DNA of 64,000 nucleotides from positions 141,115-205,114 of the forward strand of contig JAFGFJ010000006.1 in NCBI GenBank assembly GCA_016931155.1, given 5' to 3'. This document shows, piece after piece, positions 1 through 64,000 of this stretch. The notes under the pieces were generated by a model. The model had not been told where the DNA came from. It searched no databases and saw only the letters and a list, made by a program, of their open reading frames with translations. The DNA is from Candidatus Dojkabacteria bacterium. Lineage in GTDB: Bacteria > Patescibacteriota > Dojkabacteria > B142 > JAFGFJ01. Both the position numbers and the translations under genes were made by a program. Positions within the stretch are counted from its first letter, which is position 1; each line of letters starts with the position of its first letter.

Positions 1-398
1 GTTAACCTAAGAGCACCTTTGTATAAATGCTCAGCATCAACTTTAATATCAAATCTATTACCAAATCCCTGAATTGTTGAACTGATTTTGCTTGGTGTCT
101 TCCATTCTATTGGCTCACTCTCCAAGCCAAAGATAATTCTAACCTTACCATATAAGCCATCTACTTTTATTGGATAACCATGTATCAATGGTTCATCTTT
201 TATTATGGTTTCAGGTAATACTTTAATTTTGAGAGCATCTAAGGCATTTGGGCTATCATTTAGGCTCTCCATAAAAACATCATAGGTATTTTGAGTCCAT
301 ATTCTCCTTCTAAGCAACTCATTTGCAGCTACTAATCCTTCATTCTTATAGATCTCATGAGGAGTTGCATATCTATTTGAGTCAAAAGGCCAATTCAT
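1..398 (-). CDS. hypothetical protein, 5' portion only; runs off the window edge
   Basis: ATG at 398-396 on the minus strand opens a frame that stays open to position 1 (MNWPFDSNRYATPHEIYKNEGLVAANELLRRRIWTQNTYDVFMESLND...). The track omits it because no stop lies inside the window. No family recognised. Confidence 0.4.
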   Translation of the reverse strand, partial: MNWPFDSNRYATPHEIYKNEGLVAANELLRRRIWTQNTYDVFMESLNDSPNALDALKIKVLPETIIKDEPLIHGYPIKVDGLYGKVRIIFGLESEPIEWKTPSKISSTIQGFGNRFDIKVDAEHLYKGALRL

Positions 399-584
399 TA
401 TTCAAAATCGTAATTTACCGGGACATTATCCCAAAATTTTAAAGGGATAGAAATAGTTCTAACTTCGTCCCATAATGGGAGCATTGAAATCCAATGAAAT
501 AACCTTCTGTTTTCATCTTAATAATAACTATACAGTTGTATATAATCGTGCTATAAGATATGCTACAATTAATTATTCATTTGG

Positions 585-1508
585 TTGATTATCAAGAAAA
601 CAATTATGACTGATGCCTCCCCTGAAATATCAGGAAAGAGAAAAAAGAGTGGTTATGAACCGGGTTTATCTTTAGGTACTTGTTTGAGAAAGAGTATTTC
701 AAAGATAATAGTTTCAAAAAATAGAAATGAAAAACAATTACTTGCAAACCAATTAGTCCCATATGGAACAAGGATTTTTCCCCTTAGTATTCATATGTGG
801 GATTTAGGTTTAGATGATGCGAAGCTTGAGACACTAAAAATTCTTGCAGATAATTATGAACCTTATAATTATGGGATTGAAGAGCAGGAAGGTGGACATA
901 TAAACTATTCCCTTAATGTAATAGTAGGTATTGCTCTTGTAAATATTGGAGCAAGAACTGAAGATCTTCAATTAAAAGAACAAATTGTAGAAAAAATTCT
1001 TGATTTCTCTCAAAATGATCCTGGTTTTAGTACAGCTGGTCTAAAAATTATGTTACTTGGTTTGTCAACAATTGCAGATTCGGTTCACAAAGAGAAGAGA
1101 GAAGCTTTTGCTTATGGTATTTTAGATAAACTAATTGAAGCAACTGGAAATGAAGACAATATTTGTACAAAAGATCAGCGAGATGCAGCACATTTTTTTG
1201 TGAGGAATTGCTATACAACCAGGATAAGAGAATTATTTATTCAGCAAATTGCTACAAGGGTTCCAACATTTACTGGCGAGGATAATTATATTAGGTTGCT
1301 GGAAATTGCAGTCAATGATCAAAAAGAAGAGAATACTAATCTGCGTCTGACACATATGGCAATTAATTCATTTATCCAGCTTATAGATAATATACCGGGG
1401 AGTACCCGCAATATAGTTGAATGCCTTACTTATCTGTGTGAATTTCATCCAAATGATAAAGTAAGAAAACATGCACAGAAGGCACTAAGGTTAATATCTG
1501 AGCAATAA
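585..1508 (+). CDS. hypothetical protein, possibly HEAT/PBS-lyase-like repeat protein
   Basis: 307-aa ORF. The C-terminal HPNDKVRKHAQKALRLI resembles a HEAT repeat. The track start is TTG at 585; ATG at 606 (MTDASPEIS) is more likely. A TATAAT at 541-546 lies upstream. Confidence 0.5.
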   Translation: MIIKKTIMTDASPEISGKRKKSGYEPGLSLGTCLRKSISKIIVSKNRNEKQLLANQLVPYGTRIFPLSIHMWDLGLDDAKLETLKILADNYEPYNYGIEEQEGGHINYSLNVIVGIALVNIGARTEDLQLKEQIVEKILDFSQNDPGFSTAGLKIMLLGLSTIADSVHKEKREAFAYGILDKLIEATGNEDNICTKDQRDAAHFFVRNCYTTRIRELFIQQIATRVPTFTGEDNYIRLLEIAVNDQKEENTNLRLTHMAINSFIQLIDNIPGSTRNIVECLTYLCEFHPNDKVRKHAQKALRLISEQ

Positions 1509-1779
1509 TAGATTGAGGTATAAGAAAAAATGCGTTGGAGTCGGACTTAGATAGAAAAGCTATTAAGTTGGGAGAAACATTTTATGAAATTTCAACATAT
1601 AGACATTTTCGAAAAAGCTAATAGAGGCTTGCCAAAGAGGGGAAGTGCCTTTGTTAGTATCCGGGATATTCATTCATTGAGAAAGGTTCTCTCTTTTATT
1701 TGCTTTCTTGAGGGAACTTTATCCCTGTCTTCCCGATGACTTTAACAAAATCCTTAAATTCCAAAATCCCAAAATTCTG

Positions 1780-1859
1780 GAATCAGAATACTCCCGAATC
1801 ACAATTCTTTCGAATCATAGTGCTTTTGAAGAAGAATATTCTAGAATCTCATTTACCAA
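1780..1859. repeat. five degenerate 16-bp tandem units beginning GAATCA/GAAGAA in a 537-bp intergenic region
   Basis: The units are gaatcagaatactccc, gaatcacaattctttc, gaatcatagtgctttt, gaagaagaatattcta and gaatctcatttaccaa. A run of aaattcc/aaaatcc/aaaattc short repeats precedes them. Confidence 0.5.
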
Positions 1860-2045
1860 ACCATCAAAATCAAGTATCATCGGGTACTGTTAAATTAGTA
1901 CAATATAATAAAAAAGTTTCCCGTCAGTAAAAAAATTGCAGATAGATTTCGTTCCCACAAGCCGGAAATTACGATCTTTCTTGTCTTTCTGGCAATCTCA
2001 CTAGTAATTATAAGTCTTCATCTAATTCTTCATCCTGTAAGAGTT

Positions 2046-2588
2046 TTGGGTATGAGTACGAGTATCTTCTACATGGACGAAAAATATACTTTAGCGTCTT
2101 ACTTTACCAGTATTACGGCTTTTATTACGGGGTACACTGCTTTATCGGCTATGATTCTGCAAAAGCAGAAAAAGATTAAAATACAAAACATTGTATTTGG
2201 ATTGTTCTTTCTAATTCTTTCTCTAGACGAATATTTTGAAATTCATGAGTATGCAAATAGTTTAGCTAAATCCGCCTTGAAGGGCACAGGTATGTTTTCC
2301 TCGCTTGCCAATTTGTCGTGGTTGTTTCCTCTTTCAATAATAATACTTGCGGTTTTTGCATTTCTTATAACAAAAATAGTGAAAGCCGGAGGATTGGCAA
2401 GAAAAGCAATGATTGCGGGAAGTGTTTGTTTCTTTGTTGTTCTGGTATTTGAATTGTTTGGATCGTTAACATATGGACAAAATATTTATCTTTATTTTGT
2501 TGCAGTTGAGGAAGGACTGGAGATGATTGGAGTCTCCTTCTTTCTACTTGGAATCCTCGTAGATGTAAAAGATAATAAACAGCAGTAA
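2046..2588 (+). CDS. hypothetical integral membrane protein
   Basis: 180 aa with several hydrophobic helices (FGLFFLILSL, LFPLSIIILAVFAFLIT, SVCFFVVLVFELFG). No motif recognised. Confidence 0.5.
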   Translation: MGMSTSIFYMDEKYTLASYFTSITAFITGYTALSAMILQKQKKIKIQNIVFGLFFLILSLDEYFEIHEYANSLAKSALKGTGMFSSLANLSWLFPLSIIILAVFAFLITKIVKAGGLARKAMIAGSVCFFVVLVFELFGSLTYGQNIYLYFVAVEEGLEMIGVSFFLLGILVDVKDNKQQ

Positions 2589-2622
2589 ACTTCAGTGCAG
2601 TTGCAAATTTTTCCGGTTTGTT

Positions 2623-3288
2623 TTATTGGAACTTAGTCGAGGTAATTTCTTTGATCGCAGAAAAAGCTCTTTCTATATCTTTATCTGAAAAAATAATTGT
2701 GATCTCATTTGACGTAGAAACAATATCAACAACATTTATATTTTCCCAGGCAAGAGCTCTAAGGATTACATAATAGATACCTGTAACCTTAACATTTCTG
2801 GGAGGCAGTTTGAGTGTAATTGATGAAAGTGAGTGGAAATTATTAAGAAGCCTTTCATCAATAAATACTTTTTCTATTTTTTCCCTCAATTCAATACTGG
2901 CAATTATTGTTGTTTCAAAAACACCTTGAGAAATTGTTAGAAATCTATTGTGTGTTGAATTCACAATTTCAAGTAGTTTAGAGAGTTTTGAGAAAAGGTT
3001 GTTTGAGTTTGAAAACGTATACTCTAGGAGTTTGGATCTTACTGAAATGTCAGATATCTGTTTCAATGTTTCAATTATTTTATTCTTGTCAGCACCTTTC
3101 TCCAGATGCAATCTTTTCAAGGCCATAACAATTGCCCCCTCCTTTACGTTTTTCATGGTAATTTTTTCAACTCTTACCTTTATTATTCTTGCAAGGGAAG
3201 ACAGATTCAAAATTCCATCAGCCAAATTCCCCTCAAGGAAAGGCGACCCTTTAATAATTTTTTCAACAGCTTTTGAGACCGAAATCAT
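2623..3288 (-). CDS. hypothetical protein, possibly ACT-domain regulatory protein
   Basis: 221 aa. The C-terminal VTGIYYVILRALAWENINVVDIVSTSNEITIIF resembles an ACT fold (beta-alpha-beta-beta-alpha-beta). Weak call. Confidence 0.4.
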   Translation of the reverse strand: MISVSKAVEKIIKGSPFLEGNLADGILNLSSLARIIKVRVEKITMKNVKEGAIVMALKRLHLEKGADKNKIIETLKQISDISVRSKLLEYTFSNSNNLFSKLSKLLEIVNSTHNRFLTISQGVFETTIIASIELREKIEKVFIDERLLNNFHSLSSITLKLPPRNVKVTGIYYVILRALAWENINVVDIVSTSNEITIIFSDKDIERAFSAIKEITSTKFQ

Positions 3289-3454
3289 GTTAGGAATTTA
3301 ACAAAAAGTACAGTTTTTGTCAAATTACGTTAAAATTTTGACTTAATCCAGGCAACAAAATAGAATTCTCCTTTACTATTTGCAGATATACAAGATTCAA
3401 CCAGCTGCATAAATAGAAATAAAAACAGAAATATTAACAGAAGCACAAAATTCT

Positions 3455-5125
3455 ATGATGACGATGAAAGTTGAAATGGCAAATCAAGTGGAATTGGAGA
3501 CTGGGTTGCACACAGAGTGTGCAGAGAGTAATAGAAGCTTTAATCAACGCATGGAAAGTGTTGCTCAGTATTTATTACCGCTGATCAGACTCAGTCATGG
3601 TGGGGATCTTTCTGCGTTTTACGACTCGTTTCAAGATTACCTAAATGCATATGAAACGATAAGCCATGAAAATATAGATTATTCACAAGTAATTATACAA
3701 ATTAATGAGAGAGAGCAGTTGCAGTCTCCATTTTCGGTTATCAATCCTCTTCCTGAAAATATCAGCCGACTCGCATGTTTGCTGTCCCCTGGATCGATGA
3801 TTGAGTTGAATGCACCGGGACAGATAGAACCAAACGGGAACAGACAAACACTGGTAGATAATATTGAGCAAATACTGAAAGAGGCTCCAGGAGTGCTAGT
3901 GGGATTACATGCAGGAGCAACAAGGCATCTCACAGGTGAGATAAAAGATATACTTACAAATTTCAATGAAGAGCAACAAAAACGGATAATAATAAAGATG
4001 TATGGGCGGATGGGGAAATATGATCCGGCAGAACTTATTGAAACAATTGATTCGTTTGATGTGGTGAACAGTGATAATCTTCGTGTTGGTCTGGAGCATA
4101 TTTTTAGTTGTGTTTATCAGGGATTTGATCAAGGAGGTTCGGAGTCTGAAGCATCAGAAATAATGCAGGCATATTTTGAAATACTCGATATTTTGAAGAA
4201 TAAAGGGATAACCAGGATCAGTATGCCTGAGACTCGTGGTATTGCAGAAGATCCGGCAAAGGTTTTTGCTGTCACATCTTTTCTACTGGAAAGTGCTGCA
4301 CAAGTTTTGGGTGATTCTTTTTATGTTGAGTTCCATTTTCATAATGACAGTCTTTCTGCGCTATCAAATATGGAATCAGCAATAAAAGCAGTAAACTATT
4401 TAAATCGAATACAAGGATCCAACATTATCGCAATTGCTGATCTGGGCATAGGCGGAGAAAGAAACGGAATTACACCTCTTGAGGCAGCATTAAGACTGTT
4501 TGGAATTAATGAGGAAAGGATTGATGCTTTGGTTGATGCAGATAAGAGATTACTTGGGATAGATTTTGATGTAAATATAAGTAATACAGATAATTTAAGC
4601 GATCCGGAATTACTTCTAACTCAAACGGCCGGGACACACGCTGATTATATTTATAATACAATGAAAAATCTTCTTGTTCATATTGTTCCCGATGTCTGGA
4701 TGGAGGATATCGCAGATGTTGCCGATTTACAGCGGGTATTTGAAGGAAACCGTGAGCAATTTTTAGAATTTGGCATTTTTAATTTTACTGAGTATGTGAC
4801 TGTTGCCAGTTATGATTCTTACGCCGCCTCGAGAAAAAGGATTACTCATGAATCACCGGATGTAAAAATAGAACCATCTTATTTTATTGACAAACAAACG
4901 ATAGGAAAAAGAAGTGTAATGTTACATCTGGTTATGAATGGTTTTAGTCTCATTGATACGAGCCCTGAAAATATTTCAGCGATGACATCTCATATATCTC
5001 ATGAGTGTAAAATTGATCTGACTGGAAAATTCAATGGAATTTGTGAATTGGCACAGACTGCTGTTGTGAGGATAAAAGAGAAGTATAGCAATTTCAAATA
5101 CCATAAAAATCCATATGAAATTTAG
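3455..5125 (+). CDS. divergent DRE-TIM metallolyase (HMGL-like / 2-isopropylmalate-homocitrate-citramalate synthase-like) family protein
   Basis: The middle region carries SMPETRGIAEDPAKVF (DTxG-like), EFHFHNDSLSALSNMESAIKA (HxH metal ligands) and GIGGERNGITPLEAALRL (GIGERAGN-like). The N-terminal ~200 aa lack the usual RDGxQ motif. Confidence 0.6.
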   Translation: MMTMKVEMANQVELETGLHTECAESNRSFNQRMESVAQYLLPLIRLSHGGDLSAFYDSFQDYLNAYETISHENIDYSQVIIQINEREQLQSPFSVINPLPENISRLACLLSPGSMIELNAPGQIEPNGNRQTLVDNIEQILKEAPGVLVGLHAGATRHLTGEIKDILTNFNEEQQKRIIIKMYGRMGKYDPAELIETIDSFDVVNSDNLRVGLEHIFSCVYQGFDQGGSESEASEIMQAYFEILDILKNKGITRISMPETRGIAEDPAKVFAVTSFLLESAAQVLGDSFYVEFHFHNDSLSALSNMESAIKAVNYLNRIQGSNIIAIADLGIGGERNGITPLEAALRLFGINEERIDALVDADKRLLGIDFDVNISNTDNLSDPELLLTQTAGTHADYIYNTMKNLLVHIVPDVWMEDIADVADLQRVFEGNREQFLEFGIFNFTEYVTVASYDSYAASRKRITHESPDVKIEPSYFIDKQTIGKRSVMLHLVMNGFSLIDTSPENISAMTSHISHECKIDLTGKFNGICELAQTAVVRIKEKYSNFKYHKNPYEI

Positions 5126-5240
5126 CAAATGATGTAGCATAAACTGGTGCATTTTAGTGATAATCATATAATTGCTTGACATCCGGATAAATTTGTTATA
5201 TAGGTCTTATATGCCCCAGTTTACTTCTTAACGAAATAGT

Positions 5241-5816
5241 ATGAGTAAGTCTCCGGATTTTGGCCCGACTTCTGAAATGAATGGGCGTATATCAGACGCA
5301 GATTTTATAAAATATGCAGTGAGTGTAGTAAAGGAGTGGGAAAAAGATAAAGATAATCTTACTGTTTTTCGCTTTCCTCCCATGGGCAGGCACCACATTG
5401 CCATGGTTATTACACCTACTCATCTTAATTTACAAAAACATGCAACAGAAGTTTTCCACGGTGACTACGAAGAGTATCTTTCTGCAGGAAGTCCTTCCGA
5501 TCATTTATTTCATCGGATAGTAGTTGTTCCGGATTATATACAAGAAGGTTCAATGGCGGATGGATTGACCGCCCTGAAGAATATCTCGACAGGGGAGGGT
5601 CTTCAAAAAGGCAATATAGGAGGTACGGCTATTGTAGCAAATAACAGGTTAATGGAAATAATAGCGCATGGTCTTGGCAGTATTAATGAATTGTTTTGTA
5701 GAAAACAATCGCAACGAACATACTATATCGAACTTGGAATACTTTCAGATGAGAGAATTCTGAGCACTTCATTGGAAGCTTATAAAAAGATAATGTTGCC
5801 ATACTCACAGGAATAA
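5241..5816 (+). CDS. hypothetical protein
   Basis: 191-aa ORF with no recognisable motif. It lies in the same-strand block with 3455 and 5911. Confidence 0.45.
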   Translation: MSKSPDFGPTSEMNGRISDADFIKYAVSVVKEWEKDKDNLTVFRFPPMGRHHIAMVITPTHLNLQKHATEVFHGDYEEYLSAGSPSDHLFHRIVVVPDYIQEGSMADGLTALKNISTGEGLQKGNIGGTAIVANNRLMEIIAHGLGSINELFCRKQSQRTYYIELGILSDERILSTSLEAYKKIMLPYSQE

Positions 5817-5910
5817 CCGGTAAAGATACAAGCATCAAAATTGGTCACAGTAGTTTGTTGTTTCAGGAAAAATGATTTAATTGTGACTTTTAGTTTTTAG
5901 CGAACGTATA

Positions 5911-7101
5911 ATGACTCAAGACAGGGTGGGGGGAGAAGTGTATGAGCAGCCAGGTCGTCGACAGACCGAAAACTTTGATCAGCTTGCTCAATTATTTGGA
6001 GTAAATGCGTCTGAATTGGGAAAGAAAACATTAAGAGTTATTGCGCCAAGGCTGGATGTAAAATCCTTACCAATATTGCCTACTCCAATTACTGGAATTT
6101 CTCTTGATGGAATGACTCTAGAGGAAAGAGCACTTGCTGATGAAATGTTCGCTAAATTTGAGAAAGGTCCATTTGATATACTTATGGATCCGACGGAATA
6201 CATACTTTCGACAGCAGCAAATCACGATAATGTAGTGGAAGAGCAGCGAGCCCGCGAGTTGATATTAAAACACAAAGTGGAAAGTCCAGGAGAGGGAGGC
6301 ATAGTGATTAGTTTTGCAGGTGGTTCATCTACATTTGATGCAGGACGTTCCTGGTTTTTTCCGCATGATTGTTATGTTTCACTGGATCGTAGTATGGCTT
6401 CATTGCAGGCTGGAAAAGAGAATGTTTTCCCTTTATTTTGGGGTGAAAGCGAAAGGCATGCAATTCAGTTTTCACTTGAGCAGCTTGTTGAATCTGGTAT
6501 AAAAGGACTGCCCGATGTGAGGGGGATTCCTGATGAGGACAGAACACAGAGAGAAAAGCTAGTGGAGAGGATAAGGGGTGAAGGAGTGCATCGTATATAC
6601 TTTGACCGTGCAGATATGTTTGTTCCTAACAGTATATATGACGGTCTAATCAGGGAGGCAGCTTCAATGCTTCGACCGGATGGGGCAATATTTATGATTA
6701 CACAAGCTTCAAATGATATTGAGCAATTCGGTTTTAAATTCAGGTCGCATGAGGGGATAGATAGAGAATATGCAATAGCAGTTGGGTTACCATTACCAGT
6801 CTTCAAAAATTTTGGTACAAAACAATTACTTGACCAAATAGTCTATCTGGATGGTAATCATACAGTGGATCACTATGAAATAGTCCCTGTAATTTCATAT
6901 CTCAGGTCTAGCGAAACAATTCGCAGGACAGCTCAAAAATATGGTCTTGAGGCAGAGATACATCCTGTTAGAGTCAACAAACAGTATATTTCTTCAGTAA
7001 CAAAGGATCGTAGCTTGTACGCAATGGGTCTCAAAGCAATGTCTATTTTATCAGGTAACCTGCCCTACTGGATTGTCGTAATGAAACCACAAAATCGATA
7101 A
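5911..7101 (+). CDS. hypothetical protein, weakly class-I methyltransferase-like
   Basis: 396 aa. GIVISFAGGSS ... IYFDRADMF ... LRPDGAIFMIT loosely resemble SAM MTase motifs I, II and III. Low-confidence family call. Confidence 0.45.
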   Translation: MTQDRVGGEVYEQPGRRQTENFDQLAQLFGVNASELGKKTLRVIAPRLDVKSLPILPTPITGISLDGMTLEERALADEMFAKFEKGPFDILMDPTEYILSTAANHDNVVEEQRARELILKHKVESPGEGGIVISFAGGSSTFDAGRSWFFPHDCYVSLDRSMASLQAGKENVFPLFWGESERHAIQFSLEQLVESGIKGLPDVRGIPDEDRTQREKLVERIRGEGVHRIYFDRADMFVPNSIYDGLIREAASMLRPDGAIFMITQASNDIEQFGFKFRSHEGIDREYAIAVGLPLPVFKNFGTKQLLDQIVYLDGNHTVDHYEIVPVISYLRSSETIRRTAQKYGLEAEIHPVRVNKQYISSVTKDRSLYAMGLKAMSILSGNLPYWIVVMKPQNR

Positions 7102-7238
7102 ATCTGGTGTTATTGCTTCGATTCTATTAATCAATCAGAGACAAGTTTTGTCTTCATTAGTATAAACCGATCTTCAACCTAAGGGCGAAGCCCGTATATC
7201 TCAGTTGAAGAAATCATCGGAATAATACACAATGTTTT

Positions 7239-9698
7239 ATGTCCGACTATTCTTTTATCACAAAAGAGCTTATTGGTTCGCAGAAAAAATGTCTTCGTTT
7301 GGCTAACTACCTGTCAGCAACACAGCTTTATCTCAAAGAAAACTTCCTTCTTGAGGTCGAGCTTGAAAAAGCTCATATCAAAAAAAGAATTCTTGGTCAT
7401 TGGGGTACTGTCCCCGGCTTGAACTTTATCTACTCCAATCTAAATATTTTAATCAAGAGACATAATCAGGAAATGATGGTTGTAATAGGATCAGGGCATG
7501 GATCCCCCGCTATTCTTTCCAATATGTTTCTTGATGGTACGCTTGGAGAATTTTATCCTGAATACAAAGTCGGGAAGCAGGGAATAGGAAATTTAATTAG
7601 AAATTTCAGCTGGCCCGGAGGGTTTCCTTCTCATGCAAGTCCCAAAAGTCCTGGAATAATTTTGGAGGGTGGGGAACTTGGCTACTCTCTTGCAACAGCA
7701 TATGGAGCCGCTTTTGATAATAAGGAGCTTATTGTTGCCTGTATAATTGGGGACGGTGAGAGCGAGACAGGTACACTTTCTGCTTCATGGTACAGCAACA
7801 AATTTTTGAATCCTCAAAAAGACGGGGCAGTGCTTCCTGTTCTTCATATAAATAAACACAAAATTTCCGGCCCAACAATTTATGGGACGATGTCAGATAA
7901 AGAATTGATGAATTTATTCAAAGGTTACGGGTACGAACCGATTATCGTTCAGGAAGAAAACATTTATGAGGATTCACTGAAGGTCTTTGAATACGCATTC
8001 CAAAAAATTAAGCAAATCCAGAAAGAATTCCGGGGAGACAATCTTGATCAAGATGAAACTGCTGGGGGTGAGAGCTCAGAGAAAAACTTAAAAGAAAATA
8101 TTGAAGCTTTCAAACAAAAACCTGTGTGGCCTGTTATTCTTCTGAAAAGCAAAAAAGGATGGACAGGTCCGAAGGAATTGGACGGCACAATGGTAGAGGA
8201 TTCCTTTAGATCACACGGAATTCCTCTGGAAGATCCTGTAGAAGATGAAGAGCAGTTTAAACTTCTTGAAGAATGGCTTGGGAGTTATAAAGTTCACGAA
8301 TTGCTGACTGAAGATTTTAGACCAATTGAAGAAATAAAAGGGTTGCTCCCGGAAGGAGAGCTCAGGCCTGGCATGAATAAACATGCAAACAATCTTGTAT
8401 CCCAGCCGTTAAAGCTCCCGGAAATAGGAGATTATGAGCTGGAAATTTCCGGCAGTAAAAAAGCGAGCAGTATGACTGAACTTTCAAAATATCTCCGTGA
8501 TGTAATTAAAAATAACCCAAATATTTTTAGAATAATGTCTCCTGATGAGAGCGAATCGAACAAGCTTCAGTCGCTTTTTGACGTTACTGGCAGAACCTAT
8601 GTCTGGCCTGTCCCGGGTGCATCGGAGAATATTTCCCGGGATGGTAGAATGATGGAGCTTCTCAGCGAAAATGTTCTTCAAGCCTGGCTTCAGGGATATA
8701 TACTTACCGGGAGACATGGCGTCTATATCTCATACGAAGCCTTCATGATGATAATTGCGAGTATGGTAGATCAATACTCAAAGTTTTTGAAACAGGCAAA
8801 AAGTGTGGGATGGAGAAAACCCCTTCCTTCAATGAACTTTATTATTACGAGTACAGGCTGGAGACAAGATCACAACGGCTATTCCCATCAAAATCCCGGG
8901 TTTATCAGTAGTGTACTCAACGACTATTCAGAAAGTATTGATGTTCATTTTCCACCTGATGCCAATTCTCTACTTCTGACTTGTGAAGAAGCTCTAAAAA
9001 GTCGAGATAAGATAAACATAATAATTACTGGCAAAAGAGAACTACCCCAATACATAACAATGGAAAATTTTAAAGAACAAATGAGAAGTGGAATTTCTAT
9101 ATGGGAAGGCGTTGGAAATGTGAAGAGCGTGGGAACAGAAGAAATACTGGAAAATCAAAAAGAAGATGATATACCTGACATAGTTTTTGCGGCAACGGGA
9201 GACTACTCAACACTAGAGTCGATCTCGGCAATAAAAATCCTGAAAAGACTTGTTCCCGAAATGAGAACAAGATTTGTAAGCATAAGTGAGCTTTCGTGTT
9301 TTGGAATTGGTGACAGAAGAGGTTTGAATTTTAATGGTGATAATTTGAAAAGAATTTTAACTGATTCAAAACCCGTGATTTATTCTTATCACGGTTATCC
9401 TCAGGATATAAAAAGCCTGATTTTTGGTCACTCCTTTGCTGGCAGGATTTCGATTCACGGATATAGTGAGAAGGGAACCACAACAACTCCTTTTGATATG
9501 CAGGTACAGAATGATTGCGACAGGTTTCATTTGGCTCTTGAAGCTGTAATGAAGGTTTCAGAAACAAATGAGAAAGTAAGAGAAAAAAGAAAGCAAGTTG
9601 AATACTATATAAATTCTTTACTTGAGAAGCATGCGAAAGTAATAATTGAAACAGGAGAAGACATAGAAGAAATCAGAAATTTTGAAAAATATTTTTAA
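7239..9698 (+). CDS. xfp: xylulose-5-phosphate/fructose-6-phosphate phosphoketolase
   Basis: 819 aa. Carries the phosphoketolase signature GHWGTVPG, the TPP-binding region GDGESETG, and a typical length. Confidence 0.9.
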   Translation: MSDYSFITKELIGSQKKCLRLANYLSATQLYLKENFLLEVELEKAHIKKRILGHWGTVPGLNFIYSNLNILIKRHNQEMMVVIGSGHGSPAILSNMFLDGTLGEFYPEYKVGKQGIGNLIRNFSWPGGFPSHASPKSPGIILEGGELGYSLATAYGAAFDNKELIVACIIGDGESETGTLSASWYSNKFLNPQKDGAVLPVLHINKHKISGPTIYGTMSDKELMNLFKGYGYEPIIVQEENIYEDSLKVFEYAFQKIKQIQKEFRGDNLDQDETAGGESSEKNLKENIEAFKQKPVWPVILLKSKKGWTGPKELDGTMVEDSFRSHGIPLEDPVEDEEQFKLLEEWLGSYKVHELLTEDFRPIEEIKGLLPEGELRPGMNKHANNLVSQPLKLPEIGDYELEISGSKKASSMTELSKYLRDVIKNNPNIFRIMSPDESESNKLQSLFDVTGRTYVWPVPGASENISRDGRMMELLSENVLQAWLQGYILTGRHGVYISYEAFMMIIASMVDQYSKFLKQAKSVGWRKPLPSMNFIITSTGWRQDHNGYSHQNPGFISSVLNDYSESIDVHFPPDANSLLLTCEEALKSRDKINIIITGKRELPQYITMENFKEQMRSGISIWEGVGNVKSVGTEEILENQKEDDIPDIVFAATGDYSTLESISAIKILKRLVPEMRTRFVSISELSCFGIGDRRGLNFNGDNLKRILTDSKPVIYSYHGYPQDIKSLIFGHSFAGRISIHGYSEKGTTTTPFDMQVQNDCDRFHLALEAVMKVSETNEKVREKRKQVEYYINSLLEKHAKVIIETGEDIEEIRNFEKYF

Positions 9699-9706
9699 GA
9701 AAATTT

Positions 9707-10846
9707 ATGATGACAATTTTGGCAGTAAATGCAGGAAGTGAGACGATGAAATTTAAAATTTTTGATAAGGAGCTAAATTCTGTCTCTAAGGGAAAAATAT
9801 TTACAAATAATGGAAAGTATTTTTTCAGGATTAATGGGGAAGAAATAGAGACGGGGCAGAAGGAGTATGATAACCCGATGAATTTAATTCGATGCTCGAT
9901 TCAAGCAAAAATAGATAAAGTTGGATTCAGGATAGTTCACGGCGGAGAAAAATATCTTGATCCGATCCTTCTTACAGATAGGGTTGTTTCTGAAATTGAA
10001 GAACTAAATGACCTTGCTCCGCTTCATAATCCGCCTGCACTTAAGAGAGTAAAGGAATTTAAAGAGCAATTCCCGTCCGTCCCTGTTTATGGTGTTTTTG
10101 ATACTGCTTTTCACAAATCTATCCCTAAAAAAGCTTATTTGTACGGGCTTCCTTACGATTTTTACGAAAAATATAGAATTAGAAAATATGGATTTCATGG
10201 GATATCAAACAGGTTTGTTCTGGATGAATTGAATATAATTGAGCCCGGGCATTCGAGGGTAATAGTATGCCATCTCGGAGGAGGTTCAAGTATTACGGCT
10301 ATTAAGGATGGAAGGTCGATTGATACATCGATGGGATTTACGCCGCTTGATGGCTTGATGATGGCAACAAGAAGTGGGGATGTCGATGATGGTGTTGTTT
10401 TCCATTTGAACAGGAAGTTTCGACTTTCTCTTGATATGATAGCTGATATTGAAAATAACAATAGTGGCTTATTGGGCATTTCTGAAATAAGTGACGATAT
10501 GAGGGTGTTGCTTACAGAGGAAGGAAAAGGGAATATTAGAGCAAAACTTGCAATTGAAATGTATATTTATAGAGTACAAAAGTATATTGGTAGTTTTACT
10601 ACCGCTCTCGGAGGAGTTGATGTACTTGTTTTTACTGCCGGGATAGGAGAGGGATCTGATATTATCAGAAAAAGAATATGTGAAAATTTGTCTTTGTTTG
10701 GGATTGAAATTTCTGACTCTCTAAATGAAGGTAAAAAAAATGTAAGAGAAAATCTGAAAATTTCAAAGAATATTTCCAAGTCTGTCTGGGTAATTCCAAC
10801 GGATGAGGAACTTCAAATTGCAAGAGAAATAAGTACCCTAGAATAA
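9707..10846 (+). CDS. ackA: acetate kinase
   Basis: 379 aa. N-terminal ILAVNAGSETMKFKIF, RIVHGG, VFDTAFH and HLGGGSS are classic acetate/propionate kinase motifs. It starts 9 nt after xfp. Confidence 0.9.
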   Translation: MMTILAVNAGSETMKFKIFDKELNSVSKGKIFTNNGKYFFRINGEEIETGQKEYDNPMNLIRCSIQAKIDKVGFRIVHGGEKYLDPILLTDRVVSEIEELNDLAPLHNPPALKRVKEFKEQFPSVPVYGVFDTAFHKSIPKKAYLYGLPYDFYEKYRIRKYGFHGISNRFVLDELNIIEPGHSRVIVCHLGGGSSITAIKDGRSIDTSMGFTPLDGLMMATRSGDVDDGVVFHLNRKFRLSLDMIADIENNNSGLLGISEISDDMRVLLTEEGKGNIRAKLAIEMYIYRVQKYIGSFTTALGGVDVLVFTAGIGEGSDIIRKRICENLSLFGIEISDSLNEGKKNVRENLKISKNISKSVWVIPTDEELQIAREISTLE

Positions 10847-10884
10847 ATTGAATCAGAAGAAGACTGATCGAAGTCAAGCAAGAA

Positions 10885-10917
10885 AGGAGACAGGTATTCT
10901 CCTATTGTCCTTTTTTT
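10885..10917. terminator. putative bidirectional terminator hairpin between convergent ackA and 10902 ORF
   Basis: AGGAGA (10885-10890), a 7-nt loop, then TCTCCT (10898-10903). A T7 run follows at 10911-10917. The U-tract is not immediately adjacent to the stem. Confidence 0.3.
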
Positions 10918-11291
10918 ATTAGCAAAGTAGCAAGTATTATTAAGGCAAGAGCCAAAGATGCTATCCCGCTATACAAGATATATGTTGCTGTTTGCTGACT
11001 TACAGTTTTAAGAGGTTTTGGGATTATTGAATCAACTGCTCCCAGAACGTCATTTTTTGAATGTGTATTTTCTGGATTGCTGGTTTTTGTTATAGAAACG
11101 CCCTGAATCTCTCCTGTATAAGTTGCAACAGGCTTTACTTCTTTATTGTTTTTGTAAAGAGTATAGAGTTCAACAGGAAGTACAAACATTGCCAGAAATA
11201 TTACAATGATCGCTACTATCTGATGAAGGTTTGTATCAATTGTAATTCCTTCCTTGTGCTCTACTTCCTCTTTTTCTGGTTTTCTTTTCAT
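10902..11291 (-). CDS. hypothetical small membrane protein
   Basis: 129 aa with an N-terminal TM helix (IVAIIVIFLAMFVLPV), a C-terminal TM helix (IASLALALIILATLL) and a KKGQ tail. Confidence 0.45.
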   Translation of the reverse strand: MKRKPEKEEVEHKEGITIDTNLHQIVAIIVIFLAMFVLPVELYTLYKNNKEVKPVATYTGEIQGVSITKTSNPENTHSKNDVLGAVDSIIPKPLKTVSQQTATYILYSGIASLALALIILATLLIKKGQ

Positions 11292-11361
11292 GTCTCTATC
11301 TACATTCTATGCAGATAGGATTGAATTGTCTAGAGCTATTCCTCAGGATACCACGATTCTT

Positions 11362-12435
11362 CTATTTGCTATCAATGTATTGTTTTTTATTTTCATTATG
11401 CTCGCTTAATGTTTTTGCATAATGAATCTGCCCATCATTCCCGTGGAGATAGTAAAAGTATTCATTTTTACCAGGATAAATCACTGCATTAATCGAATCA
11501 ATTCCGGGATTTGAGATTGGAGTCGGTGTAAGTCCTGGGTATTTGTATGTATTGTAAAGGGAATCTTTTTCTTTCAAGAGAAATGCATTTGCTTTCCAGT
11601 CTTTCTTCTCGTAAAGAAGAGCGGCATCAACCTGAAGAAGTTTTACTCCATCCAGTTCACCTTTGAGTCTTTTCAATAAAACGTCTGCTATTTCGTGTTT
11701 TTCATCTTTTGTAAAAGCCTCTCTCTCTATTATTGAAGCAAGTATGAGCGTTTCATAAAAATTTAAATTACTTTTTTCTATGGCAGCATAATCTTCATCC
11801 TTGAATTTTGAAATAAGAGTAGTTATCAGTCTTTCTATTGCCTGCTGTGTAGTGATGTTTTTTGCAAAATTGTAGGTGTCAGGATATAAAAATCCTTCGA
11901 GTGACTTCTTTTCAGGTTTATAAGCAGTAAGAAAATCTCTAATAGATGATGAAAATGTATAATTGTCTGGATTCTTGACCATATCATCGAAATCAGACCT
12001 AACAAATTTGGACTGATTGCCTTGTAGTTTTTCCTCAAGTATTGTTCCAACTTCATCCATTCTGAGTCCTTCGGGTATTGTTATCCAGACAGTATCATCT
12101 GCAGTTGCATTCTGTAGAGCATTGGCTATCTCAACAATTGTCATATTCCTTTTAAGCACGAAAGTGCCTGCTTTTATCTCCGGGATCAAATTGTTTAGTC
12201 TTAAATACCAGTAGAAAGCGTCAACATTATTGATAAGCCCTTCATTTTTCAGTTCCCTTGCTGTGGTATTAATATCCTGTCCAAGTTTAATCTCGAATCT
12301 TACTACCTCCTCAGAAGAGCTTGCTGGAGTATTTACTGTCTTGATGTACCATTGTCTTGTAAAGAAAAATCCTACTCCTGCAAGTATGATCAGGATAAAA
12401 AGAATTATTAGTAATGCATTGACAAATTTTTTCAT
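11362..12435 (-). CDS. mltG: endolytic murein transglycosylase MltG (YceG family)
   Basis: 357 aa. N-terminal TM anchor and a YceG-like layout (VRFEIKLGQ, IPEGLRMDEVGTILEE, GLTPTPISNPG). Adjacent to ruvX as in many genomes. Confidence 0.8.
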   Translation of the reverse strand: MKKFVNALLIILFILIILAGVGFFFTRQWYIKTVNTPASSSEEVVRFEIKLGQDINTTARELKNEGLINNVDAFYWYLRLNNLIPEIKAGTFVLKRNMTIVEIANALQNATADDTVWITIPEGLRMDEVGTILEEKLQGNQSKFVRSDFDDMVKNPDNYTFSSSIRDFLTAYKPEKKSLEGFLYPDTYNFAKNITTQQAIERLITTLISKFKDEDYAAIEKSNLNFYETLILASIIEREAFTKDEKHEIADVLLKRLKGELDGVKLLQVDAALLYEKKDWKANAFLLKEKDSLYNTYKYPGLTPTPISNPGIDSINAVIYPGKNEYFYYLHGNDGQIHYAKTLSEHNENKKQYIDSK

Positions 12436-12476
12436 TATATTCTTCGATAAATTTTAAATAGGTAGAGGTGATTTTA

Positions 12477-12866
12477 TCACTGTTCTGATGAATTTAAAAA
12501 TTCCTGCAGGATAATTGCAGCTGCCTGATCATCAATATCTTTCCGTCCATTACTATTCTTCTCAGCAATTTTACTTGATAGATATTCATCCCAAAAAATA
12601 ATCCTTGTAGTAATTTTTTTGTTTAATTCTTCAGCAAAGTCCTTTATGAGATTTGCCTCCTTTCCGTGACTTCCATCGGGCTTGAGAGGTATACCTATCA
12701 GAATTTGCTGCACTTTCAGTTTATTGTATATTCTGGCAATTTCTTCTATTGCCTCTTTATTGGTTCTTCCCTTGATTATTTTTATCGGTGCTGCTGCAAT
12801 TCCAAGCTCATCAGAAACAGCAATTCCAATTCTTTTTGTTCCAAAATCAATTGCAAGAGTTTTCAT
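12477..12866 (-). CDS. ruvX: Holliday junction resolvase-like RNase RuvX/YqgF
   Basis: 129 aa. MKTLAIDFGTKRIGIAVSD is the canonical YqgF N-terminus. Confidence 0.85.
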   Translation of the reverse strand: MKTLAIDFGTKRIGIAVSDELGIAAAPIKIIKGRTNKEAIEEIARIYNKLKVQQILIGIPLKPDGSHGKEANLIKDFAEELNKKITTRIIFWDEYLSSKIAEKNSNGRKDIDDQAAAIILQEFLNSSEQ

Positions 12867-13032
12867 TATTTTATGAGAAAGCAGCAGAACAGTAAATAAC
12901 TTGTACAGTTTTTGTATTAGAGAGTGAATTTTAACATAATCATGGGGGTTCTGTTTCTGTATTCTATATATCTGAAAATTTTGTTTTTATTAAATATGTT
13001 CTGCATTTTCTGTTATAATCGTTCGACTAATG

Positions 13033-13041
13033 CTTTTTTGA
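13033..13041 (+). promoter_or_regulatory. extended -10 element (TGtTATAAT) upstream of pnp
   Basis: tgttataat at 13033-13041. It would give a ~140-nt leader before the pnp ATG at 13189. Confidence 0.3.
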
Positions 13042-13188
13042 GGAAACGGGTGGTGAGGATTGACAGGAGAAATTAGTAAGGAGTCTATTTCAGGGGATCC
13101 GGGAAAAAGACTTCCTGCTAATTTATTCAAGATTCCCCGCTTCAGTTCTTCACAAAGCAAAATATTTATATTTTGTTTAAGTCTAAAG

Positions 13189-15318
13189 ATGAATAAAAAA
13201 ATCACAAAGACCTTTAGTTTTAATGGTCAGGAAATTATCTTTGAAACCGGGCATATCGGGTTTCGTGCTGACTCTGCACTAACTATCAGGCAGGGTGAGA
13301 CTGTTCTTATGATATTTGTTACTGCAAGTGACAAGCCTTCAGAGTTGGATTATTTCCCTCTGGGAATAACTTACTTCGAAAAGGACTATGCAGCAGGTAT
13401 TATTTCAGGATCCAGATATATAAAGAGAGAAAGGAGACCTTCTGATGAGAATATTGTAAAGGGAAGGGAAATTGATCGTGCACTTCGTCCGCTTTTTCCT
13501 GAAGGATTTAAAAATGAGGTTAACGTTGTAATAAATGTGATGGCATATGATGGAATTAATGACCCTGTTGATCTTGGGATTACTGGTGCTTCTCTTGCTC
13601 TTATGTTGTCCTCTGTACCTTTCGAGGGTCCGGTTTCAGGTATTACGATTGGTATGGATGAAAAGGGAGAATTAAAAGTTAATCCGAGTCTGGAGGAATT
13701 AAAAACTTCCAGCCTTGATGCATCTTTTGGAGTAAATGAAGTTGGAATCACTATGCTTGAGGTTGGGGCAAATATTGTAAAAGAGGAGGAGATGAGTAAA
13801 GCATTTGAGCTTGCCTATAAAGAAGGTCAAAAGCTTATTGGGTGGCAGAAAGAAATTGCAAAAGAACTGGGAAAAGAGAAAATGCAGTTTGAGCCTTTCA
13901 AGCCCGGTAAAGTACTTGTAAAGAAAATAGAAGAGAAATATGCAAAAGAAATTGAATATGCTCTTTTCAATGATGATGACAGAAGGAGTATGCTTCGTGA
14001 AATTGAAGCAAAAGCTGTTGAGGAAATAAGAACAGAAAAAGGGTTTGAGGAAGAGAGCCCTTTTCTTATAGTTGAGGCTGTGAATAAAGTAGCGAAAAAA
14101 ATTACGAGGCATTCTATGCTTAAGGAGAAGAAAAGGCTTTCAAACAGAGCAATGGATGAAGTCCGTGTACTTGATGTAGAGGCAGGAGTTCTTCCGAGAG
14201 TGCATGGTTCTGCTCTTTTCTCCCGTGGAATAACTCAGGTAATGTCAGTTGCAACACTTGGTTCGGTAAGGCTGGTTCAAACTCTGGAAGGACTGGAAGG
14301 TGAGGAAAGTAAAAGATATATTCATCATTACAATGGACCCAGATATTCACTTGGAGAAGCCGGAAGGTTTGAGTTTTATCCCGGAAATAGAGAAATCGGT
14401 CATGGGGCAATGGCGGAGAAGGCATTACTTCCGGTTATTCCCCCAATGGATGAGTTTCCATATGCAATTCGTGTTGTTTCCGAAATTCTTTCACAAAGCG
14501 GATCAAGCTCACAAGCCGCAACTTGTGGATCATCTCTTGCCCTTATGGATGCTGGCGTTCCGATAAAAGCTCCCGTTGGTGGCATTGCAATCGGTTTAGT
14601 AACTGGTGAAACACAGGATGAATTTCAGCTGGTAACGGATATGCAGGATGTGGAAGATTTCTATGGCGATATGGATTTCAAGGTAATGGGGACAATGGAA
14701 GGAATTACTGCTATTCAGATGGATAATAAGTTGAACGGTGTGAAAGTTGAGATTTTACAAAAGGCATTGATAGAGGCAAAGAAAGGAAGAGAAGTTGTGC
14801 TGGAAGCGATGATAAAGATAATAGCTGAACCGAGGAACAATCTTTCTAAATACGCTCCTAAGGTTGAAATTGTTAAGATTAACCCGGCAAAGATTGGTGA
14901 ACTCATTGGACCTGGAGGGAAGAATATCAAGAAGATGGCTGAAATTCTTGGAGACGGTGTCGATATTAACATTGAGGATACGGGAGATGTTTTTGTAACA
15001 ACTTCTGATACTGAACTAATGGCGAAGGCAGTTCAGATGATAAAAGCTGTGGTGGAAGAGGCAGAAGTTGGGAAAGTATACGAAGGTACTATTGACAGGA
15101 TTGAAAACTACGGTGCATTTGTTGATGTCAGTCCTGCAATATCAGGTCTCATTCATGTCTCGGAAATGGCGGATGGATTTGTAAAAGATCCAAATGCTAT
15201 TGTAAAGCTGGGGCAGAAAGTGAGAGCAAAAGTAATACGAATTGATGAACAGGGTAAGGTCAGCATGACACTAAAAGGAATAGATCAAGTTTCAAAAGCT
15301 GAATCAGATAGAGCTTAA
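13189..15318 (+). CDS. pnp: polynucleotide phosphorylase
   Basis: Two RNase PH domains plus KH (IGPGGKNIKKM) and S1 (GKVYEGTIDRIENYGAFVD). The track ORF opens at 13060, but MNKKITKTFSFNGQEI at 13189 matches the usual PNPase N-terminus. Confidence 0.9.
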   Translation: MNKKITKTFSFNGQEIIFETGHIGFRADSALTIRQGETVLMIFVTASDKPSELDYFPLGITYFEKDYAAGIISGSRYIKRERRPSDENIVKGREIDRALRPLFPEGFKNEVNVVINVMAYDGINDPVDLGITGASLALMLSSVPFEGPVSGITIGMDEKGELKVNPSLEELKTSSLDASFGVNEVGITMLEVGANIVKEEEMSKAFELAYKEGQKLIGWQKEIAKELGKEKMQFEPFKPGKVLVKKIEEKYAKEIEYALFNDDDRRSMLREIEAKAVEEIRTEKGFEEESPFLIVEAVNKVAKKITRHSMLKEKKRLSNRAMDEVRVLDVEAGVLPRVHGSALFSRGITQVMSVATLGSVRLVQTLEGLEGEESKRYIHHYNGPRYSLGEAGRFEFYPGNREIGHGAMAEKALLPVIPPMDEFPYAIRVVSEILSQSGSSSQAATCGSSLALMDAGVPIKAPVGGIAIGLVTGETQDEFQLVTDMQDVEDFYGDMDFKVMGTMEGITAIQMDNKLNGVKVEILQKALIEAKKGREVVLEAMIKIIAEPRNNLSKYAPKVEIVKINPAKIGELIGPGGKNIKKMAEILGDGVDINIEDTGDVFVTTSDTELMAKAVQMIKAVVEEAEVGKVYEGTIDRIENYGAFVDVSPAISGLIHVSEMADGFVKDPNAIVKLGQKVRAKVIRIDEQGKVSMTLKGIDQVSKAESDRA

Positions 15319-15325
15319 TACTTTT

Positions 15326-17089
15326 ATGGTTAGTACAGTTTTCGCAAAAGGAAAAAGGCTCCTTTCTATGGAGCAGAGTGGAATCCTTTCAACGGCCGTA
15401 CTGTTGATGGTCTTGAACTTGATCACCAAATTCGCAGGATTCTTTTTTCTTGCAATAGCTGCTTCTACGGTTGGAGCAAACAGATCTTCAGATATATTCT
15501 TTGCGGCAAATACCCTTCCTGAGCTTATTTCCAATGTAATTCTTTTTGGAGCAATTTCAGTATCGGTTGTACCGGTTCTTATTGACGTATTAAACAAAGA
15601 AGGTGAGAAGAGTTTTTTGCGTGTACTAAATTCCATAATGAATATGAGTCTTCTTTTCTTTTCATTTATAGGAATTTTGCTTGCTGTTTTTGCACGGGAT
15701 ATATTTCCTTTCTTTCTTCAAAATGTAATTAATCCTATTGATCCGTTCACACTCGCTGAGATAGAGGAAATAGTTAACATAACGAGGGTTCTCCTTATAC
15801 CGCAAATTGTGCTTGGAATATCAACTTTCGTCTCTAGTGGACTATATTCGAAAAACAGAATTATACTTCCTCAGATTGCACCACTTTTTTATAATTTTGG
15901 AAGAATAGTTGGAACCTTGCTTTTTGTCTCTGTTTTTCATATGGGTATATGGGGACTTGTATGGTCAACTCTGGTTGGCTCAATTTTTCACTTGATAGTA
16001 CAATTGCCTATCGCACAGGAACTGGGGATTAGATATCTTACTGTACTTGATCTTAAAAGTCGTGCTGTGAGAGAGGCTATTACTCTGGGTATTCCCAGGG
16101 TTTTAAGTATTGCAACTGAACAAATAGCTCTCACAGTGGATCAGTTTATAGCTCTTGGGCTTGTTGCAGGCTCTACTACCACTTTTTATTTTGCTGTAAG
16201 ACTCATCTCGATTCCACTTGCTGTATTCGGAAGTACTTTTGCAACAGCAGTTTTCCCTTCACTTTCGGATGCATTTTCCAAAAGGAATATGTCAAAATTT
16301 TCAGTTATTTTGCATAGTGCTATTAATAATATATTCTTTCTTGCCATTCCAACGTCTGTTGTTCTCCTTGTTCTTAGGGTGCCACTTGTCAGGTTGACGT
16401 TCGGTATTTTTGATAAAAGTACTTTCGGTTTTGATAGTACATACATGACAGCATGGATAGTTCTTTTCTTCTCATTTGGGCTTGGGTTTGAGTCTCTTAG
16501 AACGATTTTATACAGGACATTTTATGCAGCACACGACTCAATAAGACCTTTTTTCTCTGCGGTATTTGTTGTAGTTGGGGGAATTATTACAGGTATTCTA
16601 TTTACCAATTATTTCAGTCATTTTGACCATTTTAGTTTAAGAGAAGTGACCTTTAATTTCAGTTATTTCTTTAGCAAGGCAGGGGGGAGAGCAGGTGTTG
16701 GAGGACTTGCTCTGAGTTCGAGCCTTATCTATTTTATCGAGTTTGTGATACTTATCCTGATGCTTAATAAAAGAATTATTAAAGTCAATTTTAAAAATCT
16801 TATTATTTCTTTTGGAAAAAAGTTCTTTTCAGCAATAGTGATGGGACTCCTGCTATACAGTCTCTTCAAACTTTGGGATGATGTCTTGGATGTTGCAAGA
16901 ACCATTAATCTTTTTATCTTGACTTCGTCAACTATTATCTCCGGTCTCATGGTTTATGTCTGGATCAGCTACCTTTTGAATGATGAAGATGTAAGCTTGC
17001 TTGCAAAATTGATAAGAAAAATTGGAGGTGCTTTTAAGAAAAGCGGACAAAAGCACAAGATGTTGGCTCCAGATACTGAGCTAGACTAG
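15326..17089 (+). CDS. murJ: lipid II flippase MurJ (MviN) family
   Basis: 587 aa with about 14 TM segments. The N-terminal GILSTAVLLMVLNLITKFAGFF...ASTVGAN...DIFFAANTLPE matches MurJ-family N-termini. Confidence 0.7.
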   Translation: MVSTVFAKGKRLLSMEQSGILSTAVLLMVLNLITKFAGFFFLAIAASTVGANRSSDIFFAANTLPELISNVILFGAISVSVVPVLIDVLNKEGEKSFLRVLNSIMNMSLLFFSFIGILLAVFARDIFPFFLQNVINPIDPFTLAEIEEIVNITRVLLIPQIVLGISTFVSSGLYSKNRIILPQIAPLFYNFGRIVGTLLFVSVFHMGIWGLVWSTLVGSIFHLIVQLPIAQELGIRYLTVLDLKSRAVREAITLGIPRVLSIATEQIALTVDQFIALGLVAGSTTTFYFAVRLISIPLAVFGSTFATAVFPSLSDAFSKRNMSKFSVILHSAINNIFFLAIPTSVVLLVLRVPLVRLTFGIFDKSTFGFDSTYMTAWIVLFFSFGLGFESLRTILYRTFYAAHDSIRPFFSAVFVVVGGIITGILFTNYFSHFDHFSLREVTFNFSYFFSKAGGRAGVGGLALSSSLIYFIEFVILILMLNKRIIKVNFKNLIISFGKKFFSAIVMGLLLYSLFKLWDDVLDVARTINLFILTSSTIISGLMVYVWISYLLNDEDVSLLAKLIRKIGGAFKKSGQKHKMLAPDTELD

Positions 17090-17160
17090 TCGAAATTTGC
17101 AGAGAGCAGTCTTCTGATATACTATTATTCTGGAAAGTAATTTATGAAGAAATAATTTAA

Positions 17161-18393
17161 ATGTCCACGCCGGATTCTTCGGGAAAAAACCAAAATCCAT
17201 TTGGGACTCCATCAGTCCAGCAAAACGGCACAGATAACTCTTCTGCTTCTGGGAATATTGCTGTTACGAATGCATCATCTGATGAATCAGTATCAACTGT
17301 ATCATCTGTATTACCTGATAAATCAACGTCTCCCGATGTATCTCCAGCTCCAGCTACAGGCGTAGGATCCGATCGAGCAGGTATTGGGGCTCAAGCGCAA
17401 GGAGTAGTTCCGGAAGAGACATCTCGGAGCAGTACGTCTCCGGGCACACCTATAAATGCTGTACCACAAGGTAGTGTATCTTCAAATGGAGTATCCCCAA
17501 CAGGATTATCTCCTGTTGCTGCACCTCCAGACAGTTCATCAGTTGATACTCTGCCGGTTTCTGCTTCTACCCAGACAATTCCAAATACGGTGGGAGGAAT
17601 GACGGACAATCCAATACCACAGTCAAACGGTAATGGAGGACTTCCTCCAATTTCTGATACTCCGCCGGCTGATCTGGGAAATAAAGACGAAAAAGAGGAA
17701 GATGATGAGAAAGATGAGCCTCAAGTTGTTGAGAGAGTTATTATTAAAGAAAAAGGAGGGGGTCTTGGATGTTTCGGTTTAATAAAGCGGATTACGTGTT
17801 TTATTTTATTGATTTTTCTCCTCCTGGTAACAGCTGTTGTTGCTTTAATTATTTTCAAACCTCCATTTCTTACAGAGCCACTAAAAATGTATTTAAACGG
17901 AAATTACAAGCCTGATAAGACATCTGAGGGCATAACCTCTATATCAGTGGAAAGTTATATCGATGAGGTTACAAGTCCAACGAATGGGGAGGTTACTTTT
18001 CAGCTGACTGAAGATCAGCTTACTACTCTGGTCAGGGCTCGACTTGCAGATGGAGCCGATGTGAGGGTCGGCCTTGAGGAAGAGAAAATACAGATATTTG
18101 TTGATGTTGCTGAGCAGGGAGAACCACTGTGGGTCATTGTTGAACTCACCGATACTGAAGATAAACTTGTTTTTTCCAGAATTGGTTTTGGAAAGATCAA
18201 TACACCCGAGTCCCTTCGAGAATTTGTAAAAGAGAGGGCATTTGGTCTTATGGGAACAGTAATTAAGGATCTGGAATTGGGCACAAGTGAACAGCTTATA
18301 AGTAGTTTAGCAGGTGGTGAAATAAGTAGTAGTGTTGTAATTAAGGATGTAAAATTTGCGAAAGATCTAGTTTTGGTCACAGTTGAACTTTGA
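17161..18393 (+). CDS. Ser/Thr/Pro-rich membrane-anchored protein
   Basis: 410 aa. About 170 aa of S/T/P/G low complexity, then an acidic KDEKEEDDEKDE stretch, one TM helix (CFILLIFLLLVTAVVALIIF) and a ~170-aa C-terminal domain. Confidence 0.5.
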   Translation: MSTPDSSGKNQNPFGTPSVQQNGTDNSSASGNIAVTNASSDESVSTVSSVLPDKSTSPDVSPAPATGVGSDRAGIGAQAQGVVPEETSRSSTSPGTPINAVPQGSVSSNGVSPTGLSPVAAPPDSSSVDTLPVSASTQTIPNTVGGMTDNPIPQSNGNGGLPPISDTPPADLGNKDEKEEDDEKDEPQVVERVIIKEKGGGLGCFGLIKRITCFILLIFLLLVTAVVALIIFKPPFLTEPLKMYLNGNYKPDKTSEGITSISVESYIDEVTSPTNGEVTFQLTEDQLTTLVRARLADGADVRVGLEEEKIQIFVDVAEQGEPLWVIVELTDTEDKLVFSRIGFGKINTPESLREFVKERAFGLMGTVIKDLELGTSEQLISSLAGGEISSSVVIKDVKFAKDLVLVTVEL

Positions 18394-19298
18394 TATATCT
18401 AATCCACGGGGACAATTACTTTGAAAGCGGAGAAGAACTTAGGAGTCTGGTTTACGAGTATAATCAGAAATTTTCCGATGCTGAAGTTGAGGTAAAACAT
18501 GGAGATGAGGCTAATACATTAAACGATCTTTTTTCCGGATTAGATACAATTTCTCTTTTTTCTACAAGAAAGCTTTTAGTCGTTAAAAGATTATTTTCAA
18601 ATAAAAAAAAATCTATTTTGTCAGAGACGGCAGATTTTTTGTCTGAGCGGAAAAAAATGACTTTAGTTTTATGGGAAGAAAAATCTGCTGATAAGAGATC
18701 AAAATTATTTAAGCTAATTAGTAAAATTGGAGTAGTCAGGGAATTTGAAATCAGGAAACCAGCAGCTCTGAGAAGCTGGTTTTTGGATCAGGCGGAGAAA
18801 AAGAAAATAGAATTTAAGTCGGGTCTTGCAGATCAGATTATTTTTAGAGTTGGAGAAAATGAGGCAGTTCTTTCCAACGAACTGGATAAATTGAAATTAT
18901 TTCTTGAAGCGGAAGGAAGAAAAGAAATAACGGAAAATGATATTGAGAATCTTGTTGAAAGCAGAGAGGCAAATATCTGGGAATTTATTGATTCGCTTGT
19001 TGAAAGAAATCGCAAAAAGGCTTTATTTCAAATTGAAAAACTAATTCGAGATAAAACTGACTATATTCAAACAGTCGGAATGATTGCCAGGGAGTTAAGA
19101 ATGCTTGCCCTTTCAGACTACAAAGAAAAGCTTGGCCTTCATCCCTTTGTCCTTTCAAAGTTGAAAAAGCATGCCGGAAATTTTACAAAAGAAAAAATTA
19201 AGGAAATGTATAAAAAGCTTGTTGGACTGGATTTTTCCGTGAAACAGGGAAGAATAGATGAGAAACTTGGTCTTAGTTTATATGTTATCAGTGTTTAA
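18390..19298 (+). CDS. holA: DNA polymerase III delta subunit
   Basis: 302 aa. (M)IYLIHGDNYF...LFSTRKLLVVKR fits the HolA N-terminus. The TTG start overlaps the upstream stop by 4 nt. Confidence 0.65.
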   Translation: MIYLIHGDNYFESGEELRSLVYEYNQKFSDAEVEVKHGDEANTLNDLFSGLDTISLFSTRKLLVVKRLFSNKKKSILSETADFLSERKKMTLVLWEEKSADKRSKLFKLISKIGVVREFEIRKPAALRSWFLDQAEKKKIEFKSGLADQIIFRVGENEAVLSNELDKLKLFLEAEGRKEITENDIENLVESREANIWEFIDSLVERNRKKALFQIEKLIRDKTDYIQTVGMIARELRMLALSDYKEKLGLHPFVLSKLKKHAGNFTKEKIKEMYKKLVGLDFSVKQGRIDEKLGLSLYVISV

Positions 19299-19332
19299 TG
19301 TTCCCGCTGCTAACATGATAAGATAATACAAT

Positions 19333-20580
19333 ATGCTAAAGATTATCTATTTGCATTTGCATAAAACCAATACCCTTTTTCTGAACATCTTATTAGTGTT
19401 TGGGGTAATTTTTTGTTTTACACCAAAGGTGAATGCAGAAGTTTCCGTTGTTTCAAGGGCTGAGAGTAAAATTGATGAAAACCTGACAAAGGAAGATGCA
19501 AACTTTGCCTCTCCGAAAAGTATTCTGCTCGTTCCTTTATTCAGACCGGAAGGAGTAAATGAAAATGATAGTAAGTGGTTTAGATCTCTGTACTATTTTT
19601 ACACTGCGAGGCTTGGTTTTCCTGATATCCCATTTCACTTTGTGGTTGGAGGAAATGGTGATATTTATGAGGGGAATAAGGGTGGAGAGGAGCAAAGTAT
19701 TCTTATTAATGGAGAGGAGCCTGGCTCAATCGTTATCGCTTATCTCGTAAAAGAAGGTGAAAATGGATTTTCTATTAGAGCATATGATTCCATCCGGGAA
19801 ATTTTGCTTGACGTTGCAAATAGAAACGCTATTAAACCAGAAAAGATTAAAATTACTGGAGCAGAAGTTGTTGTTAACCTCAAAAACAAAACAGTTTTTA
19901 TTAGATCGAAAGCTCTTGTTGGGGGAGGATGGAGTAATGGAATGAAAGAGGCTCTTGATTTTGTCGATAAAAACTATAAACCTGTTCCAAAGCTATATTC
20001 CATCAAAATTGTCGAGGCAAAACCTCCTGATGCACCGGTAAATTACCGTGAAACAGGACTTATGACTTTAAAAATAAAAAATACGGGAAAGAATAGTATT
20101 TATCAAGGTGGAGATAGCGAAATAATTGGTCTAAAAAAAGACGGAGAGGATAGTAGATTTTTTGTAAATGGTGTCTGGGCAAGTCCTTCTCAACCGACAA
20201 TAATGAGTGAGGGCAACGTTATCCGCCCTGGTGAAGAAAAAACGTTTATATTTAAGTTGCATGTTCCATTGTATTTTGGAGAGCAACGAGAGTCGTTCAG
20301 CCTGGTAAATAGAAATGGACAAAATTTTGATGGAACGGATTTTGATATTGTTTTGAATGTAAATACCCCAACTGAAAAAGTTGTTGAAATACTTTCCACT
20401 GATACTGGATATCTCAATGTGCGTGAAATAGCCAGTGGAGCAGCAAATGTTATTACAAAGGTTAATCCCGGGCAAAGGTATTTCTTCTTGGAGGATAGCA
20501 ATACCGGGTGGTACAAAATAGATATAGAGGGAGGAAAGAGCGGTTGGGTAGCAAAACAGCATGTTAAGTTTGTGAATTAA
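19333..20580 (+). CDS. secreted protein with C-terminal SH3b domain, N-terminal region weakly Amidase_2-like
   Basis: Signal peptide (LNILLVFGVIFCFTPKVNA). The C-terminal GYLNVREIASGAANVITKVNPGQRYFFLEDSNTGWYKIDIEGGKSGWV is a bacterial SH3 pattern. HFVVGGNGDIYEGN resembles an Amidase_2 motif but the His ligands are not evident. Confidence 0.5.
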   Translation: MLKIIYLHLHKTNTLFLNILLVFGVIFCFTPKVNAEVSVVSRAESKIDENLTKEDANFASPKSILLVPLFRPEGVNENDSKWFRSLYYFYTARLGFPDIPFHFVVGGNGDIYEGNKGGEEQSILINGEEPGSIVIAYLVKEGENGFSIRAYDSIREILLDVANRNAIKPEKIKITGAEVVVNLKNKTVFIRSKALVGGGWSNGMKEALDFVDKNYKPVPKLYSIKIVEAKPPDAPVNYRETGLMTLKIKNTGKNSIYQGGDSEIIGLKKDGEDSRFFVNGVWASPSQPTIMSEGNVIRPGEEKTFIFKLHVPLYFGEQRESFSLVNRNGQNFDGTDFDIVLNVNTPTEKVVEILSTDTGYLNVREIASGAANVITKVNPGQRYFFLEDSNTGWYKIDIEGGKSGWVAKQHVKFVN

Positions 20581-20676
20581 TTACAGTTTGAAGTGTGAGG
20601 GTAAGGAGTGCAATATTTTTAATATTTTTTTAATAACTTTGATTTAGAATTTTATATTATTTTTTATTTAGTCCCT

Positions 20677-21708
20677 ATGGTAAAAACTGACGAAAAGAAG
20701 AATACAAAAGAAAGTAGCATTTCTGAAGGTAAAAAAAAGGCGATTGATATAGCAGTGAGTCAAATTGAGAAGCAGTTTGGACAGGGGTCGATTATGAAGA
20801 TGGGAGCCGGGGTGCAAAAAGACATTGACGTCATTCCGACAGGAGCGCTTTCCCTGGATATTGCTTTAGGAGTAGGGGGAGTACCAAAAGGCAGGATTAT
20901 TGAGATTTATGGTCCGGAGTCTTCGGGCAAAACAACGTTGGCACATCATATTGTCGCTGAGGTACAGGCAAAAGGAGGTGTTGCTGCTTTTATAGACGCT
21001 GAACATGCTCTTGATCCGGCTTATGCGAAAAATATCGGAGTTGATCTTGAAAATCTCTATATATCGCAGCCTGATTATGGAGAACAGGCGTTAGAAATAC
21101 TTGAGACCTTAGTGAGGTCAGGAGCGGTGGATGTAGTTGTTGTTGATTCTGTCGCCGCACTTACTCCAAGGGCTGAAATTGAAGGTGATATGGGAGATTC
21201 ACATATGGGACTCCAGGCACGTCTTATGAGCCAGGCACTCAGGAAAATCACAGCAATTACAAGTAAGACAGGTTCAACCGTTGTTTTTCTTAATCAGATA
21301 AGAATGAAAATAGGAATAATGTTTGGAAATCCTGAAACAACAACTGGGGGTAATGCATTGAAGTTCTATTCTTCTGTAAGAATGGAAATAAGAAGAAAAG
21401 AAAAGCTAACGGAGGGAGATGAAGTAATTGGCAATACAGTTAATGTGAAAGTTGTTAAGAACAAAGTTGCTCCTCCTTTTCGGGAAGCAAGCTTTGACAT
21501 AATTTTTTCGAAAGGAATAGATAAATACAGTAGTCTTCTAGATGCTGCCGTGCAATTTGAGATTATTGAAAGATCGGGGGCATGGTTTAAGTATGGAGAA
21601 AAACAGCTTGCACAGGGAAAAGATGCCACAAAAGAAGCACTTAGAGCAGATAAGAAGTTAGCAAAGGAGATTTTTGATAAGGTCAGGGAGGCAGCAGGGA
21701 TAAAGTAA
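20677..21708 (+). CDS. recA: recombinase RecA
   Basis: 343 aa. Walker [12 protein letters not shown], the [13 protein letters not shown]-terminus and the L2 loop are unmistakable. Confidence 0.95.
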
Positions 21709-21788
21709 AAGGACAAATAGTTGAAAAACTTTGTACTTTCTGGTACAAATTAGCACTGCCGTTCTTTCTACTTTATCAGTCTTTAGCC

Positions 21789-22385
21789 ATGTTTAATGAA
21801 AAGGATATTGTTAAGCACTTGCTGGTCTCGAAAGTAAGGATAAAGGCTCTAAAATATTTTCTATTTCACCCTGATGTTCCTATTCATTTAAGAGGAGCTG
21901 TGAGGGAACTGGGTGAGGAGATCAATGCAGTTAGAAGAGAACTGACAAGGCTCGAAAAAATAAAATTTCTCGATACTGAAAGGCGGGGCAACAGAAAGTA
22001 TTTTTTTACGAACAAGAAGTTCAGTTTTTTTTCCGAATTTTTATCAATTTTTCACAAAACCTATGGGCTTGGTGGTGAAATAATCAGAAATACGGGAAAG
22101 CTTGGTGATGTGCAATTTGCTCTCCTTACAAGTTCGTTCACAAAGGGAATGAGGGTGGGGTCACATGATATTGATCTCGTTCTTGTCGGTCAGGTGAATG
22201 TTGATGCTCTGTCTTCGATCGTTGAGAGGATGGAAAAGCAATTAAGAAAAGAAATAAATTATACTGTTCTAAAAAATAGTGAGTTTCAGTTAAGGAAGAA
22301 AAGAAGAGATGCCTTTATTGTGGATTTGATTGTTGGAAGTAAGATAATGCTTATTGGAGATGATGAGGAATTTATTGCAGCATAG
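21789..22385 (+). CDS. winged-helix (ArsR-like) plus minimal nucleotidyltransferase domain protein
   Basis: 198 aa. The N-terminal wHTH-like region (KALKYFLFHPDVPIHLRGAVRELGEEINAVRRELTRLE) is followed by the NTase motif GSHDIDLVLVG. Confidence 0.55.
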   Translation: MFNEKDIVKHLLVSKVRIKALKYFLFHPDVPIHLRGAVRELGEEINAVRRELTRLEKIKFLDTERRGNRKYFFTNKKFSFFSEFLSIFHKTYGLGGEIIRNTGKLGDVQFALLTSSFTKGMRVGSHDIDLVLVGQVNVDALSSIVERMEKQLRKEINYTVLKNSEFQLRKKRRDAFIVDLIVGSKIMLIGDDEEFIAA

Positions 22386-22387
22386 AT

Positions 22388-22750
22388 ATGGAAACAGGTT
22401 TTGATCCCAATACTAAACAAGCAAGGGTTTGTACTCAGAGAAGATTTTACAGTGATGGGAAAAATATTCATGGAGAATCAGGGTGTGGAAGATGTGGAGC
22501 TTGTTGTGTGGCTCTAGGTGTCCCCTCAATAGGGAAAAAAGCAGGAGACAAATGTGTGCATATGACTATTGAAGAAGGTCTTGCCAGTTGTGCTCTTCAT
22601 GAAGCGGACAAACCTCCTGAATGTAAAGAGTGGGGTTGTTATGGGGAAGGCCTGCCAAACGCCCTCCAGAGAGATGATTTCCTGGATATTGCTATTAAGA
22701 TTGGAACAAGGACGGAGGAGGATATTCAAGGATTGATTTCTTCTTTTTAA
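22388..22750 (+). CDS. YkgJ/UPF0153-like cysteine-cluster protein
   Basis: 120 aa. CGRCGACC is a CxxCxxCC motif, with further Cys residues (CVH, CAL, CKEWGC). The start lies 2 nt after the upstream stop. Confidence 0.5.
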   Translation: METGFDPNTKQARVCTQRRFYSDGKNIHGESGCGRCGACCVALGVPSIGKKAGDKCVHMTIEEGLASCALHEADKPPECKEWGCYGEGLPNALQRDDFLDIAIKIGTRTEEDIQGLISSF

Positions 22751-22868
22751 GAGTATTTACTTGACTGGATTTTGTAGTTTAGTTCTTCTTTCTCCAGGCT
22801 GGGAATTATGTTTATTCTATAGATATCCCTCTTGCTCCACAATTCCTATATAATATTTTCTATATTGA

Positions 22869-23696
22869 TTGATAATGAAGAATCAGTTATTTCCTCTTCA
22901 CCAAAAAGGAAAAAGGTTTAAGGTGTGGATAGAGCAGGCGAAGTTTGATCTTCAGGCCGCGAGGATTAGTTATGAGAATGGTTTTTATGAGTGGACAACT
23001 TTCCAGTCAGTTCAGGCGGTAGAAAAAGCACTGAAGTCGGTGATTGTTTATTCCGGATGGAGACCACCCAAACTCCACAGACTCTCTGTACTTATTGGTT
23101 TGGCAAACCAGGTTAACCCGGAATTTGAAAGGATAAAATTTTTATTTAATGATCTGGAATCGTTTACCTTTATTTCCCGATATCCGTTTGCTCTTCCGGG
23201 GAACTATGCTACTCCTCACGATAGTATTTCAAAAGGCGATGCCGACAAAGCCTACAACCAGGCTGTTGATATAGTTGGGAAGATAGGATCACTTCTTGAG
23301 GTGAGTGTAGTTCCTGAACATTCATTTGAAATTGTTGAGCAATCTCTAACTCTGGAAGAGATTGATGAAAGGATCAGACAGATTGTTGGAGTGATCAAAA
23401 GGGAATTTGATCCTGATAAGATTGTTTTGTTTGGCTCATTTGCTGAAAAGAATAAGAAGAATTCAAGACCATTCAATACTATGGATATTATGGTGATTGC
23501 GAAAACGGACTTGCCTTTTTTTGAGAGAATAAAAAAGGTTAGAGAAGTGACAAAGGGAGGAATACCGACCATTGAGCCTCTGGTTTATACACCTGAGGAA
23601 TTTCAATCATTGAAAGATGAAGAAGGAGAAGGTCTTTTGGAAGAAGCTATTGAGAAGGGAAGGGTTCTATACGAAAGACACAACAATGAATTCTAA
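22869..23696 (+). CDS. HEPN domain (N-terminal) fused to minimal nucleotidyltransferase (C-terminal)
   Basis: 275 aa. HEPN pattern: AKFDLQAA...QAVEKALKSVI...RPPKLHRL (Rx4H)...ISRYP. Then IVLFGSFAEKN...TMDIMVIAKTD, an NTP_transf_2 GS...D motif with the second Asp replaced by Met. Confidence 0.7.
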   Translation: MIMKNQLFPLHQKGKRFKVWIEQAKFDLQAARISYENGFYEWTTFQSVQAVEKALKSVIVYSGWRPPKLHRLSVLIGLANQVNPEFERIKFLFNDLESFTFISRYPFALPGNYATPHDSISKGDADKAYNQAVDIVGKIGSLLEVSVVPEHSFEIVEQSLTLEEIDERIRQIVGVIKREFDPDKIVLFGSFAEKNKKNSRPFNTMDIMVIAKTDLPFFERIKKVREVTKGGIPTIEPLVYTPEEFQSLKDEEGEGLLEEAIEKGRVLYERHNNEF

Positions 23697-24051
23697 TCCT
23701 AGAGCCAAAAAGATATTGTGCTAAGGAGATTCCAATACTTGGGGCTATATCCTTGGGACGACCAAACGTTATGACGTTAAAACAAGATGGACAGGAATAT
23801 TAATTATTTGTCCTACTATTGCTGATGAGAGAGTAGAAGGTATAAAAGAAAAATACCGAGGAGCAGAAGAAAAATCCAGGAAACTAGGTCATCTGTACAA
23901 AGAAATAGCTGATAAACATGGTCTTCCTTTTATCGATCTGGGTAGGCATGTTCTCCCAAGTAAAAAAGATGGTTATCATTTTGACAAAGATACGCATAAG
24001 AAAGTAGCAGAAATATTATTTGGAGTCATTCGGGATTTTTACTCTAAATAA
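23686..24051 (+). pseudogene. SGNH/GDSL hydrolase pseudogene with in-frame TAA and apparent internal truncation
   Basis: ATG at 23686 gives MNSNPRAKKILC, then TAA at 23722, then the same frame continues GDSNTWGYILG...DGYHFDKDTHKKVAEILF to TAA at 24049-24051. ILC[F/Y]GDSNTWG and DGxH are SGNH blocks I and V. The total of ~120 aa is too short for the fold. Confidence 0.6.
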
Positions 24052-24116
24052 AGGCATTGTCCTGAAGCGAAACTTCAAGTTGAAAACTTGGTTAAGCGAA
24101 AGGACAATGCCTTTTA
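24051..24116. terminator. bidirectional terminator hairpin between convergent SGNH pseudogene and rny
   Basis: A 13-bp perfect inverted repeat, AAGGCATTGTCCT (24051-24063) and AGGACAATGCCTT (24101-24113). The 37-nt loop has its own inner stem CAAGTT gaaa AACTTG. TTTT follows on the plus strand. Confidence 0.5.
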
Positions 24117-24118
24117 TC

Positions 24119-25660
24119 TTATTTGGCTTCCTCCTCTATCCTGAATTCTCTTATTGCTGTGATTTTTACAATTCCAGGATAATTTTGAGTTTCTTCAATT
24201 TCTTTTGCTATTTTATGTGCCAGAATCTTTGCTTCTTCGTCATCTGCTACTTTTGGATCAATTAAAACTCTAACTTCACGACCGGCATGTATTGCATATG
24301 CTTCCTTAACTTCTTTGTATTGTTTTGCAATATCTTCCAGTGCCTTAATTCTCTTTATGTAATCTTCGTAATTATCAACTCTTGCACCCGGTCTTGCCCC
24401 TGAGATTGCATCAGCTATTGCAACCAGATGTGCTTCGGTACTTTTTGCCTCGATGTCCCCATGGTGAGCCTCTGCTGCGTTTGCCAGTTTCTCATCTTTA
24501 AAATATTTTCTAATAATGTTACCTGAAATATGGTGATGGGGTTTTCCTTCAATTTCGTGAGTTAAAACTTTTCCTATGTCGTGGAGTAAACAGGCTTTTT
24601 TTGTAAGTTGAACGTCGGCTCCGATCTCTGCAGCAAGTTGTGCTCCTATGTTGACCATTTCAATAGTATGTTTTATAAGGTTTTGCCCGTAGCTGAACCT
24701 GTACTTGAATCTTCCAAGAAGCTTTACAACTTCGAGAGGAAGATCGTTGAATCCGGTTTCATAGGCGATGTATTCTCCGGTTTTTCTAATTTCTTTGACG
24801 ACTTCTTCCTTTGCCTTTTTAATACTTTCCTCGATGGTTCCCGGGTGAATCCTTCCATCTTTTAAGAGTCCTTTTAAAGCTATCGCTGCAACCTCTCTTC
24901 TGATAGGGTCGAATGAGGAAACAGATATTTGGCCAGGAGCTTCATCAACGATAATATCTACCCCTGTCAGCCTTTCAAATGTTCTAATATTCCTTCCTTC
25001 TTTCCCGATAATTTTTCCTTTCTGATCCTCGTTTACTTCAACAGATGTGGTAGTTGTTTCTGCCACATAGTCCGTGGCACTTTTCTGCATTGAATCCACC
25101 AAAATTTCCTTTGCCCTTTCTTCAGCTTCGCTTTCTATTTTATATTCAGCTTCTTTAATTTTCTTTGCAATGTACTCTTTCATATCTTCTTCCAGCTTTT
25201 TTTCCAGCTGTTCTTTTGCTTTTGCCTTGGTAAGCCCTGCTATCTGCTGGAGTTCAGTTTCCGTTTTGTCTCTTAATTTCTTAACATCAATTTTTGCCTG
25301 TTCAATTGCCTTTTCTTTTCTTCCAATTTCGTCAAATCTGTGGTCTATTGAATTTGCTCTTTCTATTATCTTTTTCTCCCTTATGTCCAGTCTTTTTTCA
25401 TTTTCCTCTAAATCCCTGTAAAGACTTTTCACTTTTTCATCTGTTTTTGACTTTACGTCAAGGGCTTCTCTCTGTGCTTCAAGAATAATCTCTTTAGCTC
25501 TTACACTTGCTTTTTCGAGAGCCTCATCTTCAGGAATAATTTTGTTCTCTCTATCTTTAAGTTTTCCAGCAAGATCCTTTCTTAGAAGAAACCCAACGAC
25601 TGAACCTCCAATTCCTACAGTAGAAATGATCGACAAGACAACGATAATTAACGTCTCCAT
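24119..25660 (-). CDS. rny: ribonuclease Y
   Basis: 513 aa. N-terminal TM, coiled coil, KH domain (GKIIGKEGRNIRTFERLTGV) and HD domain (LLHDIGKVLTHEIEG...HH). Confidence 0.9.
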   Translation of the reverse strand: METLIIVVLSIISTVGIGGSVVGFLLRKDLAGKLKDRENKIIPEDEALEKASVRAKEIILEAQREALDVKSKTDEKVKSLYRDLEENEKRLDIREKKIIERANSIDHRFDEIGRKEKAIEQAKIDVKKLRDKTETELQQIAGLTKAKAKEQLEKKLEEDMKEYIAKKIKEAEYKIESEAEERAKEILVDSMQKSATDYVAETTTTSVEVNEDQKGKIIGKEGRNIRTFERLTGVDIIVDEAPGQISVSSFDPIRREVAAIALKGLLKDGRIHPGTIEESIKKAKEEVVKEIRKTGEYIAYETGFNDLPLEVVKLLGRFKYRFSYGQNLIKHTIEMVNIGAQLAAEIGADVQLTKKACLLHDIGKVLTHEIEGKPHHHISGNIIRKYFKDEKLANAAEAHHGDIEAKSTEAHLVAIADAISGARPGARVDNYEDYIKRIKALEDIAKQYKEVKEAYAIHAGREVRVLIDPKVADDEEAKILAHKIAKEIEETQNYPGIVKITAIREFRIEEEAK

Positions 25661-25994
25661 AATCGTAAATTAAATTTAAGATATATCAGCATAGCTGAAG
25701 CAAGGGATGAACCTGGTGAAGAACAAAGGGTATGAAACCCGAATCTCAAGTCTGTTGAAGTATTCAGTCAGTGCTAAATTCCTCTTTTATCAACAGTGTT
25801 CCTGAACGATAAGTGTGCAATTGCCTATGTATCAAGGTTTTCAAAATTATGAGATTGTGATTTTTGCCTTTGGACTTCAAAAATAAATACATCAAAAGTA
25901 AAATTCATTTCTTGCACCTAATAATAAATTCTCATCCTCTTATAGTCAAGGATTTATCTGGAATTTATCTAGAAATACAGTCTTTCTCCGATAT

Positions 25995-27371
25995 TTATTC
26001 AAAAATATCGCTAAAAAATTTAAAAACTCTGTCTGTAAATGAAGGTTTATAGCTCAAATAAGGGTCTATTTTACCAGAAAGACTTGATTGATCGTCATTT
26101 CGCAAACTTTTCGGTTTCTTTGCTTCAGCTTGTCGCATTTTATTGTTAATGTCCGAAAGAGCTTGATTCTTCTGGGCAAGAAGAGTATTGAGAGATTTAA
26201 TAATCCCTTCCTGATCTTTCGCTTTAGTATCAATCTCCATAAATTTTGAACTGAGTTCTTCATATTTCTTCTTTGTCTCTATTACCTCTTTTCGAGCTTT
26301 TACCAGATCCATATGTTCCTGAGAATCTACCATTCTCTTGATGAGTTGATCCTCTGTTATTCCAATATTAAGGAAATAATTCAGGTCATTTTGATTTGGC
26401 TCTCTTCCGAGTACCTTCATGTAAGTTTCTTCGATTGTTTTTTTCCTACTATCACGTGACTGTGTAATATTTGATCCTCCATATGTACTTTCCCCGTTGC
26501 CTCCAGTTTCATTGAATAAGCCAGCCCCTCCGACAGGGCGGTCAAATCCTCTTGATAGTCCGCCGATGGATCCACCTGTCAGTGGAGAAGGGTAAGTTAC
26601 TGGCGGAATACTACTTGGCTGGAAAGAGGGCCTAGGAGGGAGGTTTGGTTGTTGTGTCTGTGCAGGTGGAGGACTGGTTCTCTGGTTAAGTAGAATATGC
26701 TCATTTGCAGCCTGTGATACCTTGTCTTTTTTGTTATCTGTCTGGTTATCTGGAGTAACTTTTGAAGTTTGATTGATTTTTTGTGCCGGGATTTCCCCGG
26801 TATTTTTCATTTCTCTAAACTCAATATTTAAGTATTTTAATATGCCTTTCGCAATACCCTTTCCCAGGAGATCAATTTTCTTATCGTCCTTCAAAAATAC
26901 CCTGTCTTCTTCGTTATCAATATAAAGACATTCCAGTAAAACGCTTACTGGATTACAGTTGTGTACAAAGGCAAGTGTGCCCAGTTCATGATGATATTCA
27001 CTACTTACTCCCTGATTTTGAAGTCCAGTTAACCTGGATGATTCTTCAAGTATTTTTTTTGCTAGATCTTCAGATTTGTTTCCCCCTTCCTCCTTGAACC
27101 AACCTTCTATACCACTTTTCCCACCATCATTTATATGTATTTCTATTGCTATGTCATTGAGCGTCTCTCTGTACCCGGTTGAATTGATCCATTCAATTCT
27201 TCTTGCAAGGTCAAGTTCAGGTGGAACCGATAGAGTAATAAGGCCGTGAGATCTCAGATACGGGATAATAGCATTAGCAATTTTTCTTGTTAGTTCATAC
27301 TCCTTTAGATTGCCAGAAACTGCTCCGGGATCAACAGAAGTATGTCCTGCTGAAATAATAACTCTTGCCAT
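25995..27371 (-). CDS. N-acetylmuramoyl-L-alanine amidase (Amidase_3) with Pro/Gln-rich linker and coiled-coil C-terminal extension
   Basis: The N-terminal MARVIISAGHTSVDPGAVS...ELTRKIA...IEIHINDGG matches Amidase_3. Then a PPPAQTQQPNLPPRPSFQPSSIPP linker and about 150 aa of charged/coiled-coil sequence. Confidence 0.7.
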   Translation of the reverse strand: MARVIISAGHTSVDPGAVSGNLKEYELTRKIANAIIPYLRSHGLITLSVPPELDLARRIEWINSTGYRETLNDIAIEIHINDGGKSGIEGWFKEEGGNKSEDLAKKILEESSRLTGLQNQGVSSEYHHELGTLAFVHNCNPVSVLLECLYIDNEEDRVFLKDDKKIDLLGKGIAKGILKYLNIEFREMKNTGEIPAQKINQTSKVTPDNQTDNKKDKVSQAANEHILLNQRTSPPPAQTQQPNLPPRPSFQPSSIPPVTYPSPLTGGSIGGLSRGFDRPVGGAGLFNETGGNGESTYGGSNITQSRDSRKKTIEETYMKVLGREPNQNDLNYFLNIGITEDQLIKRMVDSQEHMDLVKARKEVIETKKKYEELSSKFMEIDTKAKDQEGIIKSLNTLLAQKNQALSDINNKMRQAEAKKPKSLRNDDQSSLSGKIDPYLSYKPSFTDRVFKFFSDIFE

Positions 27372-27633
27372 AATTTGTTTAAAATACTACAGGGTATTTT
27401 ATCACAAATAATGAGCTTTTTGCTAGTTGTTGTTGCTTTTGACTTTGTCCAACCCATAACAATAAAATTGTAGTATAATAAGGCAACCGCATAAGATAGT
27501 ATCTAGTTGTGAGTAGGGGAGAAATCCCAAAAAACTATCAAAATTTAAATCCTCCCTGATCTTTACAAAATTTTTGTTAACAAAGAACCATATGAACAAC
27601 AATATCGACAATCTACAATCGGGAGAAGTAGTA

Positions 27634-28548
27634 ATGGGGAGGAGAAGTGCTTTAAAGGTTATTGCAATGGCTGTTGTCGCTGGTATCAGTTCAGCCTGTA
27701 GCAGGTTAAAAACAACTTTACCAACTCCCACAGACAGTGTTTCTACTCAAGTAGGAACTGTAGAACCAGCTACTCAGGTTCTTACAGCTACAGTCACACC
27801 GACTGAGGCGCCAACGGCTACTCCGACTGAGGTGGTTCCTACCCCCGAGCCCCTGGCAATTCCAGAGGTGGAAGATAGTTTGGTGTTTAGTTATAGGACT
27901 ATAACACAAATAGTTAAAAATGAACCTGGGTCTTTTGGTCCTGAAACCATCATTATTGATCAAGATAGTCGCCTGCCCATTCCTATTGGTAAAATTGACC
28001 CCGAGACAGCTAACCCCAGAGTCCTTGAAGCTTTGTCAAAATGGGAAGAGCTTTATGGTATTTGCGGGGTTGTTTTAAGTGTCGATAAAGATGACTCTGT
28101 ACCAAATATCTGGTACATCACCCTGAGGACAAAGACCCCCAATCGCACCCCCTTCATAGTTAATGCTCGATTTGATAATAAAGTTTCATTTGATCCACGT
28201 AACCAAGATTTTGATCCGGTGGGAGACCAAGATGAAGACAGCATTACATTACACGGCATTAATTCAGTGTTTTCACCAGATAAAATAGTTACTCCTACGG
28301 GGGCAGTCATTGGGCCGGGAACAATAATAGCTTTTCCTATTGAAAATCCCACTGCCGCGAGCAATGACCCCATTGGAATTGCTTTTCAGATTAATGCTAT
28401 GGCAAATGGGGTTGAGGATGGTACACCAAGTAAAATTTTTGACCAAATTGACAATGGAATCATTGATCCGGAAAATGCTTTTTTGCACACTCTGGCTCAT
28501 GAAATAATTATTTATATTCAAAAAGACAGACTTCTCAATCGTAGTTAA
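27634..28548 (+). CDS. Tat-signal lipoprotein with Thr/Pro-rich linker, unknown C-terminal domain
   Basis: MGRRSALKVIAMAVVAGISSAC has a twin-arginine motif plus lipobox Cys. The track ORF opens at 27574; ATG at 27634 follows GGGAGAAG. A TATVTPTEAPTATPTEVVPTPEP linker follows. Confidence 0.5.
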   Translation: MGRRSALKVIAMAVVAGISSACSRLKTTLPTPTDSVSTQVGTVEPATQVLTATVTPTEAPTATPTEVVPTPEPLAIPEVEDSLVFSYRTITQIVKNEPGSFGPETIIIDQDSRLPIPIGKIDPETANPRVLEALSKWEELYGICGVVLSVDKDDSVPNIWYITLRTKTPNRTPFIVNARFDNKVSFDPRNQDFDPVGDQDEDSITLHGINSVFSPDKIVTPTGAVIGPGTIIAFPIENPTAASNDPIGIAFQINAMANGVEDGTPSKIFDQIDNGIIDPENAFLHTLAHEIIIYIQKDRLLNRS

Positions 28549-28635
28549 TTCATCATATACTATATTTATGAAGCCCAAAGTTATGTTGGCTGATGGTTTA
28601 TTGATTTTGACTCTTTTTGCTAGTTATTGGAGCTT

Positions 28636-29499
28636 TTATGATGCTAAAATCCCGTAGATTCTATCCAGTTCCTTGTCGTTCTTGAAGGGGATTATAATTT
28701 TTCCGCCTCGTTTTGACCTCGAAACAGAAATTTTGGAGTTAAACTTCTTACTAAGGAACAACTCGATTGAACCTACGAGTGTGTCGGTTGTCGGTTCATC
28801 GACTGCTTCAGCGGGTGATTTATCCTTTGATTTTGAAAGGAGTCTCCTTACAAGCTCTTCAGTTGCTCTTACACTTATCTGATTTTTTACGACAAGAGCG
28901 TAGGTTGCAATCATAGCCTGCGGTTCATGGAGTCCAAGAAGTGCCCTTGCATGTCCTTCGCTTATTGTTCCTTCCAGAAGTCCCTTTTTAAGTTCATCGG
29001 GAAGTGTAAGTAGTCTGATTTTATTTGCAATTGCTGGTCTTGAGTATCCAACCTTGTTTGAGATTTCCTCATGACCCATATTGAAGTGCTTTACCATTTG
29101 ATCAAAGGCAAGTGCTTCTTCAAGAGGATTCAGATCCTGCCGCTGAATATTTTCAACGACTGCAAGTTCGAGCATCTGCTGAGGAGAAGCTTCAAGAACA
29201 ACAACAGCTACGGTTTCTGCTCCGGCAAGTTTTGCAGCTCTTAATCTTCTCTCTCCAGCAATAAGCTGAAACTGTGAGGGTGATATTCTTTTTACAATAA
29301 GGGGCTCGATTATTCCGTGCTCTCTAATAGAATCGGTGAGTTCAACAAGGGTTTCAGGCTTTATTTCTATTCTTGGCTGATAGGGGTTTGGCTCAATGTT
29401 GTCTATCGGAAGATTTGGTATATATGCTTGATCGGAGGAATCAAGAGAACCTTCTGAAATCAGTGCAGAGAGACCTTTCCCAAGTCCTATTTTGTTCAT
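28636..29499 (-). CDS. parB: chromosome partitioning protein ParB (Spo0J)
   Basis: 287 aa with GLGKGLSALI, IEPNPYQPR, GERRLRAAKLAG and an HTH region. Confidence 0.85.
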   Translation of the reverse strand: MNKIGLGKGLSALISEGSLDSSDQAYIPNLPIDNIEPNPYQPRIEIKPETLVELTDSIREHGIIEPLIVKRISPSQFQLIAGERRLRAAKLAGAETVAVVVLEASPQQMLELAVVENIQRQDLNPLEEALAFDQMVKHFNMGHEEISNKVGYSRPAIANKIRLLTLPDELKKGLLEGTISEGHARALLGLHEPQAMIATYALVVKNQISVRATEELVRRLLSKSKDKSPAEAVDEPTTDTLVGSIELFLSKKFNSKISVSRSKRGGKIIIPFKNDKELDRIYGILAS

Positions 29500-29501
29500 A
29501 A

Positions 29502-30071
29502 TTATTTCTCTTGGGCTAAAATACTAAATGATCCATCGCTGTCTTTTGCAAATTCTAAAACTCTAAATGTTCTCGATAACTTATTTTTAATATCTTTTTC
29601 TTCCAGGATAAGATGGTCAGACATTTTATTTTTTTCAGTGTCTTTTGAAGGGACAACAAGCCAGAAAAGTCCGCCGTCTTTTAAAATTCTGTTTATCTCC
29701 CTCAAAATATCATCAAACTGCTTATCACTAGAGTACTCTAATGTGTGTACTGCAACAACTGCGTCAAATGAAGAATCAGCAATTCCTGCAATATGTTCAT
29801 GGATATCTGCTATTAGAAGTTCTGCATGTAGATTTTTACTTTGAAGCCAATCTCTTGTGAGCTGGATAGCAGCAGGGGAGAAGTCAACTCCAAGTACTGA
29901 GAAACCCTTTTCAGCAAAGGAGATTGTGTGTCTTCCGGTTCCACATCCCATATCAAAAATACTATGGACATCATAGGTTTTGAATCGATTCGCTATCCTT
30001 TCAAAGTACTCGTGTTCCTTCAAGTAGAAGCGTCCGTGTTTTCGATAGAAGTCAGACCATTTTTTGCTCAT
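29502..30071 (-). CDS. class I SAM-dependent methyltransferase
   Basis: 189 aa. FDMGCGTGRHTISFAEKGFSVLGVDFS (motif I) and LKDGGLFWLV (motif III). Its stop lies 2 nt upstream of the parB start. Confidence 0.75.
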   Translation of the reverse strand: MSKKWSDFYRKHGRFYLKEHEYFERIANRFKTYDVHSIFDMGCGTGRHTISFAEKGFSVLGVDFSPAAIQLTRDWLQSKNLHAELLIADIHEHIAGIADSSFDAVVAVHTLEYSSDKQFDDILREINRILKDGGLFWLVVPSKDTEKNKMSDHLILEEKDIKNKLSRTFRVLEFAKDSDGSFSILAQEK

Positions 30072-30167
30072 ACGAAGTAGAGTTGAGATAATGTTATTAT
30101 AAATAGAAGGTGCCGGACTTGCAAACAGATAGTTGGTAAATTGGTGTGAATAGGATTTGTATAGAGA

Positions 30168-30956
30168 CTAGCCTATTTCTCCTGACAGTATTTCTTTAGC
30201 AAGTTTTTCATATGATTTTGCCCCTTCGGAAGACCTGTCATAAAGAGTAATTGGTTTCCCATGAGAGGGGGATTCGGATAGACGGACATTTCTTGGGATA
30301 ATTGTCTTGAATACTTTATCTTTGAAAAATCTGTTGACTTCCTCAACTATCTCCTTTGAAAGTCTTGTTCTTGAATCAAACATCGTGAGTACTACCCCTT
30401 TTAGTTCAAGGGTGGAATTTAAATTCTTTTTAACTATGTTAAATGTATTTATGAGTTGTCCAAGCCCTTCCAGGGCAAAGTATTCGCACTGAACTGGAAT
30501 TATCAGTTGTTCTGCAGCGACAAGTGCATTGATTGTTAAAAGACCGAGGGAAGGTGGGCAATCAATCAGAATATAATCAAATTGATCATTAACTGTAGCG
30601 ATTTTTCTTTTCAGGATTGTTTCTCTGCTCATCATACTAACCAGTTCAATTTCTGCTCCTGCAAGTTCGATACCAGAGGGAACTAAATAGAGGTTTTCAA
30701 TCTGAGTTGATACAAAAACGTTGGAAAGTTCCTTGTCTCCAATTAACACTTCATATACAGTTTTATTCTTAGTTTTTTCAGGGATAGACTTTTCATCTCC
30801 ATGAACGGAATAGCCTGTGCCGGAAGTAAGATTCGCTTGTGGATCAAGGTCGATTAGAAGGACTTTCTTTCCCATTTCTGCAAGGTAGCTTCCCAGATTA
30901 AGTACAGTAGTTGTTTTTCCGACCCCTCCTTTTTGATTTGAAAAAACTATTATCAT
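30168..30956 (-). CDS. parA: chromosome partitioning ATPase ParA/Soj
   Basis: 262 aa with the deviant Walker A NQKGGVGKTTT. Confidence 0.9.
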   Translation of the reverse strand: MIIVFSNQKGGVGKTTTVLNLGSYLAEMGKKVLLIDLDPQANLTSGTGYSVHGDEKSIPEKTKNKTVYEVLIGDKELSNVFVSTQIENLYLVPSGIELAGAEIELVSMMSRETILKRKIATVNDQFDYILIDCPPSLGLLTINALVAAEQLIIPVQCEYFALEGLGQLINTFNIVKKNLNSTLELKGVVLTMFDSRTRLSKEIVEEVNRFFKDKVFKTIIPRNVRLSESPSHGKPITLYDRSSEGAKSYEKLAKEILSGEIG

Positions 30957-30968
30957 TTAAGGCATGTG

Positions 30969-31619
30969 CTATTCTGATGGATTTCTGTCTACTTCCTGAT
31001 ACTTTCCGGTTTCGATTATTCCGAATCTATTCAAAGGCCAGTATCTTAAAAAAACTTTTCCTTTAATGTATTTTCTCGCCACGAAACCTACATCTGAAAA
31101 CCTTGAGTCCTTGCTATTATCTCTATTATCGCCCATTACAAAATATGAATCTTCCGGGACTCTTTTTGTTTCTCCTTCTGCCAGAAAAGAAGCTCCTTTT
31201 GTCGGTTCATTAATATATTCTTCGATAATTATTTTCCCGTTCACGACTGGCTTACCTTCCTCTATTGAGATTGTGTCTCCAGGTTTTGCAATTACTCTTT
31301 TGATGAAATCAGATTTTCCAGGTTCTTTAAATATAATGACATCACCTCTCTTGTAATTGTACTCAAGATTTTCCCCTATTGCTGTATCACCAAGGTACTG
31401 AATAATCTTATTTGTTAAGAGCAATTCGTTGTTGTAAAAATTTGGTTCCATTGACTGACCATCAACTTGATTTGGTATAGCGATGAAAAGATAGATAACA
31501 ACTACAATTGCGAGAGCAATTACAATTGTTTGAATAAAATCAACTACGACACCGGCACTACCAGTTGTGATAGTTGGAGCGTGGAGAAAAGGATTTTCCT
31601 GTTGTTTCTGCTTGTTCAT
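30969..31619 (-). CDS. lepB: signal peptidase I
   Basis: 216 aa. N-terminal TM, GQSMEPNF (Ser box), GDNRDNSKDSR (box E). Confidence 0.85.
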   Translation of the reverse strand: MNKQKQQENPFLHAPTITTGSAGVVVDFIQTIVIALAIVVVIYLFIAIPNQVDGQSMEPNFYNNELLLTNKIIQYLGDTAIGENLEYNYKRGDVIIFKEPGKSDFIKRVIAKPGDTISIEEGKPVVNGKIIIEEYINEPTKGASFLAEGETKRVPEDSYFVMGDNRDNSKDSRFSDVGFVARKYIKGKVFLRYWPLNRFGIIETGKYQEVDRNPSE

Positions 31620-31646
31620 TACAATCTTTAATATAAACTAAAATTT

Positions 31647-34600
31647 TTACTTTATCTCGAAGGTTAGTTTTTCCCCGTTCAGATTTATCTCATTTTTTTG
31701 TGGTGTATCTGATTCTATTATCTCATCAGCTGAGATGCCTTGTTTCAGCTCTTCATTGAGTGCTGCAAAAAACTCTTTAATCATTATACTTTCAGTATAA
31801 ATCTGGAGTTTGATTTTGTCCCCAATTTTCAACCCCTGTTTTTTTCTGGCTGCCTGAACAGTCCTTATGATTTCTCTAAGTGTTCCTTCCCGCCTGAGTT
31901 CTTCGGTAAGGGTGGTGTTTAGTGACACAGCGAGGTGTCCATTCATTGCTGCTTCTGTTATCCACCCTTTCTCTGCTGGTGACTCCTGTATTTCCTTTAC
32001 TTCCTTTACGTTAAGTTCTTCTTTAATAAGCTCTTTCATCCAGTCTTTTAAGTCCTGATCCTTTGTGTTACTTTTCACATAAGCAGCTGCAAGAGGCTGG
32101 CGGACTTTTGTGCCTGAGTTTATCCTTGCAGCCTGTCCCAAATTCACTATATCACGTACAATTTTCATCTCCGTTAGAAGCGGAGCATTCTTCTCCAGAA
32201 ATTCTATATCATCTTGAGGGTATGATGTCAGGTGTATTGATTCTTCAACTTCTATTAATTGGCTTTTTACCAGATTCTCATACATAGCCTCAGTAATGAA
32301 GGGTGCGAAAGGTGCAAGAAGTTTGATAAATTCAATAAGAACAAAGTAAAGAGTTTCAAAGGCCTTTATTTCTCCTTCTGCAAATCTGTCTCTGGATCTT
32401 CTTATGTACCATTTAGAGATATCTTCAAGAAGAGGAGAGAATTCTCTCGCAGCTGAGGGAATCTGGTATTCCTGCATGGCATTAGTTACTGCTTTTATTG
32501 TCTCCTGAAGTCTTGCTACAATCCATGTGTCGAGCTGATTATCGAGTTTCAGGGGTACTTTATAATTACAGAGACTCTCCTTGTCTTTCTGACTTGAAAA
32601 TGCGTTTGTTACCAGACTATTATTTGGGCTCCATTTGTGAATTTCGGCGTACGTTATGAGAAAAGAGTAACTATTCCACAGCATTAGAATAAAATTCTTT
32701 ATCTGATCTGCAATTTCTTCTTCATTTATATTCACATCATCTCCAACCATAACTTTACTCCCCATAAGATAAAGTCTTAAAGCATCTCCACCATATTTTT
32801 TAATTGTTTCTTTAGGATCCGGATAATTGCCATAATTTTTACTCATTTTTCTTCCATCATTCCCGAAAATTACACCTGTAGTGACAACATTCTTGAAGCT
32901 ATTTGTATCAAACATTGCTGTTGAAACAACGTGCATAACATAAAACCACGCTCTTGTTTGTGCGATATATTCAACTATGAAGTCAGCGGGGAAGTTCTTC
33001 TCAAAACTCTCCTTGTTTTCGAAGGGATAGTGAATCTGGGCATAAGGCATAGATGCACTATCCAACCACACATCAAGAACCTCTTTTATCCTGTGCATAT
33101 CCTTGCCGCATTTTTCGCATTTTACTACTATCTCGTCAATTTTTGGTCTGTGGAAATCAACTATGGTCTGGCCGGAAGCCTCTTCTATTTCTTTCTTTGA
33201 CCCAAAGACCATTGTATGACTGCATTCCGATCCGTTCTCGTGTCTCCATACAGGCATTGGCGTTGCCCAGTATCTTGTTCTTGATATGCACCAGTCAGGA
33301 GCGGAATCAATTCCTACCTTAAATCTGCCAGTCTTTAGATGATCTGGAACCCAATTTATCTTTTCGTTATTTTTCAGAAGACTTTGTTTCATATCCTGGA
33401 TGTTGATGAACCAGGAATCCTGTGCCCGGTGAATAAGGGGAGTCTGGCATCTCCAGCAGTAGGGATATCTATGTACTATTTTTTCATTATTGAACAACAA
33501 CTTCCTACTCTGCAGCTCCTCAACAATGTTTTTGTCTGCTTCTTTTACATAAATTCCTGCCCAGGGCTTAACCTCAGAGACGAACTTACCTGCATCATCC
33601 ACTCCGGTCATTATTGTAAGACCGGTTTCTCTTCCCATCTCTGTATCGATTTCTCCAAAGCCGGGGGCAGAGTGAACAATTCCTGTTCCTTCTTCCATGT
33701 GTACCATTCCTTTGAAAGAATATACTTTCCAGTCTTTGGAGTTGGGGGGAAAAAACTTGTACGGAGGTTCGTATTCGAGTCCGGTAAGCTCTTTGCCTTT
33801 AAAAGTATCAAGTATTTTATACTTTTCTTCTCCAGTAAATTTTTCACTAAAAACATATTCAAGTCTCTTTTTCGCAATAATTACTTTTTCTCCTTTAAAT
33901 CCGGCTATTACATAATCCTCTTCTTCATCAACAACTAATGCTCTGTTTGAAGGCAGTGTCCAGGGAGTAGTGGTCCAGGCGAGTATATATGTGTCTTTGA
34001 ATTTGCTCCCGTTTTTTACTTTAAATTTGACTGTCACTGCCGGATCTTCCATGTCAGTGTAGGAGTTGTCCATTGCAATTTCAAAGTTTGAAACAGGCGT
34101 TCCGCATCTCGTACAGTAAAGGGAAGTCCTTACTCCCTCGTATATAAATCCTTTATCGTAAAGTTGCTTGAAGACCCAGATTACAGACTCCATATAATTT
34201 TGATCGATTGTTTTGTATGCATTTTTGAAGTCAACCCAGCGTCCAATGTGATCGACGTACCATTCCCATTCTGCGGAAGTCTCCTCGGTGTATTTGTAGC
34301 ATTCGTCAATAAATTTCTGGATTCCGTAGCTTTCAATATCTCGACGGTTTTTAAGTTCCAGTTTTTTTTCCACTTTGTTTTCTATTGGTAGTCCGTGAGC
34401 GTCCCATCCCCAAACTCTCTCAACTCTTTTTCCTTGCATAGTCTGATACCTCGGAACAACGTCCTTTGCGATACTTGGGAGAAGAGAGCCGTAATGAGGG
34501 GTTCCAGTGATAAATGGAGGTCCATCGTAAAAAACATACTTGTTTTCCTCCGGTCTGCTTTCGACCGATTTTTCAAAGATTTTTCTGTCCTTCCAGAATT

Positions 34601-34658
34601 TCAGGATTTGTTCCTCCTGCTCTGCGAAATTTTGTCTTGGGTTTATTTTCTTAAACAT
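31647..34658 (-). CDS. ileS: isoleucyl-tRNA synthetase (type 2, eukaryote/archaea-like)
   Basis: 1003 aa. GPPFITGTPHYGSL (HIGH-region variant), KMSKNYGN (KMSKS), and type-2 architecture without the C-terminal zinc finger. Confidence 0.95.
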   Translation of the reverse strand: MFKKINPRQNFAEQEEQILKFWKDRKIFEKSVESRPEENKYVFYDGPPFITGTPHYGSLLPSIAKDVVPRYQTMQGKRVERVWGWDAHGLPIENKVEKKLELKNRRDIESYGIQKFIDECYKYTEETSAEWEWYVDHIGRWVDFKNAYKTIDQNYMESVIWVFKQLYDKGFIYEGVRTSLYCTRCGTPVSNFEIAMDNSYTDMEDPAVTVKFKVKNGSKFKDTYILAWTTTPWTLPSNRALVVDEEEDYVIAGFKGEKVIIAKKRLEYVFSEKFTGEEKYKILDTFKGKELTGLEYEPPYKFFPPNSKDWKVYSFKGMVHMEEGTGIVHSAPGFGEIDTEMGRETGLTIMTGVDDAGKFVSEVKPWAGIYVKEADKNIVEELQSRKLLFNNEKIVHRYPYCWRCQTPLIHRAQDSWFINIQDMKQSLLKNNEKINWVPDHLKTGRFKVGIDSAPDWCISRTRYWATPMPVWRHENGSECSHTMVFGSKKEIEEASGQTIVDFHRPKIDEIVVKCEKCGKDMHRIKEVLDVWLDSASMPYAQIHYPFENKESFEKNFPADFIVEYIAQTRAWFYVMHVVSTAMFDTNSFKNVVTTGVIFGNDGRKMSKNYGNYPDPKETIKKYGGDALRLYLMGSKVMVGDDVNINEEEIADQIKNFILMLWNSYSFLITYAEIHKWSPNNSLVTNAFSSQKDKESLCNYKVPLKLDNQLDTWIVARLQETIKAVTNAMQEYQIPSAAREFSPLLEDISKWYIRRSRDRFAEGEIKAFETLYFVLIEFIKLLAPFAPFITEAMYENLVKSQLIEVEESIHLTSYPQDDIEFLEKNAPLLTEMKIVRDIVNLGQAARINSGTKVRQPLAAAYVKSNTKDQDLKDWMKELIKEELNVKEVKEIQESPAEKGWITEAAMNGHLAVSLNTTLTEELRREGTLREIIRTVQAARKKQGLKIGDKIKLQIYTESIMIKEFFAALNEELKQGISADEIIESDTPQKNEINLNGEKLTFEIK

Positions 34659-34733
34659 TGTGAGTATTTGACTGTCAAGCTATCTCAGCAAAAAGATACT
34701 ACCACCTTTACTTCTGATTGGAAAGTTTTGGCA

Positions 34734-34955
34734 TTATTCCTCAGTCTCACTATCTTTTTTAGCTACTTCTCCTTCTATTACCTGTCCGTCTTTTTTTTCT
34801 TTTCCCAAAAGCTTGTCTCTTACGAGCTCAATAATTGCAGCAGTAAGAATAGCGATCAGGTCATCGAATAAAAGACCTGGAAGAAGATCAAGAGGCCATA
34901 TAAGGTATGCTATTGCGAGGATAAGAATAAAATGTTTTTTTATAAAATTTTTCAT
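34734..34955 (-). CDS. DUF1232 (YkvA-like) small membrane protein
   Basis: 73 aa. ILAIAYLIWPLDLLPGLLFDDLIAIL fits the DUF1232 pattern. Confidence 0.45.
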   Translation of the reverse strand: MKNFIKKHFILILAIAYLIWPLDLLPGLLFDDLIAILTAAIIELVRDKLLGKEKKDGQVIEGEVAKKDSETEE

Positions 34956-35039
34956 AAAAGTATTGACTATTTTTTTCTAATTTGATTATTTAAATTGTAA
35001 GATAAATTACTTAATTTTATTCTACAGGATTTTTCTCAC

Positions 35040-35390
35040 ATGAGCGACGATAATAAAAATAATACACAAGTTGAAGACTTGGAAGAGCAGGATATTATAC
35101 CTGACGAAAATGATTTGGAAGAGATAGAGGATGAGTCAGGAGATCTGGAAAATGATGATCTGGATTTAGATGAAAATGAAGTTTCTGCAAGTGATCACTT
35201 TTATTCAGATGATGTTGCGGCTGCAGCAATAGCAGATGTAAACCTTGATCCAGACAAACTTATTCCTCACGACGAAGATCCGGTTACTTCGGGAGAGATG
35301 GAAATTGGAGATTTGGATATTGATGAAGATGATACTGATCTTTCAGGAAGCGATGATGAGGAAAACGATGCGACATTTGATATAGATTAA
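35040..35390 (+). CDS. highly acidic (Asp/Glu-rich) hypothetical protein
   Basis: 116 aa, about 45% D/E, with no hydrophobic core and a poor RBS. Existence uncertain. Confidence 0.35.
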   Translation: MSDDNKNNTQVEDLEEQDIIPDENDLEEIEDESGDLENDDLDLDENEVSASDHFYSDDVAAAAIADVNLDPDKLIPHDEDPVTSGEMEIGDLDIDEDDTDLSGSDDEENDATFDID

Positions 35391-35893
35391 CATTTTGATT
35401 GACTATCAATACTACGCAAGCTTCAGTGTACTGATCAGCAGGGCAGGGTTCTGTTTATCCATAAACCCAACATTTCTGCTGTTGCAGAAATAATTGTATT
35501 TAGATAAAAAATGAGACAGTTGCGCTAATCTTTTTTGAGAAAGAACTGGGACACTAGGATGCTGTTAGGCTTTCATTTGTGTGTCCTGTGTACTATACCC
35601 CAGAGACTTTCTCGTTTAGCATTTTGCAACCATCTCACTTATAATAACGGAAGTAATTTATTTTTTTCACACCTCTATTGTCTTGTTATATAGGCATAGG
35701 GAGTGAAGATGAAACGATAGAAAACGCATTGATGTTGTAGCTAAAAGGGTCGAATGGTTATGTAAAACAGGCGATATACAATGGGTTTTCAGTAGTTGTG
35801 GTCTATTTACAATTTAATTAAATCATTTCAAAAGCTGGGACTCAGAATTAGTGGTATTGTTTTTACAGGTTCTATTTTTTAACTTACAAAAAA

Positions 35894-36715
35894 ATGGTTG
35901 CAAATTATAGGGCAGTAGTTGAGTCAAATGAAAAAATAAATGCGAAGATATATAAGACCGTTTTTAGACTGATTGAACCAGTTTTAATGGAATTTAAGGC
36001 TGGACAGTTTATTAATATTTTGGTTGCTCCGAACACTAGAAGAAGCTATTCAATAGGTTCAAGTCCTGCACAAAACACAAAGCTGGATATCTATACCGAT
36101 GTGACCCCGGGGGGTCCAGGATCAAAATTTTTTGAGGCGGCAAAAGCTGGAGATGAAGCAAGCTTTATTGGTCCTCTTGGGCTATTTGTGTATGAGGATA
36201 ATGAAAATAGCAAAGCTATATTCATCGCAACAGGCACTGGGCTGGCTCCATTTTATTCAATGATTTGCTATGCTCTTGAGACCCTGAAATCCAAAAGAGA
36301 GATAAAGCTTTACTTGGGCTTTCGCTATGAGGAGGACTGCTTTCTATTGGATGAGTTGGAAATGCTTGAGGAAAAGTACTCCAATTTCAGTTTTTGTCTC
36401 ACGCTTTCAAAGCCTTCCGATTCGTGGAGGGGGAATTCAGGTTATGTAACAAAGTATCTGGAGCAGGATTTAAAGGAGGACTTAGGGGAGGATTTAAAGA
36501 GTGGCTTGAAACAAAATTTGAAGGATGAGTTGGATCAGGACTTGAGGCAAAATTTGAAGAAGGAATTAAACCAGCAAATAAAACAGGACTCAAAAAAGAA
36601 AGAACTTCTAGATGCTTATATCTGCGGAGGGCAGGCAATGATTACTTCTGTGAACGAATTTTTAATAAATAAAGGAATAAGTCCGGATAATATATATTCT
36701 GAAAAGTTTTTTTAA
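35894..36715 (+). CDS. FNR-like FAD/NAD(P)-binding oxidoreductase with low-complexity insertion
   Basis: RRSYS (RxYS), GGPGS, GTGLAPF and ICGGQAM are ferredoxin-reductase-family motifs. About 50 aa of LKxxLxx heptads interrupt the NAD domain. Confidence 0.7.
   Translation: MVANYRAVVESNEKINAKIYKTVFRLIEPVLMEFKAGQFINILVAPNTRRSYSIGSSPAQNTKLDIYTDVTPGGPGSKFFEAAKAGDEASFIGPLGLFVYEDNENSKAIFIATGTGLAPFYSMICYALETLKSKREIKLYLGFRYEEDCFLLDELEMLEEKYSNFSFCLTLSKPSDSWRGNSGYVTKYLEQDLKEDLGEDLKSGLKQNLKDELDQDLRQNLKKELNQQIKQDSKKKELLDAYICGGQAMITSVNEFLINKGISPDNIYSEKFF
36458..36607 (+). repeat. degenerate 21-nt (7-aa) tandem repeats inside the FNR-like gene
   Basis: LEQDLKE DLGEDLK SGLKQNL KDELDQD LRQNLKK ELNQQIK. At DNA level gatttaaag and caaaatttg recur. 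The track also shows an antisense proline-rich ORF at 36399-36638. Confidence 0.5.
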
Positions 36716-37632
36716 TGGGTAAAGTTTTAAAAGTTTTTCATAAGAGAAATTTTGCTTATCTCTTCTTCCTTATCCTTTTTTTTCTTGGTGTGTATGGGAT
36801 GTATATTATTGCTCTGGCTTTTGCAGGAAAGATCGAAATTCCAAAGGGAATTATGCTTGGCAGGGTTCAGTTCAGGTTCTATGGAATGATCATAGTTTTA
36901 TCCGTACTGATCTCAGCAGTTATATTTGAAAGGCTCGCAGGAAAACTTGCTAAAACGGATCAAAAATTCCGGAAAGAAACCAGAAAGTTTGATATTTATG
37001 AAGCTCTCATATGGATAATTATTCCAGGTGTTTTGTTGGGGAGAATTTTTTACTTTGTGCAAAATGCATCGATGTCTGGTGTATTCCCAGAGATTTATAA
37101 AGTTTGGGATGGAGGATTATCAATTTTTGGCGGGGTACTTGGTGGTGTTCTTGGTATAATTATTTACCTGAAAAGATCAAAAATTAATACTTTTCCTACC
37201 CTCGATCATGTATTTATAGCGATCCCGCTTGGACATGCTGTCGGGAGATGGGCAAACTTTATAAACCAGGAGATATATGGTCTTCCCACAAATCTTCCCT
37301 GGAAAATGTATATATCACCGGAAAATAAAGTCGGAATTGCACCTGAGTTTGTTGGGGAGAAATTCTATCATCCTTTATTTTTGTATGAGTTTATTCTGAA
37401 TCTTGTTCTTTTTGGGGTTTTGTATTTTCTTTTTAAAGCAAAAAATAAGAGATTTGACGGATTTTTCATCTCGGTTTATTTGGTCGGATATGGACTCATT
37501 AGATTTTTTATTGAATTTTTAAGGTTAGATCCTAAAGTATTTTTGGGGCTTTCTGTGGCACAATATATTTCAGTTGTTATGGTTGTTTCTGGTACAGTGG
37601 TTTTAGTGTTAAAGCTAAGAAAGGGGAAATAG
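36715..37632 (+). CDS. lgt: prolipoprotein diacylglyceryl transferase
   Basis: 305 aa. WDGGLSIFGGVLGGVLG and HAVGRWANFINQEIYG are Lgt signatures. TAATG overlap with the upstream gene. Confidence 0.85.
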   Translation: MGKVLKVFHKRNFAYLFFLILFFLGVYGMYIIALAFAGKIEIPKGIMLGRVQFRFYGMIIVLSVLISAVIFERLAGKLAKTDQKFRKETRKFDIYEALIWIIIPGVLLGRIFYFVQNASMSGVFPEIYKVWDGGLSIFGGVLGGVLGIIIYLKRSKINTFPTLDHVFIAIPLGHAVGRWANFINQEIYGLPTNLPWKMYISPENKVGIAPEFVGEKFYHPLFLYEFILNLVLFGVLYFLFKAKNKRFDGFFISVYLVGYGLIRFFIEFLRLDPKVFLGLSVAQYISVVMVVSGTVVLVLKLRKGK

Positions 37633-37783
37633 TAAATTTTAAATATCTAACATGAGAACACTGTGGAAAAATGAACTGGGTTCTGAAGGAATAGAGACGA
37701 ACAAAATTCAAATGCACCAGGGCTGGATAAAGAGGACTTGGAGAACAACCCCCAAAAGAATTAAGGGATAATGAGGAATAGCA

Positions 37784-38857
37784 GTGGACACAATGCATAA
37801 ATCAAAGATAAAAACACTTTTTATAGGCACATCGGAGTTTGCTGTACCGACCCTTCGTGCCTTGGCTCTGAGTAATCTCGTGGAACTTGTTGGAGTGGTA
37901 ACTCAGCCTGACAGGCCGGCAGGAAGAAAACAGGAACTCGAAGAGCCTGCTGTGAAAAAGGCTTATTTGGAACTTAAAGACGAGGGTACTTTGGAAAGAG
38001 ATGTGGAAATCTTCCAGCCTGATAAAATAAAGAATGAGGCAGAGAAGATTTTGAAGTTGACTGAGCCAGAATTGATAATCGTGGCTTCCTATGGACAGAT
38101 TCTTCCCGCAGCTATTATCAATTATCCAAAGTACAAATGTCTCAATGTTCACGCTTCTCTATTACCTGATCTGAGAGGTGCGGTTCCCATCCCCATGGCG
38201 ATTCTTAAAGGCTACGAGAAGACAGGAGTATCGATCCCTGTTATGACGGAAGGACTTGATGATGGGTCGATTGTTGTACAAAAGGAGTTGAGGATTTCGA
38301 AGGATGATACGACAGAGTCTTTGACAAAAAAGCTTGCAAATCTCGGAGCGAAACTTCTTATCGAAGTACTTTCTTCCTGGATTAAAGGAGAAATTGAGCC
38401 GACTCCACAAGAGGAAAGTGCAGCAACTTATTGCTACACAAAAGATATTTCAAAGGGAAAAGCAGAGATTAACTTTGATAAACCCATTGATGAGATAGAG
38501 AGAATGATAAGAGCTTTTTTTCCGTGGCCTGTTGCGTGGATGTGGATAGAGCTTGGTGGGCAGAAAAAACGACTAAAGATATATATAGCGAAGAAAGTTG
38601 ATATGAATTGTTTTGAGAGTAGATACAAATCTGATGTTTCTATGTTTGAGAGTAAACAGGAGGATTTCAGAACACATATTTACAGGGTGCTTCATAAACT
38701 TTCTGTCGAAGAGAAAAGAAATTGGGTATTTATTTTGTTCGAAAAAAAGTTATTCCTAGTGACTAAAGACGGAGCAATTGAGTTTATGCGAATACAACTA
38801 GAGGGTAAGAAAGTAGGAACTGGTAAGAGTTATCTCTATCTTGCACAAAAGAAATGA
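37784..38857 (+). CDS. fmt: methionyl-tRNA formyltransferase
   Basis: LFIGTSEFAVPTLRAL, IIVASYGQILP and LNVHASLLPDLRGAVPI match Fmt. An insertion after the PDRPAGRKQ loop and a C-terminal extension give 357 aa. Confidence 0.8.
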   Translation: MDTMHKSKIKTLFIGTSEFAVPTLRALALSNLVELVGVVTQPDRPAGRKQELEEPAVKKAYLELKDEGTLERDVEIFQPDKIKNEAEKILKLTEPELIIVASYGQILPAAIINYPKYKCLNVHASLLPDLRGAVPIPMAILKGYEKTGVSIPVMTEGLDDGSIVVQKELRISKDDTTESLTKKLANLGAKLLIEVLSSWIKGEIEPTPQEESAATYCYTKDISKGKAEINFDKPIDEIERMIRAFFPWPVAWMWIELGGQKKRLKIYIAKKVDMNCFESRYKSDVSMFESKQEDFRTHIYRVLHKLSVEEKRNWVFILFEKKLFLVTKDGAIEFMRIQLEGKKVGTGKSYLYLAQKK

Positions 38858-39570
38858 ACATATCTGAGCTGCATAAATTTATTGATCAATGGAGAAAATT
38901 AAAATCATACCCTTCAGCAGGTGGGTGGCCGGATAAGCTTTTGCTCACTCCGGGTATCTGGAAAAAACTCTCAGAAATAATGAATTATACTAAAGGTGAT
39001 GGTCATGAGTATGCGGTAAACTTATTTTATGTTGACGGAGAAATTGTTGTTACACCATCTACAAGAGGTACTCGAGAGAGCGTGACTGCAAGGAACAAGA
39101 TAGAGGTGAAATATGAACCTGACAGGAAGGGATATTACTCGAAGAAAATATTCATTGATTCAAAGTTAGTTGGGAAAAGCGTGCTTACTCAAAGCAAAGT
39201 ACCAAAGAAAATAGAAATAAGTTATCTTTTTAATGTTCACACTCATCCTGTTTGGAAAAATCTGGGTCAAAAGGGAGTTTCTGTCGGATCTGAAAGCTAC
39301 AGTTTTTTCTCCGATACCGATATAAGAAGCTTTTTATTGTCACCTGCACTTGTAATGGGACTTCTTACTGATAGATTGTGGCTTGTGTGTAAAACAAGTG
39401 GATCTATAAAAATATTGGGTGAGAATGGGATAGAGAGGCTTTATGATATCAGTAAAGATATTTTTGAGGGGAAAGGAAATGCTGAATCTTTGATAAAAGA
39501 CAAGCTGGCTAACTGGGGTCTTGTGTTTTACAGGGCGGGAAAAAATCAAAGTCTGGTGAAGGTTAATTGA
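38854..39570 (+). CDS. hypothetical protein
   Basis: 238 aa, with a 4-nt overlap with the fmt stop. HTHP...SDTD loosely resembles a JAMM motif but the spacing is wrong. Confidence 0.45.
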   Translation: MNISELHKFIDQWRKLKSYPSAGGWPDKLLLTPGIWKKLSEIMNYTKGDGHEYAVNLFYVDGEIVVTPSTRGTRESVTARNKIEVKYEPDRKGYYSKKIFIDSKLVGKSVLTQSKVPKKIEISYLFNVHTHPVWKNLGQKGVSVGSESYSFFSDTDIRSFLLSPALVMGLLTDRLWLVCKTSGSIKILGENGIERLYDISKDIFEGKGNAESLIKDKLANWGLVFYRAGKNQSLVKVN

Positions 39571-39663
39571 GTCCTGCCGTTACCTGGCAAACTGTCAGGA
39601 GATTTAAAAGTGTTACCCGGTAAAAGATAAAACAGCCTGCCTATGCTATAATTCAGGATTCTT

Positions 39664-40455
39664 TTGGCTCATAGAAAAAGAAAAGATATGGGAAAAACAA
39701 ATACGGTTGATCTTCTTTTTGAACTGATAAAAACCAATTTTAAACTCAGGTACAACAATTCAGTACTGGGTTTTGTCTGGGTTCTTCTAAAGCCATTTTT
39801 AACATTTTTAGTTTTGTACATTGTTTTTTCCAACTTCAGGGGGAATTCGTCCATCGATAATTACACTATTTATCTTCTATCGGGAATAATACTTTTTACT
39901 TTTATTAACGAAGGAGTACTTTTTGGACTAAACTCTCTCCTTGATAAAGCAAACATTATTCTTAAAGTTAATTTCAATAAGATAATTGCAGTGCTCAGTT
40001 CGGAGATCATGGCTCTGGTAAATTTTCTGATCAATCTTCTGATTTTGTCTATCTTTATTATTTTTAATCCAGTAAACATTTCTGTTCTGAGTTTTTTTTA
40101 CTTATTGTTCATACTTTTTGTAATCTCGTTAGGATTAGTTTCAATTTCTTTGTTCTCCAGTATTCTTATCTTAAAATTCAGGGATTTGCAGAATATTGCT
40201 GAACTTGCAATGCAACTTTTATTTTATGGTTCAGCTATTTTTTATCCCGTAGAGCAAATCCCCGGGAGGTTTCAATGGCTTATTAAACTGAATCCACTCT
40301 ATAATCTGATTGATGCCGCAAGAAATGCTCTTGTGCAGGGGGAGATTATCAATACGAAAGAAGTGCTGATCATTTTTTTTGTTATTGTTTTCTTCTTCTC
40401 AATTGGGGCAATCTTCTTTTCCAGGAATGTAAAAAAGGTAGCTGAATACTTCTAA
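39664..40455 (+). CDS. ABC-2 type polysaccharide/teichoic-acid exporter permease (Wzm/TagG-like)
   Basis: 263 aa and 6 TM. The N-terminal LIKTNFKLRYNNSVLGFVWVLLKP is typical of ABC-2 permeases. Confidence 0.7.
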   Translation: MAHRKRKDMGKTNTVDLLFELIKTNFKLRYNNSVLGFVWVLLKPFLTFLVLYIVFSNFRGNSSIDNYTIYLLSGIILFTFINEGVLFGLNSLLDKANIILKVNFNKIIAVLSSEIMALVNFLINLLILSIFIIFNPVNISVLSFFYLLFILFVISLGLVSISLFSSILILKFRDLQNIAELAMQLLFYGSAIFYPVEQIPGRFQWLIKLNPLYNLIDAARNALVQGEIINTKEVLIIFFVIVFFFSIGAIFFSRNVKKVAEYF

Positions 40456-40456
40456 T

Positions 40457-41326
40457 ATGGGAAATCTATTCGAACCAAAGGTCTCAATTGTAGTAGTGAA
40501 TCTCAATGGTGAAGATGATACTTTCGAATGTGTGGACTCATTGAAAAAGATTGGCTACAAGAATTATGAAATTGTTGTTGTTGATAATGGCTCTTCAAAG
40601 AAGAATTACGAAAGACTTAAGAAAAACTTAAAAGGCGTAACAATTCTCAGGAAAGAGGAAAATCTGGGTTTTACGGGAGGCTATAATGTTGGTATAAGAT
40701 ACGCAAAGGCATCAGGTTCCAGATATGTTGCCATATTAAATAACGATACTGTGGTAGATGAAAAATGGCTTTCTGAATTTGTAAAACTTGCTAAAGAAGA
40801 AAAGAAATTTGGAGTGATAGGGTCAAAATCGTGTTACTACGGTCAAAGAGAAATTATCCAGACCGCTGGTCTTGCCTTCAATAAGTTCTGGGCTACTTTT
40901 TATGAAATCGGAAACGGTCTTAGAGATGAGGATCATTATAATGAAAACAGAGAAGTAACAGCTGTGAGTGGAGTTTCTATGCTGATGGATTTAAAAAACC
41001 CGCTAGAGGATATATTATTTGATGAGGAACTATTTCTCTATTACGAGGATGTTGATCTATGTTTGAGAATGAAGAGAAATGGTTATAAAGTGCTGTATTG
41101 TGCCAAGTCAAAAGTCTATCATAAGATTTCAAGGACAGCCAAAAAGGTGAAAGGTCTTAGCTTGTATTGGGGGATAAGGAACAGGCTTAGAGTCATAAGA
41201 AGATACTATGGTTTTATTCCATATGTCTGGGTATTTATCAGACTTTTGGTAAAGGGGGTAGTAGATTTGTCTGTGATGGATAAGGTATCAGCTAAGGCTT
41301 ATTTTAGGGGATTATGTAATAAATAA
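40457..41326 (+). CDS. family 2 glycosyltransferase
   Basis: VSIVVVNLNGEDDT, VVVDNGS and ILNNDTVVDEKWL (DxD region). Confidence 0.8.
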   Translation: MGNLFEPKVSIVVVNLNGEDDTFECVDSLKKIGYKNYEIVVVDNGSSKKNYERLKKNLKGVTILRKEENLGFTGGYNVGIRYAKASGSRYVAILNNDTVVDEKWLSEFVKLAKEEKKFGVIGSKSCYYGQREIIQTAGLAFNKFWATFYEIGNGLRDEDHYNENREVTAVSGVSMLMDLKNPLEDILFDEELFLYYEDVDLCLRMKRNGYKVLYCAKSKVYHKISRTAKKVKGLSLYWGIRNRLRVIRRYYGFIPYVWVFIRLLVKGVVDLSVMDKVSAKAYFRGLCNK

Positions 41327-41454
41327 TGAAAAATTTAGTTGAGATAAAAAATCTTTCTAAGGTGTTTGAAGTACCAAGAGAGAAAAAACAGACCTTGAAG
41401 AGCCATTTTCTGGATTTATTTAGAAGAACGAGTAAGGAATTTATACTATTATAG
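41326..41454 (+). pseudogene. 43-codon remnant of an ABC transporter ATPase (Wzt/TagH-like) N-terminus
   Basis: MKNLVEIKNLSKVFEVPREKKQTLKSHFLDLFRRTSKEFILL then stop. It parallels the N-terminus of the full wzt-like gene on the opposite strand and is coupled to GT2 by a TAATG overlap. Confidence 0.5.
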
Positions 41455-41462
41455 TAAGGAAT

Positions 41463-42668
41463 CTATTGTTCCCATTTACTACTGACTAGGATATTCCCTC
41501 TTTGTCCGTTGTGAGGAGACTTAGTATTTACAGTAAAAATGGTTCCCTTGGGATAGAAGTCATAATACTTTGTCTCACTTTCACCAAATACAACAAAATT
41601 TACAAAGTACTTCCCCGATAACAGCGATGTATTATAGATATTAAACGAAATACTTCTTTTTTCCTTGTTTATTAATATCTTTGCGTACTTTGTATTTGTT
41701 CCGAATAAGTAGAAACCAGTCTTTTCATCATATATACCCAATCCTATGTGTAGGTTCTCGACGCCCTTATTTATTTTATAATCAATTCTGAACTTTATAT
41801 TATCACCCACTGTGAAGTTGTTCCCATCTTTTTTATTCTGATCTTCTATTGCTATTTTCGAAATTCTTACTTGTCCTGTGCCAGGCCTCTCTTTTTCTGG
41901 TGATCTATTTTCTGATTTTATTTCAGATTTATTGACCAATTCATGGTAGTGAAATATTATGTCTCTCACTTCCCCTTCTTTTGCAATTTTCCCGTCCACT
42001 AGTAGAACAGCTCTATCGGAAAACTCTTCTACTTGAGATAAAGAATGAGAAACAAATATGATTGTCTTTCCCAGCTTTTTCATTTTCCTAAAGTATTCAA
42101 AGCACTTTTCTTGAAAACCCATATCTCCAACAGCCAAGACTTCATCAAGTATATATATGTCAGCATCTGCTTTGATAGCTATTGAGAACGCTAGTCTCAC
42201 CTGCATTCCAGAAGAGAAGTTTTTAATGGGAACGTCTAGAAATTCTCTGATTTCAGCGAAATCAACAATCTCATTAAATTTTTCGTTGATAAATTTTCTA
42301 GTCATTCCAAGAATTGTTCCATTCAAGTAAATATTTTCTCTAGCACTTAATTCTGGGTTAAAGCCAACGCCAAGCTCTAAGAAGGGTATTATTTTGCCTC
42401 TCGTAACTATATTTCCTGAATCTGGAAGATATATTTGTGAAATAAGTTTTAACAAGGTCGATTTCCCGGATCCATTTTTTCCGATTATGCTGATAAACTC
42501 TCCTTTGTTTATTTCGAGAGTTAATCTGTCTATTGCTATAAATTTTTTTTTCCTTATTGGCCTGAAAAGATTGAAAAATCGAGATTTTATTGTGTCTCTT
42601 TTTTCACTGACTATTTCAAAACTTTTCGTTACATTATCTATTTTAATTGCTGTTTCAGTTTTCTTCAT
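41463..42668 (-). CDS. ABC transporter ATP-binding protein with C-terminal Wzt-like carbohydrate-binding domain
   Basis: Walker A GKNGSGKSTLLK, signature FSSGMQVRLAFS, Walker B ILDEVLAVGD, plus a ~150-aa beta-rich C-terminal domain. Confidence 0.8.
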   Translation of the reverse strand: MKKTETAIKIDNVTKSFEIVSEKRDTIKSRFFNLFRPIRKKKFIAIDRLTLEINKGEFISIIGKNGSGKSTLLKLISQIYLPDSGNIVTRGKIIPFLELGVGFNPELSARENIYLNGTILGMTRKFINEKFNEIVDFAEIREFLDVPIKNFSSGMQVRLAFSIAIKADADIYILDEVLAVGDMGFQEKCFEYFRKMKKLGKTIIFVSHSLSQVEEFSDRAVLLVDGKIAKEGEVRDIIFHYHELVNKSEIKSENRSPEKERPGTGQVRISKIAIEDQNKKDGNNFTVGDNIKFRIDYKINKGVENLHIGLGIYDEKTGFYLFGTNTKYAKILINKEKRSISFNIYNTSLLSGKYFVNFVVFGESETKYYDFYPKGTIFTVNTKSPHNGQRGNILVSSKWEQ

Positions 42669-42735
42669 TAGTGGTATTTTGTATAAATTTTATTCTTATT
42701 GAAATACAGAAGTCGATTTCACCAGTATGATTATT

Positions 42736-43686
42736 TTACTCTGATAATTTTCCTTTAATTTTTTGTAGAGAATTAATGACTTTCGTCAGACCAGTTTTTT
42801 GAGATACCTTAATTATGTGTTTATTTTTACTAAGAATTTCAGATAATTGCTCATTTTGATTCCTTAAAGAAGTTAATTCTTCTTGCTGTTCTACTGTTTT
42901 CCTTTCTAGATTATGCAAAAAAGTTAGCCTTTCTGTGAGATCGGGAGTTTCACTATAGCTAAAGATATTTTTGGGAATTCTACTTAAAGAGCTACGGTTA
43001 GAAGTCGTCAGATTAATGTAGTTTTGAAAAGAATCCTCGGCAAGCAGATACTGCTCTTTATAATATTTTGAGAATATTCTATCTTCAATATAACTTGGAT
43101 CTAAACCTTGAGATTGGATTGCGTCAAGCAAAGAATATAGTCCACGAAAAATTACAAAATCTCTTGGAATTGGGAAATTCCAAGTCCACTCATAATCGAT
43201 GTTATAAATAATTTTTCTATTTATTGTGAAATTATCGAGGTTCAGATCAAGAATTCCTGGTTTAATCCATGCAGTCTCTTCATTTAGGTGATGGCCAAAA
43301 ATATTATTAAACTCCTTATTTATAATGGGAGGTTTTTTTATCTGATCCAATTTGTTAATAATCTCTTCAAGATAAAACTTAAATAGTTCATCTATATCTT
43401 TATAATCTCTTTGTTGAACACTCCTATACATTCTATTAAGTAGATTCTCCCCATTTATATATTTAAAAATTACTCTGTTATCAACTATGTTAGGTTTTAA
43501 TATTTGAAAGGGGAGATGGTAACTCGAAAGGAGTTTGTATTTGTTGTAAAAACTTCTTAGGAATTGTAGAGATGAAGGGAATGCAATTTTGTGTACAAGT
43601 AGGGATGTGCCATTACTAACAAAAGCAGTCATTAATCTAAACTTTTCCTTTCTATTTTGGTTATGTCTTACGTATAAAACTTTCAT
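42736..43686 (-). CDS. hypothetical protein with C-terminal coiled coil
   Basis: 316 aa. No motif recognised. Sits in the glycan locus. Confidence 0.45.
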   Translation of the reverse strand: MKVLYVRHNQNRKEKFRLMTAFVSNGTSLLVHKIAFPSSLQFLRSFYNKYKLLSSYHLPFQILKPNIVDNRVIFKYINGENLLNRMYRSVQQRDYKDIDELFKFYLEEIINKLDQIKKPPIINKEFNNIFGHHLNEETAWIKPGILDLNLDNFTINRKIIYNIDYEWTWNFPIPRDFVIFRGLYSLLDAIQSQGLDPSYIEDRIFSKYYKEQYLLAEDSFQNYINLTTSNRSSLSRIPKNIFSYSETPDLTERLTFLHNLERKTVEQQEELTSLRNQNEQLSEILSKNKHIIKVSQKTGLTKVINSLQKIKGKLSE

Positions 43687-43695
43687 ATAACTTAC

Positions 43696-44586
43696 TTATT
43701 TCTTAATACTAATTTGAGACTTTTTTGCTACGATTAGAAATGCGTTAGAAAATATGTCAAAATACCCTGATTCAATTAATTGCCTTGCGACCCTTGCCTC
43801 ATTAAATAGTTCTGTTCTGTTGGTAGAATGTTTGGATGGATATATTCCTGCCTTCGGAAGAAAATTATTTGTGGGCAGATACTGGTCACTAAATATTTCA
43901 TCAGGAAAGTGATAGTGAGGTAGGGGATAATAGAAAAAGATATCTGAAAATCCTGTATCCTTGAGCATTTTACTGATTTCATCTTTACTGTAGGTTTGTA
44001 TGCCGTTATGTTTTGGGTACCCCTCGATACTCTCAAAAAACCCTACAGTGTGATCCTCTGGAGCTCCAGCCCAGTATTTTAGTCCAAACTTATTTTCTAT
44101 GGCAAGAATAAACTCACCATTTGTCTTCATAAGAGAACAGATTTTTTTGAGTAGCGTTAAGGCTGGATTTTTTGTTTTAATAAATAACCCTGAATATTCT
44201 AAGACACCGATAGCAGTGATAAAATCATACTTACTATCCGTTTCATATTTCATGACGTCGATGGGGAAAACCTTTAAATTTTTTAACTTTTTATATCTTT
44301 CTTTTATGATTTTTGCTCTTCTATCTGAAATTTCAATACAATCTACATGTTTCACTCTTGAGGTAAAAAGTCCTGTCAGTGCTCCACAGCCCCCGCCAAT
44401 TTCAAGCAAATTACCGCTTGAATGGAAATCATACCAATTAAGTAAGTTTTCTCTTCCTGGTGACAGATGAGCTATGAAAGGCCAAATCCCTGTTCTAATG
44501 AGATTATCCCTCTTTCGCTGTGATCCAACAGATTCCAGTAAAGCTTTTTCCACTTCATCCCCATCTGAATAAACCATAGTATTCAT
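43696..44586 (-). CDS. class I SAM-dependent methyltransferase
   Basis: LEIGGGCGALTGLF (motif I), CIEIS, and a typical fold length. Confidence 0.7.
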   Translation of the reverse strand: MNTMVYSDGDEVEKALLESVGSQRKRDNLIRTGIWPFIAHLSPGRENLLNWYDFHSSGNLLEIGGGCGALTGLFTSRVKHVDCIEISDRRAKIIKERYKKLKNLKVFPIDVMKYETDSKYDFITAIGVLEYSGLFIKTKNPALTLLKKICSLMKTNGEFILAIENKFGLKYWAGAPEDHTVGFFESIEGYPKHNGIQTYSKDEISKMLKDTGFSDIFFYYPLPHYHFPDEIFSDQYLPTNNFLPKAGIYPSKHSTNRTELFNEARVARQLIESGYFDIFSNAFLIVAKKSQISIKK

Positions 44587-44677
44587 ATTTGCTTAAGATG
44601 TTGTAATGTTATCACTAACTAGGACATTAAAAAATTGAATTGCTAAACCTTTGTTAATTAGATTCACTTTAAATGTG

Positions 44678-47600
44678 CTATATACCATTTAACTCACTGA
44701 AGGAGTTATTGTATCTTACTCTTTGCGTTGTGAATATATTTTGATCGGAATAAATTATTACTGGTCCTCCAGTTTGTTCATTGTATTGTGGAGTTATAGT
44801 CTGACCGGGGTTAACTCTTCCATCAAAGATAATAACGCCTTGAACCGTGATTATTACAATCGCTGTGGAATTAATCGATGGATTCCCAATAAGAATCCAT
44901 GCCTCTCTTATAACGCCACCCCCGTCACTGTCGTCATACCATGTATAGAACTGTTTCTTGTTTAATTTATTGTTATCAATAGATTTTGTTTCATTAAAGG
45001 AGTTGATATATCTGACTCTTTGTGTCGCATATATGGGTTGCGTACTAGTTACTACTATTGAACCTGTACAACATAGCTCATCCCATTGTACTGAGTTGCT
45101 ACTATTCGCATACACATTTATTACCTTATCGGGTTGTCCTGGAATTCTTAATGTGACCGATGTGTTTGAATCATTAGGATTGCCTATTAGTATGTATGCT
45201 TCTCTATGAATGCCTCCATTTTCGCTGTCATCGTACCAAGGGAAAAAGTGATTACTTTCTATATCTGAATTAGTTACAGCCATTATTTCGTTGAATGAAT
45301 CCATAAATTTAACTCTTTGAGAAGAATAAATATTTACTGGTATACCAGTACTTTTTTCTACAGCAGTTATCTTTACAGGGCCACCTCTTTGTTCGTCAAA
45401 TTGAAAACAAGTGCTTTCTCCGGGGGATGCAGACTGTGTATGTAATATAACTTGTCCGCTTGTATTTTTGAACTGAACTGTAACATCAACGTTTGCAGAA
45501 ACAGTTTCTGGTATTCCTGCGATGATCCATGCCTCTCTTACGACTCCATCGTCACTATCATCATACCAGGGGAAGTACAGCAAATTGGCTAACTCACTTG
45601 AAGGGAAACCCGTGATTTCTTCAAATGATTCGTTATACCTTACCCTTACCGAAGAGTAGATTGGTATACCGTTAGTACTGTTAACAACAATTGGTCCTCC
45701 GGACTGTTCATTAAACTGTGGAGTGATTCTTTCTCCTGGGGCTAACGTTTGATCTATTTCCAAGACACCTTTGTACCAAACCTCTATACTAGCAACTTCA
45801 GCTTGGCTTTGGTTTGCTATTATAAGCCATGCTTCTCTTGGTATACCAATGTCACTGTCGTCATACCATGGGAAGTAGTATTTTGTATCAAGATTTCTTT
45901 CAGTATATCCTACTAAGGAGTTGTCCAATTGCAGGAGCCCGTAACCGGTTTGTGTATCAAACCCTGATGATGCTACATCTTGTGCACTGCTCCTTAATCT
46001 AATATTAATATCTATTGGTGTTATGTTCGGGTGGATACTTTTCATGAGTGCAACCGCTGCACTCACCTGAGGTGCGGCAAAACTTGTACCAATTACTGTT
46101 GTAGGTGAAGTGTTTGAAGTGAAGGCATTGAAAAGGTTTACATTCGTTTCATCTGAACAGTTGTTTTTATTGGGATAGCATGAATAAGATTGTGATGCAA
46201 TTTGGGGTCCACTATCTCCAACAGGGGCAACAAGATCCAACTCGTCTCCATAGTTTGAGTAACTTGCACGGTTGTCATTCGCATCTGTCGCTCCGACTGC
46301 TATTACATTTGGAAATGAAGCAGGGAAGTAGTTTGCAATATCCGAGTTGTCATTTCCTGCCGCAGCTACAACAACAACTCCGGCATTGACAGCGTCATTA
46401 ATTGCCACTTGCATCATAGGGTCAGTCCCGACTCCTCTGAGGCTCATGTTTATAACATCAGCACCATTTGCTACAGCATATTCAATAGCCTGTGAAATTA
46501 CGAAAGAATCAGCAACTGTCCTGTAGTCTTTGCTTGAGTTTGAACACGTAAGATCAAGATTCCCGGAAGCATCCTGGCACATTGATCTGTCATTCGGATA
46601 AAAAACTTTAATTGGCATGATGCTTGCATTGTGTGCTATTCCAATTACCTTGTTTGGTGCAGTATCACCTGTTCTCCCCGCTAGAATTGTTGTAACAAGA
46701 GTGCCATGTCCATAGTCATCATTTGCATGGTCGATTTTGGCAAGCTCATTTGCATTACAGTCATTGGCAGGATTTCCATCAATAGCTCTAAGCATGCAAA
46801 AATAATCCTGCACGGCATCATATGGACTTACAATATTTACACCACTTAATTCTGAGGATTGTGAATATTGCCTTTCATAACCTTTATAACTGCCGTTTAC
46901 GAAGGTACCATCTTGTGTATTATTTGTTGGATACTCAAGGTAGATTCCATTAAATTTTCCAACAGTATAGGAGTTATCATTTCCAGCGTCATATACATAG
47001 TTTTCATAGGATGCCCCTGTATCAAGAACAGCAACAACCACGGAGGGGTCGCCTCCACAGGAGTTGTCACTTGTACATCCTCCCATTTCTTTCCATGCCT
47101 CAGGAAGTTTGGTTTTTTCAGCTGTCCAGTGAGTAGCAGTATCATAGTCGCTAGGGATAGATCTTTCAGGGTCAGTATTGTTCCAGCTCTCAGTTTTGTA
47201 AATATAGATTGGCTGAGGATTAGTCTCGGGAGCCACAAGAAGAATCTCTCCTATGAGTTGATCTATTTTTGAATTGTCGACCTTATAGATTATTTTATTT
47301 CCGAGTTCTGCTAAGCTCTCTACACCACGTGACAGTGTTAGTAATTTTTCTTTGGTGAGTGCGTTCGATTGGGAAGAGTTGAGTGCTACCCGTGCCTTTG
47401 TTCCATCAATAATGTAGTTTCTATTGTCTATTAAATTGTTCCTTTTAGCATCAGCTGATCGAAGATTGGAGTTTAGTGGTTTCATTTGGACTGCACGAGA
47501 AGCAACAGTTTCTAGTTGATTGTAGATTCTTCCAGGACAGGCTGTTGCCGCAAGATCTCTGTGTCCGTAGAGTCCAGTTCCGCTTTTTGGGTCACCACCT

Positions 47601-48637
47601 TGCCATACTGCATTGAAATTGTTCAGTTGGGATAAAGCAGATATGAGTTTCGTGAGAGCTTCCATTGAGGCCTGTGTGGGATCCTGCGAGACATAGTTCC
47701 CAAGGATTGAGATTCCTATGCTTCCGGTGTTTGGGACTGCATGAGCACCAACAACTCCGTTTCCTCCAGATCTGCCTTCATAAATATTTCCATACGGATC
47801 AATCATGTAGTTGTAGCCAACATCAGTCCAGGTTCCTTTGCTCGGATCAGTGCAGTTTGGCCATGAACCCGAGTTATCTGAACATCTGTTGTAGTGATAA
47901 TTATAAACTGCCATTACCGTGTTTTTTGGATTTGCCATGTCAACACTTGTTGCTGTGTGATGAACAACTATGCGGTTAACATTTGCGATCGTCGGAGCCC
48001 ACGGGCTTGCTGTAGGAGCTCCCCATTCTTCTCTTGTAATGAGATCGAACCCCATTTGTGAAAATAATTTTTCCTTGTAAGCTCTTTCTGCCTGAGTGCT
48101 TGCAAATTCCTCTGGTATAGAAAAGGAAGTGTCTGAAGTGCTGTTGAATTCATATTTGCTGATAATAAATTCTTTTTCTCCATCGTAATAGAACTCTATC
48201 TCTTTAACTCCTTCTGAAAATATGAACAAATCAGAAACACTGTTCTTGCTTGTATCAAAGGAAGTGTCGTCTCCCATAAATACATCTTCGCTCTCAATCT
48301 TGAGGTACTTGGTAAAAGTATCATCTCCTTTTTTTACTCTGACTATTATTCCTTCAATATTTCCAGAGATGGAGAAGCCGTAGTAGGTTTTATCGAGGGT
48401 TTCAATTTTTGTTGGTGTGCTCCCTGAGAGGAAAATTCCTGCCTTTTGAATTAAGCCTGCTTCTTCGTATGCTTCGGGATCAGAGAGATTTGTACCTCCC
48501 ATTTTCGGGAAAGAGGAGTCTTCCGCATTTACTTTCTGAATTGGAGCAGGGGAGAAACTCAATGTCAGTACGAAGGTCAGAAAGATAATGAACAGATGTT
48601 TTGTTTTTTTTCTGGCTTCGAAAAAAGATTTATGCAA
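44678..48637 (-). CDS. secreted multidomain protein: PGRP/Amidase_2 N-acetylmuramoyl-L-alanine amidase + subtilisin-like S8 peptidase + four ~100-aa C-terminal repeats
   Basis: Signal peptide. Amidase_2: VVHHTATS, GYNYMIDPYGNIYEGR, GAHAVPNTGSIGISILGNY, ACPG. S8 triad: VAVLDTGAS, HGTLVTTILAG, GTSFAAPQVSAAVALM. Then four repeats each beginning [YF]FPWYDDSDxGxxREAWI. Confidence 0.8.
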   Translation of the reverse strand: MHKSFFEARKKTKHLFIIFLTFVLTLSFSPAPIQKVNAEDSSFPKMGGTNLSDPEAYEEAGLIQKAGIFLSGSTPTKIETLDKTYYGFSISGNIEGIIVRVKKGDDTFTKYLKIESEDVFMGDDTSFDTSKNSVSDLFIFSEGVKEIEFYYDGEKEFIISKYEFNSTSDTSFSIPEEFASTQAERAYKEKLFSQMGFDLITREEWGAPTASPWAPTIANVNRIVVHHTATSVDMANPKNTVMAVYNYHYNRCSDNSGSWPNCTDPSKGTWTDVGYNYMIDPYGNIYEGRSGGNGVVGAHAVPNTGSIGISILGNYVSQDPTQASMEALTKLISALSQLNNFNAVWQGGDPKSGTGLYGHRDLAATACPGRIYNQLETVASRAVQMKPLNSNLRSADAKRNNLIDNRNYIIDGTKARVALNSSQSNALTKEKLLTLSRGVESLAELGNKIIYKVDNSKIDQLIGEILLVAPETNPQPIYIYKTESWNNTDPERSIPSDYDTATHWTAEKTKLPEAWKEMGGCTSDNSCGGDPSVVVAVLDTGASYENYVYDAGNDNSYTVGKFNGIYLEYPTNNTQDGTFVNGSYKGYERQYSQSSELSGVNIVSPYDAVQDYFCMLRAIDGNPANDCNANELAKIDHANDDYGHGTLVTTILAGRTGDTAPNKVIGIAHNASIMPIKVFYPNDRSMCQDASGNLDLTCSNSSKDYRTVADSFVISQAIEYAVANGADVINMSLRGVGTDPMMQVAINDAVNAGVVVVAAAGNDNSDIANYFPASFPNVIAVGATDANDNRASYSNYGDELDLVAPVGDSGPQIASQSYSCYPNKNNCSDETNVNLFNAFTSNTSPTTVIGTSFAAPQVSAAVALMKSIHPNITPIDINIRLRSSAQDVASSGFDTQTGYGLLQLDNSLVGYTERNLDTKYYFPWYDDSDIGIPREAWLIIANQSQAEVASIEVWYKGVLEIDQTLAPGERITPQFNEQSGGPIVVNSTNGIPIYSSVRVRYNESFEEITGFPSSELANLLYFPWYDDSDDGVVREAWIIAGIPETVSANVDVTVQFKNTSGQVILHTQSASPGESTCFQFDEQRGGPVKITAVEKSTGIPVNIYSSQRVKFMDSFNEIMAVTNSDIESNHFFPWYDDSENGGIHREAYILIGNPNDSNTSVTLRIPGQPDKVINVYANSSNSVQWDELCCTGSIVVTSTQPIYATQRVRYINSFNETKSIDNNKLNKKQFYTWYDDSDGGGVIREAWILIGNPSINSTAIVIITVQGVIIFDGRVNPGQTITPQYNEQTGGPVIIYSDQNIFTTQRVRYNNSFSELNGI
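44681..45895 (-). repeat. four tandem ~100-aa protein repeats (FPWYDDSD...REAW...PG...GGP...QRV(R/K)...SF.E) of unrecognised family
   Basis: Repeat boundaries are about 45593-45895, 45266-45592, 44966-45265 and 44681-44965. Conserved positions are W-Y-D-D-S, REAW, PG, E(Q)xGGP, QRV and SF.E. Confidence 0.6.
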
Positions 48638-48780
48638 TTTGTGTTTTTCTTATAAGGTATTTTATCAGAAGTTTGCGTCGGATTGTAGAGGATGCATGGA
48701 TTGTACACATCTCAAATACTGAGGTGCAAACTAATTAGTCTACTAATAAATACCTGTTTTGGAGTCTAAAACCGAACAGC

Positions 48781-50964
48781 CTACCATCTTCTTAGATTTC
48801 TGATGATTTGAACGCCAGTCCTAATGAAAGAATGAGCAGGTTTAATCTTCTCTACTACCCCAAGAACTTTATCTAGTACTTTGTACCTGAGACGTTCAAG
48901 GTTCCTTTTTTGAATGGAATGCCCCTTAACATCTTTATAAAGTGATTCCTGCAAAAGTGTAAAATCATTATTAATTATTTTAGAAACACCAAGAAAACGC
49001 GTGTAGATTTTATTGTAGACTTCCTTATATTTTTCTATCATTTCTTCCAGGCTTGTAATTTTTGTACTGTCCAGATTTTTATATATTTGTCTTAACATTT
49101 TTCTATCTTTATCTATATCTAAGAGCAATCTTTTAAGATTCTTATCTGTTTCGAATGTCAGACCAAATTTATGCTTTTTTATTCTTGATCCAATTGCTCC
49201 AATATTTCTACCAATAGCTGGGATACCCAGGCTTACACTTTCCGAAAGAGTAAAGCAAAAAGACTCTGGAACTTTTGTGGGGAAGATGGAAATATCAACT
49301 TTATATTTTTCTATTAGTTTTGAAGGGTCAGAATTTGAGTACGAATCACTTGTATAGTGTATCCCTCTTTTTAGGCCTTTTTGTCTCAAATATCTTTTTA
49401 CTTCTGGATCAACGATGCCTATTAAATGCCAGGAAAATCTGTTTCTTAATTTGGTATCTGCGATTAGATTTACGAAAGTCTTGAGACCTTTTTGAAACGA
49501 GCATGGTCCAATATAGGCAATGCTTAGTTTTTTCTTTTCATGTTCAAGATTCTTGTTGGATTTTAGTAATTTTATGCCATGTTCAATTACTATTTGCTTC
49601 GTGTTTATATTTAAGACCTCGTTGTATTTCTTATAAAGATACTCTGAAGGGTAAATTATCAAATTTAATTTGGAAATTAGATTTTCTATATGACTTTTAA
49701 AACTAGAATCATTTACTTTGGAGAGAAAACCCTTTTTTGTATGTTCAATAAGTTGTTCTGCACTTGAAATTAGAAGAACATCATGTGCAGTAAAAACCGC
49801 TTTAATCCCAAGCTTTTTGTGAATACCAAGAAGGTTGATGTTTGCGTTTAGCAAATGATGAAAATGAATTAGTCCAATATTAAAAAATCTGCAAATACTT
49901 GTTATTACTTTTTCTTGAAATATTTCGTTTGCTTCATTCGTCTCATTTACTAAACTAGTGTTTAGTATTAACTTTCCTTCGGAAAAAATGTCTACAAAGA
50001 TATGATCGTTTCTGATTGATAGTGTAATAAAATTTATAGTTTTGTTCCCGTCAATTAGATGCTGAATATGAACTTGTGTTCCGCCAATCGATTCCTCAAC
50101 GTGCTTAACAAAAAGAACGTTTTGAGATTTCCTATTTAATTTTAATTTTTTGCAAAGAAAACTGGCAATTGTGGTTTGTGCATCAAGTGGATCCAGTTTA
50201 ATGTATTTATTAATATGTTTTTGGAAGTCCGGGTGTTTGTCTAATAACTTCCGCATTTTTTCTTCTGAGAAGGATTTGCCGGTCTGGAAACTGACGTTGC
50301 CTTTATGGTATATAAATGTTTTTGTATCGGCAACATTGATATAACCGGCCTTGATTGCTCGCATTGAGAAGTCATTTTCTTCACCATATCCTTTTCCAAA
50401 TGTTTCTTCATCAAAAAGCCCGACTTCTGTGATCACCTGTCTTTTGATATACATACAAAAACCTATAGCGGTGGGGATTGAAAGGATTTCATTACTTGAA
50501 GACTTTTTGGCTATATCCGACATATCTTCTATTTCAAAATCTTTTGGGAGTTCATTGTTTGTGTTTTTATTGGGGAGCGATAAGATTGAGGCATTGTTGC
50601 TCATTGGTGTGACTGTTGCAATTGAATCACTTTTATACGCTGTGATTATGAGATTTTGCAACCATCCCTTTGTTACTTCAGTATCACTATTGAGAAGTAC
50701 TACATCGTTCTTTGTAAGGGTCATACCTCGATTACAATTGCCTACAAAACCCAGATTTTTCTTATTAAAGTAGACTTTGACATTAGGGTGGCTTAGGCTC
50801 CCTAGATACTTTTTAACTCTTGAATCGGGGCTTTTGTCATCTATTAAAATTAGTTCGTATAGCTCAGCTGGAGTATTACATATGACGCTGTTCACACATT
50901 TCATCAGATACTCGTAGGCATCATAGACAGGAATTATAATAGATACTTTAGTTTTTACACTCAT
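48781..50964 (-). CDS. bifunctional glycosyltransferase (N-terminal GT2, C-terminal GT4/group-1)
   Basis: N-terminal VSIIIPVYDAYEYL...LILIDDKSPD...LLNSDTEV (GT2). C-terminal ESFCFTLSESVSLGIPAIG (Ex7E motif of GT4). Confidence 0.75.
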   Translation of the reverse strand: MSVKTKVSIIIPVYDAYEYLMKCVNSVICNTPAELYELILIDDKSPDSRVKKYLGSLSHPNVKVYFNKKNLGFVGNCNRGMTLTKNDVVLLNSDTEVTKGWLQNLIITAYKSDSIATVTPMSNNASILSLPNKNTNNELPKDFEIEDMSDIAKKSSSNEILSIPTAIGFCMYIKRQVITEVGLFDEETFGKGYGEENDFSMRAIKAGYINVADTKTFIYHKGNVSFQTGKSFSEEKMRKLLDKHPDFQKHINKYIKLDPLDAQTTIASFLCKKLKLNRKSQNVLFVKHVEESIGGTQVHIQHLIDGNKTINFITLSIRNDHIFVDIFSEGKLILNTSLVNETNEANEIFQEKVITSICRFFNIGLIHFHHLLNANINLLGIHKKLGIKAVFTAHDVLLISSAEQLIEHTKKGFLSKVNDSSFKSHIENLISKLNLIIYPSEYLYKKYNEVLNINTKQIVIEHGIKLLKSNKNLEHEKKKLSIAYIGPCSFQKGLKTFVNLIADTKLRNRFSWHLIGIVDPEVKRYLRQKGLKRGIHYTSDSYSNSDPSKLIEKYKVDISIFPTKVPESFCFTLSESVSLGIPAIGRNIGAIGSRIKKHKFGLTFETDKNLKRLLLDIDKDRKMLRQIYKNLDSTKITSLEEMIEKYKEVYNKIYTRFLGVSKIINNDFTLLQESLYKDVKGHSIQKRNLERLRYKVLDKVLGVVEKIKPAHSFIRTGVQIIRNLRRW

Positions 50965-52519
50965 GGGTATTAATTTTAAGTTGTTTTAGACTCCTATTAT
51001 ATTGAATTAGCATAACAGAATTAAGTACATATCCACTATGAGTCTCTTGTTCTATACATATAGTTTCGCTTGCTGGCAGATAAGAACTTTCAGCCAGTAT
51101 AAAATAATCATTATAAGGACTGTTATTGTATCTGATTTTATCTCTTTCCAGGATTGTAGCAACAAAAGCTGGCTCCAGGTGATTAATAATGTTTCCTTCT
51201 GAGGTGTCATATAGTTCAACGGGAAACATGATTTCTCCTTTCGCCTTTTTGTCTATTTGTGATTCGAACTTATAATATGATGCAGTTGTAATGTAGACTC
51301 TATCCCAAGTAAATAGGCTTTCCTCTCCCGTAGAAAAAAAATAACCATTGAGAAAAATTACGAATAGTATTACCCAAGTCAAAATATTTACTTTTTGGGT
51401 TTTAAACACAATTGACCATATTCCGATTGCCGAAAGAATATATACGTAGGGAATTAAATAAAGTAAAAATCTTCTATCATTCCAGTTGTACAAGAATACC
51501 CAGAAGATAACAGTGAAGAAAAAAAATAAAAAAATATTTAGACAAAGAACCCTGTGATTATACTGTTTTAACAGAATATTTATAAAGCCAATGGCTAATA
51601 GCAGCAAGAGTGGTATTCCAAATATACTGATGGCACCTGCCAGATAAAACAAAACAGAATTTGCGTGGGGAATAATTAACTCTAATTGCTTAACATTAGT
51701 ATAAAGAGGATTCCTGAATAAAAGAAATTTATATAAAAACCATGGTCCTGTAGTTATAAGGATAATCTCAGTATGGAAAAAAATCTGTTTTATGAATAAC
51801 TTTATACTTTTCTTGTCTTTTGCTTTGTTCTTAATTACTTGTTTTAAGAAGAAATCAGTAACTAATACTAATTCGTAAATTAGGATAAGGAAAAATGAAA
51901 AATTCTGAAAAGAGGTTGATATGCATAAAAACAATATAGCAAAATTACTTTTTCCCTTTATCAAAAATAGAACAGCCAGGCAAATAAATAAGATTGCATA
52001 GTAATCAGATAAAATGAAATTACTAAAGTTTTGCATCGTAAAGTTGCAGAAAAAAAGTATACTAACTGCGGAAGTTATCGCAAAAAGTACATTTGTTTTT
52101 TTAAGTTGAATTTTCCTGCCAAAAACTTCAATTGTTTGTGTCTGTTTCTCTTTTGCGGAGAATCTCTTTAGTAACCCATCAATGCATGCCCACAAGGTAA
52201 AAGTTATCCCTGCAAAAACCATTTGGTTTAAGAGAGGAAGCATTCTCAGTGTATTGACTTCTGAGAGTGCTCTAATAATAAGAGGAAGTCCGGGATTTCT
52301 AAAAGAAATTGTTGAGTTCTCTCCAAATCTTAGACCATTAGCAATCCAATCAAATCCATCTGACGTGAAGTATTTATAAGTCCTTAAGAATTCATTATCA
52401 GAATTTAAATTGGTGATCAGGAAAAATTTGGCGATTAAAATAACGACCGCACTGAGAGCGAATAAGAACAATAAATGTTTTTTGGAATTTTTTTTGAGTA
52501 GCTGATTAAGTCTGCTCAT
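50948..52519 (-). CDS. polytopic membrane protein with C-terminal soluble domain, possibly GT-C glycosyltransferase or polymerase-like
   Basis: 523 aa with more than 10 TM helices and a ~120-aa C-terminal non-membrane domain. A TSDGFDW acidic motif lies in the first loop. Architecture-based call only. Confidence 0.4.
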   Translation of the reverse strand: MSRLNQLLKKNSKKHLLFLFALSAVVILIAKFFLITNLNSDNEFLRTYKYFTSDGFDWIANGLRFGENSTISFRNPGLPLIIRALSEVNTLRMLPLLNQMVFAGITFTLWACIDGLLKRFSAKEKQTQTIEVFGRKIQLKKTNVLFAITSAVSILFFCNFTMQNFSNFILSDYYAILFICLAVLFLIKGKSNFAILFLCISTSFQNFSFFLILIYELVLVTDFFLKQVIKNKAKDKKSIKLFIKQIFFHTEIILITTGPWFLYKFLLFRNPLYTNVKQLELIIPHANSVLFYLAGAISIFGIPLLLLLAIGFINILLKQYNHRVLCLNIFLFFFFTVIFWVFLYNWNDRRFLLYLIPYVYILSAIGIWSIVFKTQKVNILTWVILFVIFLNGYFFSTGEESLFTWDRVYITTASYYKFESQIDKKAKGEIMFPVELYDTSEGNIINHLEPAFVATILERDKIRYNNSPYNDYFILAESSYLPASETICIEQETHSGYVLNSVMLIQYNRSLKQLKINTHECKN

Positions 52520-52847
52520 TGCTAATTAAATAGGGCTTTTATCATTATAGATTCAATTTCTCGTAAGATATTAGGTATATTATTCCTAATATTTTCTGTT
52601 TGCAATTTCCGGTTCTTGGTTAGTAGACGTATAACAACACTGCCTAGGAAGGCATTTTGTATTTCTAATGACTTCCAAAGGCAATTTACAATTTAGCTCA
52701 ATATGTCCACTCCTCATATGATATCCCATCAGATCAATATTTGTCGGGTTTTCGAGTTTACTCTAAACGATATTGCGACGTTGACATTACCATTTTAATT
52801 AAATACTATTCTTAAGAATTTCGCCAACTCCTTAAATTTAGAGACTA

Positions 52848-53591
52848 ATGGGAAATCTATTATCAATAATCATTCCAGCGTGGAATGAAGAAAATACTTT
52901 AGAAAAACTGGTTTCAAAGGTTAGGAAAATACGTCTTCCAGATGGAATTGAGAAGGAAATTATAATAATAGATGACTGCTCGACAGACAGGACGTTAGAG
53001 ATAATAAAGAATCTCGGGGAAAAGCATAAAGAGATCAAAGGACTTTCAAACTTAAAAAACAGCGGAAAATCGCAAACCGTAAAGAAAGGTATCCTTGCTT
53101 CAAGTGGTGATTACGTTGTTATTCAGGACGCAGATTTAGAATATGAGCCGGAAGAAATTCCTGAGATGCTTAAACTGTTGATAGATAAAGAATACGATGC
53201 CGTATACGGAAACAGATTTGGAAAGAAGAATAAGGTCATTTACTGGCAGAACTATTTTGGAAATAAAATGTTGACAGTCTTCTCAAATATCTTTACTTTT
53301 CCGAAACTAAAAACGTGGATACCGGATATGGAGGTCTGCTATAAATTAGTGAGAGGAGATGTAATGAGACAGATAGCAAAGATGATCGTATCGACAAGCA
53401 GGTTTGGACTCGAACCAGAAATTACTGCAAGACTTGCCTCATATAAATCAAGGGGAAAAAGAATAAAACTTGGCATACATCCTATTAGCTATTATCCGAG
53501 ATCAATTCAAGAAGGGAAGAAAATGAATGCGCTCAAACACGGATTTGAAGCACTGGTAGAAATTATAAAGTTTAATCTTCTTAAGAATTAG
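52848..53591 (+). CDS. GT2 polyprenyl-phosphate sugar synthase (DPM1/GtrB-like)
   Basis: LSIIIPAWNEENTL, IIIIDDCSTDRT and VVIQDADLEYEPEEI are typical of dolichyl/undecaprenyl-phosphate mannosyl/glucosyl transferases. Confidence 0.8.
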   Translation: MGNLLSIIIPAWNEENTLEKLVSKVRKIRLPDGIEKEIIIIDDCSTDRTLEIIKNLGEKHKEIKGLSNLKNSGKSQTVKKGILASSGDYVVIQDADLEYEPEEIPEMLKLLIDKEYDAVYGNRFGKKNKVIYWQNYFGNKMLTVFSNIFTFPKLKTWIPDMEVCYKLVRGDVMRQIAKMIVSTSRFGLEPEITARLASYKSRGKRIKLGIHPISYYPRSIQEGKKMNALKHGFEALVEIIKFNLLKN

Positions 53592-53615
53592 TTTTGCTCT
53601 GGTTTTTGTATCCCA

Positions 53616-54140
53616 CTATTTATAGGGTGCTTTTTTCCTAACCAGTAAAGTTTCTGATTCAGGATATGAGAATAGAACCTCAACTTCTTTTTCATTTATG
53701 TCCTTTCTGAATACATAGGATAATTCTTCGCCTCTGTTTTTGTCCGTGTCGATGTTGTTTGTTTCTATGTAGTCTAATTTAAACTTCTCTATGTAATAGT
53801 GTACTGGAGGTGCTAATCTCCAGTTCGTAGACAGACTGATCTTATTGTTGCTCTCATTAAGACTCAAAGTCTTTACATCAGTGATCATATTTTTCACATC
53901 ACAATTACTTTTCCAGGAGATTGTATAAGTAAAATTAATTGAAACCAAAGATATAATTAGAATAAAACCGGCTAATGCGTAACCTGAAAAGAGTGCACAC
54001 TTTTTTGCAGTATTTGTGAGCAAAGTCAGTGAGTTCAGTGCACTTACGAAACAGAAGAAAAATAAAGGAATTAGAAATATTGCTGTTCTCTCGATCAAGA
54101 ACTTTGTTCCAAGTATGTGGTGTTGAAGGATTGTACTCAA
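53616..54140 (-). CDS. membrane protein, likely C-terminal part of a frameshifted GT-C-like glycosyltransferase
   Basis: Two or three TM helices, then a ~100-aa soluble domain. The reading frame stays open upstream to 54311 and encodes further TM helices, overlapping the end of ORF 54245-55099. Confidence 0.45.
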   Translation of the reverse strand: MSTILQHHILGTKFLIERTAIFLIPLFFFCFVSALNSLTLLTNTAKKCALFSGYALAGFILIISLVSINFTYTISWKSNCDVKNMITDVKTLSLNESNNKISLSTNWRLAPPVHYYIEKFKLDYIETNNIDTDKNRGEELSYVFRKDINEKEVEVLFSYPESETLLVRKKAPYK

Positions 54141-54244
54141 AATACATATTGTCAGAATCGCAGTGGTTGAAATAACCGGATAATTCTTTTTGGATAAATT
54201 TTTACTTACGAGATAAAGGGTGGTAATAGAAGTAATAATATATA

Positions 54245-55099
54245 TCAGAAAATTAAAATGGTAAGTATTGTTTCGTGAGTTGGAGATAAATTGAATTTGT
54301 AAAGAGACGCTCTAACAAGAGAGCCAATGGTATCAGAAACAAAGTTGTTATCACCCCCATAATAAAGCAACTTTCTCTTTACGACCCTCCCCAAGGGGAT
54401 AAGTATTGATAAGAATGTTGTAACAGTAATTATTATTATTGGATAGCTGTTATATAATATTTTTTTCACTCTACCAAAAAAATTCTGTTTCATCCTTATG
54501 TTTTCAAATATAGACAGGCAAAATAGAAAGGAAATCAGAGCAATGAAATAATTCAATAATGTAAAGTTGGTTAATACCGAAAGCCAGCTCGTTATAAGAC
54601 TGGCGAAAAGATAGATCCTCTTTTTTCGGTTCGATAAATATTCGATAAGAAAGTAAACGCTTGAAGCAACGAGTCCTGCCGCAAGTGCATAACCTCTTGC
54701 CAGGGAGAAAAAATCGAGGAGAAATATGTTTAAGTTTAGGAGTATAAAAGAAGTTATTTTAGCAGTTTTGCTTTTTACAAATTTTTCAACAAAAATGAAA
54801 GTGAAAAATAAATAAAGAAGGTGACCGATAAGACTTGGAAGTCTTAAGACAAATTCTGTGTTTCCAAAAAAGTTGTAAAAGATTTTAACCAATATGGTAT
54901 TTACAATGTGATTATTTGCGATTTCTGCCGAAAAATTATTTGTAAGGATATCGAAAATATTTGTATGTACAAAAGTTTGAAATGTATATGCTTCGTCAAA
55001 AGTCAGAGAAAGATTGATTGCTCGATAGGTTGTGTAAGTAAAAAGTATTATTGAGATTAACACCATCGTGAACTTTACAGGAGAGATTCTCATTTGCAA
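54245..55099 (-). CDS. membrane protein, likely N-terminal part of a GT-C-like glycosyltransferase
   Basis: 284 aa with 8 or more TM helices. LTFDEAYTF in the first loop resembles the GT-C DE motif. It ends abruptly inside a hydrophobic segment. Confidence 0.45.
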   Translation of the reverse strand: MQMRISPVKFTMVLISIILFTYTTYRAINLSLTFDEAYTFQTFVHTNIFDILTNNFSAEIANNHIVNTILVKIFYNFFGNTEFVLRLPSLIGHLLYLFFTFIFVEKFVKSKTAKITSFILLNLNIFLLDFFSLARGYALAAGLVASSVYFLIEYLSNRKKRIYLFASLITSWLSVLTNFTLLNYFIALISFLFCLSIFENIRMKQNFFGRVKKILYNSYPIIIITVTTFLSILIPLGRVVKRKLLYYGGDNNFVSDTIGSLVRASLYKFNLSPTHETILTILIF

Positions 55100-55271
55100 A
55101 CTTTTTAATATAATTCTGTAAGACTGTCAGTGCTGGAAAAGCGGTCACCAGTAAATCTACTTTTTTCTTTGCTGTTCAAATAGGTTTTCAGCCCTTTGTA
55201 GATTGGAGTATTCTACCAGACAAGTGCCATACAGGTAAGTAAATGATGTAAAACAAAAATTATTTTTCGCA

Positions 55272-55634
55272 TTGAAATATTCCAACAAAAAGGGTATTAT
55301 CCGAATCCGTATATCTTTATTCTATAAGTTAGCCAACAAAACAGTGGGTCAGAAAATTGTTGATGCAGGAAAATGTGACTACTGCAGAGATAGAAAAAAA
55401 GCAGTTTACTACACAGGACTATATTCTCAAGATGAGGATTTAATGGAAATACACTGCAATACTTGCAGGGCATCCTGGGAGGCGGATGGCACTCCTAGGG
55501 CAATACCATCACAATCAAAATTGGAGCAGTTGGGAGTGTTTAGTGAAGTTGTAGAAAATAGTTTGCCTTTTACTCCAGGAACCAAAGGTGAATGGTTTTG
55601 CAATTATGTGGGATCAGCAGAAGCTTTGGGTTGA
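55272..55634 (+). CDS. hypothetical zinc-ribbon-like protein
   Basis: CDYC...CNTC pairs spaced about 25 aa apart. Weak; may not be expressed. Confidence 0.3.
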   Translation: MKYSNKKGIIRIRISLFYKLANKTVGQKIVDAGKCDYCRDRKKAVYYTGLYSQDEDLMEIHCNTCRASWEADGTPRAIPSQSKLEQLGVFSEVVENSLPFTPGTKGEWFCNYVGSAEALG

Positions 55635-56909
55635 CCTAATCTTTTGATCCTTCTGTATTTTAGATGCAAATATCCAATACCCAAAAATCAATCCAGCCGT
55701 TACAGACAGCACCCCTAATTGTACATTGACAATTTCCCCGATACTCGAATGATACTGGCTTATCAAAAATATTTGTGCAACTATGGCTATAGTTGCCACC
55801 ACTACGTGCCCTCTTTTGTTGATTGCTATGAGGTAGCTGTGGAAGATATTAATAAAAGAAAGCATTACCATAGCTAGACCAAACTTTCCTATGTATTTGG
55901 CAGTTTCTTTGAAAGAATCACCGTAAAGAAGCCTTACCATAAATTCAGGGAAGAAAACATAGAGTAGTAAAACCGAGGCAACAGCTAAAGTGGCGACCAT
56001 CAATACTGAAACAAAGTTACTTTCGTAATTGCTACCTTTGTTTTTTGCCTTTACGGTAGCCGGGATAATGGCATTTCCAATGCTTGCAGAAAGAAAAAAT
56101 ATTACCCGTCCAAGAATTGAGGTGCTTGCATATATTCCTGATTCGTGGTCTGTCAGATAATGTTTCGCCAGAATAACATCAGCAATCAGAAAAATATTAA
56201 TTGCTGAAGACACAAGAAGTATTGTGAAAAATTCTTTTATATCAAAACTGATTTTTATTTCTTCAATTTTTTCCTTGATTATTTCTTTTATACTGAATAG
56301 TGCATATAATAATGAAACGATACTCCCGGCTACGAGACCTGCTAGAGCACCTGGTGTTTTGAATCCTTGAGTTACTAAAAGCGTTCCTATAAACAATCTA
56401 AATAAAATCTCTATCACATATGCGATAGCGAGTTTTTTGTATTTCTCCAGTCCAAGAAGAACACCAAATAGAATTGACTTCTCAGTCATAAACAGCAGAT
56501 AGGCAAGAATTATTAAATATGACGACGAAGATTCTATTCTCAGGAATTCTTTTAATGAAGGGATCAGGAATATCATTAGTATTCCGATCGCAATTGTTAT
56601 CAGAAAAACAATTTTGCTGAGATGAATTATGAAATACTTCATCCTGTCCTTTTCATTTCTGGAAGCAAGGTCAGATATGTTTTTCGCTGAGAATACTTGT
56701 AAGGCTGTGGCAGGAAGTGTGATGACATAGGTGAGTGAAGCAAGAGCTACAAAATTTCCATATTCAGTGGTTCCTAAAAGGTTTCCAAGGATCAATTGAA
56801 ACAGGTAAGTCCCGAAGTTAACTATCATGGTAGCGGAGAAGAGAATTGCACTGCCTCTGATTAGAGTGTTTGATTTTAGAGAATTTATTTTCTTGAAAAT
56901 TCTGTTCAT
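55614..56909 (-). CDS. oligosaccharide/polysaccharide flippase (Wzx, MOP superfamily)
   Basis: 431 aa, about 12-14 TM, with a Wzx-like N-terminus (NTLIRGSAILFSATMIVNFGTYLFQLILGNLLG). Confidence 0.7.
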   Translation of the reverse strand: MNRIFKKINSLKSNTLIRGSAILFSATMIVNFGTYLFQLILGNLLGTTEYGNFVALASLTYVITLPATALQVFSAKNISDLASRNEKDRMKYFIIHLSKIVFLITIAIGILMIFLIPSLKEFLRIESSSSYLIILAYLLFMTEKSILFGVLLGLEKYKKLAIAYVIEILFRLFIGTLLVTQGFKTPGALAGLVAGSIVSLLYALFSIKEIIKEKIEEIKISFDIKEFFTILLVSSAINIFLIADVILAKHYLTDHESGIYASTSILGRVIFFLSASIGNAIIPATVKAKNKGSNYESNFVSVLMVATLAVASVLLLYVFFPEFMVRLLYGDSFKETAKYIGKFGLAMVMLSFINIFHSYLIAINKRGHVVVATIAIVAQIFLISQYHSSIGEIVNVQLGVLSVTAGLIFGYWIFASKIQKDQKIRSTQSFC

Positions 56910-57007
56910 AAAGATATTTTACTGTCTGGTTATTGAGTTGTCCCCAACAACACGATAGTACTCAAAAACTAATAGAAAAAAAAGTAAGCCGGATAATAAA
57001 GAGGCTT

Positions 57008-57499
57008 TCACTTTTTCTTTACTCTAAACACAAAAAACTTGTAAAAGAGAAAACTGGTAATAAGCTGGATAGATGTTGCGAAAAATTTTGCAAGGAGTTT
57101 GTTGCCATCATCCCCTTCTACAAAACCAAAAGTTTCCCGGAGATTTTCTGAAATGAGACTCGCTATATTTAAGACTATGGCACTGACGTTTATTGCCACG
57201 AAAAGAAGAAGGAATAAGTTGTTTGAAAGAAAATTAAATCCCTGAACGAGCATAAATTTCCCGAATTCCAGTGCGACTTTCTTTTCTTCACTTTGCCAAA
57301 CCCAGAACCGGTTGATCACGTAGTTTACGACTATTGCAATGCTAACGGAAATAGAGTTGGCCAAAAGGAATGGGAGTCCAGCTTTTACCCCGATCGAGTA
57401 CAGGGCAAAATCAATAGCAAAAGCGGTTATCCCTGTAATAAAGAATTTGATAAAGCGAGGAGTGAAAAAAGTGTCTTTAACCTTTTTTATTATATTCAT
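57008..57499 (-). CDS. GtrA family membrane protein
   Basis: 163 aa, 4 TM. RFIKFFITGITAFAIDFALY...VNYVINRFWVW matches the GtrA pattern. Confidence 0.75.
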   Translation of the reverse strand: MNIIKKVKDTFFTPRFIKFFITGITAFAIDFALYSIGVKAGLPFLLANSISVSIAIVVNYVINRFWVWQSEEKKVALEFGKFMLVQGFNFLSNNLFLLLFVAINVSAIVLNIASLISENLRETFGFVEGDDGNKLLAKFFATSIQLITSFLFYKFFVFRVKKK

Positions 57500-58205
57500 T
57501 GAAATTGTATTTTGTGAGCCTGATTTTAATCAATTCCGAGAGTGTTTTAAAGTAGTGGAAGGGTTTTACCTTGCTGTCTTCTTTGTGTTCCCACTTTACG
57601 GCAAGCTCTTTTATTTTATAACCCAGCCTTTGTGCGAGGTATAGGATTTCAAAGTCAAAGCCCCATCTCTCAATTTTCTGCATGATAAAAAGCTTCCGGC
57701 ATTTTTTATTGAAGAGTTTGAATCCTGCCTGAGTGTCTTTTATATCTTTGACTAAAATTGTGTTAATAAGAAAATTTCCAACTCTACCCATTACTTTACG
57801 TGGAAGAGAAGTGTTAACTTTTGAATTTGCCATTGCGCGTGAGGCAATTACAATATCGTATTGATCTTTGTACTTTAAAAATTTATCAAGCTCTTCAATA
57901 GGGGTAGAAAGATCACTGTCGCAGAGGTACATATAGTCACCTTTAGCAGCAAGCATTCCTGTTCTGGTAGCATATCCCTTTCCACGGTTCGGCTGATATT
58001 CAAGACCTATGATTTTTACATTTTTTCTCTCGTGTTTCTTTATGAAATCAATTACAACTTCGGTAGTTTTGTCTTTTGAACCGTCACTAACTACAATTAT
58101 TTCACTTTCAAAATTTTTCTTCCCCAAAAAACAGAAGATTTCCTCAAGTGAAGGACGTAGTCTTTTTTCTTCGTTGTAACAAGGGATTACTACTGATAAA
58201 AACAT
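57477..58205 (-). CDS. GT2 polyprenyl-phosphate glycosyltransferase (GtrB/DPM1-like)
   Basis: FLSVVIPCYNEEKRL, IIVVSDGSKDKT and YMYLCDSDLSTP. It overlaps the GtrA-like gene by 23 nt. Confidence 0.8.
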   Translation of the reverse strand: MFLSVVIPCYNEEKRLRPSLEEIFCFLGKKNFESEIIVVSDGSKDKTTEVVIDFIKKHERKNVKIIGLEYQPNRGKGYATRTGMLAAKGDYMYLCDSDLSTPIEELDKFLKYKDQYDIVIASRAMANSKVNTSLPRKVMGRVGNFLINTILVKDIKDTQAGFKLFNKKCRKLFIMQKIERWGFDFEILYLAQRLGYKIKELAVKWEHKEDSKVKPFHYFKTLSELIKIRLTKYNFNEYNKKG

Positions 58206-58320
58206 TCTATGGTTAATAAATGCATAACTTCTTTGCTTATGCGTACTATTTTATCTATAGATCGAATGAGCGCCAATATCAAGGAAGTATATATTATTCC
58301 GGTTTATTTGAAAAACTCAA

Positions 58321-59700
58321 CTATTTGCCCGTCTTGCTGTATTCTTCCCCAAGAAGACTAGAAAATAACTGGACTTTCTCTGAAACCAGATTTTCATCTT
58401 TAGCTTCAATGCTGAGTCTCACAAATGGCTGAGTATTTGACTCTCTCAAGTTGAATCTCCAGTCAGTAAAATCGAAAGAAATCCCATCTATTTCATTATA
58501 CTTTCCCTCTTTGAATTTATCTTTTAACATTTCAAATATCGCCTTCGTATCTTTAATCTCAAAATTTATCTCTCCGCCTGTAGGATATTTTTCGTAATAG
58601 TCATCACAAAGTTCAGAAAGTTTCTTTTCGCTTTCTGAGAGAAGTTCGAGCATAAGGGCAATTGTAACCATACCCGAATCCCAGAAAAAATAATCTCTGT
58701 AATACATATGTGATGTCGTCTCAAATCCGAAAAGTGCGTTGTATTTTTGCATAGCTTCGCGCATGAAACTTCTTCCGGATTTTGACATGACAGGTATTCC
58801 TCCTGCATTAGAGATTTCTTCATGGGGTGCCCAGATGAGTCTTGTATCGTGAATAATTTTTGGCTTTTCTACTTTTTCTTTTCTTATCAGGTGGGAAGCG
58901 ATCAGGGGACCAGTGTAATAACCACTTGGAGCTCTTCCCTTACTGTCGATAAACGATGCTCTGTCGGCATCTCCATCAAAAGCAATTCCAAAATCAGCAT
59001 TCAAACTTTTTGTTTTTTCTCTAATTTCCCTTATATTTTTTTCTTCTGCGGGATTGGGTGGATGATTCGGAAAACTTCCGTCCGGTTTGAAATGCATCCT
59101 CGTAACATCGAGAGGTAAACCAGCAAAAACTATATCAAAAAACTTTCCTCCAAGCCCGTTACCTGCATCAACAACAACTTTGAGATCTCGTATTTTCTCT
59201 ATATTTATAAAACTCAAGACTTTTTTCCTGTAATCCTGTATCAAATCTTTGTTAATGATTTTTCCTTTCGGAGGACGGGACGGGAAGTTGTTTTCAATGA
59301 TTATTTTTTTAATTTTCTCGAAGCCTGTATTTCCTGCCACAACTGAAGCATTTGCTCCTACTATTTTTGCTCCATTATATTCTTCCGGATTGTGAGAAGC
59401 GGTAACAATAACGGTGCCATCAATTTCTTTCATGCTTGCGGCAGAGAAGTACCCGATCTCGGTGATAATCTCTCCAAGAAAGTAAACGTCGCATCCCATA
59501 TCTGTAATTCCTTCTATGAGAGCCTTTGAGAAAGGTCTGGAAGACTGCCTCATGTCAATTCCTACAGCAATAACTTTTGCATTCCAAAATTTGACGAGAG
59601 CCTTACCTAGGTTTAGGTAGAAATTTTCGGTCAGCTCTTCTCCAATTATTCCACGGATATCGTAGGCGAGAAATATTTTATCAAGAAGGCTTTTGTCCAT
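58321..59700 (-). CDS. phosphomannomutase/phosphoglucomutase
   Basis: TASHNPEEYNGAKI (active-site Ser), GIAFDGDADR (metal-binding) and GGEINFE. The track ORF extends to 59796, but MDKSLLDKIFLAYDIRG at 59700 is the conserved start. Confidence 0.85.
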   Translation of the reverse strand: MDKSLLDKIFLAYDIRGIIGEELTENFYLNLGKALVKFWNAKVIAVGIDMRQSSRPFSKALIEGITDMGCDVYFLGEIITEIGYFSAASMKEIDGTVIVTASHNPEEYNGAKIVGANASVVAGNTGFEKIKKIIIENNFPSRPPKGKIINKDLIQDYRKKVLSFINIEKIRDLKVVVDAGNGLGGKFFDIVFAGLPLDVTRMHFKPDGSFPNHPPNPAEEKNIREIREKTKSLNADFGIAFDGDADRASFIDSKGRAPSGYYTGPLIASHLIRKEKVEKPKIIHDTRLIWAPHEEISNAGGIPVMSKSGRSFMREAMQKYNALFGFETTSHMYYRDYFFWDSGMVTIALMLELLSESEKKLSELCDDYYEKYPTGGEINFEIKDTKAIFEMLKDKFKEGKYNEIDGISFDFTDWRFNLRESNTQPFVRLSIEAKDENLVSEKVQLFSSLLGEEYSKTGK

Positions 59701-59761
59701 AGGGCAAGTATATTTGAATATACAATCGGTGTAAATTAACCTGAAAAATGAAAACAATTCA

Positions 59762-59876
59762 TAAACCTGTAATTGAAGCTCGTAGAGTATTGGCAAAATC
59801 AGGCTTAAATTTGCGATTTAAGCTCACAGAATCTTGGTATAACCAATCTTAAACCTGCAAGTGAAGTACGTAGAGT
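59762..59876. promoter_or_regulatory. 27-bp imperfect direct repeat pair flanking an 8-bp-stem hairpin, upstream of the phosphomannomutase gene
   Basis: taaacctgtaattgaagctcgtagagt (59762-59788) and taaacctgcaagtgaagtacgtagagt (59850-59876) match at 23 of 27 positions. GCTTAAAT-ttgcg-ATTTAAGC sits at 59803-59823. Confidence 0.35.
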
Positions 59877-59919
59877 CTCAGTACAATTGGTTCTGAATCT
59901 CCAATTTAGCCTATAGAGA

Positions 59920-60804
59920 TCAGTTTACAAAACCCTTCGTTTTATAAATAGTGTGCTCTTTATCTACGAGCATACCTTCCAATTCTTTCCGTTCAAGCAG
60001 TTTTATCCCATCTCTACCTGCAACAAAAAGGGCGGTTGAGTATGCATCAGCCAGAATCGCACTTTTTGCAACTACAAATGATTGCAGAATTTTACTGCAA
60101 GGTTTCCCTGTTTTTGGATTTAATAAATGGTGAAAATATTTTACTTTCCTTGCCCATGAGCCTGAGGATGCTAGAGCCTGGTTTTTGAGATTCATTTTTC
60201 TGATCACTTCGCTTTTACCTTTTTCGTCAACAAAAAGAAGTCCTGCCGTCCAGGGTTTATTTTCCTTATTAACACCATGCGCATAAATGTCACCCCCTGC
60301 GTTTATCAAGAAATTTTTAAGTGGTAGAAGGACTTTTCTTGCAAGATCCATAGCGTATCCCTTTCCAATCCCGCCAAGATCAATTCTTTGATTTTTGGCA
60401 AGTGTTATCGTTGATGCTTTTTCATTGAGCTTTATGTCTCTGAAGTTTGGACGATCTTTGACAAGTGTATCTATTTCTTTTCGGATTTTTTCCGGATCTT
60501 CCAGAACAGAAAAATCATATCCTTTTTTATAACCGTATGCTTCAATGAGATCGATTATTGTTGGATCAAATGCTCCATCAGTTTCTTCGGCAACGTCAAG
60601 GGAAAATCTTACAAGCCTGAAAAGCTCTTTGCTTGCCTCAAATGCTTTTTTCGAATCATTCAGTTTTGCAAGTTCGCTTGTTTCTTCAAATCTGGTAAAT
60701 CGATTGACAATATATCTAAATTTTGAAAATGCTTCATCTATCTTCTTTTCAATCTCGTCTCTTTCCGCATCGGAAAACACTTTAATATTTAATTTTGAGT
60801 TCAT
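59920..60804 (-). CDS. apbE: FAD:protein FMN transferase (ApbE family)
   Basis: DPTIIDLIEAYGY, IDLGGIGKGYAMD, INAGGDIYAHG, ASSGSWARK and ADAYSTALFVAG. The track start is 60855; ATG at 60804 follows GGAGAGAGTTTT. Confidence 0.75.
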   Translation of the reverse strand: MNSKLNIKVFSDAERDEIEKKIDEAFSKFRYIVNRFTRFEETSELAKLNDSKKAFEASKELFRLVRFSLDVAEETDGAFDPTIIDLIEAYGYKKGYDFSVLEDPEKIRKEIDTLVKDRPNFRDIKLNEKASTITLAKNQRIDLGGIGKGYAMDLARKVLLPLKNFLINAGGDIYAHGVNKENKPWTAGLLFVDEKGKSEVIRKMNLKNQALASSGSWARKVKYFHHLLNPKTGKPCSKILQSFVVAKSAILADAYSTALFVAGRDGIKLLERKELEGMLVDKEHTIYKTKGFVN

Positions 60805-60854
60805 AAAAACTCTCTCCTGTTCTATTATTCTTGGTCTTGTTACTGTCTGGATCA

Positions 60855-61544
60855 TTATTTCCCAACTTTCCGGTATCTAATTGCGAGCATGATACCTGTC
60901 ATTACAAGAAGTATCCCAACTATTCCGGTGAGTACTGGACTTTCATCGAGAATTCCGCTTTTTGGAAGTCCGGGTGTTGGTATTATGGTTGGAGTTGTGG
61001 TGTCTCCGGTGATTGTTATTACAAGTGGTACAGTTGATGCAGGAATGTTTGTATTATTTGTTCCCGTAAGAGAGCTATGCTCATCCATTATTTCGAGGGT
61101 TACAGTTCCTGTTGCCCGTCCCTCAAATTCTATGTCAGCTACATTTCTATTTACAGTAACTGCAGAGCTTGGAGTTGTAGCGGCAATTTCAATTGTTCCA
61201 ATCTGCTCACTAGCCAGATTTGCATTATCTGTAAAATAAGTATCAGTGAAAGATATTTGTGTTCCGGAAGTCTGTGCGTCTTTATCGATAACTCCAAGTT
61301 TAGTTGGGTCGTATGAAATAACGATTTTGTAAGTATTTATTTCTATGTCATCTGATTCTACTCTTATTGTCACAGTCGTCTTTTCTCCCACTTTGAGCGT
61401 TGCTTTGCTGGTATTGAGAGAGATTTTTGCTCCATCAGTGGTTGTCGCTGGGGGTTGTTCTTCAAATGGTGGAGTAAACGGAAATGTTGGTGCCGCCAGG
61501 GTGTCCAAATTGCTTTGTGCGTATACTTTGTCTAATAAGTTCAT
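60855..61544 (-). CDS. cell-surface protein with Ig/cohesin-like beta domain and C-terminal LPxTG-like sorting signal
   Basis: The C-terminus LPKSG...IVGILLVMTGIMLAI-RYRKVGK has motif, TM helix and basic tail. No clear N-terminal signal peptide. Confidence 0.45.
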   Translation of the reverse strand: MNLLDKVYAQSNLDTLAAPTFPFTPPFEEQPPATTTDGAKISLNTSKATLKVGEKTTVTIRVESDDIEINTYKIVISYDPTKLGVIDKDAQTSGTQISFTDTYFTDNANLASEQIGTIEIAATTPSSAVTVNRNVADIEFEGRATGTVTLEIMDEHSSLTGTNNTNIPASTVPLVITITGDTTTPTIIPTPGLPKSGILDESPVLTGIVGILLVMTGIMLAIRYRKVGK

Positions 61545-61731
61545 GTGATAATGATGTCATTTTAGGCTTTTATTGTAAAGTCAAACGATTTGAGGAATTT
61601 TTGTGAGGGTCAAGACTGGAAATTGTTGAAAAATGAAGATTATCAAATAAACTGATTATGAATTAACTCGGACATAACCGATTTGTTGCTATTCTTGTTG
61701 AATTTATGTATACTCCCTTTGTTTTTCCTTC

Positions 61732-62697
61732 TTGAGAGATACTCAATATAAATTTATTTGGTTAGTTTTTATGCATTCTATTGCAGCTGGGGTTATAACT
61801 GAAGTGTTTGGAATACCGGTAACAAATACCATGTTGGCGGCAATGCTCACAACTATTACTATTACTATTATAGCTCTTCTAATAAGGAAGAATCTTTCTG
61901 AAAAGCCTGGCAAATTGCAGGCTTTTTTTGAACTTATTTATGATTATATCTATGACCTTTGTGTTTCTATTGCTGACAATAAAAGAGCAGAGAAATTTCT
62001 TCCATGGATACTAAGTTTTTTTCTTTTTATTCTTGTTAGTAATTACTGGGGATTGATCCCGATTTTTGGAGAAGGAATTGTAGTAGAAGAATATTCGGAT
62101 GAAATAAGTTTGACACATAAAGTTAATACAGAAGAGAATACTGTTTTCGAAGTGAGTAAAGACAATCTGGAGTTAGCAGAGGGGACGGGGACTCTAATTA
62201 TTGAGGAAGCAGAGTCAGATGAGGTTGAACTTTCCGAAGAACACGGAGAAGTTACTCTTCTCAGGGGAGCTACAAGTGATCCAAATGCAACATTTGCACT
62301 GTCAGCTGTCTCTTTTGCTTTGGTCATTGGATTTGGCATTTCTGCACACAATCCGATTGGGCTTTTGAAGCACTATATCCAATATGGCTCACTGAAAACG
62401 ATGAAAGGGATTATGCAGATAGTGATGTTTCCGATATTTTTGTTTGTAGGTATTCTCGAAATTATTCTTGAGCCGCTGAAAAGTGTTTCTCTTTCGTTCC
62501 GTTTGTTTGGAAATATTTTTGCAGGGGAAACTCTTGTAAATGCAATGACAATTTTGAATGGTGTGGCCGTTCCTTTTGTAGCAACGCCTTTTTTGCTCCT
62601 TGAGATTCTGGTCGGAGTGATTCAGGCGCTGGTTTTTTCTTTGTTGACCTTGGTATTTTTATCTATAATCACCAAGCAACATTCGGCTGAACACTAA
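61732..62697 (+). CDS. atpB: F0F1 ATP synthase subunit a with ~70-aa acidic insertion
   Basis: LSFRLFGNIFAGE (Arg of the proton path) and a C-terminal TM hairpin. The insertion is EEYSDEISLTHKVN...EEAESDEVELSEEHGE. Confidence 0.85.
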   Translation: MRDTQYKFIWLVFMHSIAAGVITEVFGIPVTNTMLAAMLTTITITIIALLIRKNLSEKPGKLQAFFELIYDYIYDLCVSIADNKRAEKFLPWILSFFLFILVSNYWGLIPIFGEGIVVEEYSDEISLTHKVNTEENTVFEVSKDNLELAEGTGTLIIEEAESDEVELSEEHGEVTLLRGATSDPNATFALSAVSFALVIGFGISAHNPIGLLKHYIQYGSLKTMKGIMQIVMFPIFLFVGILEIILEPLKSVSLSFRLFGNIFAGETLVNAMTILNGVAVPFVATPFLLLEILVGVIQALVFSLLTLVFLSIITKQHSAEH

Positions 62698-62706
62698 ATC
62701 CCGTAA

Positions 62707-62946
<240 letters not shown>

Positions 62947-62970
62947 TAGATTATTATTTATGAATATAAA

Positions 62971-63471
62971 ATGTCGGATATACTTGAAAAGCTGACGATA
63001 AATCCAAAGATTCTGGGATTTATGATCTTGAACTTCCTTGTTCTCGTTGTGGCTTTGAGATTTATTTTATTGAAACCTCTAACTAAGGCAATCAAAGAAC
63101 GGCAGGAAAAAATTGGAAGGGGCTTGGATAATGCGGAAAAAATGGAGAAAAAGATGGCAGAATTTAATGAAAATTACGAGAAAAAAATGATAAAAGTGAA
63201 AGAGGAAACCAAAAGTATTTTGGAAAGGGCAAAGCAGGAAGGAAGACAACTTAGAGAAGAGGAACTAAAGAAAGCAAAGAAAGATGCGACAGCTCTTATT
63301 GAGCAGGCAAAATTGGATATAGTAAAAAGCAAGAAAGAACTTAAACAGGAAGTAAAAGAGGAGATAGGAGTTGTCATGGAAGAGGTCTTCAATAGAGTTT
63401 TAAAGACTGGAATGACAAAGGAACAAAAAGAAGGGCTTGTTAAAGAAGCAATTAAAGAGTTAGAGAAATGA
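62971..63471 (+). CDS. atpF: F0F1 ATP synthase subunit b
   Basis: N-terminal TM, a long charged coiled coil, and its position in the operon. Confidence 0.75.
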   Translation: MSDILEKLTINPKILGFMILNFLVLVVALRFILLKPLTKAIKERQEKIGRGLDNAEKMEKKMAEFNENYEKKMIKVKEETKSILERAKQEGRQLREEELKKAKKDATALIEQAKLDIVKSKKELKQEVKEEIGVVMEEVFNRVLKTGMTKEQKEGLVKEAIKELEK

Positions 63472-63914
63472 AAAACGTTCAAACAAGACAAATTGCCGTT
63501 AGTTTTGCAAAAGCTTTGAAGGAGGAGCTGGTTTCATCACTTGGGGACGAGAGGCTTGCAGATAAGTCCCTTTCTTCCTTTTACAAGGTAACTACTGATT
63601 TGGTAAGGGTATTAAAAGAAGTGCATAGGGAAGATCTTTTTCTTGAAGCATTCTCCCGGTCTGAAGATACAGCAAGTATGAAGTTAGTAGAAGAGGATTT
63701 AGCTTATGTCCTTTCACCTATTGAATTGACTGAAATACAAGTCAGCTTACTGAAAAAAGTTCTCGGGAAAAAACTGGGAGTAGATGTAAAGATGAAAGTT
63801 GTATTAGATGAAAGTATAAAAGGGGGACTTCTTATAAAGTATAAAGATATGGAAATTGATTTGAGGGCAGAGTCGAAGTTGAAAAAGCTCTTGCAAAATT
63901 TTAATAAAAATTAG
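63468..63914 (+). CDS. atpH: F0F1 ATP synthase subunit delta (OSCP)
   Basis: The N-terminal RQIAVSFAKAL fits delta; position in the operon; 148 aa is somewhat short. Confidence 0.6.
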   Translation: MKNVQTRQIAVSFAKALKEELVSSLGDERLADKSLSSFYKVTTDLVRVLKEVHREDLFLEAFSRSEDTASMKLVEEDLAYVLSPIELTEIQVSLLKKVLGKKLGVDVKMKVVLDESIKGGLLIKYKDMEIDLRAESKLKKLLQNFNKN

Positions 63915-63925
63915 TACAACAACTA

Positions 63926-64000
63926 ATGTCAAATAAATTCATTGAAGAAATAAAAAAGGATCTTTCAAAAACACAAAATTTTGCTGACGTAAAGAACGTT
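63926..64000 (+). CDS. atpA: probable start of ATP synthase F1 alpha subunit (partial)
   Basis: MSNKFIEEIKKDLSKTQNFADVKNV resembles an alpha N-terminus. Operon position. Runs off the window. Confidence 0.4.
   Translation, partial: MSNKFIEEIKKDLSKTQNFADVKNV

Follow-up and report, generated by a model that had tools for sequence, protein, structure and literature searches.

Probable domestication of HEPN-MNT and PDC-M05-type toxin-antitoxin components at an rny- and recA-linked locus of Dojkabacteria

Introduction

HEPN domains of the HEPN_T type (COG2250/PF05168) and minimal nucleotidyltransferases (MNT; COG1708/PF18765) form toxin-antitoxin-like two-gene pairs, the "thermophilic" type of Makarova 2009 and Anantharaman 2013. 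HEPN-MNT fusions were already noted in 2009 and 2013 (PMC2701414, PMC3710099), and versions that have been fused or domesticated are described as having lost catalytic residues (PMC3710099). For two groups of HEPN proteins, the AF0298-type HEPN-T and AbiV, an "alternative histidine" has been described (PMC3710099). Alongside the type VII HepT/MntA systems stands Shewanella FhepTA, in which the MNT domain restrains the HEPN domain in cis by blocking dimerization (PMC13000451). PDC-M05 is a candidate two-gene defense system that consists of M05A, a wHTH-nucleotidyltransferase, and a HEPN partner (PMC12988326, PMC12881386); in the sole heterologous test reported, a cold-seep representative conferred protection on E. 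coli against one or more phages (PMC12881386).

Here we analyze a locus of a Candidatus Dojkabacteria bacterium, located within a window of 64,000 nucleotides (the whole stretch of DNA analyzed), that encodes relatives of these components. The initial annotation had proposed that a wHTH-nucleotidyltransferase, a YkgJ-type Cys-cluster protein, and a protein with HEPN and nucleotidyltransferase (NT) domains in reversed order form a self-contained RNA-targeting defense or toxin-antitoxin system of unexplored composition. The reversed order is not unexplored: HEPN-MNT fusions were reported in 2009 and 2013 (PMC2701414, PMC3710099), and the order of the domains copies that of overlapping HEPN-then-MNT gene pairs. 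The toxin-antitoxin connection survives as the ancestry of the first and third genes but not as a single three-gene system.

Organization of the locus

The three predicted ORFs were all found in the window, on the same (plus) strand at 21789-23696, and encode 198 aa (g1), 120 aa (g2), and 275 aa (g3). Upstream of g1 (21789-22385) lies recA (20677-21708, plus strand), identified by Pfam matches to RecA_N and RecA_C on an identical Logan contig. The TAG stop codon of g1 (22383-22385) and the ATG of g2 (22388-22750) are separated by 2 nt. The stop of g2 at 22750 and the ATG of g3 at 22875 are separated by an AT-rich spacer of 124 nt (22751-22874; GC 0.31), which rules out the translational coupling previously assigned to the last two genes; the pair with the 2-nt gap is g1-g2. 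The 275-aa ORF of g3 begins at TTG 22869, and the starts of the homologs correspond to ATG 22875, giving a protein of 273 aa (22875-23696).

Downstream, a remnant of an SGNH/GDSL hydrolase gene that is not part of the system (23686-24053, plus strand) starts with an ATG overlapping the end of g3. Its frame translation reads MNSNPRAKKILC-stop-GDSNTWGY...DGYHF..., so that the frame is interrupted by a TAA codon, and its middle is shortened; a search for relatives of this remnant in the other loci found none. It is followed by rny (24119-25660, minus strand), which encodes RNase Y, is convergent with g3, and is the most stable neighbor of g3. A promoter and terminator scan of 20500-25800 gave no signal above shuffled expectation.

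g1 is a PDC-M05A family protein with a degenerate nucleotidyltransferase

The description of g1 as a wHTH-nucleotidyltransferase was borne out. An ArsR-type winged helix (residues ~1-76) precedes a minimal-nucleotidyltransferase fold (residues ~100-190) in the AF2 model (pLDDT 93.3). Foldseek retrieved the ArsR/SmtB-like wHTH proteins HlyU, NolR, and SqrR for the former domain and MntA (6m6u, 7bxo) for the C-terminal domain. PADLOC assigned g1 to the PDC-M05A family, with residues 8-195 matching positions 6-195 of the 201-position model PDLC04368 (E=2.9e-35).

The NT motifs are degenerate. Whereas canonical plasmid versions of PDC-M05A retain GS...SDIDL, the GS motif is replaced in g1 (S115/S116), and among 121 family members, position 115 is occupied by S in 40, K in 24, and G in 22. 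D129 is present in 121/121 members and D127 in 73/121, so that 40% of the family lacks the first Asp. Because of these two losses, an AMPylation-type antitoxin activity of g1 is unlikely. The protein is most likely a DNA-binding regulator, and its gene and recA appear to share a transcript.

g3 is a fusion of a HEPN domain with a pseudo-MNT domain

The HEPN-to-NT order of g3 is real: PF05168 scored 83.8 bits (cut-off 22; E=1.3e-23) over residues 18-136, and PF18765 scored 28.6 bits (cut-off 26.9; E=1.7e-6) over residues 171-271. The HEPN domain spans residues 14-142 (22914-23300), and the Polbeta/MNT domain spans residues 160-267 (23352-23675). The AF2 model (pLDDT 88.7, pTM 0.85) has a low-confidence linker at approximately residues 143-159. 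A Foldseek search of PDB for a full-length structure similar to g3 returned single-domain matches only, with the sacsin HEPN domain among the best. Residue counts for g3 were taken from the best 120 of 172 homologs; these 120 proteins are 249-290 aa long, 42-64% identical to g3, invariably encoded as a single fused ORF (120/120), and mostly assigned both domains in the precomputed Pfam column.

The HEPN half, for which PDB profile matches included 1wol, 1ufb, 1o3u, and 3o10, keeps an invariant set of residues. E50, H68, R102, and Y103 are present in 120/120 of the best 120 of 172 homologs; in the same set, K51 is also invariant and H115 nearly so. The RPPKLH string that had been read as a canonical Rx4H motif exists but spans R63-H68, within the insert that separates helix 2 from helix 3; R63 itself occurs in just 64/120 (best 120 of 172). 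When the alignment was checked, RPPKLH did not coincide with the canonical HEPN catalytic position, an outcome that the initial annotation itself had named as refuting its reading. The canonical Arg is R102 (23178-23180), within SRYPF, and no His follows it at +4 to +6 in any of the 120 proteins (best 120 of 172), positions 106-108 being L/V/I, L/I/Y, and P; TT1696, by contrast, has RYPDAH at the equivalent site. The positions of H68 (23076-23078) and R102 fit the published account of the alternative His of AF0298 and AbiV (PMC3710099), as judged from alignments and secondary structure, and the title of PDB entry 9bj6 names AbiV an RNase.

In the NT half, the reported GS...MDIMV string is present, but the residue reported as lost was the wrong one: the first Asp is missing, and the second is retained. 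Five profile alignments to solved MNTs, with SDIDI in MntA, SDLDL in HI0073, and SDIDF in 9xbd, place T202 (23478-23480) at the first Asp and D204 (23484-23486) at the second. Both residues occur in 119/120 of the best 120 of 172 homologs. G187-S188, D204, and E234 are retained in g3, and G187, D204, and E234 are almost invariant. MntA chains were weak matches to this domain (E=0.02-0.2). Since the first metal-binding Asp is lost family-wide, it is very unlikely that the domain performs two-metal nucleotidyl transfer, such as the AMPylation of HEPN known from type VII HepT/MntA; with G187, D204, and E234 almost invariant, a non-canonical catalytic activity is conceivable.

Outside Dojkabacteria, in other phyla, the relatives of g3 are HEPN/MNT two-gene pairs with an intact DxD, the closest of them 31-38% identical. 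SD[AILV]DL is retained in 11/11 split MNT relatives read out, and in some of the split pairs (L054, L057, L059, and L061), the HEPN gene precedes and overlaps the MNT gene.

g2 is an insertion found in this genome only

The assignment of g2 (22388-22750) to the YkgJ type held in part. The CxxCxxCC motif is present, and eight Cys residues (C33, C36, C39, and C40 of this motif, followed by C56, C68, C79, and C84) show no variation among 32 remote relatives, 5 of which match PF03692 (best E=2e-4), but a Pfam search with g2 itself gave no match at E<=1. Exhaustive phmmer produced 150 remote matches, and in a word-indexed search of 5.8 billion protein clusters, the sole full match was the protein's own record (NCBI JW796_02290).

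Tblastn detected no g2 in 80 other loci, the closest relatives included, and none was found in the other loci of the 51-locus Dojkabacteria set. Among the closest relatives, the P0002 contig has g1 and g3 separated by 93 nt without g2, and in another relative, two unrelated genes occupy the junction, which thus tolerates varied inserts among close relatives. In L082, the gene after g1 encodes a 122-aa protein containing Cys, which was considered as a g2 homolog and rejected because the similarity was not significant (E=0.033). The composition of g2 is ordinary (GC 0.43, GC3 0.28) and therefore shows no sign of recent transfer. g2 is an insertion between g1 and g3 that is seen in this genome only.

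g1 tracks recA and g3 tracks rny

Among 51 Dojkabacteria loci, g1 is located directly upstream of g3 in 29 (57%), often with a gap of 3-75 nt, and the gene order in these loci is holA-SH3-recA-g1-g3-rny. In the other 22, g1 is not upstream of g3; rpoD precedes g3 in 21 loci, with the order ftsZ-srt-rpoD-g3-rny. In the one genome of the rpoD group that was checked, g1 is still adjacent to recA, ~140 kb away from g3. In the loci examined, g1 is immediately preceded by recA (70-77% identity), with a spacer of 6-30 nt in many. A palindrome in this spacer of the present locus, TTTGTAC-N6-GTACAAA (21730-21749), was considered as a g1 operator and rejected, given these short spacers and its lack of conservation. 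An rny homolog is encoded on the opposite strand no more than 6 kb downstream of g3 in 34/46 assessable loci, in 11 of these 34 within 250 nt.

The divergence of the best 120 g3 homologs (42-64% identity) resembles that of rny (47-66%) and g1 (46-61%) across the same loci. Correlations of percent identity among g3, g1, recA, and rny were uninformative on co-inheritance. The complete genomes among the 80 loci retained have one locus apiece, and pattern-based scans of IMG/VR for g1 and g3 returned no viral relatives. This conserved housekeeping synteny fits core genes better than mobile defense cargo. g1 tracks recA, g3 tracks rny, and the three genes are not the self-contained module of the initial annotation.

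Origin and possible functions of the g1-g3 locus

Taken together, these observations make it fairly probable, in our assessment, that g1 and g3 are independent, domesticated, vertically inherited derivatives of PDC-M05-type and HEPN-MNT toxin-antitoxin systems, with g2 an insertion confined to this genome. Under this scenario, an overlapping HEPN_T-then-MNT gene pair of the COG2250/COG1708 type would have fused to give rise to g3. Judging from the conserved residues, the HEPN half would still bind and probably cleave RNA, while the pseudo-MNT half would regulate or mask it from within the same protein. By analogy with the MNT domain of FhepTA, the pseudo-MNT might keep HEPN from forming an active dimer; alternatively, it might sense a nucleotide. 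g1 would be a PDC-M05A-type wHTH-NT protein with degenerate NT motifs that acts as a DNA-binding regulator, and g2 a YkgJ-like Cys-cluster protein whose gene inserted where g1 and g3 meet. The order of g1 and g3 matches that of PDC-M05 (A followed by HEPN), so the two proteins may still cooperate.

Other readings have to be weighed against this domestication scenario. That all three genes constitute one self-contained RNA-targeting defense or toxin-antitoxin system is highly improbable: they are adjacent on one strand, with 2 nt between g1 and g2, and all belong to genuine protein families, but g2 is missing from every other locus, including the P0002 contig where 93 nt separate g1 from g3, it lies 124 nt from g3, and its place is taken by two unrelated genes in another relative. 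A two-gene version, in which g1 and g3 are a working PDC-M05-like toxin-antitoxin or abortive infection module fixed in Dojkabacteria, with g1 as the antitoxin and repressor, g3 as the HEPN RNase toxin, and g2 as a passenger, is rather unlikely. In its favor, g1 matches PDC-M05A over the full length (E=2.9e-35), PDC-M05 combines a nucleotidyltransferase with HEPN (PMC12988326) and has a representative with anti-phage activity in E. coli (PMC12881386), and in 28 loci, a g1-like gene lies 3-176 nt ahead of a gene that encodes a HEPN domain. Furthermore, the NT-like domains of g1 and g3 align weakly with each other (hhalign E=4e-4) and carry opposite charges at equivalent positions (RKKRR in g1 versus DEEGE in g3). 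Against such a module, no match to PDC-M05B was found for g2, g3, the HEPN half of g3, or the split HEPN relatives, even at E<=10, and hhalign of canonical PDC-M05B against g3 gave Prob 2%, whereas canonical PDC-M05B proteins score E=1e-55 to 1e-70 on the M05B models. The degenerate NT motifs of g1, the separation of g1 from g3 in 22/51 loci (by ~140 kb in the genome checked), the varied inserts between them in close relatives, and the core synteny, as opposed to defense islands, with no relatives in the IMG/VR pattern scans, also count against it.

At the other extreme, g3 could be dead in both halves and function as a structural or nucleotide/RNA-binding adaptor, its HEPN being used for binding, like the HEPN of sacsin or the C-terminal domain of KNTase, and having no nuclease role. 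In this direction point the absence of the canonical Rx4-6H His in 120/120 (best 120 of 172) homologs and of the first Asp of the NT domain, the structural match to the sacsin HEPN, and the published statement that HEPNs joined to MNTs are typically devoid of RNase residues and function in substrate binding or regulation (PMC3710099). However, the (near-)invariance of E50, K51, H68, R102, Y103, and H115 exceeds the needs of a purely structural role, and these residues fit the alternative site of the AbiV type (PMC3710099), AbiV being called an RNase in the 9bj6 title; we therefore regard a dead adaptor as unlikely. A further, quite unlikely proposal is that a former toxin-antitoxin/defense pair is now a core cellular module of this whole CPR class, with recA-linked g1 and rny-linked g3 still communicating through their catalytically degenerate paralogous NT domains, whose opposite charges at equivalent positions are conserved. 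If true, RNA cleavage in these organisms with minimal genomes would be linked to signals of DNA damage or regulation.

If the domestication scenario is correct, g3 presents a clear natural case of toxin-antitoxin domestication, in which HEPN and MNT were fused, the transferase was disabled, and the product was kept under purifying selection beside RNase Y throughout a whole class of bacteria with ultra-small genomes. Such genomes shed most dispensable genes, so the fact that g3 was retained speaks for a function of the HEPN protein in housekeeping or stress. This family would also lend itself to studying the function of pseudo-nucleotidyltransferase domains. A warning also follows: automated defense-system callers would flag PDC-M05A here, though g1 sits in core synteny by recA.

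Comparison with known systems

Like YkgJ/UPF0153 (PF03692) proteins, g2 has CxxCxxCC followed by C...C...RPxxC...C, and its remote relatives match PF03692; the difference is that g2 falls below Pfam detection and has no close relative among 5.8 billion clustered proteins besides its own record. FhepTA shares with g3 the presence of HEPN and MNT on one polypeptide (PMC13000451), but the domain order is opposite (MNT-HEPN). The HEPN domain of HepT and FhepTA is DUF86 with RX4HXY, whereas that of g3 is PF05168 without the canonical His, and FhepTA is prophage-carried, with an active NTase that AMPylates Tyr, whereas g3 belongs to the chromosomal core and its NTase is degenerate.

With AF0298-type HEPN-T and AbiV, g3 appears to share the invariant canonical Arg, the lack of a His 4-6 residues later, and an invariant His (H68) between helices 2 and 3, as judged from alignments and secondary structure. 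In contrast to g3 with its fused pseudo-MNT, those proteins are stand-alone, and AbiV belongs to a phage abortive-infection system. The similarity to PDC-M05 consists of the full-length M05A match of g1 and a HEPN-containing gene directly after it in 57% of the Dojkabacteria loci. Unlike PDC-M05, the locus has no M05B, the GS motif kept by canonical M05A is missing from g1, and the neighbors are recA and rny, in contrast to a plasmid or defense-island setting.

The split HEPN_T-MNT pairs belong to the same domain families as g3 and have in common with it the IEPLVYTPEEF signature and the H...RYP pattern. g3 differs in being fused and in the replacement of the first Asp by Thr, whereas the pairs keep an intact DxD. 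The pairs are patchy and mobile; g3, in contrast, is vertically inherited in housekeeping synteny (51 loci).

Locus organization

The three open reading frames of the initial annotation, here g1 (21789-22385), g2 (22388-22750), and g3 (22875-23696), proved real. The window is low in GC (0.37) and comes from the genome of a member of Candidatus Dojkabacteria (WS6, CPR); a Logan contig is identical to the region. Upstream lie holA (18390-19298), an SH3-domain protein gene (19333-20580), and recA (20677-21708), and downstream, on the strand opposite to g3, lies rny (24119-25660). The g3 start is most likely the ATG at 22875 because homologs open with MKNQ or MKNL and one gene caller placed the start downstream of the invariant R14. 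The start ATG of a decayed SGNH/GDSL hydrolase remnant (23686-24053, + strand) overlaps the g3 end; in this remnant, a TAA in frame separates KKILC from GDSNTWGY, the middle is shortened, and DGYHF is present as a C-terminal motif; it has no relatives in the other 80 loci compared. Directly 3' of the rny stop is an inverted repeat (24042-24126; arms 24050-24063 and 24101-24114) whose 14-bp arms match perfectly around a 37-nt loop. Against Rfam, it matched RF01742, lactis-plasmid RNA, over the full length but below threshold (40.2 bits vs gathering score 70; E = 4.6e-4), and it may simply be a bidirectional terminator.

Domain architecture and origin of the g3 fusion

Pfam assigned g3 residues 18-136 to HEPN (PF05168, E = 1.3e-23) and residues 171-271 to Polbeta (PF18765, E = 1.7e-6), both exceeding the curated cut-offs. 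The family profile matched the solved HEPN proteins ST0689, TT1696, TM0613, and sacsin, and its C-terminal half matched minimal nucleotidyltransferase (MNT) antitoxins. The confident AlphaFold model (pLDDT 88.7, pTM 0.85) comprises a helical HEPN bundle, a low-confidence linker (approximately residues 143-159), and an alpha/beta nucleotidyltransferase (NT) fold; Foldseek against the PDB returned single-domain matches only.

Among the best 120 of 172 homologs, to which all g3 residue counts refer, E39, W40, Q44, Q47, E50, K51, K54, G61, P65, H68, R102, Y103, P104, F105, and P114 are invariant, and H115 is kept in 118. The string R63-P-P-K-L-H68, previously read as a canonical HEPN Rx4H motif, is present but is not that motif: position 63 is Arg in only 64/120 (otherwise N, K, I, H, or T), and in the model the string follows helix 2 (residues 38-59) and precedes the later helices. 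The canonical motif falls where helix 3 ends (PMC3710099), and its position in g3 is R102 of SRYPF; at the equivalent site, TT1696 reads RYPDAH, but in all g3 relatives, positions +4 to +6 hold Pro or a hydrophobic residue. The g3 HEPN domain, with Arg but no motif His and with the conserved H68 between helices 2 and 3, resembles AF0298-type HEPN-T and AbiV, which retain the Arg, lack the motif His, and supply a second conserved His from a helix 2-3 insert (Anantharaman et al., PMC3710099). Given this alternative-His pattern and the title of PDB entry 9bj6, which names AbiV an RNase, an RNase function of g3 is plausible but unproven.

In five of five independent profile alignments to solved MNTs (9xbd, Cmr1-MntA, MntA, HI0073, and one MntA mutant), the family S-T-M-D-I-L of g3 aligned on S-D-I-D-x-x. 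Therefore, it is the first Asp that is replaced, by T202 (119/120), and the second that is retained as D204 (119/120), the reverse of the initial annotation. G187 is invariant, and E234 is found in 114/120. The family-wide loss of one of three metal-binding carboxylates argues against ordinary nucleotidyl transfer by g3, and the other residues are strongly conserved, an argument for continued use of the domain.

With each GTDB species represented by one genome, a scan yielded 126 related stretches, of which 80 were kept. The best 52 of these share Dojkabacteria-type synteny, and all encode the fused protein. Several of the 52 are labeled Saccharibacteria; many MAG records named "uncultured Candidatus Saccharibacteria bacterium" (L007, L010-L012, L017-L019, and others) show holA-recA-g1-g3-rny or rpoD-g3-rny, as in Dojkabacteria-named records, and these labels may be generic. 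The other kept loci come from Chloroflexota, Thermoplasmata, Thermodesulfovibrio, Atribacterota, Caldithrix, and Nanoarchaeota, among others (28-42% identity to g3). In the 17 non-Dojkabacteria-type loci read out, the g3 match consists of separate small ORFs: in L054, L057, L059, and L061, the HEPN gene (132-138 aa) comes first and overlaps the MNT gene (110-119 aa), and in L056, L058, and L070, the MNT gene comes first. The split MNT ORFs keep SD[AILV]DL and share an IEPLVYTPEEF signature (11/11 read out). The overlapping HEPN-then-MNT pairs indicate that the "reversed" domain order of g3 was inherited from such operons of the HEPN_T/COG2250 class. Fusions of that class to MNT had already been noted in 2009 (PMC2701414) and 2013 (PMC3710099). 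Peculiar to Dojkabacteria is the fusion together with the Asp-to-Thr change: in contrast to the split pairs with intact SDxDL, g3 is one fused ORF with T202.

Neighborhood conservation

The three genes had been proposed to form a self-contained RNA-targeting defense or toxin-antitoxin-like module, with g2 and g3 translationally coupled. In fact, g2 and g3 are 124 nt apart, and the tight pair is g1-g2 (2 nt). Searching the 80 other loci with the window proteins (tblastn) recovered g2 in none. Directly upstream of g3, g1 was found in 29/51 assessable Dojkabacteria loci (gap 3-176 nt in 28/29), and recA precedes g1 in every g1-g3 locus with enough flank. Another 21 Dojkabacteria loci contain ftsZ, a sortase-like gene (opposite strand), and rpoD, followed by g3 and rny. 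This ftsZ-sortase-rpoD arrangement lies 1-3.5 kb upstream of the g3 homolog (L013, L023, and 19 others), which follows the sigma-70 gene. In one complete genome of the rpoD-g3 type, g1 is still right after recA, ~140 kb from g3. Convergent rny occurs no more than 6 kb downstream of g3 at 34/46 assessable loci.

One close-relative contig has g1, 93 nt, g3, and rny, with g2 missing, and in locus L084 (4267-5866; g3 58% identical), two unrelated genes encoding 299 aa (+) and 216 aa (-), neither with a Pfam or PADLOC match, separate g1 from g3. The g1-g3 junction therefore accepts inserts, of which g2 is one, and resembles a hot spot for insertion.

g1, a relative of PDC-M05A

Pfam yielded weak wHTH and weak Polbeta matches for g1 and nothing else. 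The proposed ArsR-like wHTH plus nucleotidyltransferase is borne out by the AlphaFold model (pLDDT 93.3), whose N-terminus superposes on the ArsR/SmtB regulators HlyU, NolR, SqrR, and CadC and whose C-terminus superposes on MntA. The full length of g1 matches PADLOC PDC-M05A (E = 2.9e-35). PDC-M05 is a candidate defense system identified through "guilt-by-embedding" (bioRxiv 10.1101/2024.01.29.577857), described as combining a nucleotidyltransferase with a HEPN-bearing protein in a toxin-antitoxin-like architecture and enriched in Archaea (PMC12988326). One representative, its M05A carrying the annotation ArsR-like HTH plus NT_KNTase_like, gave E. coli protection from at least one phage (PMC12881386).

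On Comamonas, Legionella, and Bradyrhizobium plasmids, the canonical A gene (192-209 aa) has an intact GS...SDIDL and significant Pfam NT matches, and the B gene (127-146 aa) overlaps or abuts A and matches M05B models at E = 1e-55 to 1e-70. By contrast, among the 121 aligned members of the Dojkabacteria g1 family (822 database hits), the Gly position of GS holds S, K, or R, or still G, and only 73/121 retain the first Asp; D129 is invariant, and a basic RKKRRD patch is almost invariant. These changes mark g1 as a PDC-M05A relative with a degenerate transferase site. RKKRRD occupies residues 169-174 (22293-22310), and the equivalent g3 residues 247-252 are acidic (DEEGEG, E252 nearly invariant), an equivalence based on a low-probability hhalign alignment; the two patches hint at nucleic-acid binding or a g1-g3 contact.

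The recA-g1 spacer contains TTGAAA-N17-TACAAA overlapping the palindrome TTTGTAC-N6-GTACAAA (21721-21749). The palindrome is not conserved, the recA-g1 gap being only 6-30 nt in most loci; the long spacers of L011, L016, and L021 have TTTAGTACAAT in common.

g2

The g2 protein is identical to NCBI protein JW796_02290, from a Dojkabacteria MAG, and has no close homologs beyond this record. Exhaustive phmmer searches found 150 remote relatives (100-200 aa). Aligning 32 of them shows eight invariant Cys (CxxCxxCC...C...C...RPxxC...C), and 5/32 relatives match PF03692, making the YkgJ-type assignment reasonable. Composition gave no sign of recent transfer. In L082 (6758-7126), where g1 and g3 lie far apart, the gene after g1 encodes a 122-aa zinc-ribbon-like protein with CxxCG pairs, without Pfam or PADLOC match and without significant similarity to g2 (E = 0.033).

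Probable domestication of toxin-antitoxin-type genes

Both g1 and g3 are of toxin-antitoxin/defense ancestry and behave here as core genes: in the kept loci, each occurs once per complete genome, both are set within housekeeping synteny, and their divergence proceeds at a rate like that of rny; no relatives of either came out of pattern-based IMG/VR scans. The main rival explanation is that g1 and g3 still function as a PDC-M05-like pair, as would be suggested by the gene order, by spacing that is often tight, and by charges that are opposite where their two NT-like domains correspond. This rival is weakened by the absence of an M05B match, by the two genes being apart in >40% of loci, and by the inserts at their junction. 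The most economical reading is domestication, which has been proposed for other fused HEPN-NT proteins (Anantharaman et al., PMC3710099).

With moderate confidence, we propose that g3 is a HEPN RNA-binding protein, probably an RNase, whose fused pseudo-MNT domain would regulate or mask it in cis, on the analogy of FhepTA, whose MNT domain stops HEPN dimerization (PMC13000451), and that g1 would be a DNA-binding regulator expressed with recA.

Unlike type VII HepT/MntA, which is defined by AMPylation, g1 and g3 both have degenerate nucleotidyltransferase motifs, so this mechanism is unlikely to operate. Overall, the initial annotation holds in part, both in what it observed and in how this was interpreted. 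The HEPN_T-MNT and PDC-M05A kinds were already known, and no new kind of system is present here; the main interest lies in a toxin-antitoxin-type module apparently fixed and disarmed throughout a whole CPR class.

Follow-up and report, generated by a model that had tools for sequence, protein, structure and literature searches.

The locus lies in a 64 000-nt stretch of forward-strand DNA from a Candidatus Dojkabacteria bacterium (the window; position 1 is its first letter), where the putative remnant of an SGNH esterase gene stands between a gene for a HEPN domain fused to a nucleotidyltransferase (HEPN-NTase) and a convergent rny gene. Two further assemblies were used for comparison: L001, a 1563-bp contig from Logan run SRR22541068 and the sole close relative, and L011, a 24.5-kb contig from Logan run SRR13394437, a contig of the same strain that was reached via P0095, a match in the HEPN-NTase homologue search. 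Exact-sequence look-ups of the RNase Y and HEPN-NTase proteins of the window had found no record. The features are given below with strand and, in brackets, the evidence or remarks for each.

22869–23696, plus strand: upstream HEPN + nucleotidyltransferase fusion gene, 275 aa (Pfam HEPN, Polbeta NTase)
23686–23721, plus strand: start codon and first 12 codons of the SGNH esterase gene, MNSNPRAKKILC (translation; N-terminus close to that of the intact homologue P0005, MNSNPKALRILCYGDS)
23722–23724, plus strand: in-frame TAA, standing for the Tyr/Phe before the GDS motif (TAC in the orthologue L001; the same in L011)
23725–23796, plus strand: block I remnant, GDSNTWGY...RWTG (nucleophile Ser codon TCC at 23731–23733; a Pro-to-Leu change included)
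23796–23799, plus strand: junction of an in-frame 291-nt (97-codon) deletion with 2 nt (AT) of microhomology (DNA and protein alignment)
23797–24048, plus strand: C-terminal remnant, 84 codons, with block V DGYH at 23968–23979 (translation, alignment)
24049–24051, plus strand: original esterase stop codon, TAA (translation; L001 alignment)
24050–24114, no strand assigned: long hairpin between the esterase remnant and rny (inverted repeat; folding)
24119–25660, minus strand: rny (RNase Y, 513 aa), convergent and downstream (used for taxonomic placement and for finding orthologous loci)

The HEPN-NTase gene codes for both domains in one polypeptide (Pfam HEPN, E 1.3e-23, N-terminal; Polbeta NTase, E 1.7e-6, C-terminal), and its last 11 nt overlap the start of the esterase gene (ATG at 23686). 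Translation of 23686–24051 (plus strand) gave MNSNPRAKKILC, a stop, GDSNTWGYILGTTKRYDVKTRWTGILIICPTIADERVEGIKEKYRGAEEKSRKLGHLYKEIADKHGLPFIDLGRHVLPSKKDGYHFDKDTHKKVAEILFGVIRDFYSK and a second stop, with DGYHF and a final YSK-TAA, and the frame is thus as an earlier note on this DNA had described it (MNSNPRAKKILC, TAA, GDSNTWGY...DGYHF). No ATG, GTG or TTG was found in the esterase frame 3′ of the first TAA, which is why the open-frame listing shows just a 35-aa stretch terminating at 23722–23724; only 23686–23721 (12 codons) of the esterase gene is still translatable from a start codon. GDSNTWG, the part of block I with the nucleophile Ser, is encoded at 23725–23745 but lies 3′ of the in-frame TAA and has no later start. 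Block V DGYH is kept at 23968–23979 and aligns with the DG[Y/I]H of the homologues (catalytic Asp and His motif DxxH).

A search of 5.8 billion proteins with the remnant returned 94 matches, 93 of which are 204–212 aa long. The best intact homologues (P0002–P0005) are 46–54% identical to the remnant, with P0002 at 54%. The lone short match (P0001, 120 aa, 78% identity) is a C-terminal fragment of the interrupted gene of L001 itself. A mini-SGNH family of about 120 aa, which the earlier note had allowed for as an alternative, was therefore rejected, given the lengths of 93 of the 94 matches and the origin of the only 120-aa match in a broken gene. P0002 matches the aryl esterase of PDB entry 2q0q (E 2.3e-43), and also 5hoe, 8zbc, 7bxb, 4tx1 and 3dci. 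With the MsAcT-like SGNH/GDSL arylesterases/acyltransferases the window copy shares the N-terminal ILC[F/Y]GDSNTWGY of block I and the C-terminal DG[Y/I]H of block V; it differs from them in a stop at codon 13, in the absence of 97 codons (blocks II and III) and in Pfam scores below gathering. Judged by these alignments, the window has a defunct copy of an MsAcT-like SGNH/GDSL arylesterase, which when intact is a single-domain enzyme of about 212 aa.

The four closest intact homologues are found in four unrelated genomic contexts, one of them directly after a serine recombinase gene. In that case (L003, 6401–8639, a 710-kb contig, GCA_964576435.1) the intact P0004 gene is directly 3′ of a 500-aa serine recombinase gene accompanied by small unannotated ORFs. 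The varied contexts fit an accessory, laterally moving gene, and the context of P0004 fits a family travelling on mobile DNA.

At the position of the premature stop, the alignment column of eight intact homologues holds F in seven and Y in one, and the L001 codon is TAC (Tyr), so that a single C-to-A change explains the TAA of the window. The earlier note had proposed just this, a one-base change at the conserved F/Y before GDS, and the comparison of orthologous loci that it called for bears it out: L001 has the sense codon TAC and also retains the 291 nt missing from the window. The change from TAC to TAA also makes AAGGAG at 23723–23728, a canonical Shine–Dalgarno match, which gives no obvious re-initiation because no in-frame ATG, GTG or TTG lies beyond it.

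The earlier note had also considered a sequencing error, and a sequencing or assembly error at this site would mean that the true genome has TAC or TAT at 23722–23724 and that the gene is not interrupted there. The comparison is one of consensus sequences, and L011 possibly derives from the window's own reads. L011, a separately produced public assembly, nevertheless matches window 19923–25016 with 100% identity (5094 of 5094 nt), TAA and deletion included, and the TAA site is not within a homopolymer. The identity of L011 excludes a fault of the assembler, while an error in the reads could be common to both assemblies, since they may share reads; the error explanation is weakened to this extent. 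Even with a sense codon at 23722–23724, 97 codons including blocks II and III would be missing and the gene would still be dead, so that an error at the stop would rescue nothing. We regard an error of this kind as highly improbable.

The DNA alignment with L001 shows an exact in-frame 291-nt (97-codon) deletion at 23796|23797, the missing DNA being L001 780–1070, with the 2 nt AT at the junction assignable to either side. In the protein alignment, columns 38–134 are absent from the window, and with them block II (EEGLN.RTT) and block III (GTNDLK); the oxyanion-hole residues, the Gly of block II and the Asn of the block III GxND, are both deleted from the window copy. The earlier note had described a remnant of about 120 aa without block III, and this stands, with the correction that block II is gone too. 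On an AlphaFold model of intact P0002 (pLDDT 95.2), the deleted part comprises strands 47–53 and 87–91, helices 71–81, 105–120 and 122–125, and most of helix 35–46, so that the deletion takes away about 44% of the protein, including two of its five core β-strands. A 121-aa product with the stop repaired to Phe scored 27.3 bits against Pfam Lipase_GDSL_2 (PF13472; gathering 32.9) and 22.9 bits against Lipase_GDSL (PF00657; gathering 23.6), below gathering in both cases. Its best Lipase_GDSL_2 stretch covers profile positions 97–174 of 178, and the middle of the domain is therefore missing. The profile alignment that the earlier note had advised for sizing the deletion is thus in place, along with the count of 97 codons lost relative to L001. 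Searches of the window for the missing 291 nt and for a second esterase copy found neither, and a translocation of the 291 nt within the window was dropped, since the sequence is absent elsewhere in it.

The gene order in L001 is that of the window, with HEPN-NTase, esterase and convergent rny. The L001 esterase gene (669–1325) keeps the full middle region and has its own in-frame TAA at 873–875 (DDSKNPN-stop-GKNG), with two extra codons compared with the DDPKHEGKNG of intact homologues. This TAA sits inside the segment that is deleted from the window. The lesions of the two copies are at different sites and therefore arose independently. When amino-acid differences were polarised with four intact outgroups, 11 were derived on the window branch and 3 on the L001 branch, with 5 ambiguous, an asymmetry that is marginally significant on a rough estimate (about p = 0.06, two-sided). 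Among the changes on the window branch is a Pro-to-Leu replacement in the block I remnant, at a Pro that is invariant in eight of eight outgroups. The 11 : 3 asymmetry, small as the numbers are, would fit a longer or deeper decay in the lineage of the window.

The gene might instead be alive, with the TAA read through or recoded and the product of about 120 aa acting as a functional miniature SGNH protein. In line with this, the window and L001 copies each have an in-frame TAA followed by GG, and the ω of the pair is about 0.22; the two stops, however, fall at sites that do not correspond, and each copy lacks the stop of the other. Of the three stop codons, TAA is the one most used in the window (29 of 52 long open frames, against 14 for TAG and 9 for TGA), and it also ends the esterase and HEPN-NTase genes. 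A search for tRNA genes across the window found none, and hence no suppressor tRNA gene within its 64 000 nt, though one may lie elsewhere in the genome. RNA folding after each of the two stops, compared with shuffled sequence, gave z-scores of −1.7 and 0.05, nothing beyond chance. No other stop-split genes were found in the window: in the two best candidate pairs of same-frame neighbours, each member is a gene in its own right and starts with an ATG. The product would moreover have lost both residues of the oxyanion hole (Gly and Asn) and two strands of the core, and there are no homologues of about 120 aa among the 94 matches. Reassignment or read-through of TAA was rejected on stop usage, the lack of tRNA genes and of other interrupted genes in the window, and the lack of downstream structure; the read-through alternative of the earlier note is left without support from stop usage, tRNA scan or folding, and a live gene is exceedingly improbable.

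RNase Y assigns the window to Candidatus Dojkabacteria (candidate division WS6), where the nearest species representatives are only 56–64% identical to it. At E ≤ 1e-20 the HEPN-NTase search gave 186 homologues; among the matches listed, those with a name are Dojkabacteria/WS6, and the 120 listed are about 250–300 aa long. In L009 nothing separates HEPN-NTase (5569–6363) from the end of rny, which is 33 nt away, and in the relatives with a HEPN-NTase of 64% and 62% identity the two genes are 125 nt and 91 nt apart, respectively. As HEPN-NTase adjoins rny without an esterase in these more distant Dojkabacteria, the esterase gene was inserted only in the clade of the window and L001. In L008 recA, an ORF198-like gene and the HEPN-NTase gene (7239–8069) are found together, and HEPN-NTase behaves in these neighbourhoods as a conserved, long-standing syntenic resident (recA ... 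HEPN-NTase, convergent rny) and not as a mobile toxin–antitoxin-like module. The earlier note had thought of the esterase as possibly a relic hitch-hiking next to the HEPN module; the loci in L008, L009 and the 62–64% relatives reverse these roles, with HEPN-NTase as the resident and the esterase as the newcomer. No repeats resembling target-site duplications and no terminal repeats were found around the insert.

Divergence between the window and L001 was determined separately for the parts of the locus, with the following values for DNA identity, identity at third codon positions, pS and pN.

HEPN-NTase (218 codons): DNA identity 79%, third-position 51%, pS 0.74, pN 0.059
rny C-terminus (55 codons): DNA identity 79%, third-position 45%, pS 0.82, pN 0.043
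Esterase remnant: DNA identity 88–90%, third-position 81%, pS 0.28, pN 0.07
Intergenic hairpin region: DNA identity 91%

In the flanking genes nearly all divergence is at third codon positions, with synonymous sites near saturation, and synonymous differences are significantly rarer in the remnant than in the flanks (Fisher p about 8e-13). The divergence shifts at the edges of the insert, on the left at about 23676 and on the right within about 12 nt of the rny stop, so that the low-divergence tract is window 23676–24130 against L001 660–1400. A shift in GC or codon bias was rejected as the source of the contrast, since substitution directions are balanced in flanks and remnant. Within the remnant, 21 synonymous and 20 nonsynonymous differences were counted (ω about 0.22), and the 21 of 41 compare with 8.7 expected (binomial p = 2e-5); identity at codon positions 1, 2 and 3 is 90%, 94% and 81%. 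The pair still looks protein-constrained, and inactivation was therefore recent on that time scale. We infer that the last common ancestor of the two esterase copies is much younger than that of their flanks, and that both copies were protein-constrained for most of the time since then and disabled only lately. The contrast suggests recent lateral exchange of the esterase and hairpin segment between lineages; it is also possible that the flanking core genes were replaced by alleles of a more distant lineage, through recombination that stopped at the limits of homology.

In the hairpin at 24050–24114, a perfect outer stem of 14 bp encloses two similar loop motifs (CUGAAGCGAAAC and UUAAGCGAAAG; repeated, AAGCGAAA) and a 6-bp inner stem, with an MFE of −31.1 kcal/mol (z −6.2). 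The inner stem CAAGUU/AACUUG of the window is CAAGUC/GACUUG in L001, a compensatory pair. Located between convergent genes and flanked by T-runs on both sides, the hairpin is most simply read as a bidirectional terminator, which it probably is. No Rfam family was found at its gathering threshold across the window. The best Rfam match of both copies is RF01742, the lactis-plasmid RNA, at 40.2 bits in the window (24042–24126) and 34.6 bits in L001 (1316–1420), against a gathering score of 70. The description of RF01742 (Weinberg et al. 2010, PMC2864571) is from Lactobacillales and does not decide whether the RNA is cis-regulatory. Window 24042–24126 aligns with this family end to end, and shares with it the long hairpin and the internal-loop motifs CUGAA.CGA and AG.GAAAG; on the other hand the score is far below gathering, and the hairpin lies in a Dojkabacteria chromosome whereas the family is listed for Lactobacillales. 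The likeness may serve as a weak lead only. A hairpin of the RF01742 type had no match at E ≤ 0.05 in 37 kb of related loci, the pattern CTGAAGCGAAACN{10,30}TTAAGCGAAAG, which represents the two loop motifs, had none in JGI metagenome contigs or IMG/VR, and downstream of the intact homologue in L002 a comparable hairpin was not apparent by eye. An integron attC site, considered by inspection only, was dropped: the GTTRRRY-like GTTAAGC is inside the loop and not at the outer ends, and the loop motifs are direct and not inverted repeats.

The better conservation of the remnant's DNA compared with the flanks could hint at some retained role. A remnant kept for a non-coding role, as 3′ UTR or terminator of the HEPN-NTase transcript or as a structured RNA with the hairpin, would account for the higher conservation of its DNA relative to the silent sites of its neighbours (88–91% identity to L001 over remnant and hairpin, 79% in the flanks), and the stability of the hairpin (z −6.2), its compensatory change and the weak RF01742 likeness are in keeping with this. 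The third codon positions of the remnant, however, vary most (81%, against 90% and 94% at positions 1 and 2), which is the signature of coding sequence and not of RNA; the window tolerates the loss of 291 nt that L001 keeps; and no Rfam match in the window scores as high as gathering. Retention for such a role is accordingly thought very unlikely. Esterase and 3′ hairpin might also form a discrete cassette that moved between Dojkabacteria lineages well after their split and landed precisely between HEPN-NTase and rny. The coincidence of the low-divergence tract with the insert at both ends is compatible with this, as are the four contexts of the homologues, one of them by a serine recombinase gene; we consider such a cassette unlikely. 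If it existed, the conserved hairpin could belong to the mobile unit rather than being a plain terminator.

Nonsense mutation and deletion give rise to unitary pseudogenes in bacteria, a course of decay well known from reduced genomes. On sequence comparison, 23686–24051 is very probably a unitary pseudogene of an MsAcT-like SGNH/GDSL arylesterase, and as such an ordinary pseudogene of a well-known enzyme family. Homology to the intact 204–212-aa family is clear, and the disabling lesions are missing from its intact members. The decaying pseudogene proposed in the earlier note is thus upheld by two independent lesions (nonsense at residue 13 and the 97-codon deletion), by TAC in L001 and by the lack of a later start. 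The locus resembles other unitary bacterial pseudogenes in its nonsense change, its microhomology-flanked deletion, its changes at conserved sites and a sister copy that is independently disrupted; unlike unitary pseudogenes of old core genes, it stems from a recent lineage-specific acquisition, and its DNA differs less from the relative than do the flanking core genes.

The gene stands between HEPN-NTase and the convergent rny in one Dojkabacteria (WS6) lineage only, in operon-like contact with HEPN-NTase, its ATG overlapping the stop region of that gene. The window copy bears the TAC-to-TAA nonsense change at codon 13 and the 291-nt in-frame deletion. Ribosomes coming from the HEPN-NTase gene would make at most a 12-residue peptide, and the sequence beyond is probably a passive passenger, the untranslated 3′ end of the HEPN-NTase transcript up to the hairpin at 24050–24114. 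Because the L001 copy was disrupted by separate lesions, the enzyme appears to have ceased to be under selection in the clade soon after the arrival of the gene. The pseudogene is a neat small case of an accessory enzyme gene that was gained by a CPR bacterium with a tiny genome and soon lost again, in each of two sister lineages independently. For annotation, 23686–24051 should be marked as a pseudogene and not as one or two small ORFs or as a candidate recoding site. The feature with the wider reach is the mismatch in age between insert and flanks, which, from two sequences only, hints at recent gene flow between Dojkabacteria lineages.

Two further differences were seen nearby. A 2-nt indel before the esterase ATG (window 23676–23696, L001 660–672) makes the HEPN-NTase C-terminus ERHNNEF in the window and ERQQ in L001, and the overlap with the esterase start 11 nt in the window and 4 nt (ATGA) in L001. 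Between the ORF198 and HEPN-NTase genes, the window has a 120-aa Cys-rich ORF (22388–22750, plus strand; CGRCGACC..., CKEWGC) with no Pfam or NCBIfam match. There is no room for it in the relatives checked, ORF198 and HEPN-NTase abutting in L008 and being separated by a gap of about 92 nt on the P0096 contig, and this ORF may be another lineage-specific insertion.

Follow-up and report, generated by a model that had tools for sequence, protein, structure and literature searches.

A tiny uncultured bacterium of the Dojkabacteria (CPR) most likely assembles and caps a sugar polymer within the cell, sends it out through an ABC transporter of O-antigen type and decorates it outside the membrane. 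The genes lie in approximately 20 kb (39664–59700) of the 64,000-nucleotide stretch of DNA that was analysed (the window), a locus that probably specifies a pathway of two stages leading to a cell-surface glycopolymer. The glycan gene set is real and coherent. One part is an ABC-transporter-dependent glycan pathway comprising Wzm, Wzt with a C-terminal carbohydrate-binding module, a GT2 glycosyltransferase, a GT2–GT4 polymerase candidate and a split terminator, and the other consists of two extracytoplasmic glycosylation sets with polyprenyl-phosphate glycosyltransferase-like GT2s, a GtrA protein, a Wzx-like protein and two GT-C enzymes, one of them frameshifted. Because the same gene combinations recur on independent CPR and other contigs, their clustering is not a product of chance. 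These assignments draw on the families and folds of the proteins, on catalytic residues that are conserved and on the conservation of gene neighbourhoods, whereas the identity of the sugars, the chemistry of the cap, the acceptor and the eventual anchor are inferred. Every gene listed in the initial annotation is present at the position given there, with the right family for all but one.

The predicted ABC-2 exporter pair is borne out by the domains of Wzm and Wzt. The permease Wzm (263 aa; 39664–40455, forward strand; PF01061 ABC2_membrane, E = 3.5e-19) matches the NCBIfam model of the galactan export permease Wzm/RfbD below cut-off, and its orthologues (42–48% identity) adjoin Wzt in three related loci (L006, L025 and L027). 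Wzt (401 aa; 41463–42668, reverse strand) combines an ABC ATPase (PF00005 ABC_tran) with a Wzt_C module (PF14524, residues 259–384, E = 2e-23), and among solved structures it comes closest to full-length Aquifex WzmWzt (7K2T/8DKU, E = 1e-65, residues 8–358 aligned). According to published work, systems whose Wzt bears a carbohydrate-binding module export terminated chains only, and chain terminators carry a coiled-coil ruler (PMC11231755; PMC3482155).

Two cytoplasmic glycosyltransferases accompany the exporter. The gene of a 289-aa GT2 enzyme (40457–41326, forward strand; PF00535, E = 1e-22) begins directly past the wzm stop; its product matches the rhamnosyltransferase subfamily TIGR01556 below cut-off, and homologues (30–37% identity) adjoin the 523-aa GT-C family described below in six related loci (L002, L008, L009, L011, L015 and L021). 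The enzyme is a candidate adaptor or backbone transferase. The proposed GT2–GT4 fusion proved to be a 727-aa enzyme (48781–50964, reverse strand) with PF00535 at residues 8–179 and PF13439/PF00534 at residues 355–630, in which a search for transmembrane segments found none. Orthologues with 34% and 30% identity adjoin the GT-C orthologue in L001 and L002/L003, and the enzyme is a candidate polymerase. The initial annotation had set the locus apart from a simple O-antigen; on the contrary, about half of it is a textbook ABC-transporter-dependent pathway of O-antigen type, and its core is O-antigen-like.

Of the two SAM methyltransferases expected in the locus, only one is such an enzyme (296 aa; 43696–44586, reverse strand; PF13489, PF08242 and other class I methyltransferase models). 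The other gene (42736–43686, reverse strand; 316 aa) instead encodes a kinase-fold protein with a C-terminal coiled coil. Pfam and NCBIfam scans of its product gave no match. Across its family of 1,248 homologues K33, D147, N152 and D164 are invariant, corresponding to the kinase-type K, D-x4-N and D, and in the AF2 model (pLDDT 92) the kinase fold is followed by an approximately 65-residue helix, with long helices spanning residues 250–315. Foldseek matches in the PDB include APH(3')-Ia, MTR kinase, LicA, macrolide phosphotransferases and Rio kinase, and a profile search matched only coiled-coil proteins, covering roughly residues 195–315. Homologues also occur fused to GT2, RgpF, WbsX, WsaF and methyltransferase modules.

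On the basis of the predicted fold and motifs, we propose a split chain terminator in which the kinase-fold protein provides both the kinase and the ruler, and the methyltransferase, whose gene lies 10 nt upstream, forms the other half. Orthologues of the methyltransferase (38–50% identity) stand directly upstream of a kinase homologue in three independent loci (L024, L025 and L027); in both of those with enough flanking sequence the kinase homologue adjoins Wzm and a Wzt carrying Wzt_C, and in one locus it is fused to two GT2 modules. Neither half has sequence-level similarity to WbdD.

The first extracytoplasmic set pairs a GT-C enzyme with a small GT2 enzyme encoded divergently. The 523-aa polytopic GT-C protein (50948–52519, reverse strand), whose gene overlaps the start of the GT2–GT4 gene by 17 nt at its 3' end, belongs to an unclassified family; it has no Pfam, NCBIfam or PDB sequence match and only eight homologues in a word-indexed search, two of which carry PF13231. 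Its invariant residues are D54 and W58, both in the first loop, together with W346/D348/R350/F351. Its AF2 model (pLDDT 71, pTM 0.75, with a poorly modelled small C-terminal domain) matches GT-C proteins in all of the top 21 PDB hits, namely ALG9, PglB, STT3, ArnT, Emb, Pmt and PIG-U, at TM-scores that are alike and modest (about 0.4) across all GT-C classes. The partner GT2 (247 aa; 52848–53591, forward strand; PF00535, E = 8e-33) is without a transmembrane segment, is closest in the PDB to PfDPMS (5MLZ, E = 3e-19), GtrB and ArnC, and has below-cut-off NCBIfam matches to AglJ, PgfS and ArnC. Its orthologues adjoin the GT-C orthologue or lie within about 5 kb of it at 59–64% identity in four loci (L006, L008, L010 and L012) and occur near it at 42% identity in L001. 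The GT-C family itself lies less than 10 kb from Wzt in eight loci (L001, L002, L006, L009, L013, L014, L021 and L022), with Wzm also present where the flank shows it. This genomic tie to the ABC pathway makes the exported polymer the most likely acceptor of the GT-C enzyme.

The second set includes the split gene at 53616–55099 (reverse strand), which frame analysis resolves, in agreement with the initial annotation, as a single gene interrupted once, by a frameshift within a T-rich run near 54250. The repaired product of approximately 494 aa is a GT-C enzyme of the PMT_2, 'GT39-like' or RgtA-like family; it has 119 matching proteins, the best of which (~480 aa) cover 94–99% of the query, and many carry PF13231. 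D35-E36 is invariant in loop 1, as are R338 and W396 in the downstream fragment. The NCBI annotation retains only a 282-aa N-terminal fragment, and the set containing the frameshifted gene may be inactive. A 431-aa polytopic protein with about ten hydrophobic segments (55614–56909, reverse strand), placed in the MOP/Wzx superfamily by one Pfam match (PF01943 Polysacc_synt, 37.7 bits, cut-off 28.2) and with no match in NCBIfam, is a candidate flippase for lipid-linked sugar. The GtrA-family protein (163 aa; 57008–57499, reverse strand; PF04138 GtrA_DPMS_TM, E = 1.7e-17), which the initial annotation foresaw as it did the Wzx protein, is encoded in a gene that overlaps by 23 nt the upstream gene of a second small GT2 (242 aa; 57477–58205, reverse strand; PF00535, E = 6e-25). 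This enzyme is likewise without a transmembrane segment, shares 28% identity with the 247-aa GT2, and is closest in the PDB to GtrB (5EKP, E = 2e-13), PfDPMS and ArnC.

The gene read initially as a phosphomannomutase (58321–59700, reverse strand) encodes a PMM/PGM-family phosphohexomutase with PGM_PMM domains I–IV. All of its NCBIfam matches fall below cut-off (PMM/PGM, 370 bits against 618; archaeal GlmM, 330 against 439). Its start is likely the ATG at 59700 rather than the TTG at 59796; Pfam domain I begins at residue 40 of the long ORF.

Absent from the initial annotation is a gene inside the same-strand string (44678–48637, reverse strand) for a 1,319-aa, probably secreted protein with amidase_2 and subtilase S8 domains (PF01510 and PF00082). 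Its N-terminus resembles a signal peptide, and four C-terminal repeats of approximately 100 aa carry WYDDS at residues 924, 1024, 1134 and 1233. This large gene, a possible member of the pathway, breaks up the gene string and in that respect counts against the two-stage pathway. Just past the locus, at 60855–61544, lies the gene of a Thr/Pro-rich protein whose C-terminus bears a sorting signal of LPKSG type.

In the first stage, at the cytoplasmic face, the 289-aa GT2 and the GT2–GT4 enzyme would extend a polyprenol-linked glycan until the split terminator halts chain growth. The kinase-fold protein, placed by its coiled coil, would phosphorylate the non-reducing end and the neighbouring methyltransferase would methylate it, giving a predicted methyl-phosphate or closely related cap; the carbohydrate-binding module of Wzt would recognize the capped end, such that Wzm/Wzt export finished chains only. 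In the second stage, at the outer face, the two small GT2s would charge polyprenyl phosphate with a sugar, GtrA and/or the Wzx-like protein would flip it across the membrane, and the two GT-C enzymes would add it to the exported polymer as side-chain decoration; the phosphohexomutase would provide sugar 1-phosphate. The start and end of the pathway are unseen among the scanned window ORFs, as these include neither an initiating phosphoglycosyltransferase (WecA, TagO or WbaP type) nor a ligase (LCP or WaaL type), the latter being absent from the annotated neighbour loci too; nor do they include a nucleotide-sugar pyrophosphorylase.

The transfer of sugar from polyprenyl phosphate by GT-C enzymes was the core of the earlier reading and it stands: the small GT2s have GtrB, DPMS and ArnC as best PDB relatives rather than cellulose or chitin synthases, and the polytopic proteins, with their GT-C fold and a first outer loop whose acidic motif is invariant, are not Wzy polymerases or WaaL ligases. 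The acceptor is less certain from sequence, and PMT_2-type enzymes can act on proteins or lipids too. Actinobacterial Pmt and streptococcal Pgf systems glycosylate surface proteins, and the GT-Cs could likewise, as the initial annotation preferred, place polyprenyl-phosphate-linked mannose or glucose on Ser/Thr-rich surface proteins, with the ABC genes as unrelated neighbours. PF13231 (PMT_2) in homologues of both GT-Cs, the D-E loop-1 motif typical of PMT/ArnT-type enzymes in the split GT-C, PgfS among the below-cut-off matches of both small GT2s, the sorting-signal protein beside the locus and Ser/Thr/Pro-rich proteins elsewhere in the window are consistent with this. However, neither GT-C has a PF02366 PMT or MIR domain, PMT_2 also includes lipid- and glycan-modifying enzymes, and the 523-aa family lies near Wzm/Wzt and GT2–GT4 genes in many genomes, which points to a polymer acceptor. 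The Ser/Thr/Pro-rich acceptor proteins put forward previously (17161–18393 and 27574–28548) are encoded over 11 kb from the locus, surrounded by housekeeping genes, have no Pfam domain and show no detectable link to the locus. We therefore regard protein O-glycosylation as unlikely, and the polymer itself as the likeliest acceptor.

It is quite unlikely that the locus instead holds two independent systems with no shared product, a capped ABC glycan and one or two three-component decorators of another molecule (a lipid-anchored glycopolymer, a glycolipid or peptidoglycan). The 242-aa GT2, GtrA, Wzx-like and PMT_2 GT-C genes do form a separate same-strand string, non-CPR bacteria also have homologues of the split GT-C, with Wzm/Wzt absent within 8 kb (L004 and L005), and a Wzx homologue is in none of the related loci; yet other loci link the 523-aa GT-C and its partner GT2 to Wzm/Wzt, the two GT-C families are neighbours in L001 and no more than about 6 kb apart in L008, and contiguous clustering would itself be suggestive in so small a genome. 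PglB and STT3 among the fold matches of the 523-aa GT-C (ranks 3, 5 and 9–13), the adjacency and overlap of its gene with the polymerase gene (adjacency repeated in L001 and L002) and the missing LCP or WaaL-type ligase would fit a ligase or oligosaccharyltransferase moving the exported glycan from a polyprenyl-diphosphate carrier to protein, wall or lipid. This is very unlikely: the enzyme is regularly paired with a polyprenyl-monophosphate-type GT2 of high conservation (59–64% identity), and such pairing is the signature of a monosaccharide-transferring GT-C. The similar, modest TM-scores to every class and the poorly modelled C-terminal domain also count against it.

Each part of the locus of this under-studied phylum has a known counterpart in other bacteria. 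The Wzt with Wzt_C is closest to the Aquifex O-antigen transporter, and the split pair repeats the order of methyltransferase, kinase and coiled coil in WbdD (PMC3482155) of Escherichia coli O9a. ORF6 of Klebsiella O7 follows the same terminator logic and resembles the related-locus kinase fused to two GT2 modules. Decoration of an exported polymer by GT-C enzymes would liken the second stage to the streptococcal group A carbohydrate, the Klebsiella O2 gml system and mycobacterial arabinogalactan.

All of the genes listed for this locus in the initial annotation were found at their positions by Pfam searches and fold models, and the description stands with two corrections, one to the identity of a gene and one for a large gene (44678-48637) that had gone unmentioned. 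The locus (39664-59700) lies on a 559,650-bp contig of a metagenome-assembled Candidatus Dojkabacteria (CPR/Patescibacteria) genome, where its 523-aa GT-C glycosyltransferase is identical in sequence to the NCBI protein JW796_02405, and it is flanked by housekeeping genes (for example IleRS, signal peptidase, ParA/ParB, Lgt, Fmt, MurJ, RecA and ATP synthase subunits). These neighbours were named by reading the ORF translations by eye, with Pfam confirmation for a few (MurJ, Lgt and Amidase_3). A putative 819-aa phosphoketolase-like protein followed by an acetate-kinase-like protein (7239-10846, plus strand) was likewise judged from the translations. GC content in the window ranges from ~0.31 to 0.42, and a promoter and terminator scan returned promoters at chance level and did not delimit operons.

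The permease Wzm (39664-40455; ABC-2 type, PF01061) and the ATPase Wzt (41463-42668; PF00005) are the pair that characterizes ABC-transporter-dependent glycan pathways. Wzt also carries a C-terminal carbohydrate-binding module, Wzt_C (PF14524, E 2e-23, residues 259-384), and its closest solved relative is the full-length Aquifex O-antigen transporter WzmWzt (7K2T/8DKU; E ~1e-65), with an alignment over residues 8-358 that reaches into the binding module. Pfam further assigns a 289-aa GT2 glycosyltransferase (40457-41326) and a 727-aa GT2-GT4 fusion (48781-50964, minus strand), the latter of the cytoplasmic multi-module type with no transmembrane segment, from whose sequence we infer a candidate polymerase with predicted polymerase activity. 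The scanned ORFs of the window include no initiating phosphoglycosyltransferase, ligase or nucleotide-sugar pyrophosphorylase; the initiating enzyme and the final ligase may be encoded elsewhere. Directly upstream of wzm is a 238-aa ORF (38854-39570, plus strand) with no Pfam or NCBIfam match, in which an H-T-H-P ... S-D-T-D stretch may faintly recall the motifs of metal-dependent isopeptidases.

The gene previously read as a second SAM methyltransferase, presumably the ORF at 42736-43686 (minus strand), has no methyltransferase signature and instead encodes a 316-aa protein with a kinase fold and a coiled coil. In its model (pLDDT 92), long helices (residues 250-315; pLDDT 80-96) come after a two-lobed domain, with a coiled coil of ~65 residues, and its fold matches in the PDB are aminoglycoside 3'-phosphotransferases, methylthioribose kinase, the choline kinase LicA, macrolide phosphotransferases and Rio kinase. 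Alignments of homologues reveal invariant K33, D147, N152 and D164, corresponding to the Lys, D-x4-N, D pattern seen in kinase-like phosphotransferases. Searches of PDB sequences with the single sequence and with a profile gave nothing useful, and the sequence profile matches coiled-coil proteins only, over the C-terminal third. A 296-aa SAM methyltransferase (43696-44586, minus strand; Pfam) ends 10 nt upstream of the kinase ORF on the same strand. The kinase fold, helices 250-315 and the methyltransferase directly upstream make up a putative terminating enzyme joined to a coiled-coil ruler. The deposited version of the kinase gene is apparently wrong: JW796_02385, of 231 aa, lacks the invariant K33 because it begins at residue 86, and homologues align from residue 3.

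Two types of chain terminator offer a comparison for this pair. WbdD of Escherichia coli O9a, with the domain order methyltransferase, kinase, coiled coil, adds a phosphate and then a methyl group at the non-reducing end of the O-antigen (PMC3482155), and a second type from Klebsiella O7 contains a previously unannotated kinase domain, the nearest structural relative of which is of the aminoglycoside-phosphotransferase type (Kelly et al. 2024, PMC11231755). A Wzt binding module together with a coiled-coil protein is a hallmark of the chain-termination strategy (PMC11231755). No WbdD chain was found in the PDB for either the methyltransferase or the kinase, with single sequences and profiles (E up to 10; one search at E <= 0.01), and the likeness to WbdD is one of architecture and fold class only. 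The kinase assignment is drawn from the predicted fold and its motifs, and the terminator activity is a prediction.

The kinase belongs to a large family that is genomically tied to the same partners. A word-indexed search for homologues returned only the query itself, and an exhaustive search of representatives yielded 1248 homologues; fused GT2 modules contaminated a first profile (A2), and the one used (A3) was built from stand-alone members. The family has >1,200 members at 50% clustering, and none of the 32 members scanned has a Pfam match. In three independent metagenomic loci (L024, L025/L026 and L027/L028), a methyltransferase orthologue with 38-50% identity lies immediately upstream of the kinase homologue, and across this set orthologues of Wzm and of Wzt with its Wzt_C module adjoin the kinase homologues wherever the contig extends far enough. 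In L027 the kinase domain forms the N terminus of a 948-aa protein with two GT2 modules (6053-8899), preceded by the methyltransferase orthologue, Wzm and Wzt. Fusions to RgpF, WbsX, WsaF or methyltransferase modules occur elsewhere in the family. Because this neighbourhood recurs in independent loci, we regard Wzm, Wzt with its binding module, the methyltransferase and the kinase/coiled-coil protein as one conserved functional module. The 948-aa gene of L027 is followed on the opposite strand by a gene for a 492-aa protein (8955-10433) that has no Pfam match and no tblastn match to either GT-C protein of the window.

The second half of the locus bears out the earlier proposal of a layer of polyprenyl-phosphate sugars and GT-C transferases, with GtrB-like GT2 enzymes, GtrA and transferases of the GT-C fold all present. 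The two small GT2 enzymes (247 aa at 52848-53591, plus strand; 242 aa at 57477-58205, minus strand; Pfam), proposed to be polyprenyl-phosphate glycosyltransferases, have no hydrophobic segment and are not cellulose- or chitin-synthase-like: their best solved relatives are GtrB (5EKP), Pyrococcus DPMS (5MLZ) and ArnC, all polyprenyl-phosphate glycosyltransferases. NCBIfam matches to AglJ, PgfS, ArnC and dolichyl-phosphate hexose transferase all lie below cut-off, and those to NodC and PgaC are weak and far below it. Alongside these enzymes are a GtrA small membrane protein (57008-57499; PF04138, 64 bits against a cut-off of 26), a MOP/Wzx-type protein (55614-56909; Pfam) and a four-domain phosphohexomutase (58321-59700; Pfam), for which the NCBIfam scores, all below cut-off, are 370 bits for PMM/PGM and 330 bits for archaeal GlmM.

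The identification of the polytopic proteins as GT-C enzymes also holds, as both have GT-C-fold or PMT_2 homologues and an invariant acidic residue in loop 1; they are not Wzy polymerases or ligases. The 523-aa GT-C (50948-52519, minus strand) has no Pfam, NCBIfam or PDB sequence match, and PDB sequence searches with it and with the N-terminal fragment of the second GT-C, as single sequences and as profiles, gave nothing useful. Its AF2 model (pLDDT 71, pTM 0.75) nonetheless has GT-C structures as all of its top 21 PDB fold matches (ALG9, PglB, STT3, ArnT, EmbA/B/C, Pmt and PIG-U), at modest TM-scores of ~0.4; the 50 PDB matches listed include no structure of Wzy or WaaL. Eight relatives are known, two of them with PF13231 (PMT_2), and D54 in the first loop is invariant across them. 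Neither window GT-C matches PF02366 (PMT) or MIR domains in Pfam, the homologues having PF13231 only, and no locus protein matches Wzy_C or the O-antigen ligase family in Pfam.

The second GT-C (53616-55099, minus strand) is one gene interrupted near 54250 by a single frameshift that falls in a T-rich run, as indicated by frame analysis and homologue alignment. After repair, the 494-aa product can be aligned over 94-99% of its length to proteins of ~480 aa, many with PF13231, and the family has an invariant D35-E36 in loop 1. Should the frameshift be real, the truncated enzyme would be inactive, since the invariant R338 and W396 lie in the downstream fragment. The only identical protein returned is JW796_02420, which comprises the N-terminal 282 aa, so the public annotation is apparently wrong here as well. 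An alternative genetic code in which UGA is read as sense, known from some CPR lineages, was rejected as the cause of the split because the fragments lie in different frames, the read-through frame has more stops and TGA ends other, intact genes.

The acceptor of these GT-C enzymes is best considered through their genomic company, which was assessed by tblastn of the window proteins against all fetched loci and by precomputed neighbourhood annotations. The 523-aa family was traced to 18 genome loci, which belong to Dojkabacteria, Saccharibacteria and Microgenomates and, for its more divergent members, to Chloroflexota, Acidobacteriota and further phyla. An orthologue of the 247-aa GT2 adjoins the GT-C orthologue or lies within ~5 kb of it in four loci (L006, L008, L010 and L012; 59-64% identity) and accompanies it at 42% identity in L001. 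Wzt, with Wzm where the flank shows it, lies within 10 kb in eight loci (L001, L002, L006, L009, L013, L014, L021 and L022); a GT2-GT4 orthologue adjoins the GT-C orthologue in L001 (34% identity) and L002/L003 (30%), and a member of the PMT_2 GT-C family adjoins it in L001 and is found ~6 kb away in L008. This co-localization with Wzt argues for a polymer as the probable acceptor, against the protein O-glycosylation preferred in the initial annotation, which we consider unlikely even though the GT-C enzymes have PMT_2 relatives, the split GT-C carries a D-E motif and a Thr/Pro-rich, LPKSG-anchored protein neighbours the locus. The Ser/Thr/Pro-rich acceptors originally proposed (17161-18393 and 27574-28548, both on the plus strand) are distant from the locus, have no Pfam domain and show nothing that ties either to it; no positive link was found. 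In the first of them, one hydrophobic segment comes after a long N-terminal stretch of low complexity. A nearer glycoprotein candidate would be the LPKSG protein itself (229 aa; 60855-61544, minus strand), just past the locus on the same strand, whose translation reads as a Thr/Pro-rich stalk, LPKSG, a hydrophobic segment and a basic tail, a sortase-type sorting signal, and whose Pfam matches are weak and Ig-like or adhesin-like only.

The 523-aa GT-C could also be a ligase, a possible role that is disfavoured by its constant pairing with a GT2 of the polyprenyl-monophosphate type. A more novel reading, to which we assign a very low probability, is that it represents an unrecognized family that partners Wzm/Wzt in bacteria without an outer membrane and performs a step without a characterized equivalent, which could be the ligation of the capped, exported glycan to an acceptor or the provision of an outer-face primer for anchoring. 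If true, this would, together with the split terminator, constitute a CPR-specific way of building a cell surface for host attachment. A Wzx/Wzy-dependent heteropolysaccharide pathway was rejected because no Wzy-like protein was found by Pfam or fold matches. The earlier contrast with an O-antigen is not supported, as the locus is centred on an O-antigen-type, chain-terminated, ABC-exported polymer.

What the analysis establishes are the families and folds of the proteins, their conserved residues and the recurring neighbourhoods of their genes. These most likely reflect a capped polymer that is made inside the cell, exported by the ABC transporter and decorated outside, for which we infer the sugars, cap, acceptor and anchor. 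In the cytoplasm, the 289-aa GT2 and the GT2-GT4 enzyme would assemble a polyprenol-linked glycan, which the kinase and methyltransferase would cap at a length set by the coiled coil; the Wzt module would recognize the cap, and Wzm/Wzt would then export the chain. The small GT2 enzymes would make polyprenyl-phosphate sugar donors, which GtrA and/or the Wzx-like protein would flip for the GT-C enzymes to decorate the polymer outside the membrane, with sugar 1-phosphate supplied by the phosphohexomutase. A weakness of this model is that the gene string is broken in the middle by a gene for a secreted amidase/subtilase.

The interrupting gene (44678-48637, minus strand; Pfam) encodes 1319 aa with an N-acetylmuramoyl-L-alanine amidase (Amidase_2) and a subtilase S8 domain and lies between the polymerase and terminator genes on the same strand. 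Its subtilase region (46-48 kb) is the GC maximum of the window (0.42). The C terminus contains four repeats of ~100 aa, each opening with F/Y-x-WYDDS (residues 924, 1024, 1134 and 1233) and without a Pfam match; that they might bind the glycan of the locus is speculation. Two more proteins related to the wall, a secreted SH3_3-containing protein and an Amidase_3 enzyme whose linker is rich in Pro and Gln and whose tail is a coiled coil, are encoded at 19333-20580 (plus strand) and 25995-27371 (minus strand), bringing the peptidoglycan amidases of the window, with the domain of the 1319-aa protein, to two, which is notable for so small a genome.

CPR bacteria, or Patescibacteria, are ultra-small and mostly host-attached, and their surface chemistry is almost unknown; literature searches found no description of CPR glycan assembly. 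The locus, ~20 kb of a 560-kb contig, predicts a chain-length-controlled, end-capped polymer with side-chain sugars added outside the membrane. It also suggests roles for two uncharacterized families, the kinase family tied to a methyltransferase and a Wzt with a binding module and the GT-C family tied to Wzm/Wzt loci, which would help the annotation of many metagenomic glycan clusters.

Among known systems, the polymannan pathway of E. coli O9a and Klebsiella pneumoniae O3 (Wzm, Wzt-CBM, WbdD, WbdA and ManB/ManC) likewise has an ABC-2 exporter, an ATPase with a C-terminal CBM, the methyltransferase-kinase-coiled coil order, a cytoplasmic polymerase of several modules and, within the cluster, a gene of the phosphomannomutase family. 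In line with what is known of CPR bacteria, this host would have no outer membrane or LPS. The terminator here consists of two polypeptides (296 and 316 aa), in contrast to the single 708-aa WbdD, which has a much longer coiled coil and a Src-like kinase that shares no sequence similarity with the aminoglycoside/choline-kinase-like enzyme of the locus. The polymerase candidate is of the GT2+GT4 type, and neither manC nor wecA is found in the window. Another comparable system is ORF6 of Klebsiella O7, which combines methyltransferase, kinase and coiled coil and makes a methyl-phosphate cap, and a fused terminator-polymerase layout is known in Klebsiella O7 and O12 (PMC11231755). Homologues of the window kinase are similarly fused to GT2 modules, as in the 948-aa protein of L027, whereas in the window the methyltransferase, kinase/coiled coil and polymerase are three separate proteins.

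The outer-face enzymes resemble three-component systems, as in streptococcal GacI/J/K/L, which act on an exported rhamnan (10.1101/180810), Klebsiella O2 gmlABC and Shigella gtr; such systems have been reviewed for Gram-positive wall polymers (PMC8035078) and Gram-negative O-antigens (PMC11127046). Both there and here, a GT2, a GtrA and/or Wzx-type flippase and a GT-C sit beside an ABC-transporter-dependent polymer pathway. Unlike GtrB, the small GT2 enzymes here have no C-terminal membrane helices, one of them appearing as a split pair of catalytic-domain and GtrA-domain genes; two sets are present, one frameshifted, the 523-aa GT-C family has no Pfam model, and rhamnose-synthesis genes are absent from the window. 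Actinobacterial arabinogalactan and lipomannan follow the same logic of Wzm-Wzt export and then GT-C elaboration with GT2-made polyprenyl-phosphate sugars, and Emb is among the fold matches of the 523-aa GT-C, with weak NCBIfam matches to galactan exporters far below cut-offs. The locus differs in having no proteins of Emb/Aft size and no arabinose or galactofuranose genes, and chain termination with a Wzt binding module is not known as a feature of the mycobacterial system. For a phylum whose surface glycans are undescribed, the overall layout is of known kinds, and what is distinctive is the split terminator and the unclassified GT-C family.

Follow-up and report, generated by a model that had tools for sequence, protein, structure and literature searches.

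Gene remnants are a known and ordinary kind of scar in glycan gene clusters. In a review of O-antigen clusters from 178 serogroups, nine clusters hold gene remnants and five have genes that are unusual in location or direction, and both features are read there as signs of relatively recent events (PMC7685785). For the glycan transporter itself, the beta1/gate-helix segment has been described in WzmWzt of A. aeolicus, where the gate helix contacts the permease (PMC6379404), and recognition of the cap by the carbohydrate-binding domain (CBD) of Wzt has been described as well (PMC9445017). The architecture of WbdD and its functional link to the carbohydrate-binding module of Wzt have also been reported (PMC3482155).

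Here we describe a locus in Candidatus Dojkabacteria where the first 42 codons of a wzt follow a wzm and a GT2 gene, and face a complete wzt on the opposite strand. The stretch of DNA analysed, hereafter the window, is 64,000 nt long. We consider it likely that the short frame (the stub) is a dead remnant of the wzt of a wzm-GT2-wzt operon, and that its job passed to the different, convergent wzt after a rearrangement. The features concerned are the following.

39664..40455, + strand: wzm, ABC-2 permease of a glycan exporter, 263 aa from TTG (Pfam ABC2_membrane, E 3.5e-19)
40457..41326, + strand: GT2 family glycosyltransferase, 289 aa (Pfam Glycos_transf_2, E 9.6e-23)
41326..41454, + strand: probable 5' remnant of the resident wzt, 42 codons plus TAG
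41455..41462, no strand: junction between two convergent stop codons, 8 nt, TAAGGAAT
41463..42668, - strand: intact wzt with nucleotide-binding domain and C-terminal carbohydrate-binding domain, 401 aa (ABC_tran, E 3.5e-21; Wzt_C, E 2.1e-23)
42736..43686, - strand: kinase-fold protein with C-terminal coiled coil, 316 aa, no Pfam or NCBIfam model
43696..44586, - strand: SAM-dependent methyltransferase, first gene of the methyltransferase-kinase-wzt run, 296 aa (Pfam Methyltransf_23, E 2.6e-9, and Methyltransf_12, 11 and 25)

The wzm has an in-frame ATG at 39688 and a weak NCBIfam match to the Wzm/RfbD permease, and a TATAAT-like hexamer lies just 5' of the gene. The GT2 gene, whose product is identical to a protein that NCBI lists under Candidatus Dojkabacteria, lies between wzm and the wzt position, and the stub follows directly, its ATG sharing one base with the GT2 stop TAA to give TAATG. 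The stub ORF (41326..41454, +) reads MKNLVEIKNLSKVFEVPREKKQTLKSHFLDLFRRTSKEFILL and then ends on TAG. The sequence-only reading had described this coupled start, which is indeed there, and it had counted 43 codons and a spacing of 9 bp to the convergent gene; by our count the TAG is preceded by 42 sense codons, and 8 nt (41455-41462) separate the two stops.

The homology of the stub to ABC ATPase N-termini, also put forward in that reading, proved to be far above chance on formal alignment. Against the neighbouring Wzt 14 of 29 residues are identical (BLASTP, E 3e-8), and an HMM built from 119 Wzt homologues (their first 54 positions) scored the stub at 48.7 bits (E 3e-14); the same HMM gave 57.3 bits for the intact Wzt of the window and 6.5 bits for the runner-up among 1001 six-frame segments. 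Of 120 Wzt homologues the stub matches 115, in 113 cases at the N-terminus of the homologue, and the best of these matches reaches 61% identity (E 7e-12). As judged by homology, the stub is thus an unambiguous Wzt N-terminus. When it is placed on the structure by way of the alignment between the Wzt of the window and A. aeolicus Wzt, with PMC6379404 as guide, the stub spans beta-strand 1, the position of the A-loop aromatic residue and the gate helix. The Walker A, Q-loop, ABC signature, Walker B, H-loop and Wzt_C are all missing, as the stub ends at codon 42 and Walker A sits further on (about residue 63 in the intact gene). No continuation was found in any frame, and no further piece of this wzt anywhere in the window. 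Since it lacks a complete nucleotide-binding domain we regard the stub as a remnant and not as a functional member of the Wzt/TagH-type ATPases; 41326-41454 should be annotated as a wzt pseudogene fragment and not as a gene.

Comparison with syntenic loci supports the earlier suggestion that the stub is the scar of a broken ancestral wzm-GT2-wzt operon. A co-oriented wzt lies directly 3' of the equivalent GT2 gene in three relatives (L003, L004 and L005), with a start/stop overlap between GT2 and wzt in two of them. In L003 the wzt (395 aa) begins on the GT2 stop (ATGA), at the exact position of the stub; L004 also has an ATGA start, followed by MMDDNIAIKV; and in L005 wzm, GT2 and wzt are all co-oriented. 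Colinearity with L003 runs from 34332 at 44-63% amino acid identity and ends within the stub, which is identical to residues 8-41 of the L003 Wzt at 17 of 34 positions. With a wzt at the equivalent place in the relatives, and with the colinearity to L003 stopping within the stub, we take the stub as the 5' remnant of the resident wzt.

The relatives found in the searched databases are all remote. The wzm is 62.9% identical to that of L003, while the GT2 is 48% identical to the L003 GT2 and 50% to that of L004 (P0002), and the closest database relatives of the intact Wzt show just 44-48% identity. A search of 5.8 billion proteins gave no relative above 50% identity for either GT2 or Wzt, and a search of genome contigs with a 238-aa upstream anchor gave no related locus. 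As the nearest GT2 is only 50% and the nearest Wzt 48% identical, the ancestral state is reconstructed across a large distance, over which the event can be neither dated nor polarised.

When split-half HMM tests are used, the fit of the stub to its family falls between the 3rd and 12th percentile of intact genes, and the mean identity of 13 of 119 intact wzt genes is below that of the stub. As this is still within the low end of the intact-gene range, the truncation looks not very old. The same fit would also suit a 42-residue protein that is retained and translated, either as a free gate-helix peptide on Wzm or as a short coupled ORF with a role in tuning the translation of GT2 or in protecting the junction of the convergent genes. 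Such a product is further suggested by an open frame that spans exactly the homologous stretch, by a start that overlaps the GT2 stop as in the intact operons, and by the presence of the gate helix, the permease contact in A. aeolicus WzmWzt (PMC6379404). However, every ATPase motif is missing, residues conserved in the family are changed (NPF to DLF and FxAL to FILL), and an open frame of 42 codons is what one expects after a recent truncation. A word-index homology search with the 42-aa stub, a query too short for this method, returned no matches and hence no free-standing homologous ORF. Nor did we find RNA structure or a terminator: no terminator-like hairpin was detected at the junction, and the folding of 41310-41480 was no better than that of shuffled sequences on either strand (z +0.21 and +0.86). 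We therefore consider a retained small protein improbable. Other local signals were of little help; the window gave no Rfam or tRNA match, a promoter scan found 48 sites where 49.4 would be expected and so told us nothing, and the ribosome-binding context of the stub is likewise uninformative since the upstream regions of the genome carry no consistent Shine-Dalgarno motif.

The gene facing the stub is, by its ABC_tran and Wzt_C domains and its full-length similarity to solved Wzt, a Wzt with a carbohydrate-binding domain. Among solved structures A. aeolicus Wzt (8dku; also 7k2t) comes closest to it, with E 1.8e-65 over residues 8-358, and its translation carries GKNGSGKST, FSSGMQVRLAF, IYILDE and VSH. 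The sequence-only reading had taken it for an inverted copy, and the stub and the intact wzt do adjoin, converge and share homology, as they would if the ancestral wzt or a fresh copy of it had simply been flipped and its first 42 codons left behind. The claim does not hold up. The convergent wzt has a complete N-terminus of its own, as the HMM score given above illustrates, and shares only 48% amino acid identity with the stub; in the codon-aligned 5' regions the nucleotide identity is 56%, with third codon positions 34% identical (saturated) and a longest identical run of 6 nt, and blastn finds no similarity. Gene order is also against it. A wzt-methyltransferase-kinase order is found in L003, where the methyltransferase and the kinase-like gene lie downstream of wzt, as well as in L006 and most other loci; flipped, it would read kinase, methyltransferase, wzt along the plus axis, while the actual order is wzt, kinase, methyltransferase, so the minus-strand run is no mirror image. 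A simple inversion is hence very unlikely. Identity alone cannot tell which of the two is the orthologue of the L003 Wzt, as both are equally far from it: at the N-terminus the stub is 50% and the intact Wzt about 53% identical (a hand count of two sequences), the intact Wzt being 47% identical overall.

An assembly chimera, in which the ends of two unrelated contigs would have been put together at 41455-41462, had been named in advance as a finding that would undo the proposed scar, and we give it just as little credence as the inversion. A junction of 8 nt, a strand switch and a metagenome-derived genome would all fit a chimera, but a 25-kb contig in the Logan assembly of run SRR13394437 crosses the junction with 100% identity over 401 nt (the run is possibly from the same sample as the NCBI record), and one glycan cluster of similar composition extends on both sides. 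Least credible of all is a phase-variable, shufflon-like inversion that would move the body of wzt back and forth between two promoters, with the N-terminal coding regions as inverted repeats: a 5' fragment facing a full inverted gene does fit the geometry of some invertible systems, but the two 5' regions share no identical stretch above 6 nt and are not paired by any significant inverted repeat, both assemblies show a single orientation, and no recombinase gene was seen among the neighbouring genes scanned.

We thus return to the stub as the dead 5' end of a wzt with which, in this lineage of Dojkabacteria, a wzm-GT2-wzt operon would once have been complete. The rearrangement would have taken away everything after codon 42 plus whatever lay downstream, and at the break 8 nt would then separate the stub from the 3' end of another, convergent wzt. 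Presumably a different module of cap-writer and cap-reader was juxtaposed or exchanged, thereby cutting off the old wzt. This may have happened by deletion between two pre-existing convergent clusters or by acquisition of a foreign cassette, which would look the same here. In GC and GC3 the minus-strand genes do not stand out from the rest of the window, except that the kinase-like gene is mildly low (z -2.3 and -1.8), and neither IS-like elements nor long inverted or direct repeats flank 41455-44680; hence there is no positive sign of horizontal acquisition. Further, an imported module as complete as that of L029 (methyltransferase-kinase-wzm-wzt) would bring a wzm with it, and the minus-strand run has none of its own.

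How the convergent ATPase is expressed had been raised as a question, but it needs no special explanation. The gene closes a minus-strand run with the order methyltransferase, kinase-fold protein with coiled coil, and wzt, with gaps of 9 nt and 67 nt, and the three genes are probably co-transcribed. One wzm lies 1 kb away, on the opposite strand and in the other gene run. On our reading of the locus the new Wzt probably powers the old Wzm, with the two transporter halves encoded on opposite strands.

The kinase-like protein belongs to a family with 1248 cluster representatives at E<=1e-3, for which no entry was found in Pfam or NCBIfam. In an alignment of 61 sequences the residues K33, D147-x4-N152 and D164-Y-E-W are invariant, and the catalytic Lys, the D-x4-N loop and the metal-binding Asp of the protein-kinase-like fold are all present in the protein. 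Its AF2 model (pLDDT 92.5) ends in a long helix at 250-315 (250-297 plus 299-315), and the PDB profile matches of the tail (residues about 190-312) are coiled-coil proteins. The top Foldseek matches of the model are APH(3')-Ia, RioK1, MTR kinase, macrolide and choline/ethanolamine kinases and LicA, with E 5e-6 to 1e-4. We propose that in a chain terminator this protein would be the phosphotransferase. If the analogy with E. coli O9a holds, the methyltransferase and the kinase-fold protein would cap the finished glycan chain with a methyl or methyl-phosphate group, and the C-terminal domain of Wzt would read this cap before export.

To see the gene in its surroundings elsewhere we scanned loci with an 8-sequence alignment as seed, the 61-sequence alignment being too diverse. 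The 80 loci come from many phyla; in 73 of them a homologue of the methyltransferase directly precedes the kinase-like gene, wzt is present in 63, and single-chain fusions of methyltransferase and kinase occur (P0293 and P0303). Where both wzm and wzt were detected they are adjacent and co-oriented in every case (45/45 loci), to which the convergent layout of the window is the exception. A widespread kinase-fold family without a Pfam or NCBIfam model, placed beside a methyltransferase and wzm-wzt in most of the 80 loci, is together with this methyltransferase a promising candidate for a WbdD-like chain terminator of general occurrence that is split over two genes, and this side result may prove more useful than the scar.

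Further we speculate, with considerable doubt, that the cap-writing pair and the cap-reading Wzt were exchanged as one module in this CPR bacterium, giving a hybrid transporter of old Wzm and new Wzt and a switch in the terminal signature that the surface glycan carries. In that case breaks might recur just past the gate helix of wzt, as in this locus and in L013 of Moranbacteria, which is discussed below, and the stub might persist through overlap-coupled translation or as a gate-helix peptide. On such a reading a transporter ATPase and its matching chain terminator would act as an exchangeable unit.

The methyltransferase and kinase-like protein resemble WbdD of E. coli O9a in having a SAM methyltransferase, a protein-kinase-like domain and a C-terminal coiled coil in the same order, in their genetic linkage to a Wzt with a CBD, and in the existence of methyltransferase-kinase fusions. 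They differ from WbdD as the modules are split over two genes in the window, and the best fold matches of the kinase-like protein are small-molecule kinases (APH, choline kinase and RIO). WbdD chains did not appear in PDB protein or profile searches with the kinase-like protein or its family (E<=10), in the PDB search with the methyltransferase (E<=0.01), or among the top 50 Foldseek matches of the kinase-like protein. The resemblance is thus architectural with no detectable homology, and we do not file the pair as a member of the WbdD family.

Compared with the WzmWzt systems of A. aeolicus and E. coli O9a/O8, the intact Wzt aligns over the nucleotide-binding domain and most of the CBD, and carries Wzt_C and the Wzt-type signature FSSGMQVRLAF. 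The locus departs from these systems in having wzm and wzt on opposite strands in separate gene runs, as in none of the 45 comparison loci.

Among 84 loci with 67 intact wzt genes, the only other orphan Wzt N-terminal fragment was found in Candidatus Moranbacteria (L013). This is also a CPR genome, and its fragment is also cut before the Walker A region. Unlike the stub, the fragment is about 80% identical at the nucleotide level to the 5' end of the intact wzt, which is co-oriented with it, and a nucleotidyltransferase/HEPN (MNT-HEPN) gene pair lies between the two. Going by its sequence, L013 is a recent duplication or insertion and not a juxtaposition of deeply diverged genes.

The nearest parallel in kind is found in the O-antigen and other surface-glycan clusters of E. 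coli and Salmonella, where a truncated biosynthesis or export gene at a recombination junction likewise lies beside unusually directed genes. The present locus differs from these as its junction is without an IS element or repeat, its host is a CPR bacterium of the Dojkabacteria, and what is left over is the 5' end of the very gene for the transporter ATPase. It seems that the surface-glycan clusters of streamlined, uncultured Dojkabacteria are reshuffled in a modular way, like the O-antigen clusters of well-studied bacteria.

The wzm gene of the window, which encodes the exporter permease, is followed on the same strand by a GT2 glycosyltransferase gene and by a short open reading frame, hereafter the stub, whose ATG overlaps the GT2 stop by one base (TAATG). 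Beyond it, after 8 nt, lies the stop codon of an intact wzt gene, encoding the exporter ATPase, on the opposite strand. Proteins identical to the GT2 and the intact Wzt carry the NCBI name Candidatus Dojkabacteria.

39664-40455, plus strand, wzm (ABC2_membrane)
40457-41326, plus strand, GT2 glycosyltransferase
41326-41454, plus strand, stub, a 42-codon ORF ending in TAG
41463-42668, minus strand, intact wzt, 401 aa (ABC_tran and Wzt_C carbohydrate-binding domain)
42736-43686, minus strand, kinase-like protein, 316 aa
43696-44586, minus strand, SAM-dependent methyltransferase

The sequence-only reading had described this layout correctly, except that it gave 43 codons and a gap of 9 bp where we count 42 sense codons and 8 nt. 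It had also asked how the inverted ATPase is now expressed, but no special explanation is needed: the minus-strand order is methyltransferase, 316-aa protein and wzt last, with gaps of 9 nt and 67 nt respectively. We found no terminator between the two convergent runs, hence transcripts from either side probably run on into the stub region. The 93-nt gap before wzm (39571-39663) carries a TATAAT-like hexamer just upstream of that gene. More minus-strand genes reach as far as 52519, among them one for a 1319-aa protein (44678-48637) with N-acetylmuramoyl-L-alanine amidase and subtilase (S8) domains; four diverged repeats of ~100 residues, with the recurring peptide FPWYDDSD, lie in its C-terminal part and show in the DNA as repeats at ~300 nt spacing (44887-45883). 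Across the whole 64 kb we detected neither a tRNA gene nor an Rfam family at the gathering threshold.

The claimed homology of the stub to ABC ATPase N-termini was confirmed by BLASTP against the neighbouring Wzt (14/29 identities, E 3e-8). The stub further matched 115 of 120 Wzt homologues; in 113 cases the match lay at the N-terminus, and the best reached 61% identity and 50 bits. A profile built from positions 1-54 of 119 Wzt homologues, run on six-frame segments of the window, gave 57.3 bits for the intact Wzt and 48.7 bits (E 3e-14) for the stub, while the best of the other 999 segments reached 6.5 bits. The stub tail KE-FILL aligns to the family pattern K.IF.AL once a one-residue gap is allowed, hence homology appears to reach the final codon. 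We placed the stub on the A. aeolicus structure through an alignment of the window Wzt (E 1.8e-65 to the A. aeolicus protein) and the description in PMC6379404. It spans beta-strand 1, the adenine-stacking aromatic position and the cytosolic gate helix, and ends before beta-strand 2 and Walker A; judged from its sequence it could not act as an ATPase. In split-half profile tests its fit to the family fell at the 3rd-12th percentile of intact N-termini, at the low end but within range, and 13 of 119 intact genes had a lower mean identity. The stub thus seems little decayed, which would fit a truncation that is not ancient. That it is kept as a functional 42-residue peptide is improbable, and nothing positive supports such a role.

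An assembly chimera at the junction, raised by the sequence-only reading itself, is unlikely. A 25-kb contig from a separate Logan assembly (run SRR13394437) crosses the junction and agrees with the window at all 401 nt compared, though its reads may be those behind the NCBI record.

Relatives indicate a likely ancestral state. In the closest syntenic locus, L003 (GCA_034680565.1), the genes for an FNR-like protein, Lgt, Fmt, a 229-aa protein, wzm, GT2, wzt, a methyltransferase and a 400-aa protein are all co-oriented, and the wzt start sits on the GT2 stop (ATGA). The window proteins share 44-63% identity with their L003 counterparts, and colinearity, as measured by tblastn, spans 34332 to 41439, breaking off within the stub. 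L004, the contig whose GT2 is most similar (50% identity), stops 26 nt past that gene; these last nucleotides, ATGATGGACGACAATATAGCAATAAAAGTT, encode MMDDNIAIKV, with a Wzt start that again overlaps the GT2 stop. On L005, another Dojkabacteria contig of the same run, wzm, GT2 and wzt follow one another in one orientation, and wzm and wzt are adjacent on one strand in 45/45 comparison loci where both were detected. The stub therefore marks the former site of a resident wzt, and both the ancestral wzm-GT2-wzt operon and the rearrangement scar proposed earlier are upheld.

Some differences from L003 were seen upstream. The FNR-like oxidoreductase (35894-36715, plus strand) is longer, at 273 aa, than the 231-aa protein of L003, in which FAD_binding_6/NAD_binding_1 are matched, and a charged, repetitive stretch, LKEDLGEDLKSGLKQNLKDELDQDLRQNLKKELNQQIKQD, seems to account for the difference. 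A 238-aa protein (38854-39570, plus strand; 58% identity to its L003 counterpart, FNVHTHP motif) has no Pfam or NCBIfam match and adjoins Fmt in every Dojkabacteria locus seen. Between this gene and wzm L003 carries an extra 320-aa phosphodiesterase/sulfatase-like gene (L003:4381-5343), where the window has a gap only.

The sequence-only reading further took the convergent wzt to be a complete copy, now inverted. Such a simple inversion, or a fresh copy, is contradicted by the data. The convergent gene has a complete N-terminus of its own, and its codon-aligned 5' region shares 56% nucleotide identity with the stub (by codon position, 52% at the first, 83% at the second and 34% at the third), with a longest identical run of 6 nt and no match by blastn. 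Flipping the relatives' wzt-MT-kinase block (MT, methyltransferase) would not give the observed minus-strand order MT-kinase-wzt, and no additional wzt piece was found anywhere in the window. Hence there must once have been two or more distinct wzt genes, one of which lost its body. A phase-variable invertible segment is scarcely credible, with no DNA repeats available for recombination.

We propose that a resident wzm-GT2-wzt(-MT-kinase) operon was severed after wzt codon 42; its cut end now lies against the 3' terminus of another, different MT-kinase-wzt run. This might have come about by one deletion between convergent glycan clusters, both of them present in the genome beforehand, or by an acquired cassette replacing the old genes. 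The data favour neither route; the composition of the minus-strand genes is unremarkable, no repeats or mobile-element ends were found flanking the region, and public data yielded no close relative. The window methyltransferase is only 29% identical to that of L003, against 44-63% for the flanking housekeeping genes, and the kinase-like proteins give no BLAST alignment, which suggests that the present MT-kinase pair, a putative chain terminator, differs in type from that of L003. Presumably it is the new Wzt that now powers the old Wzm.

When the N-terminal profile was run on 84 further loci (926 kb in all, with 67 intact wzt genes), one other orphan Wzt fragment came up, in the Candidatus Moranbacteria locus L013 (in the region 1791-3071). 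It has about 27 codons, encodes MSENIAIQVNNVSKTFRIPHEKISTLRG, and is ~80% identical in nucleotides to the 5' end of an intact, co-oriented wzt downstream (L013:3078-4346), with a toxin-antitoxin-like pair of a nucleotidyltransferase (NTP_transf_2) and a HEPN protein in between; this scar arose by a different route from the stub. Gene remnants and reversed genes are recognised in O-antigen clusters, where they are taken to mark relatively recent events (PMC7685785). The scar in the window, real and correctly spotted, is therefore of an ordinary type in a new host group.

A more interesting by-product than the scar is the kinase-fold family itself, which lacks annotation and whose genes show tight linkage to a methyltransferase gene and to wzm-wzt in different phyla. 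Neither Pfam nor NCBIfam gave a match for the 316-aa protein, but its family counts 1248 cluster representatives at E<=1e-3, with K33, D147-x4-N152 and D164-Y-E-W, hallmark residues of kinase-like phosphotransferases, invariant. Its confident AlphaFold model (pLDDT 92.5), which has a long helix at the end, matched aminoglycoside, macrolide, choline/ethanolamine and RIO kinases in Foldseek (E 5e-6 to 1e-4), and the tail matched coiled coils in profile searches. Fusions occur in the family, some with a methyltransferase in front of the kinase-like part and others with two GT2 domains behind it. The 400-aa protein of L003 and a 407-aa protein of the comparison locus L006, both after a methyltransferase, are very distant members (profile E 1.3e-4 and 1.6e-14; mutual identity 36%). 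We gathered 80 loci that encode a family member, spread over Patescibacteria, Lachnospiraceae, Paenibacillus, Deltaproteobacteria and others. In 73 of them the gene directly upstream is homologous to the window's methyltransferase gene; wzt is found in 63 and wzm in 45, the commonest order being wzm-wzt-MT-kinase-GT2 on a single strand. A Woykebacteria locus (L029:478-4216, MT-kinase-wzm-wzt) is the only comparison locus with the putative terminator pair before the transporter genes, as in the minus-strand run of the window; in that run no wzm separates the kinase-like gene from wzt.

In WbdD of E. coli O9a a methyltransferase, a kinase fold and a coiled coil follow one another in that order; WbdD adds a methyl phosphate cap to the finished O-antigen chain, and the carbohydrate-binding module of Wzt recognises the capped chain (PMC3482155, PMC9445017). 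The window has the same three elements in the same order, but no similarity of the module proteins to WbdD was detected at sequence level, hence the likeness is a working analogy and not family membership. By this analogy the methyltransferase and kinase-like protein may form a WbdD-like terminator, and it makes functional sense that they stay together with wzt, as the carbohydrate-binding domain of Wzt must match the cap that the terminator makes.
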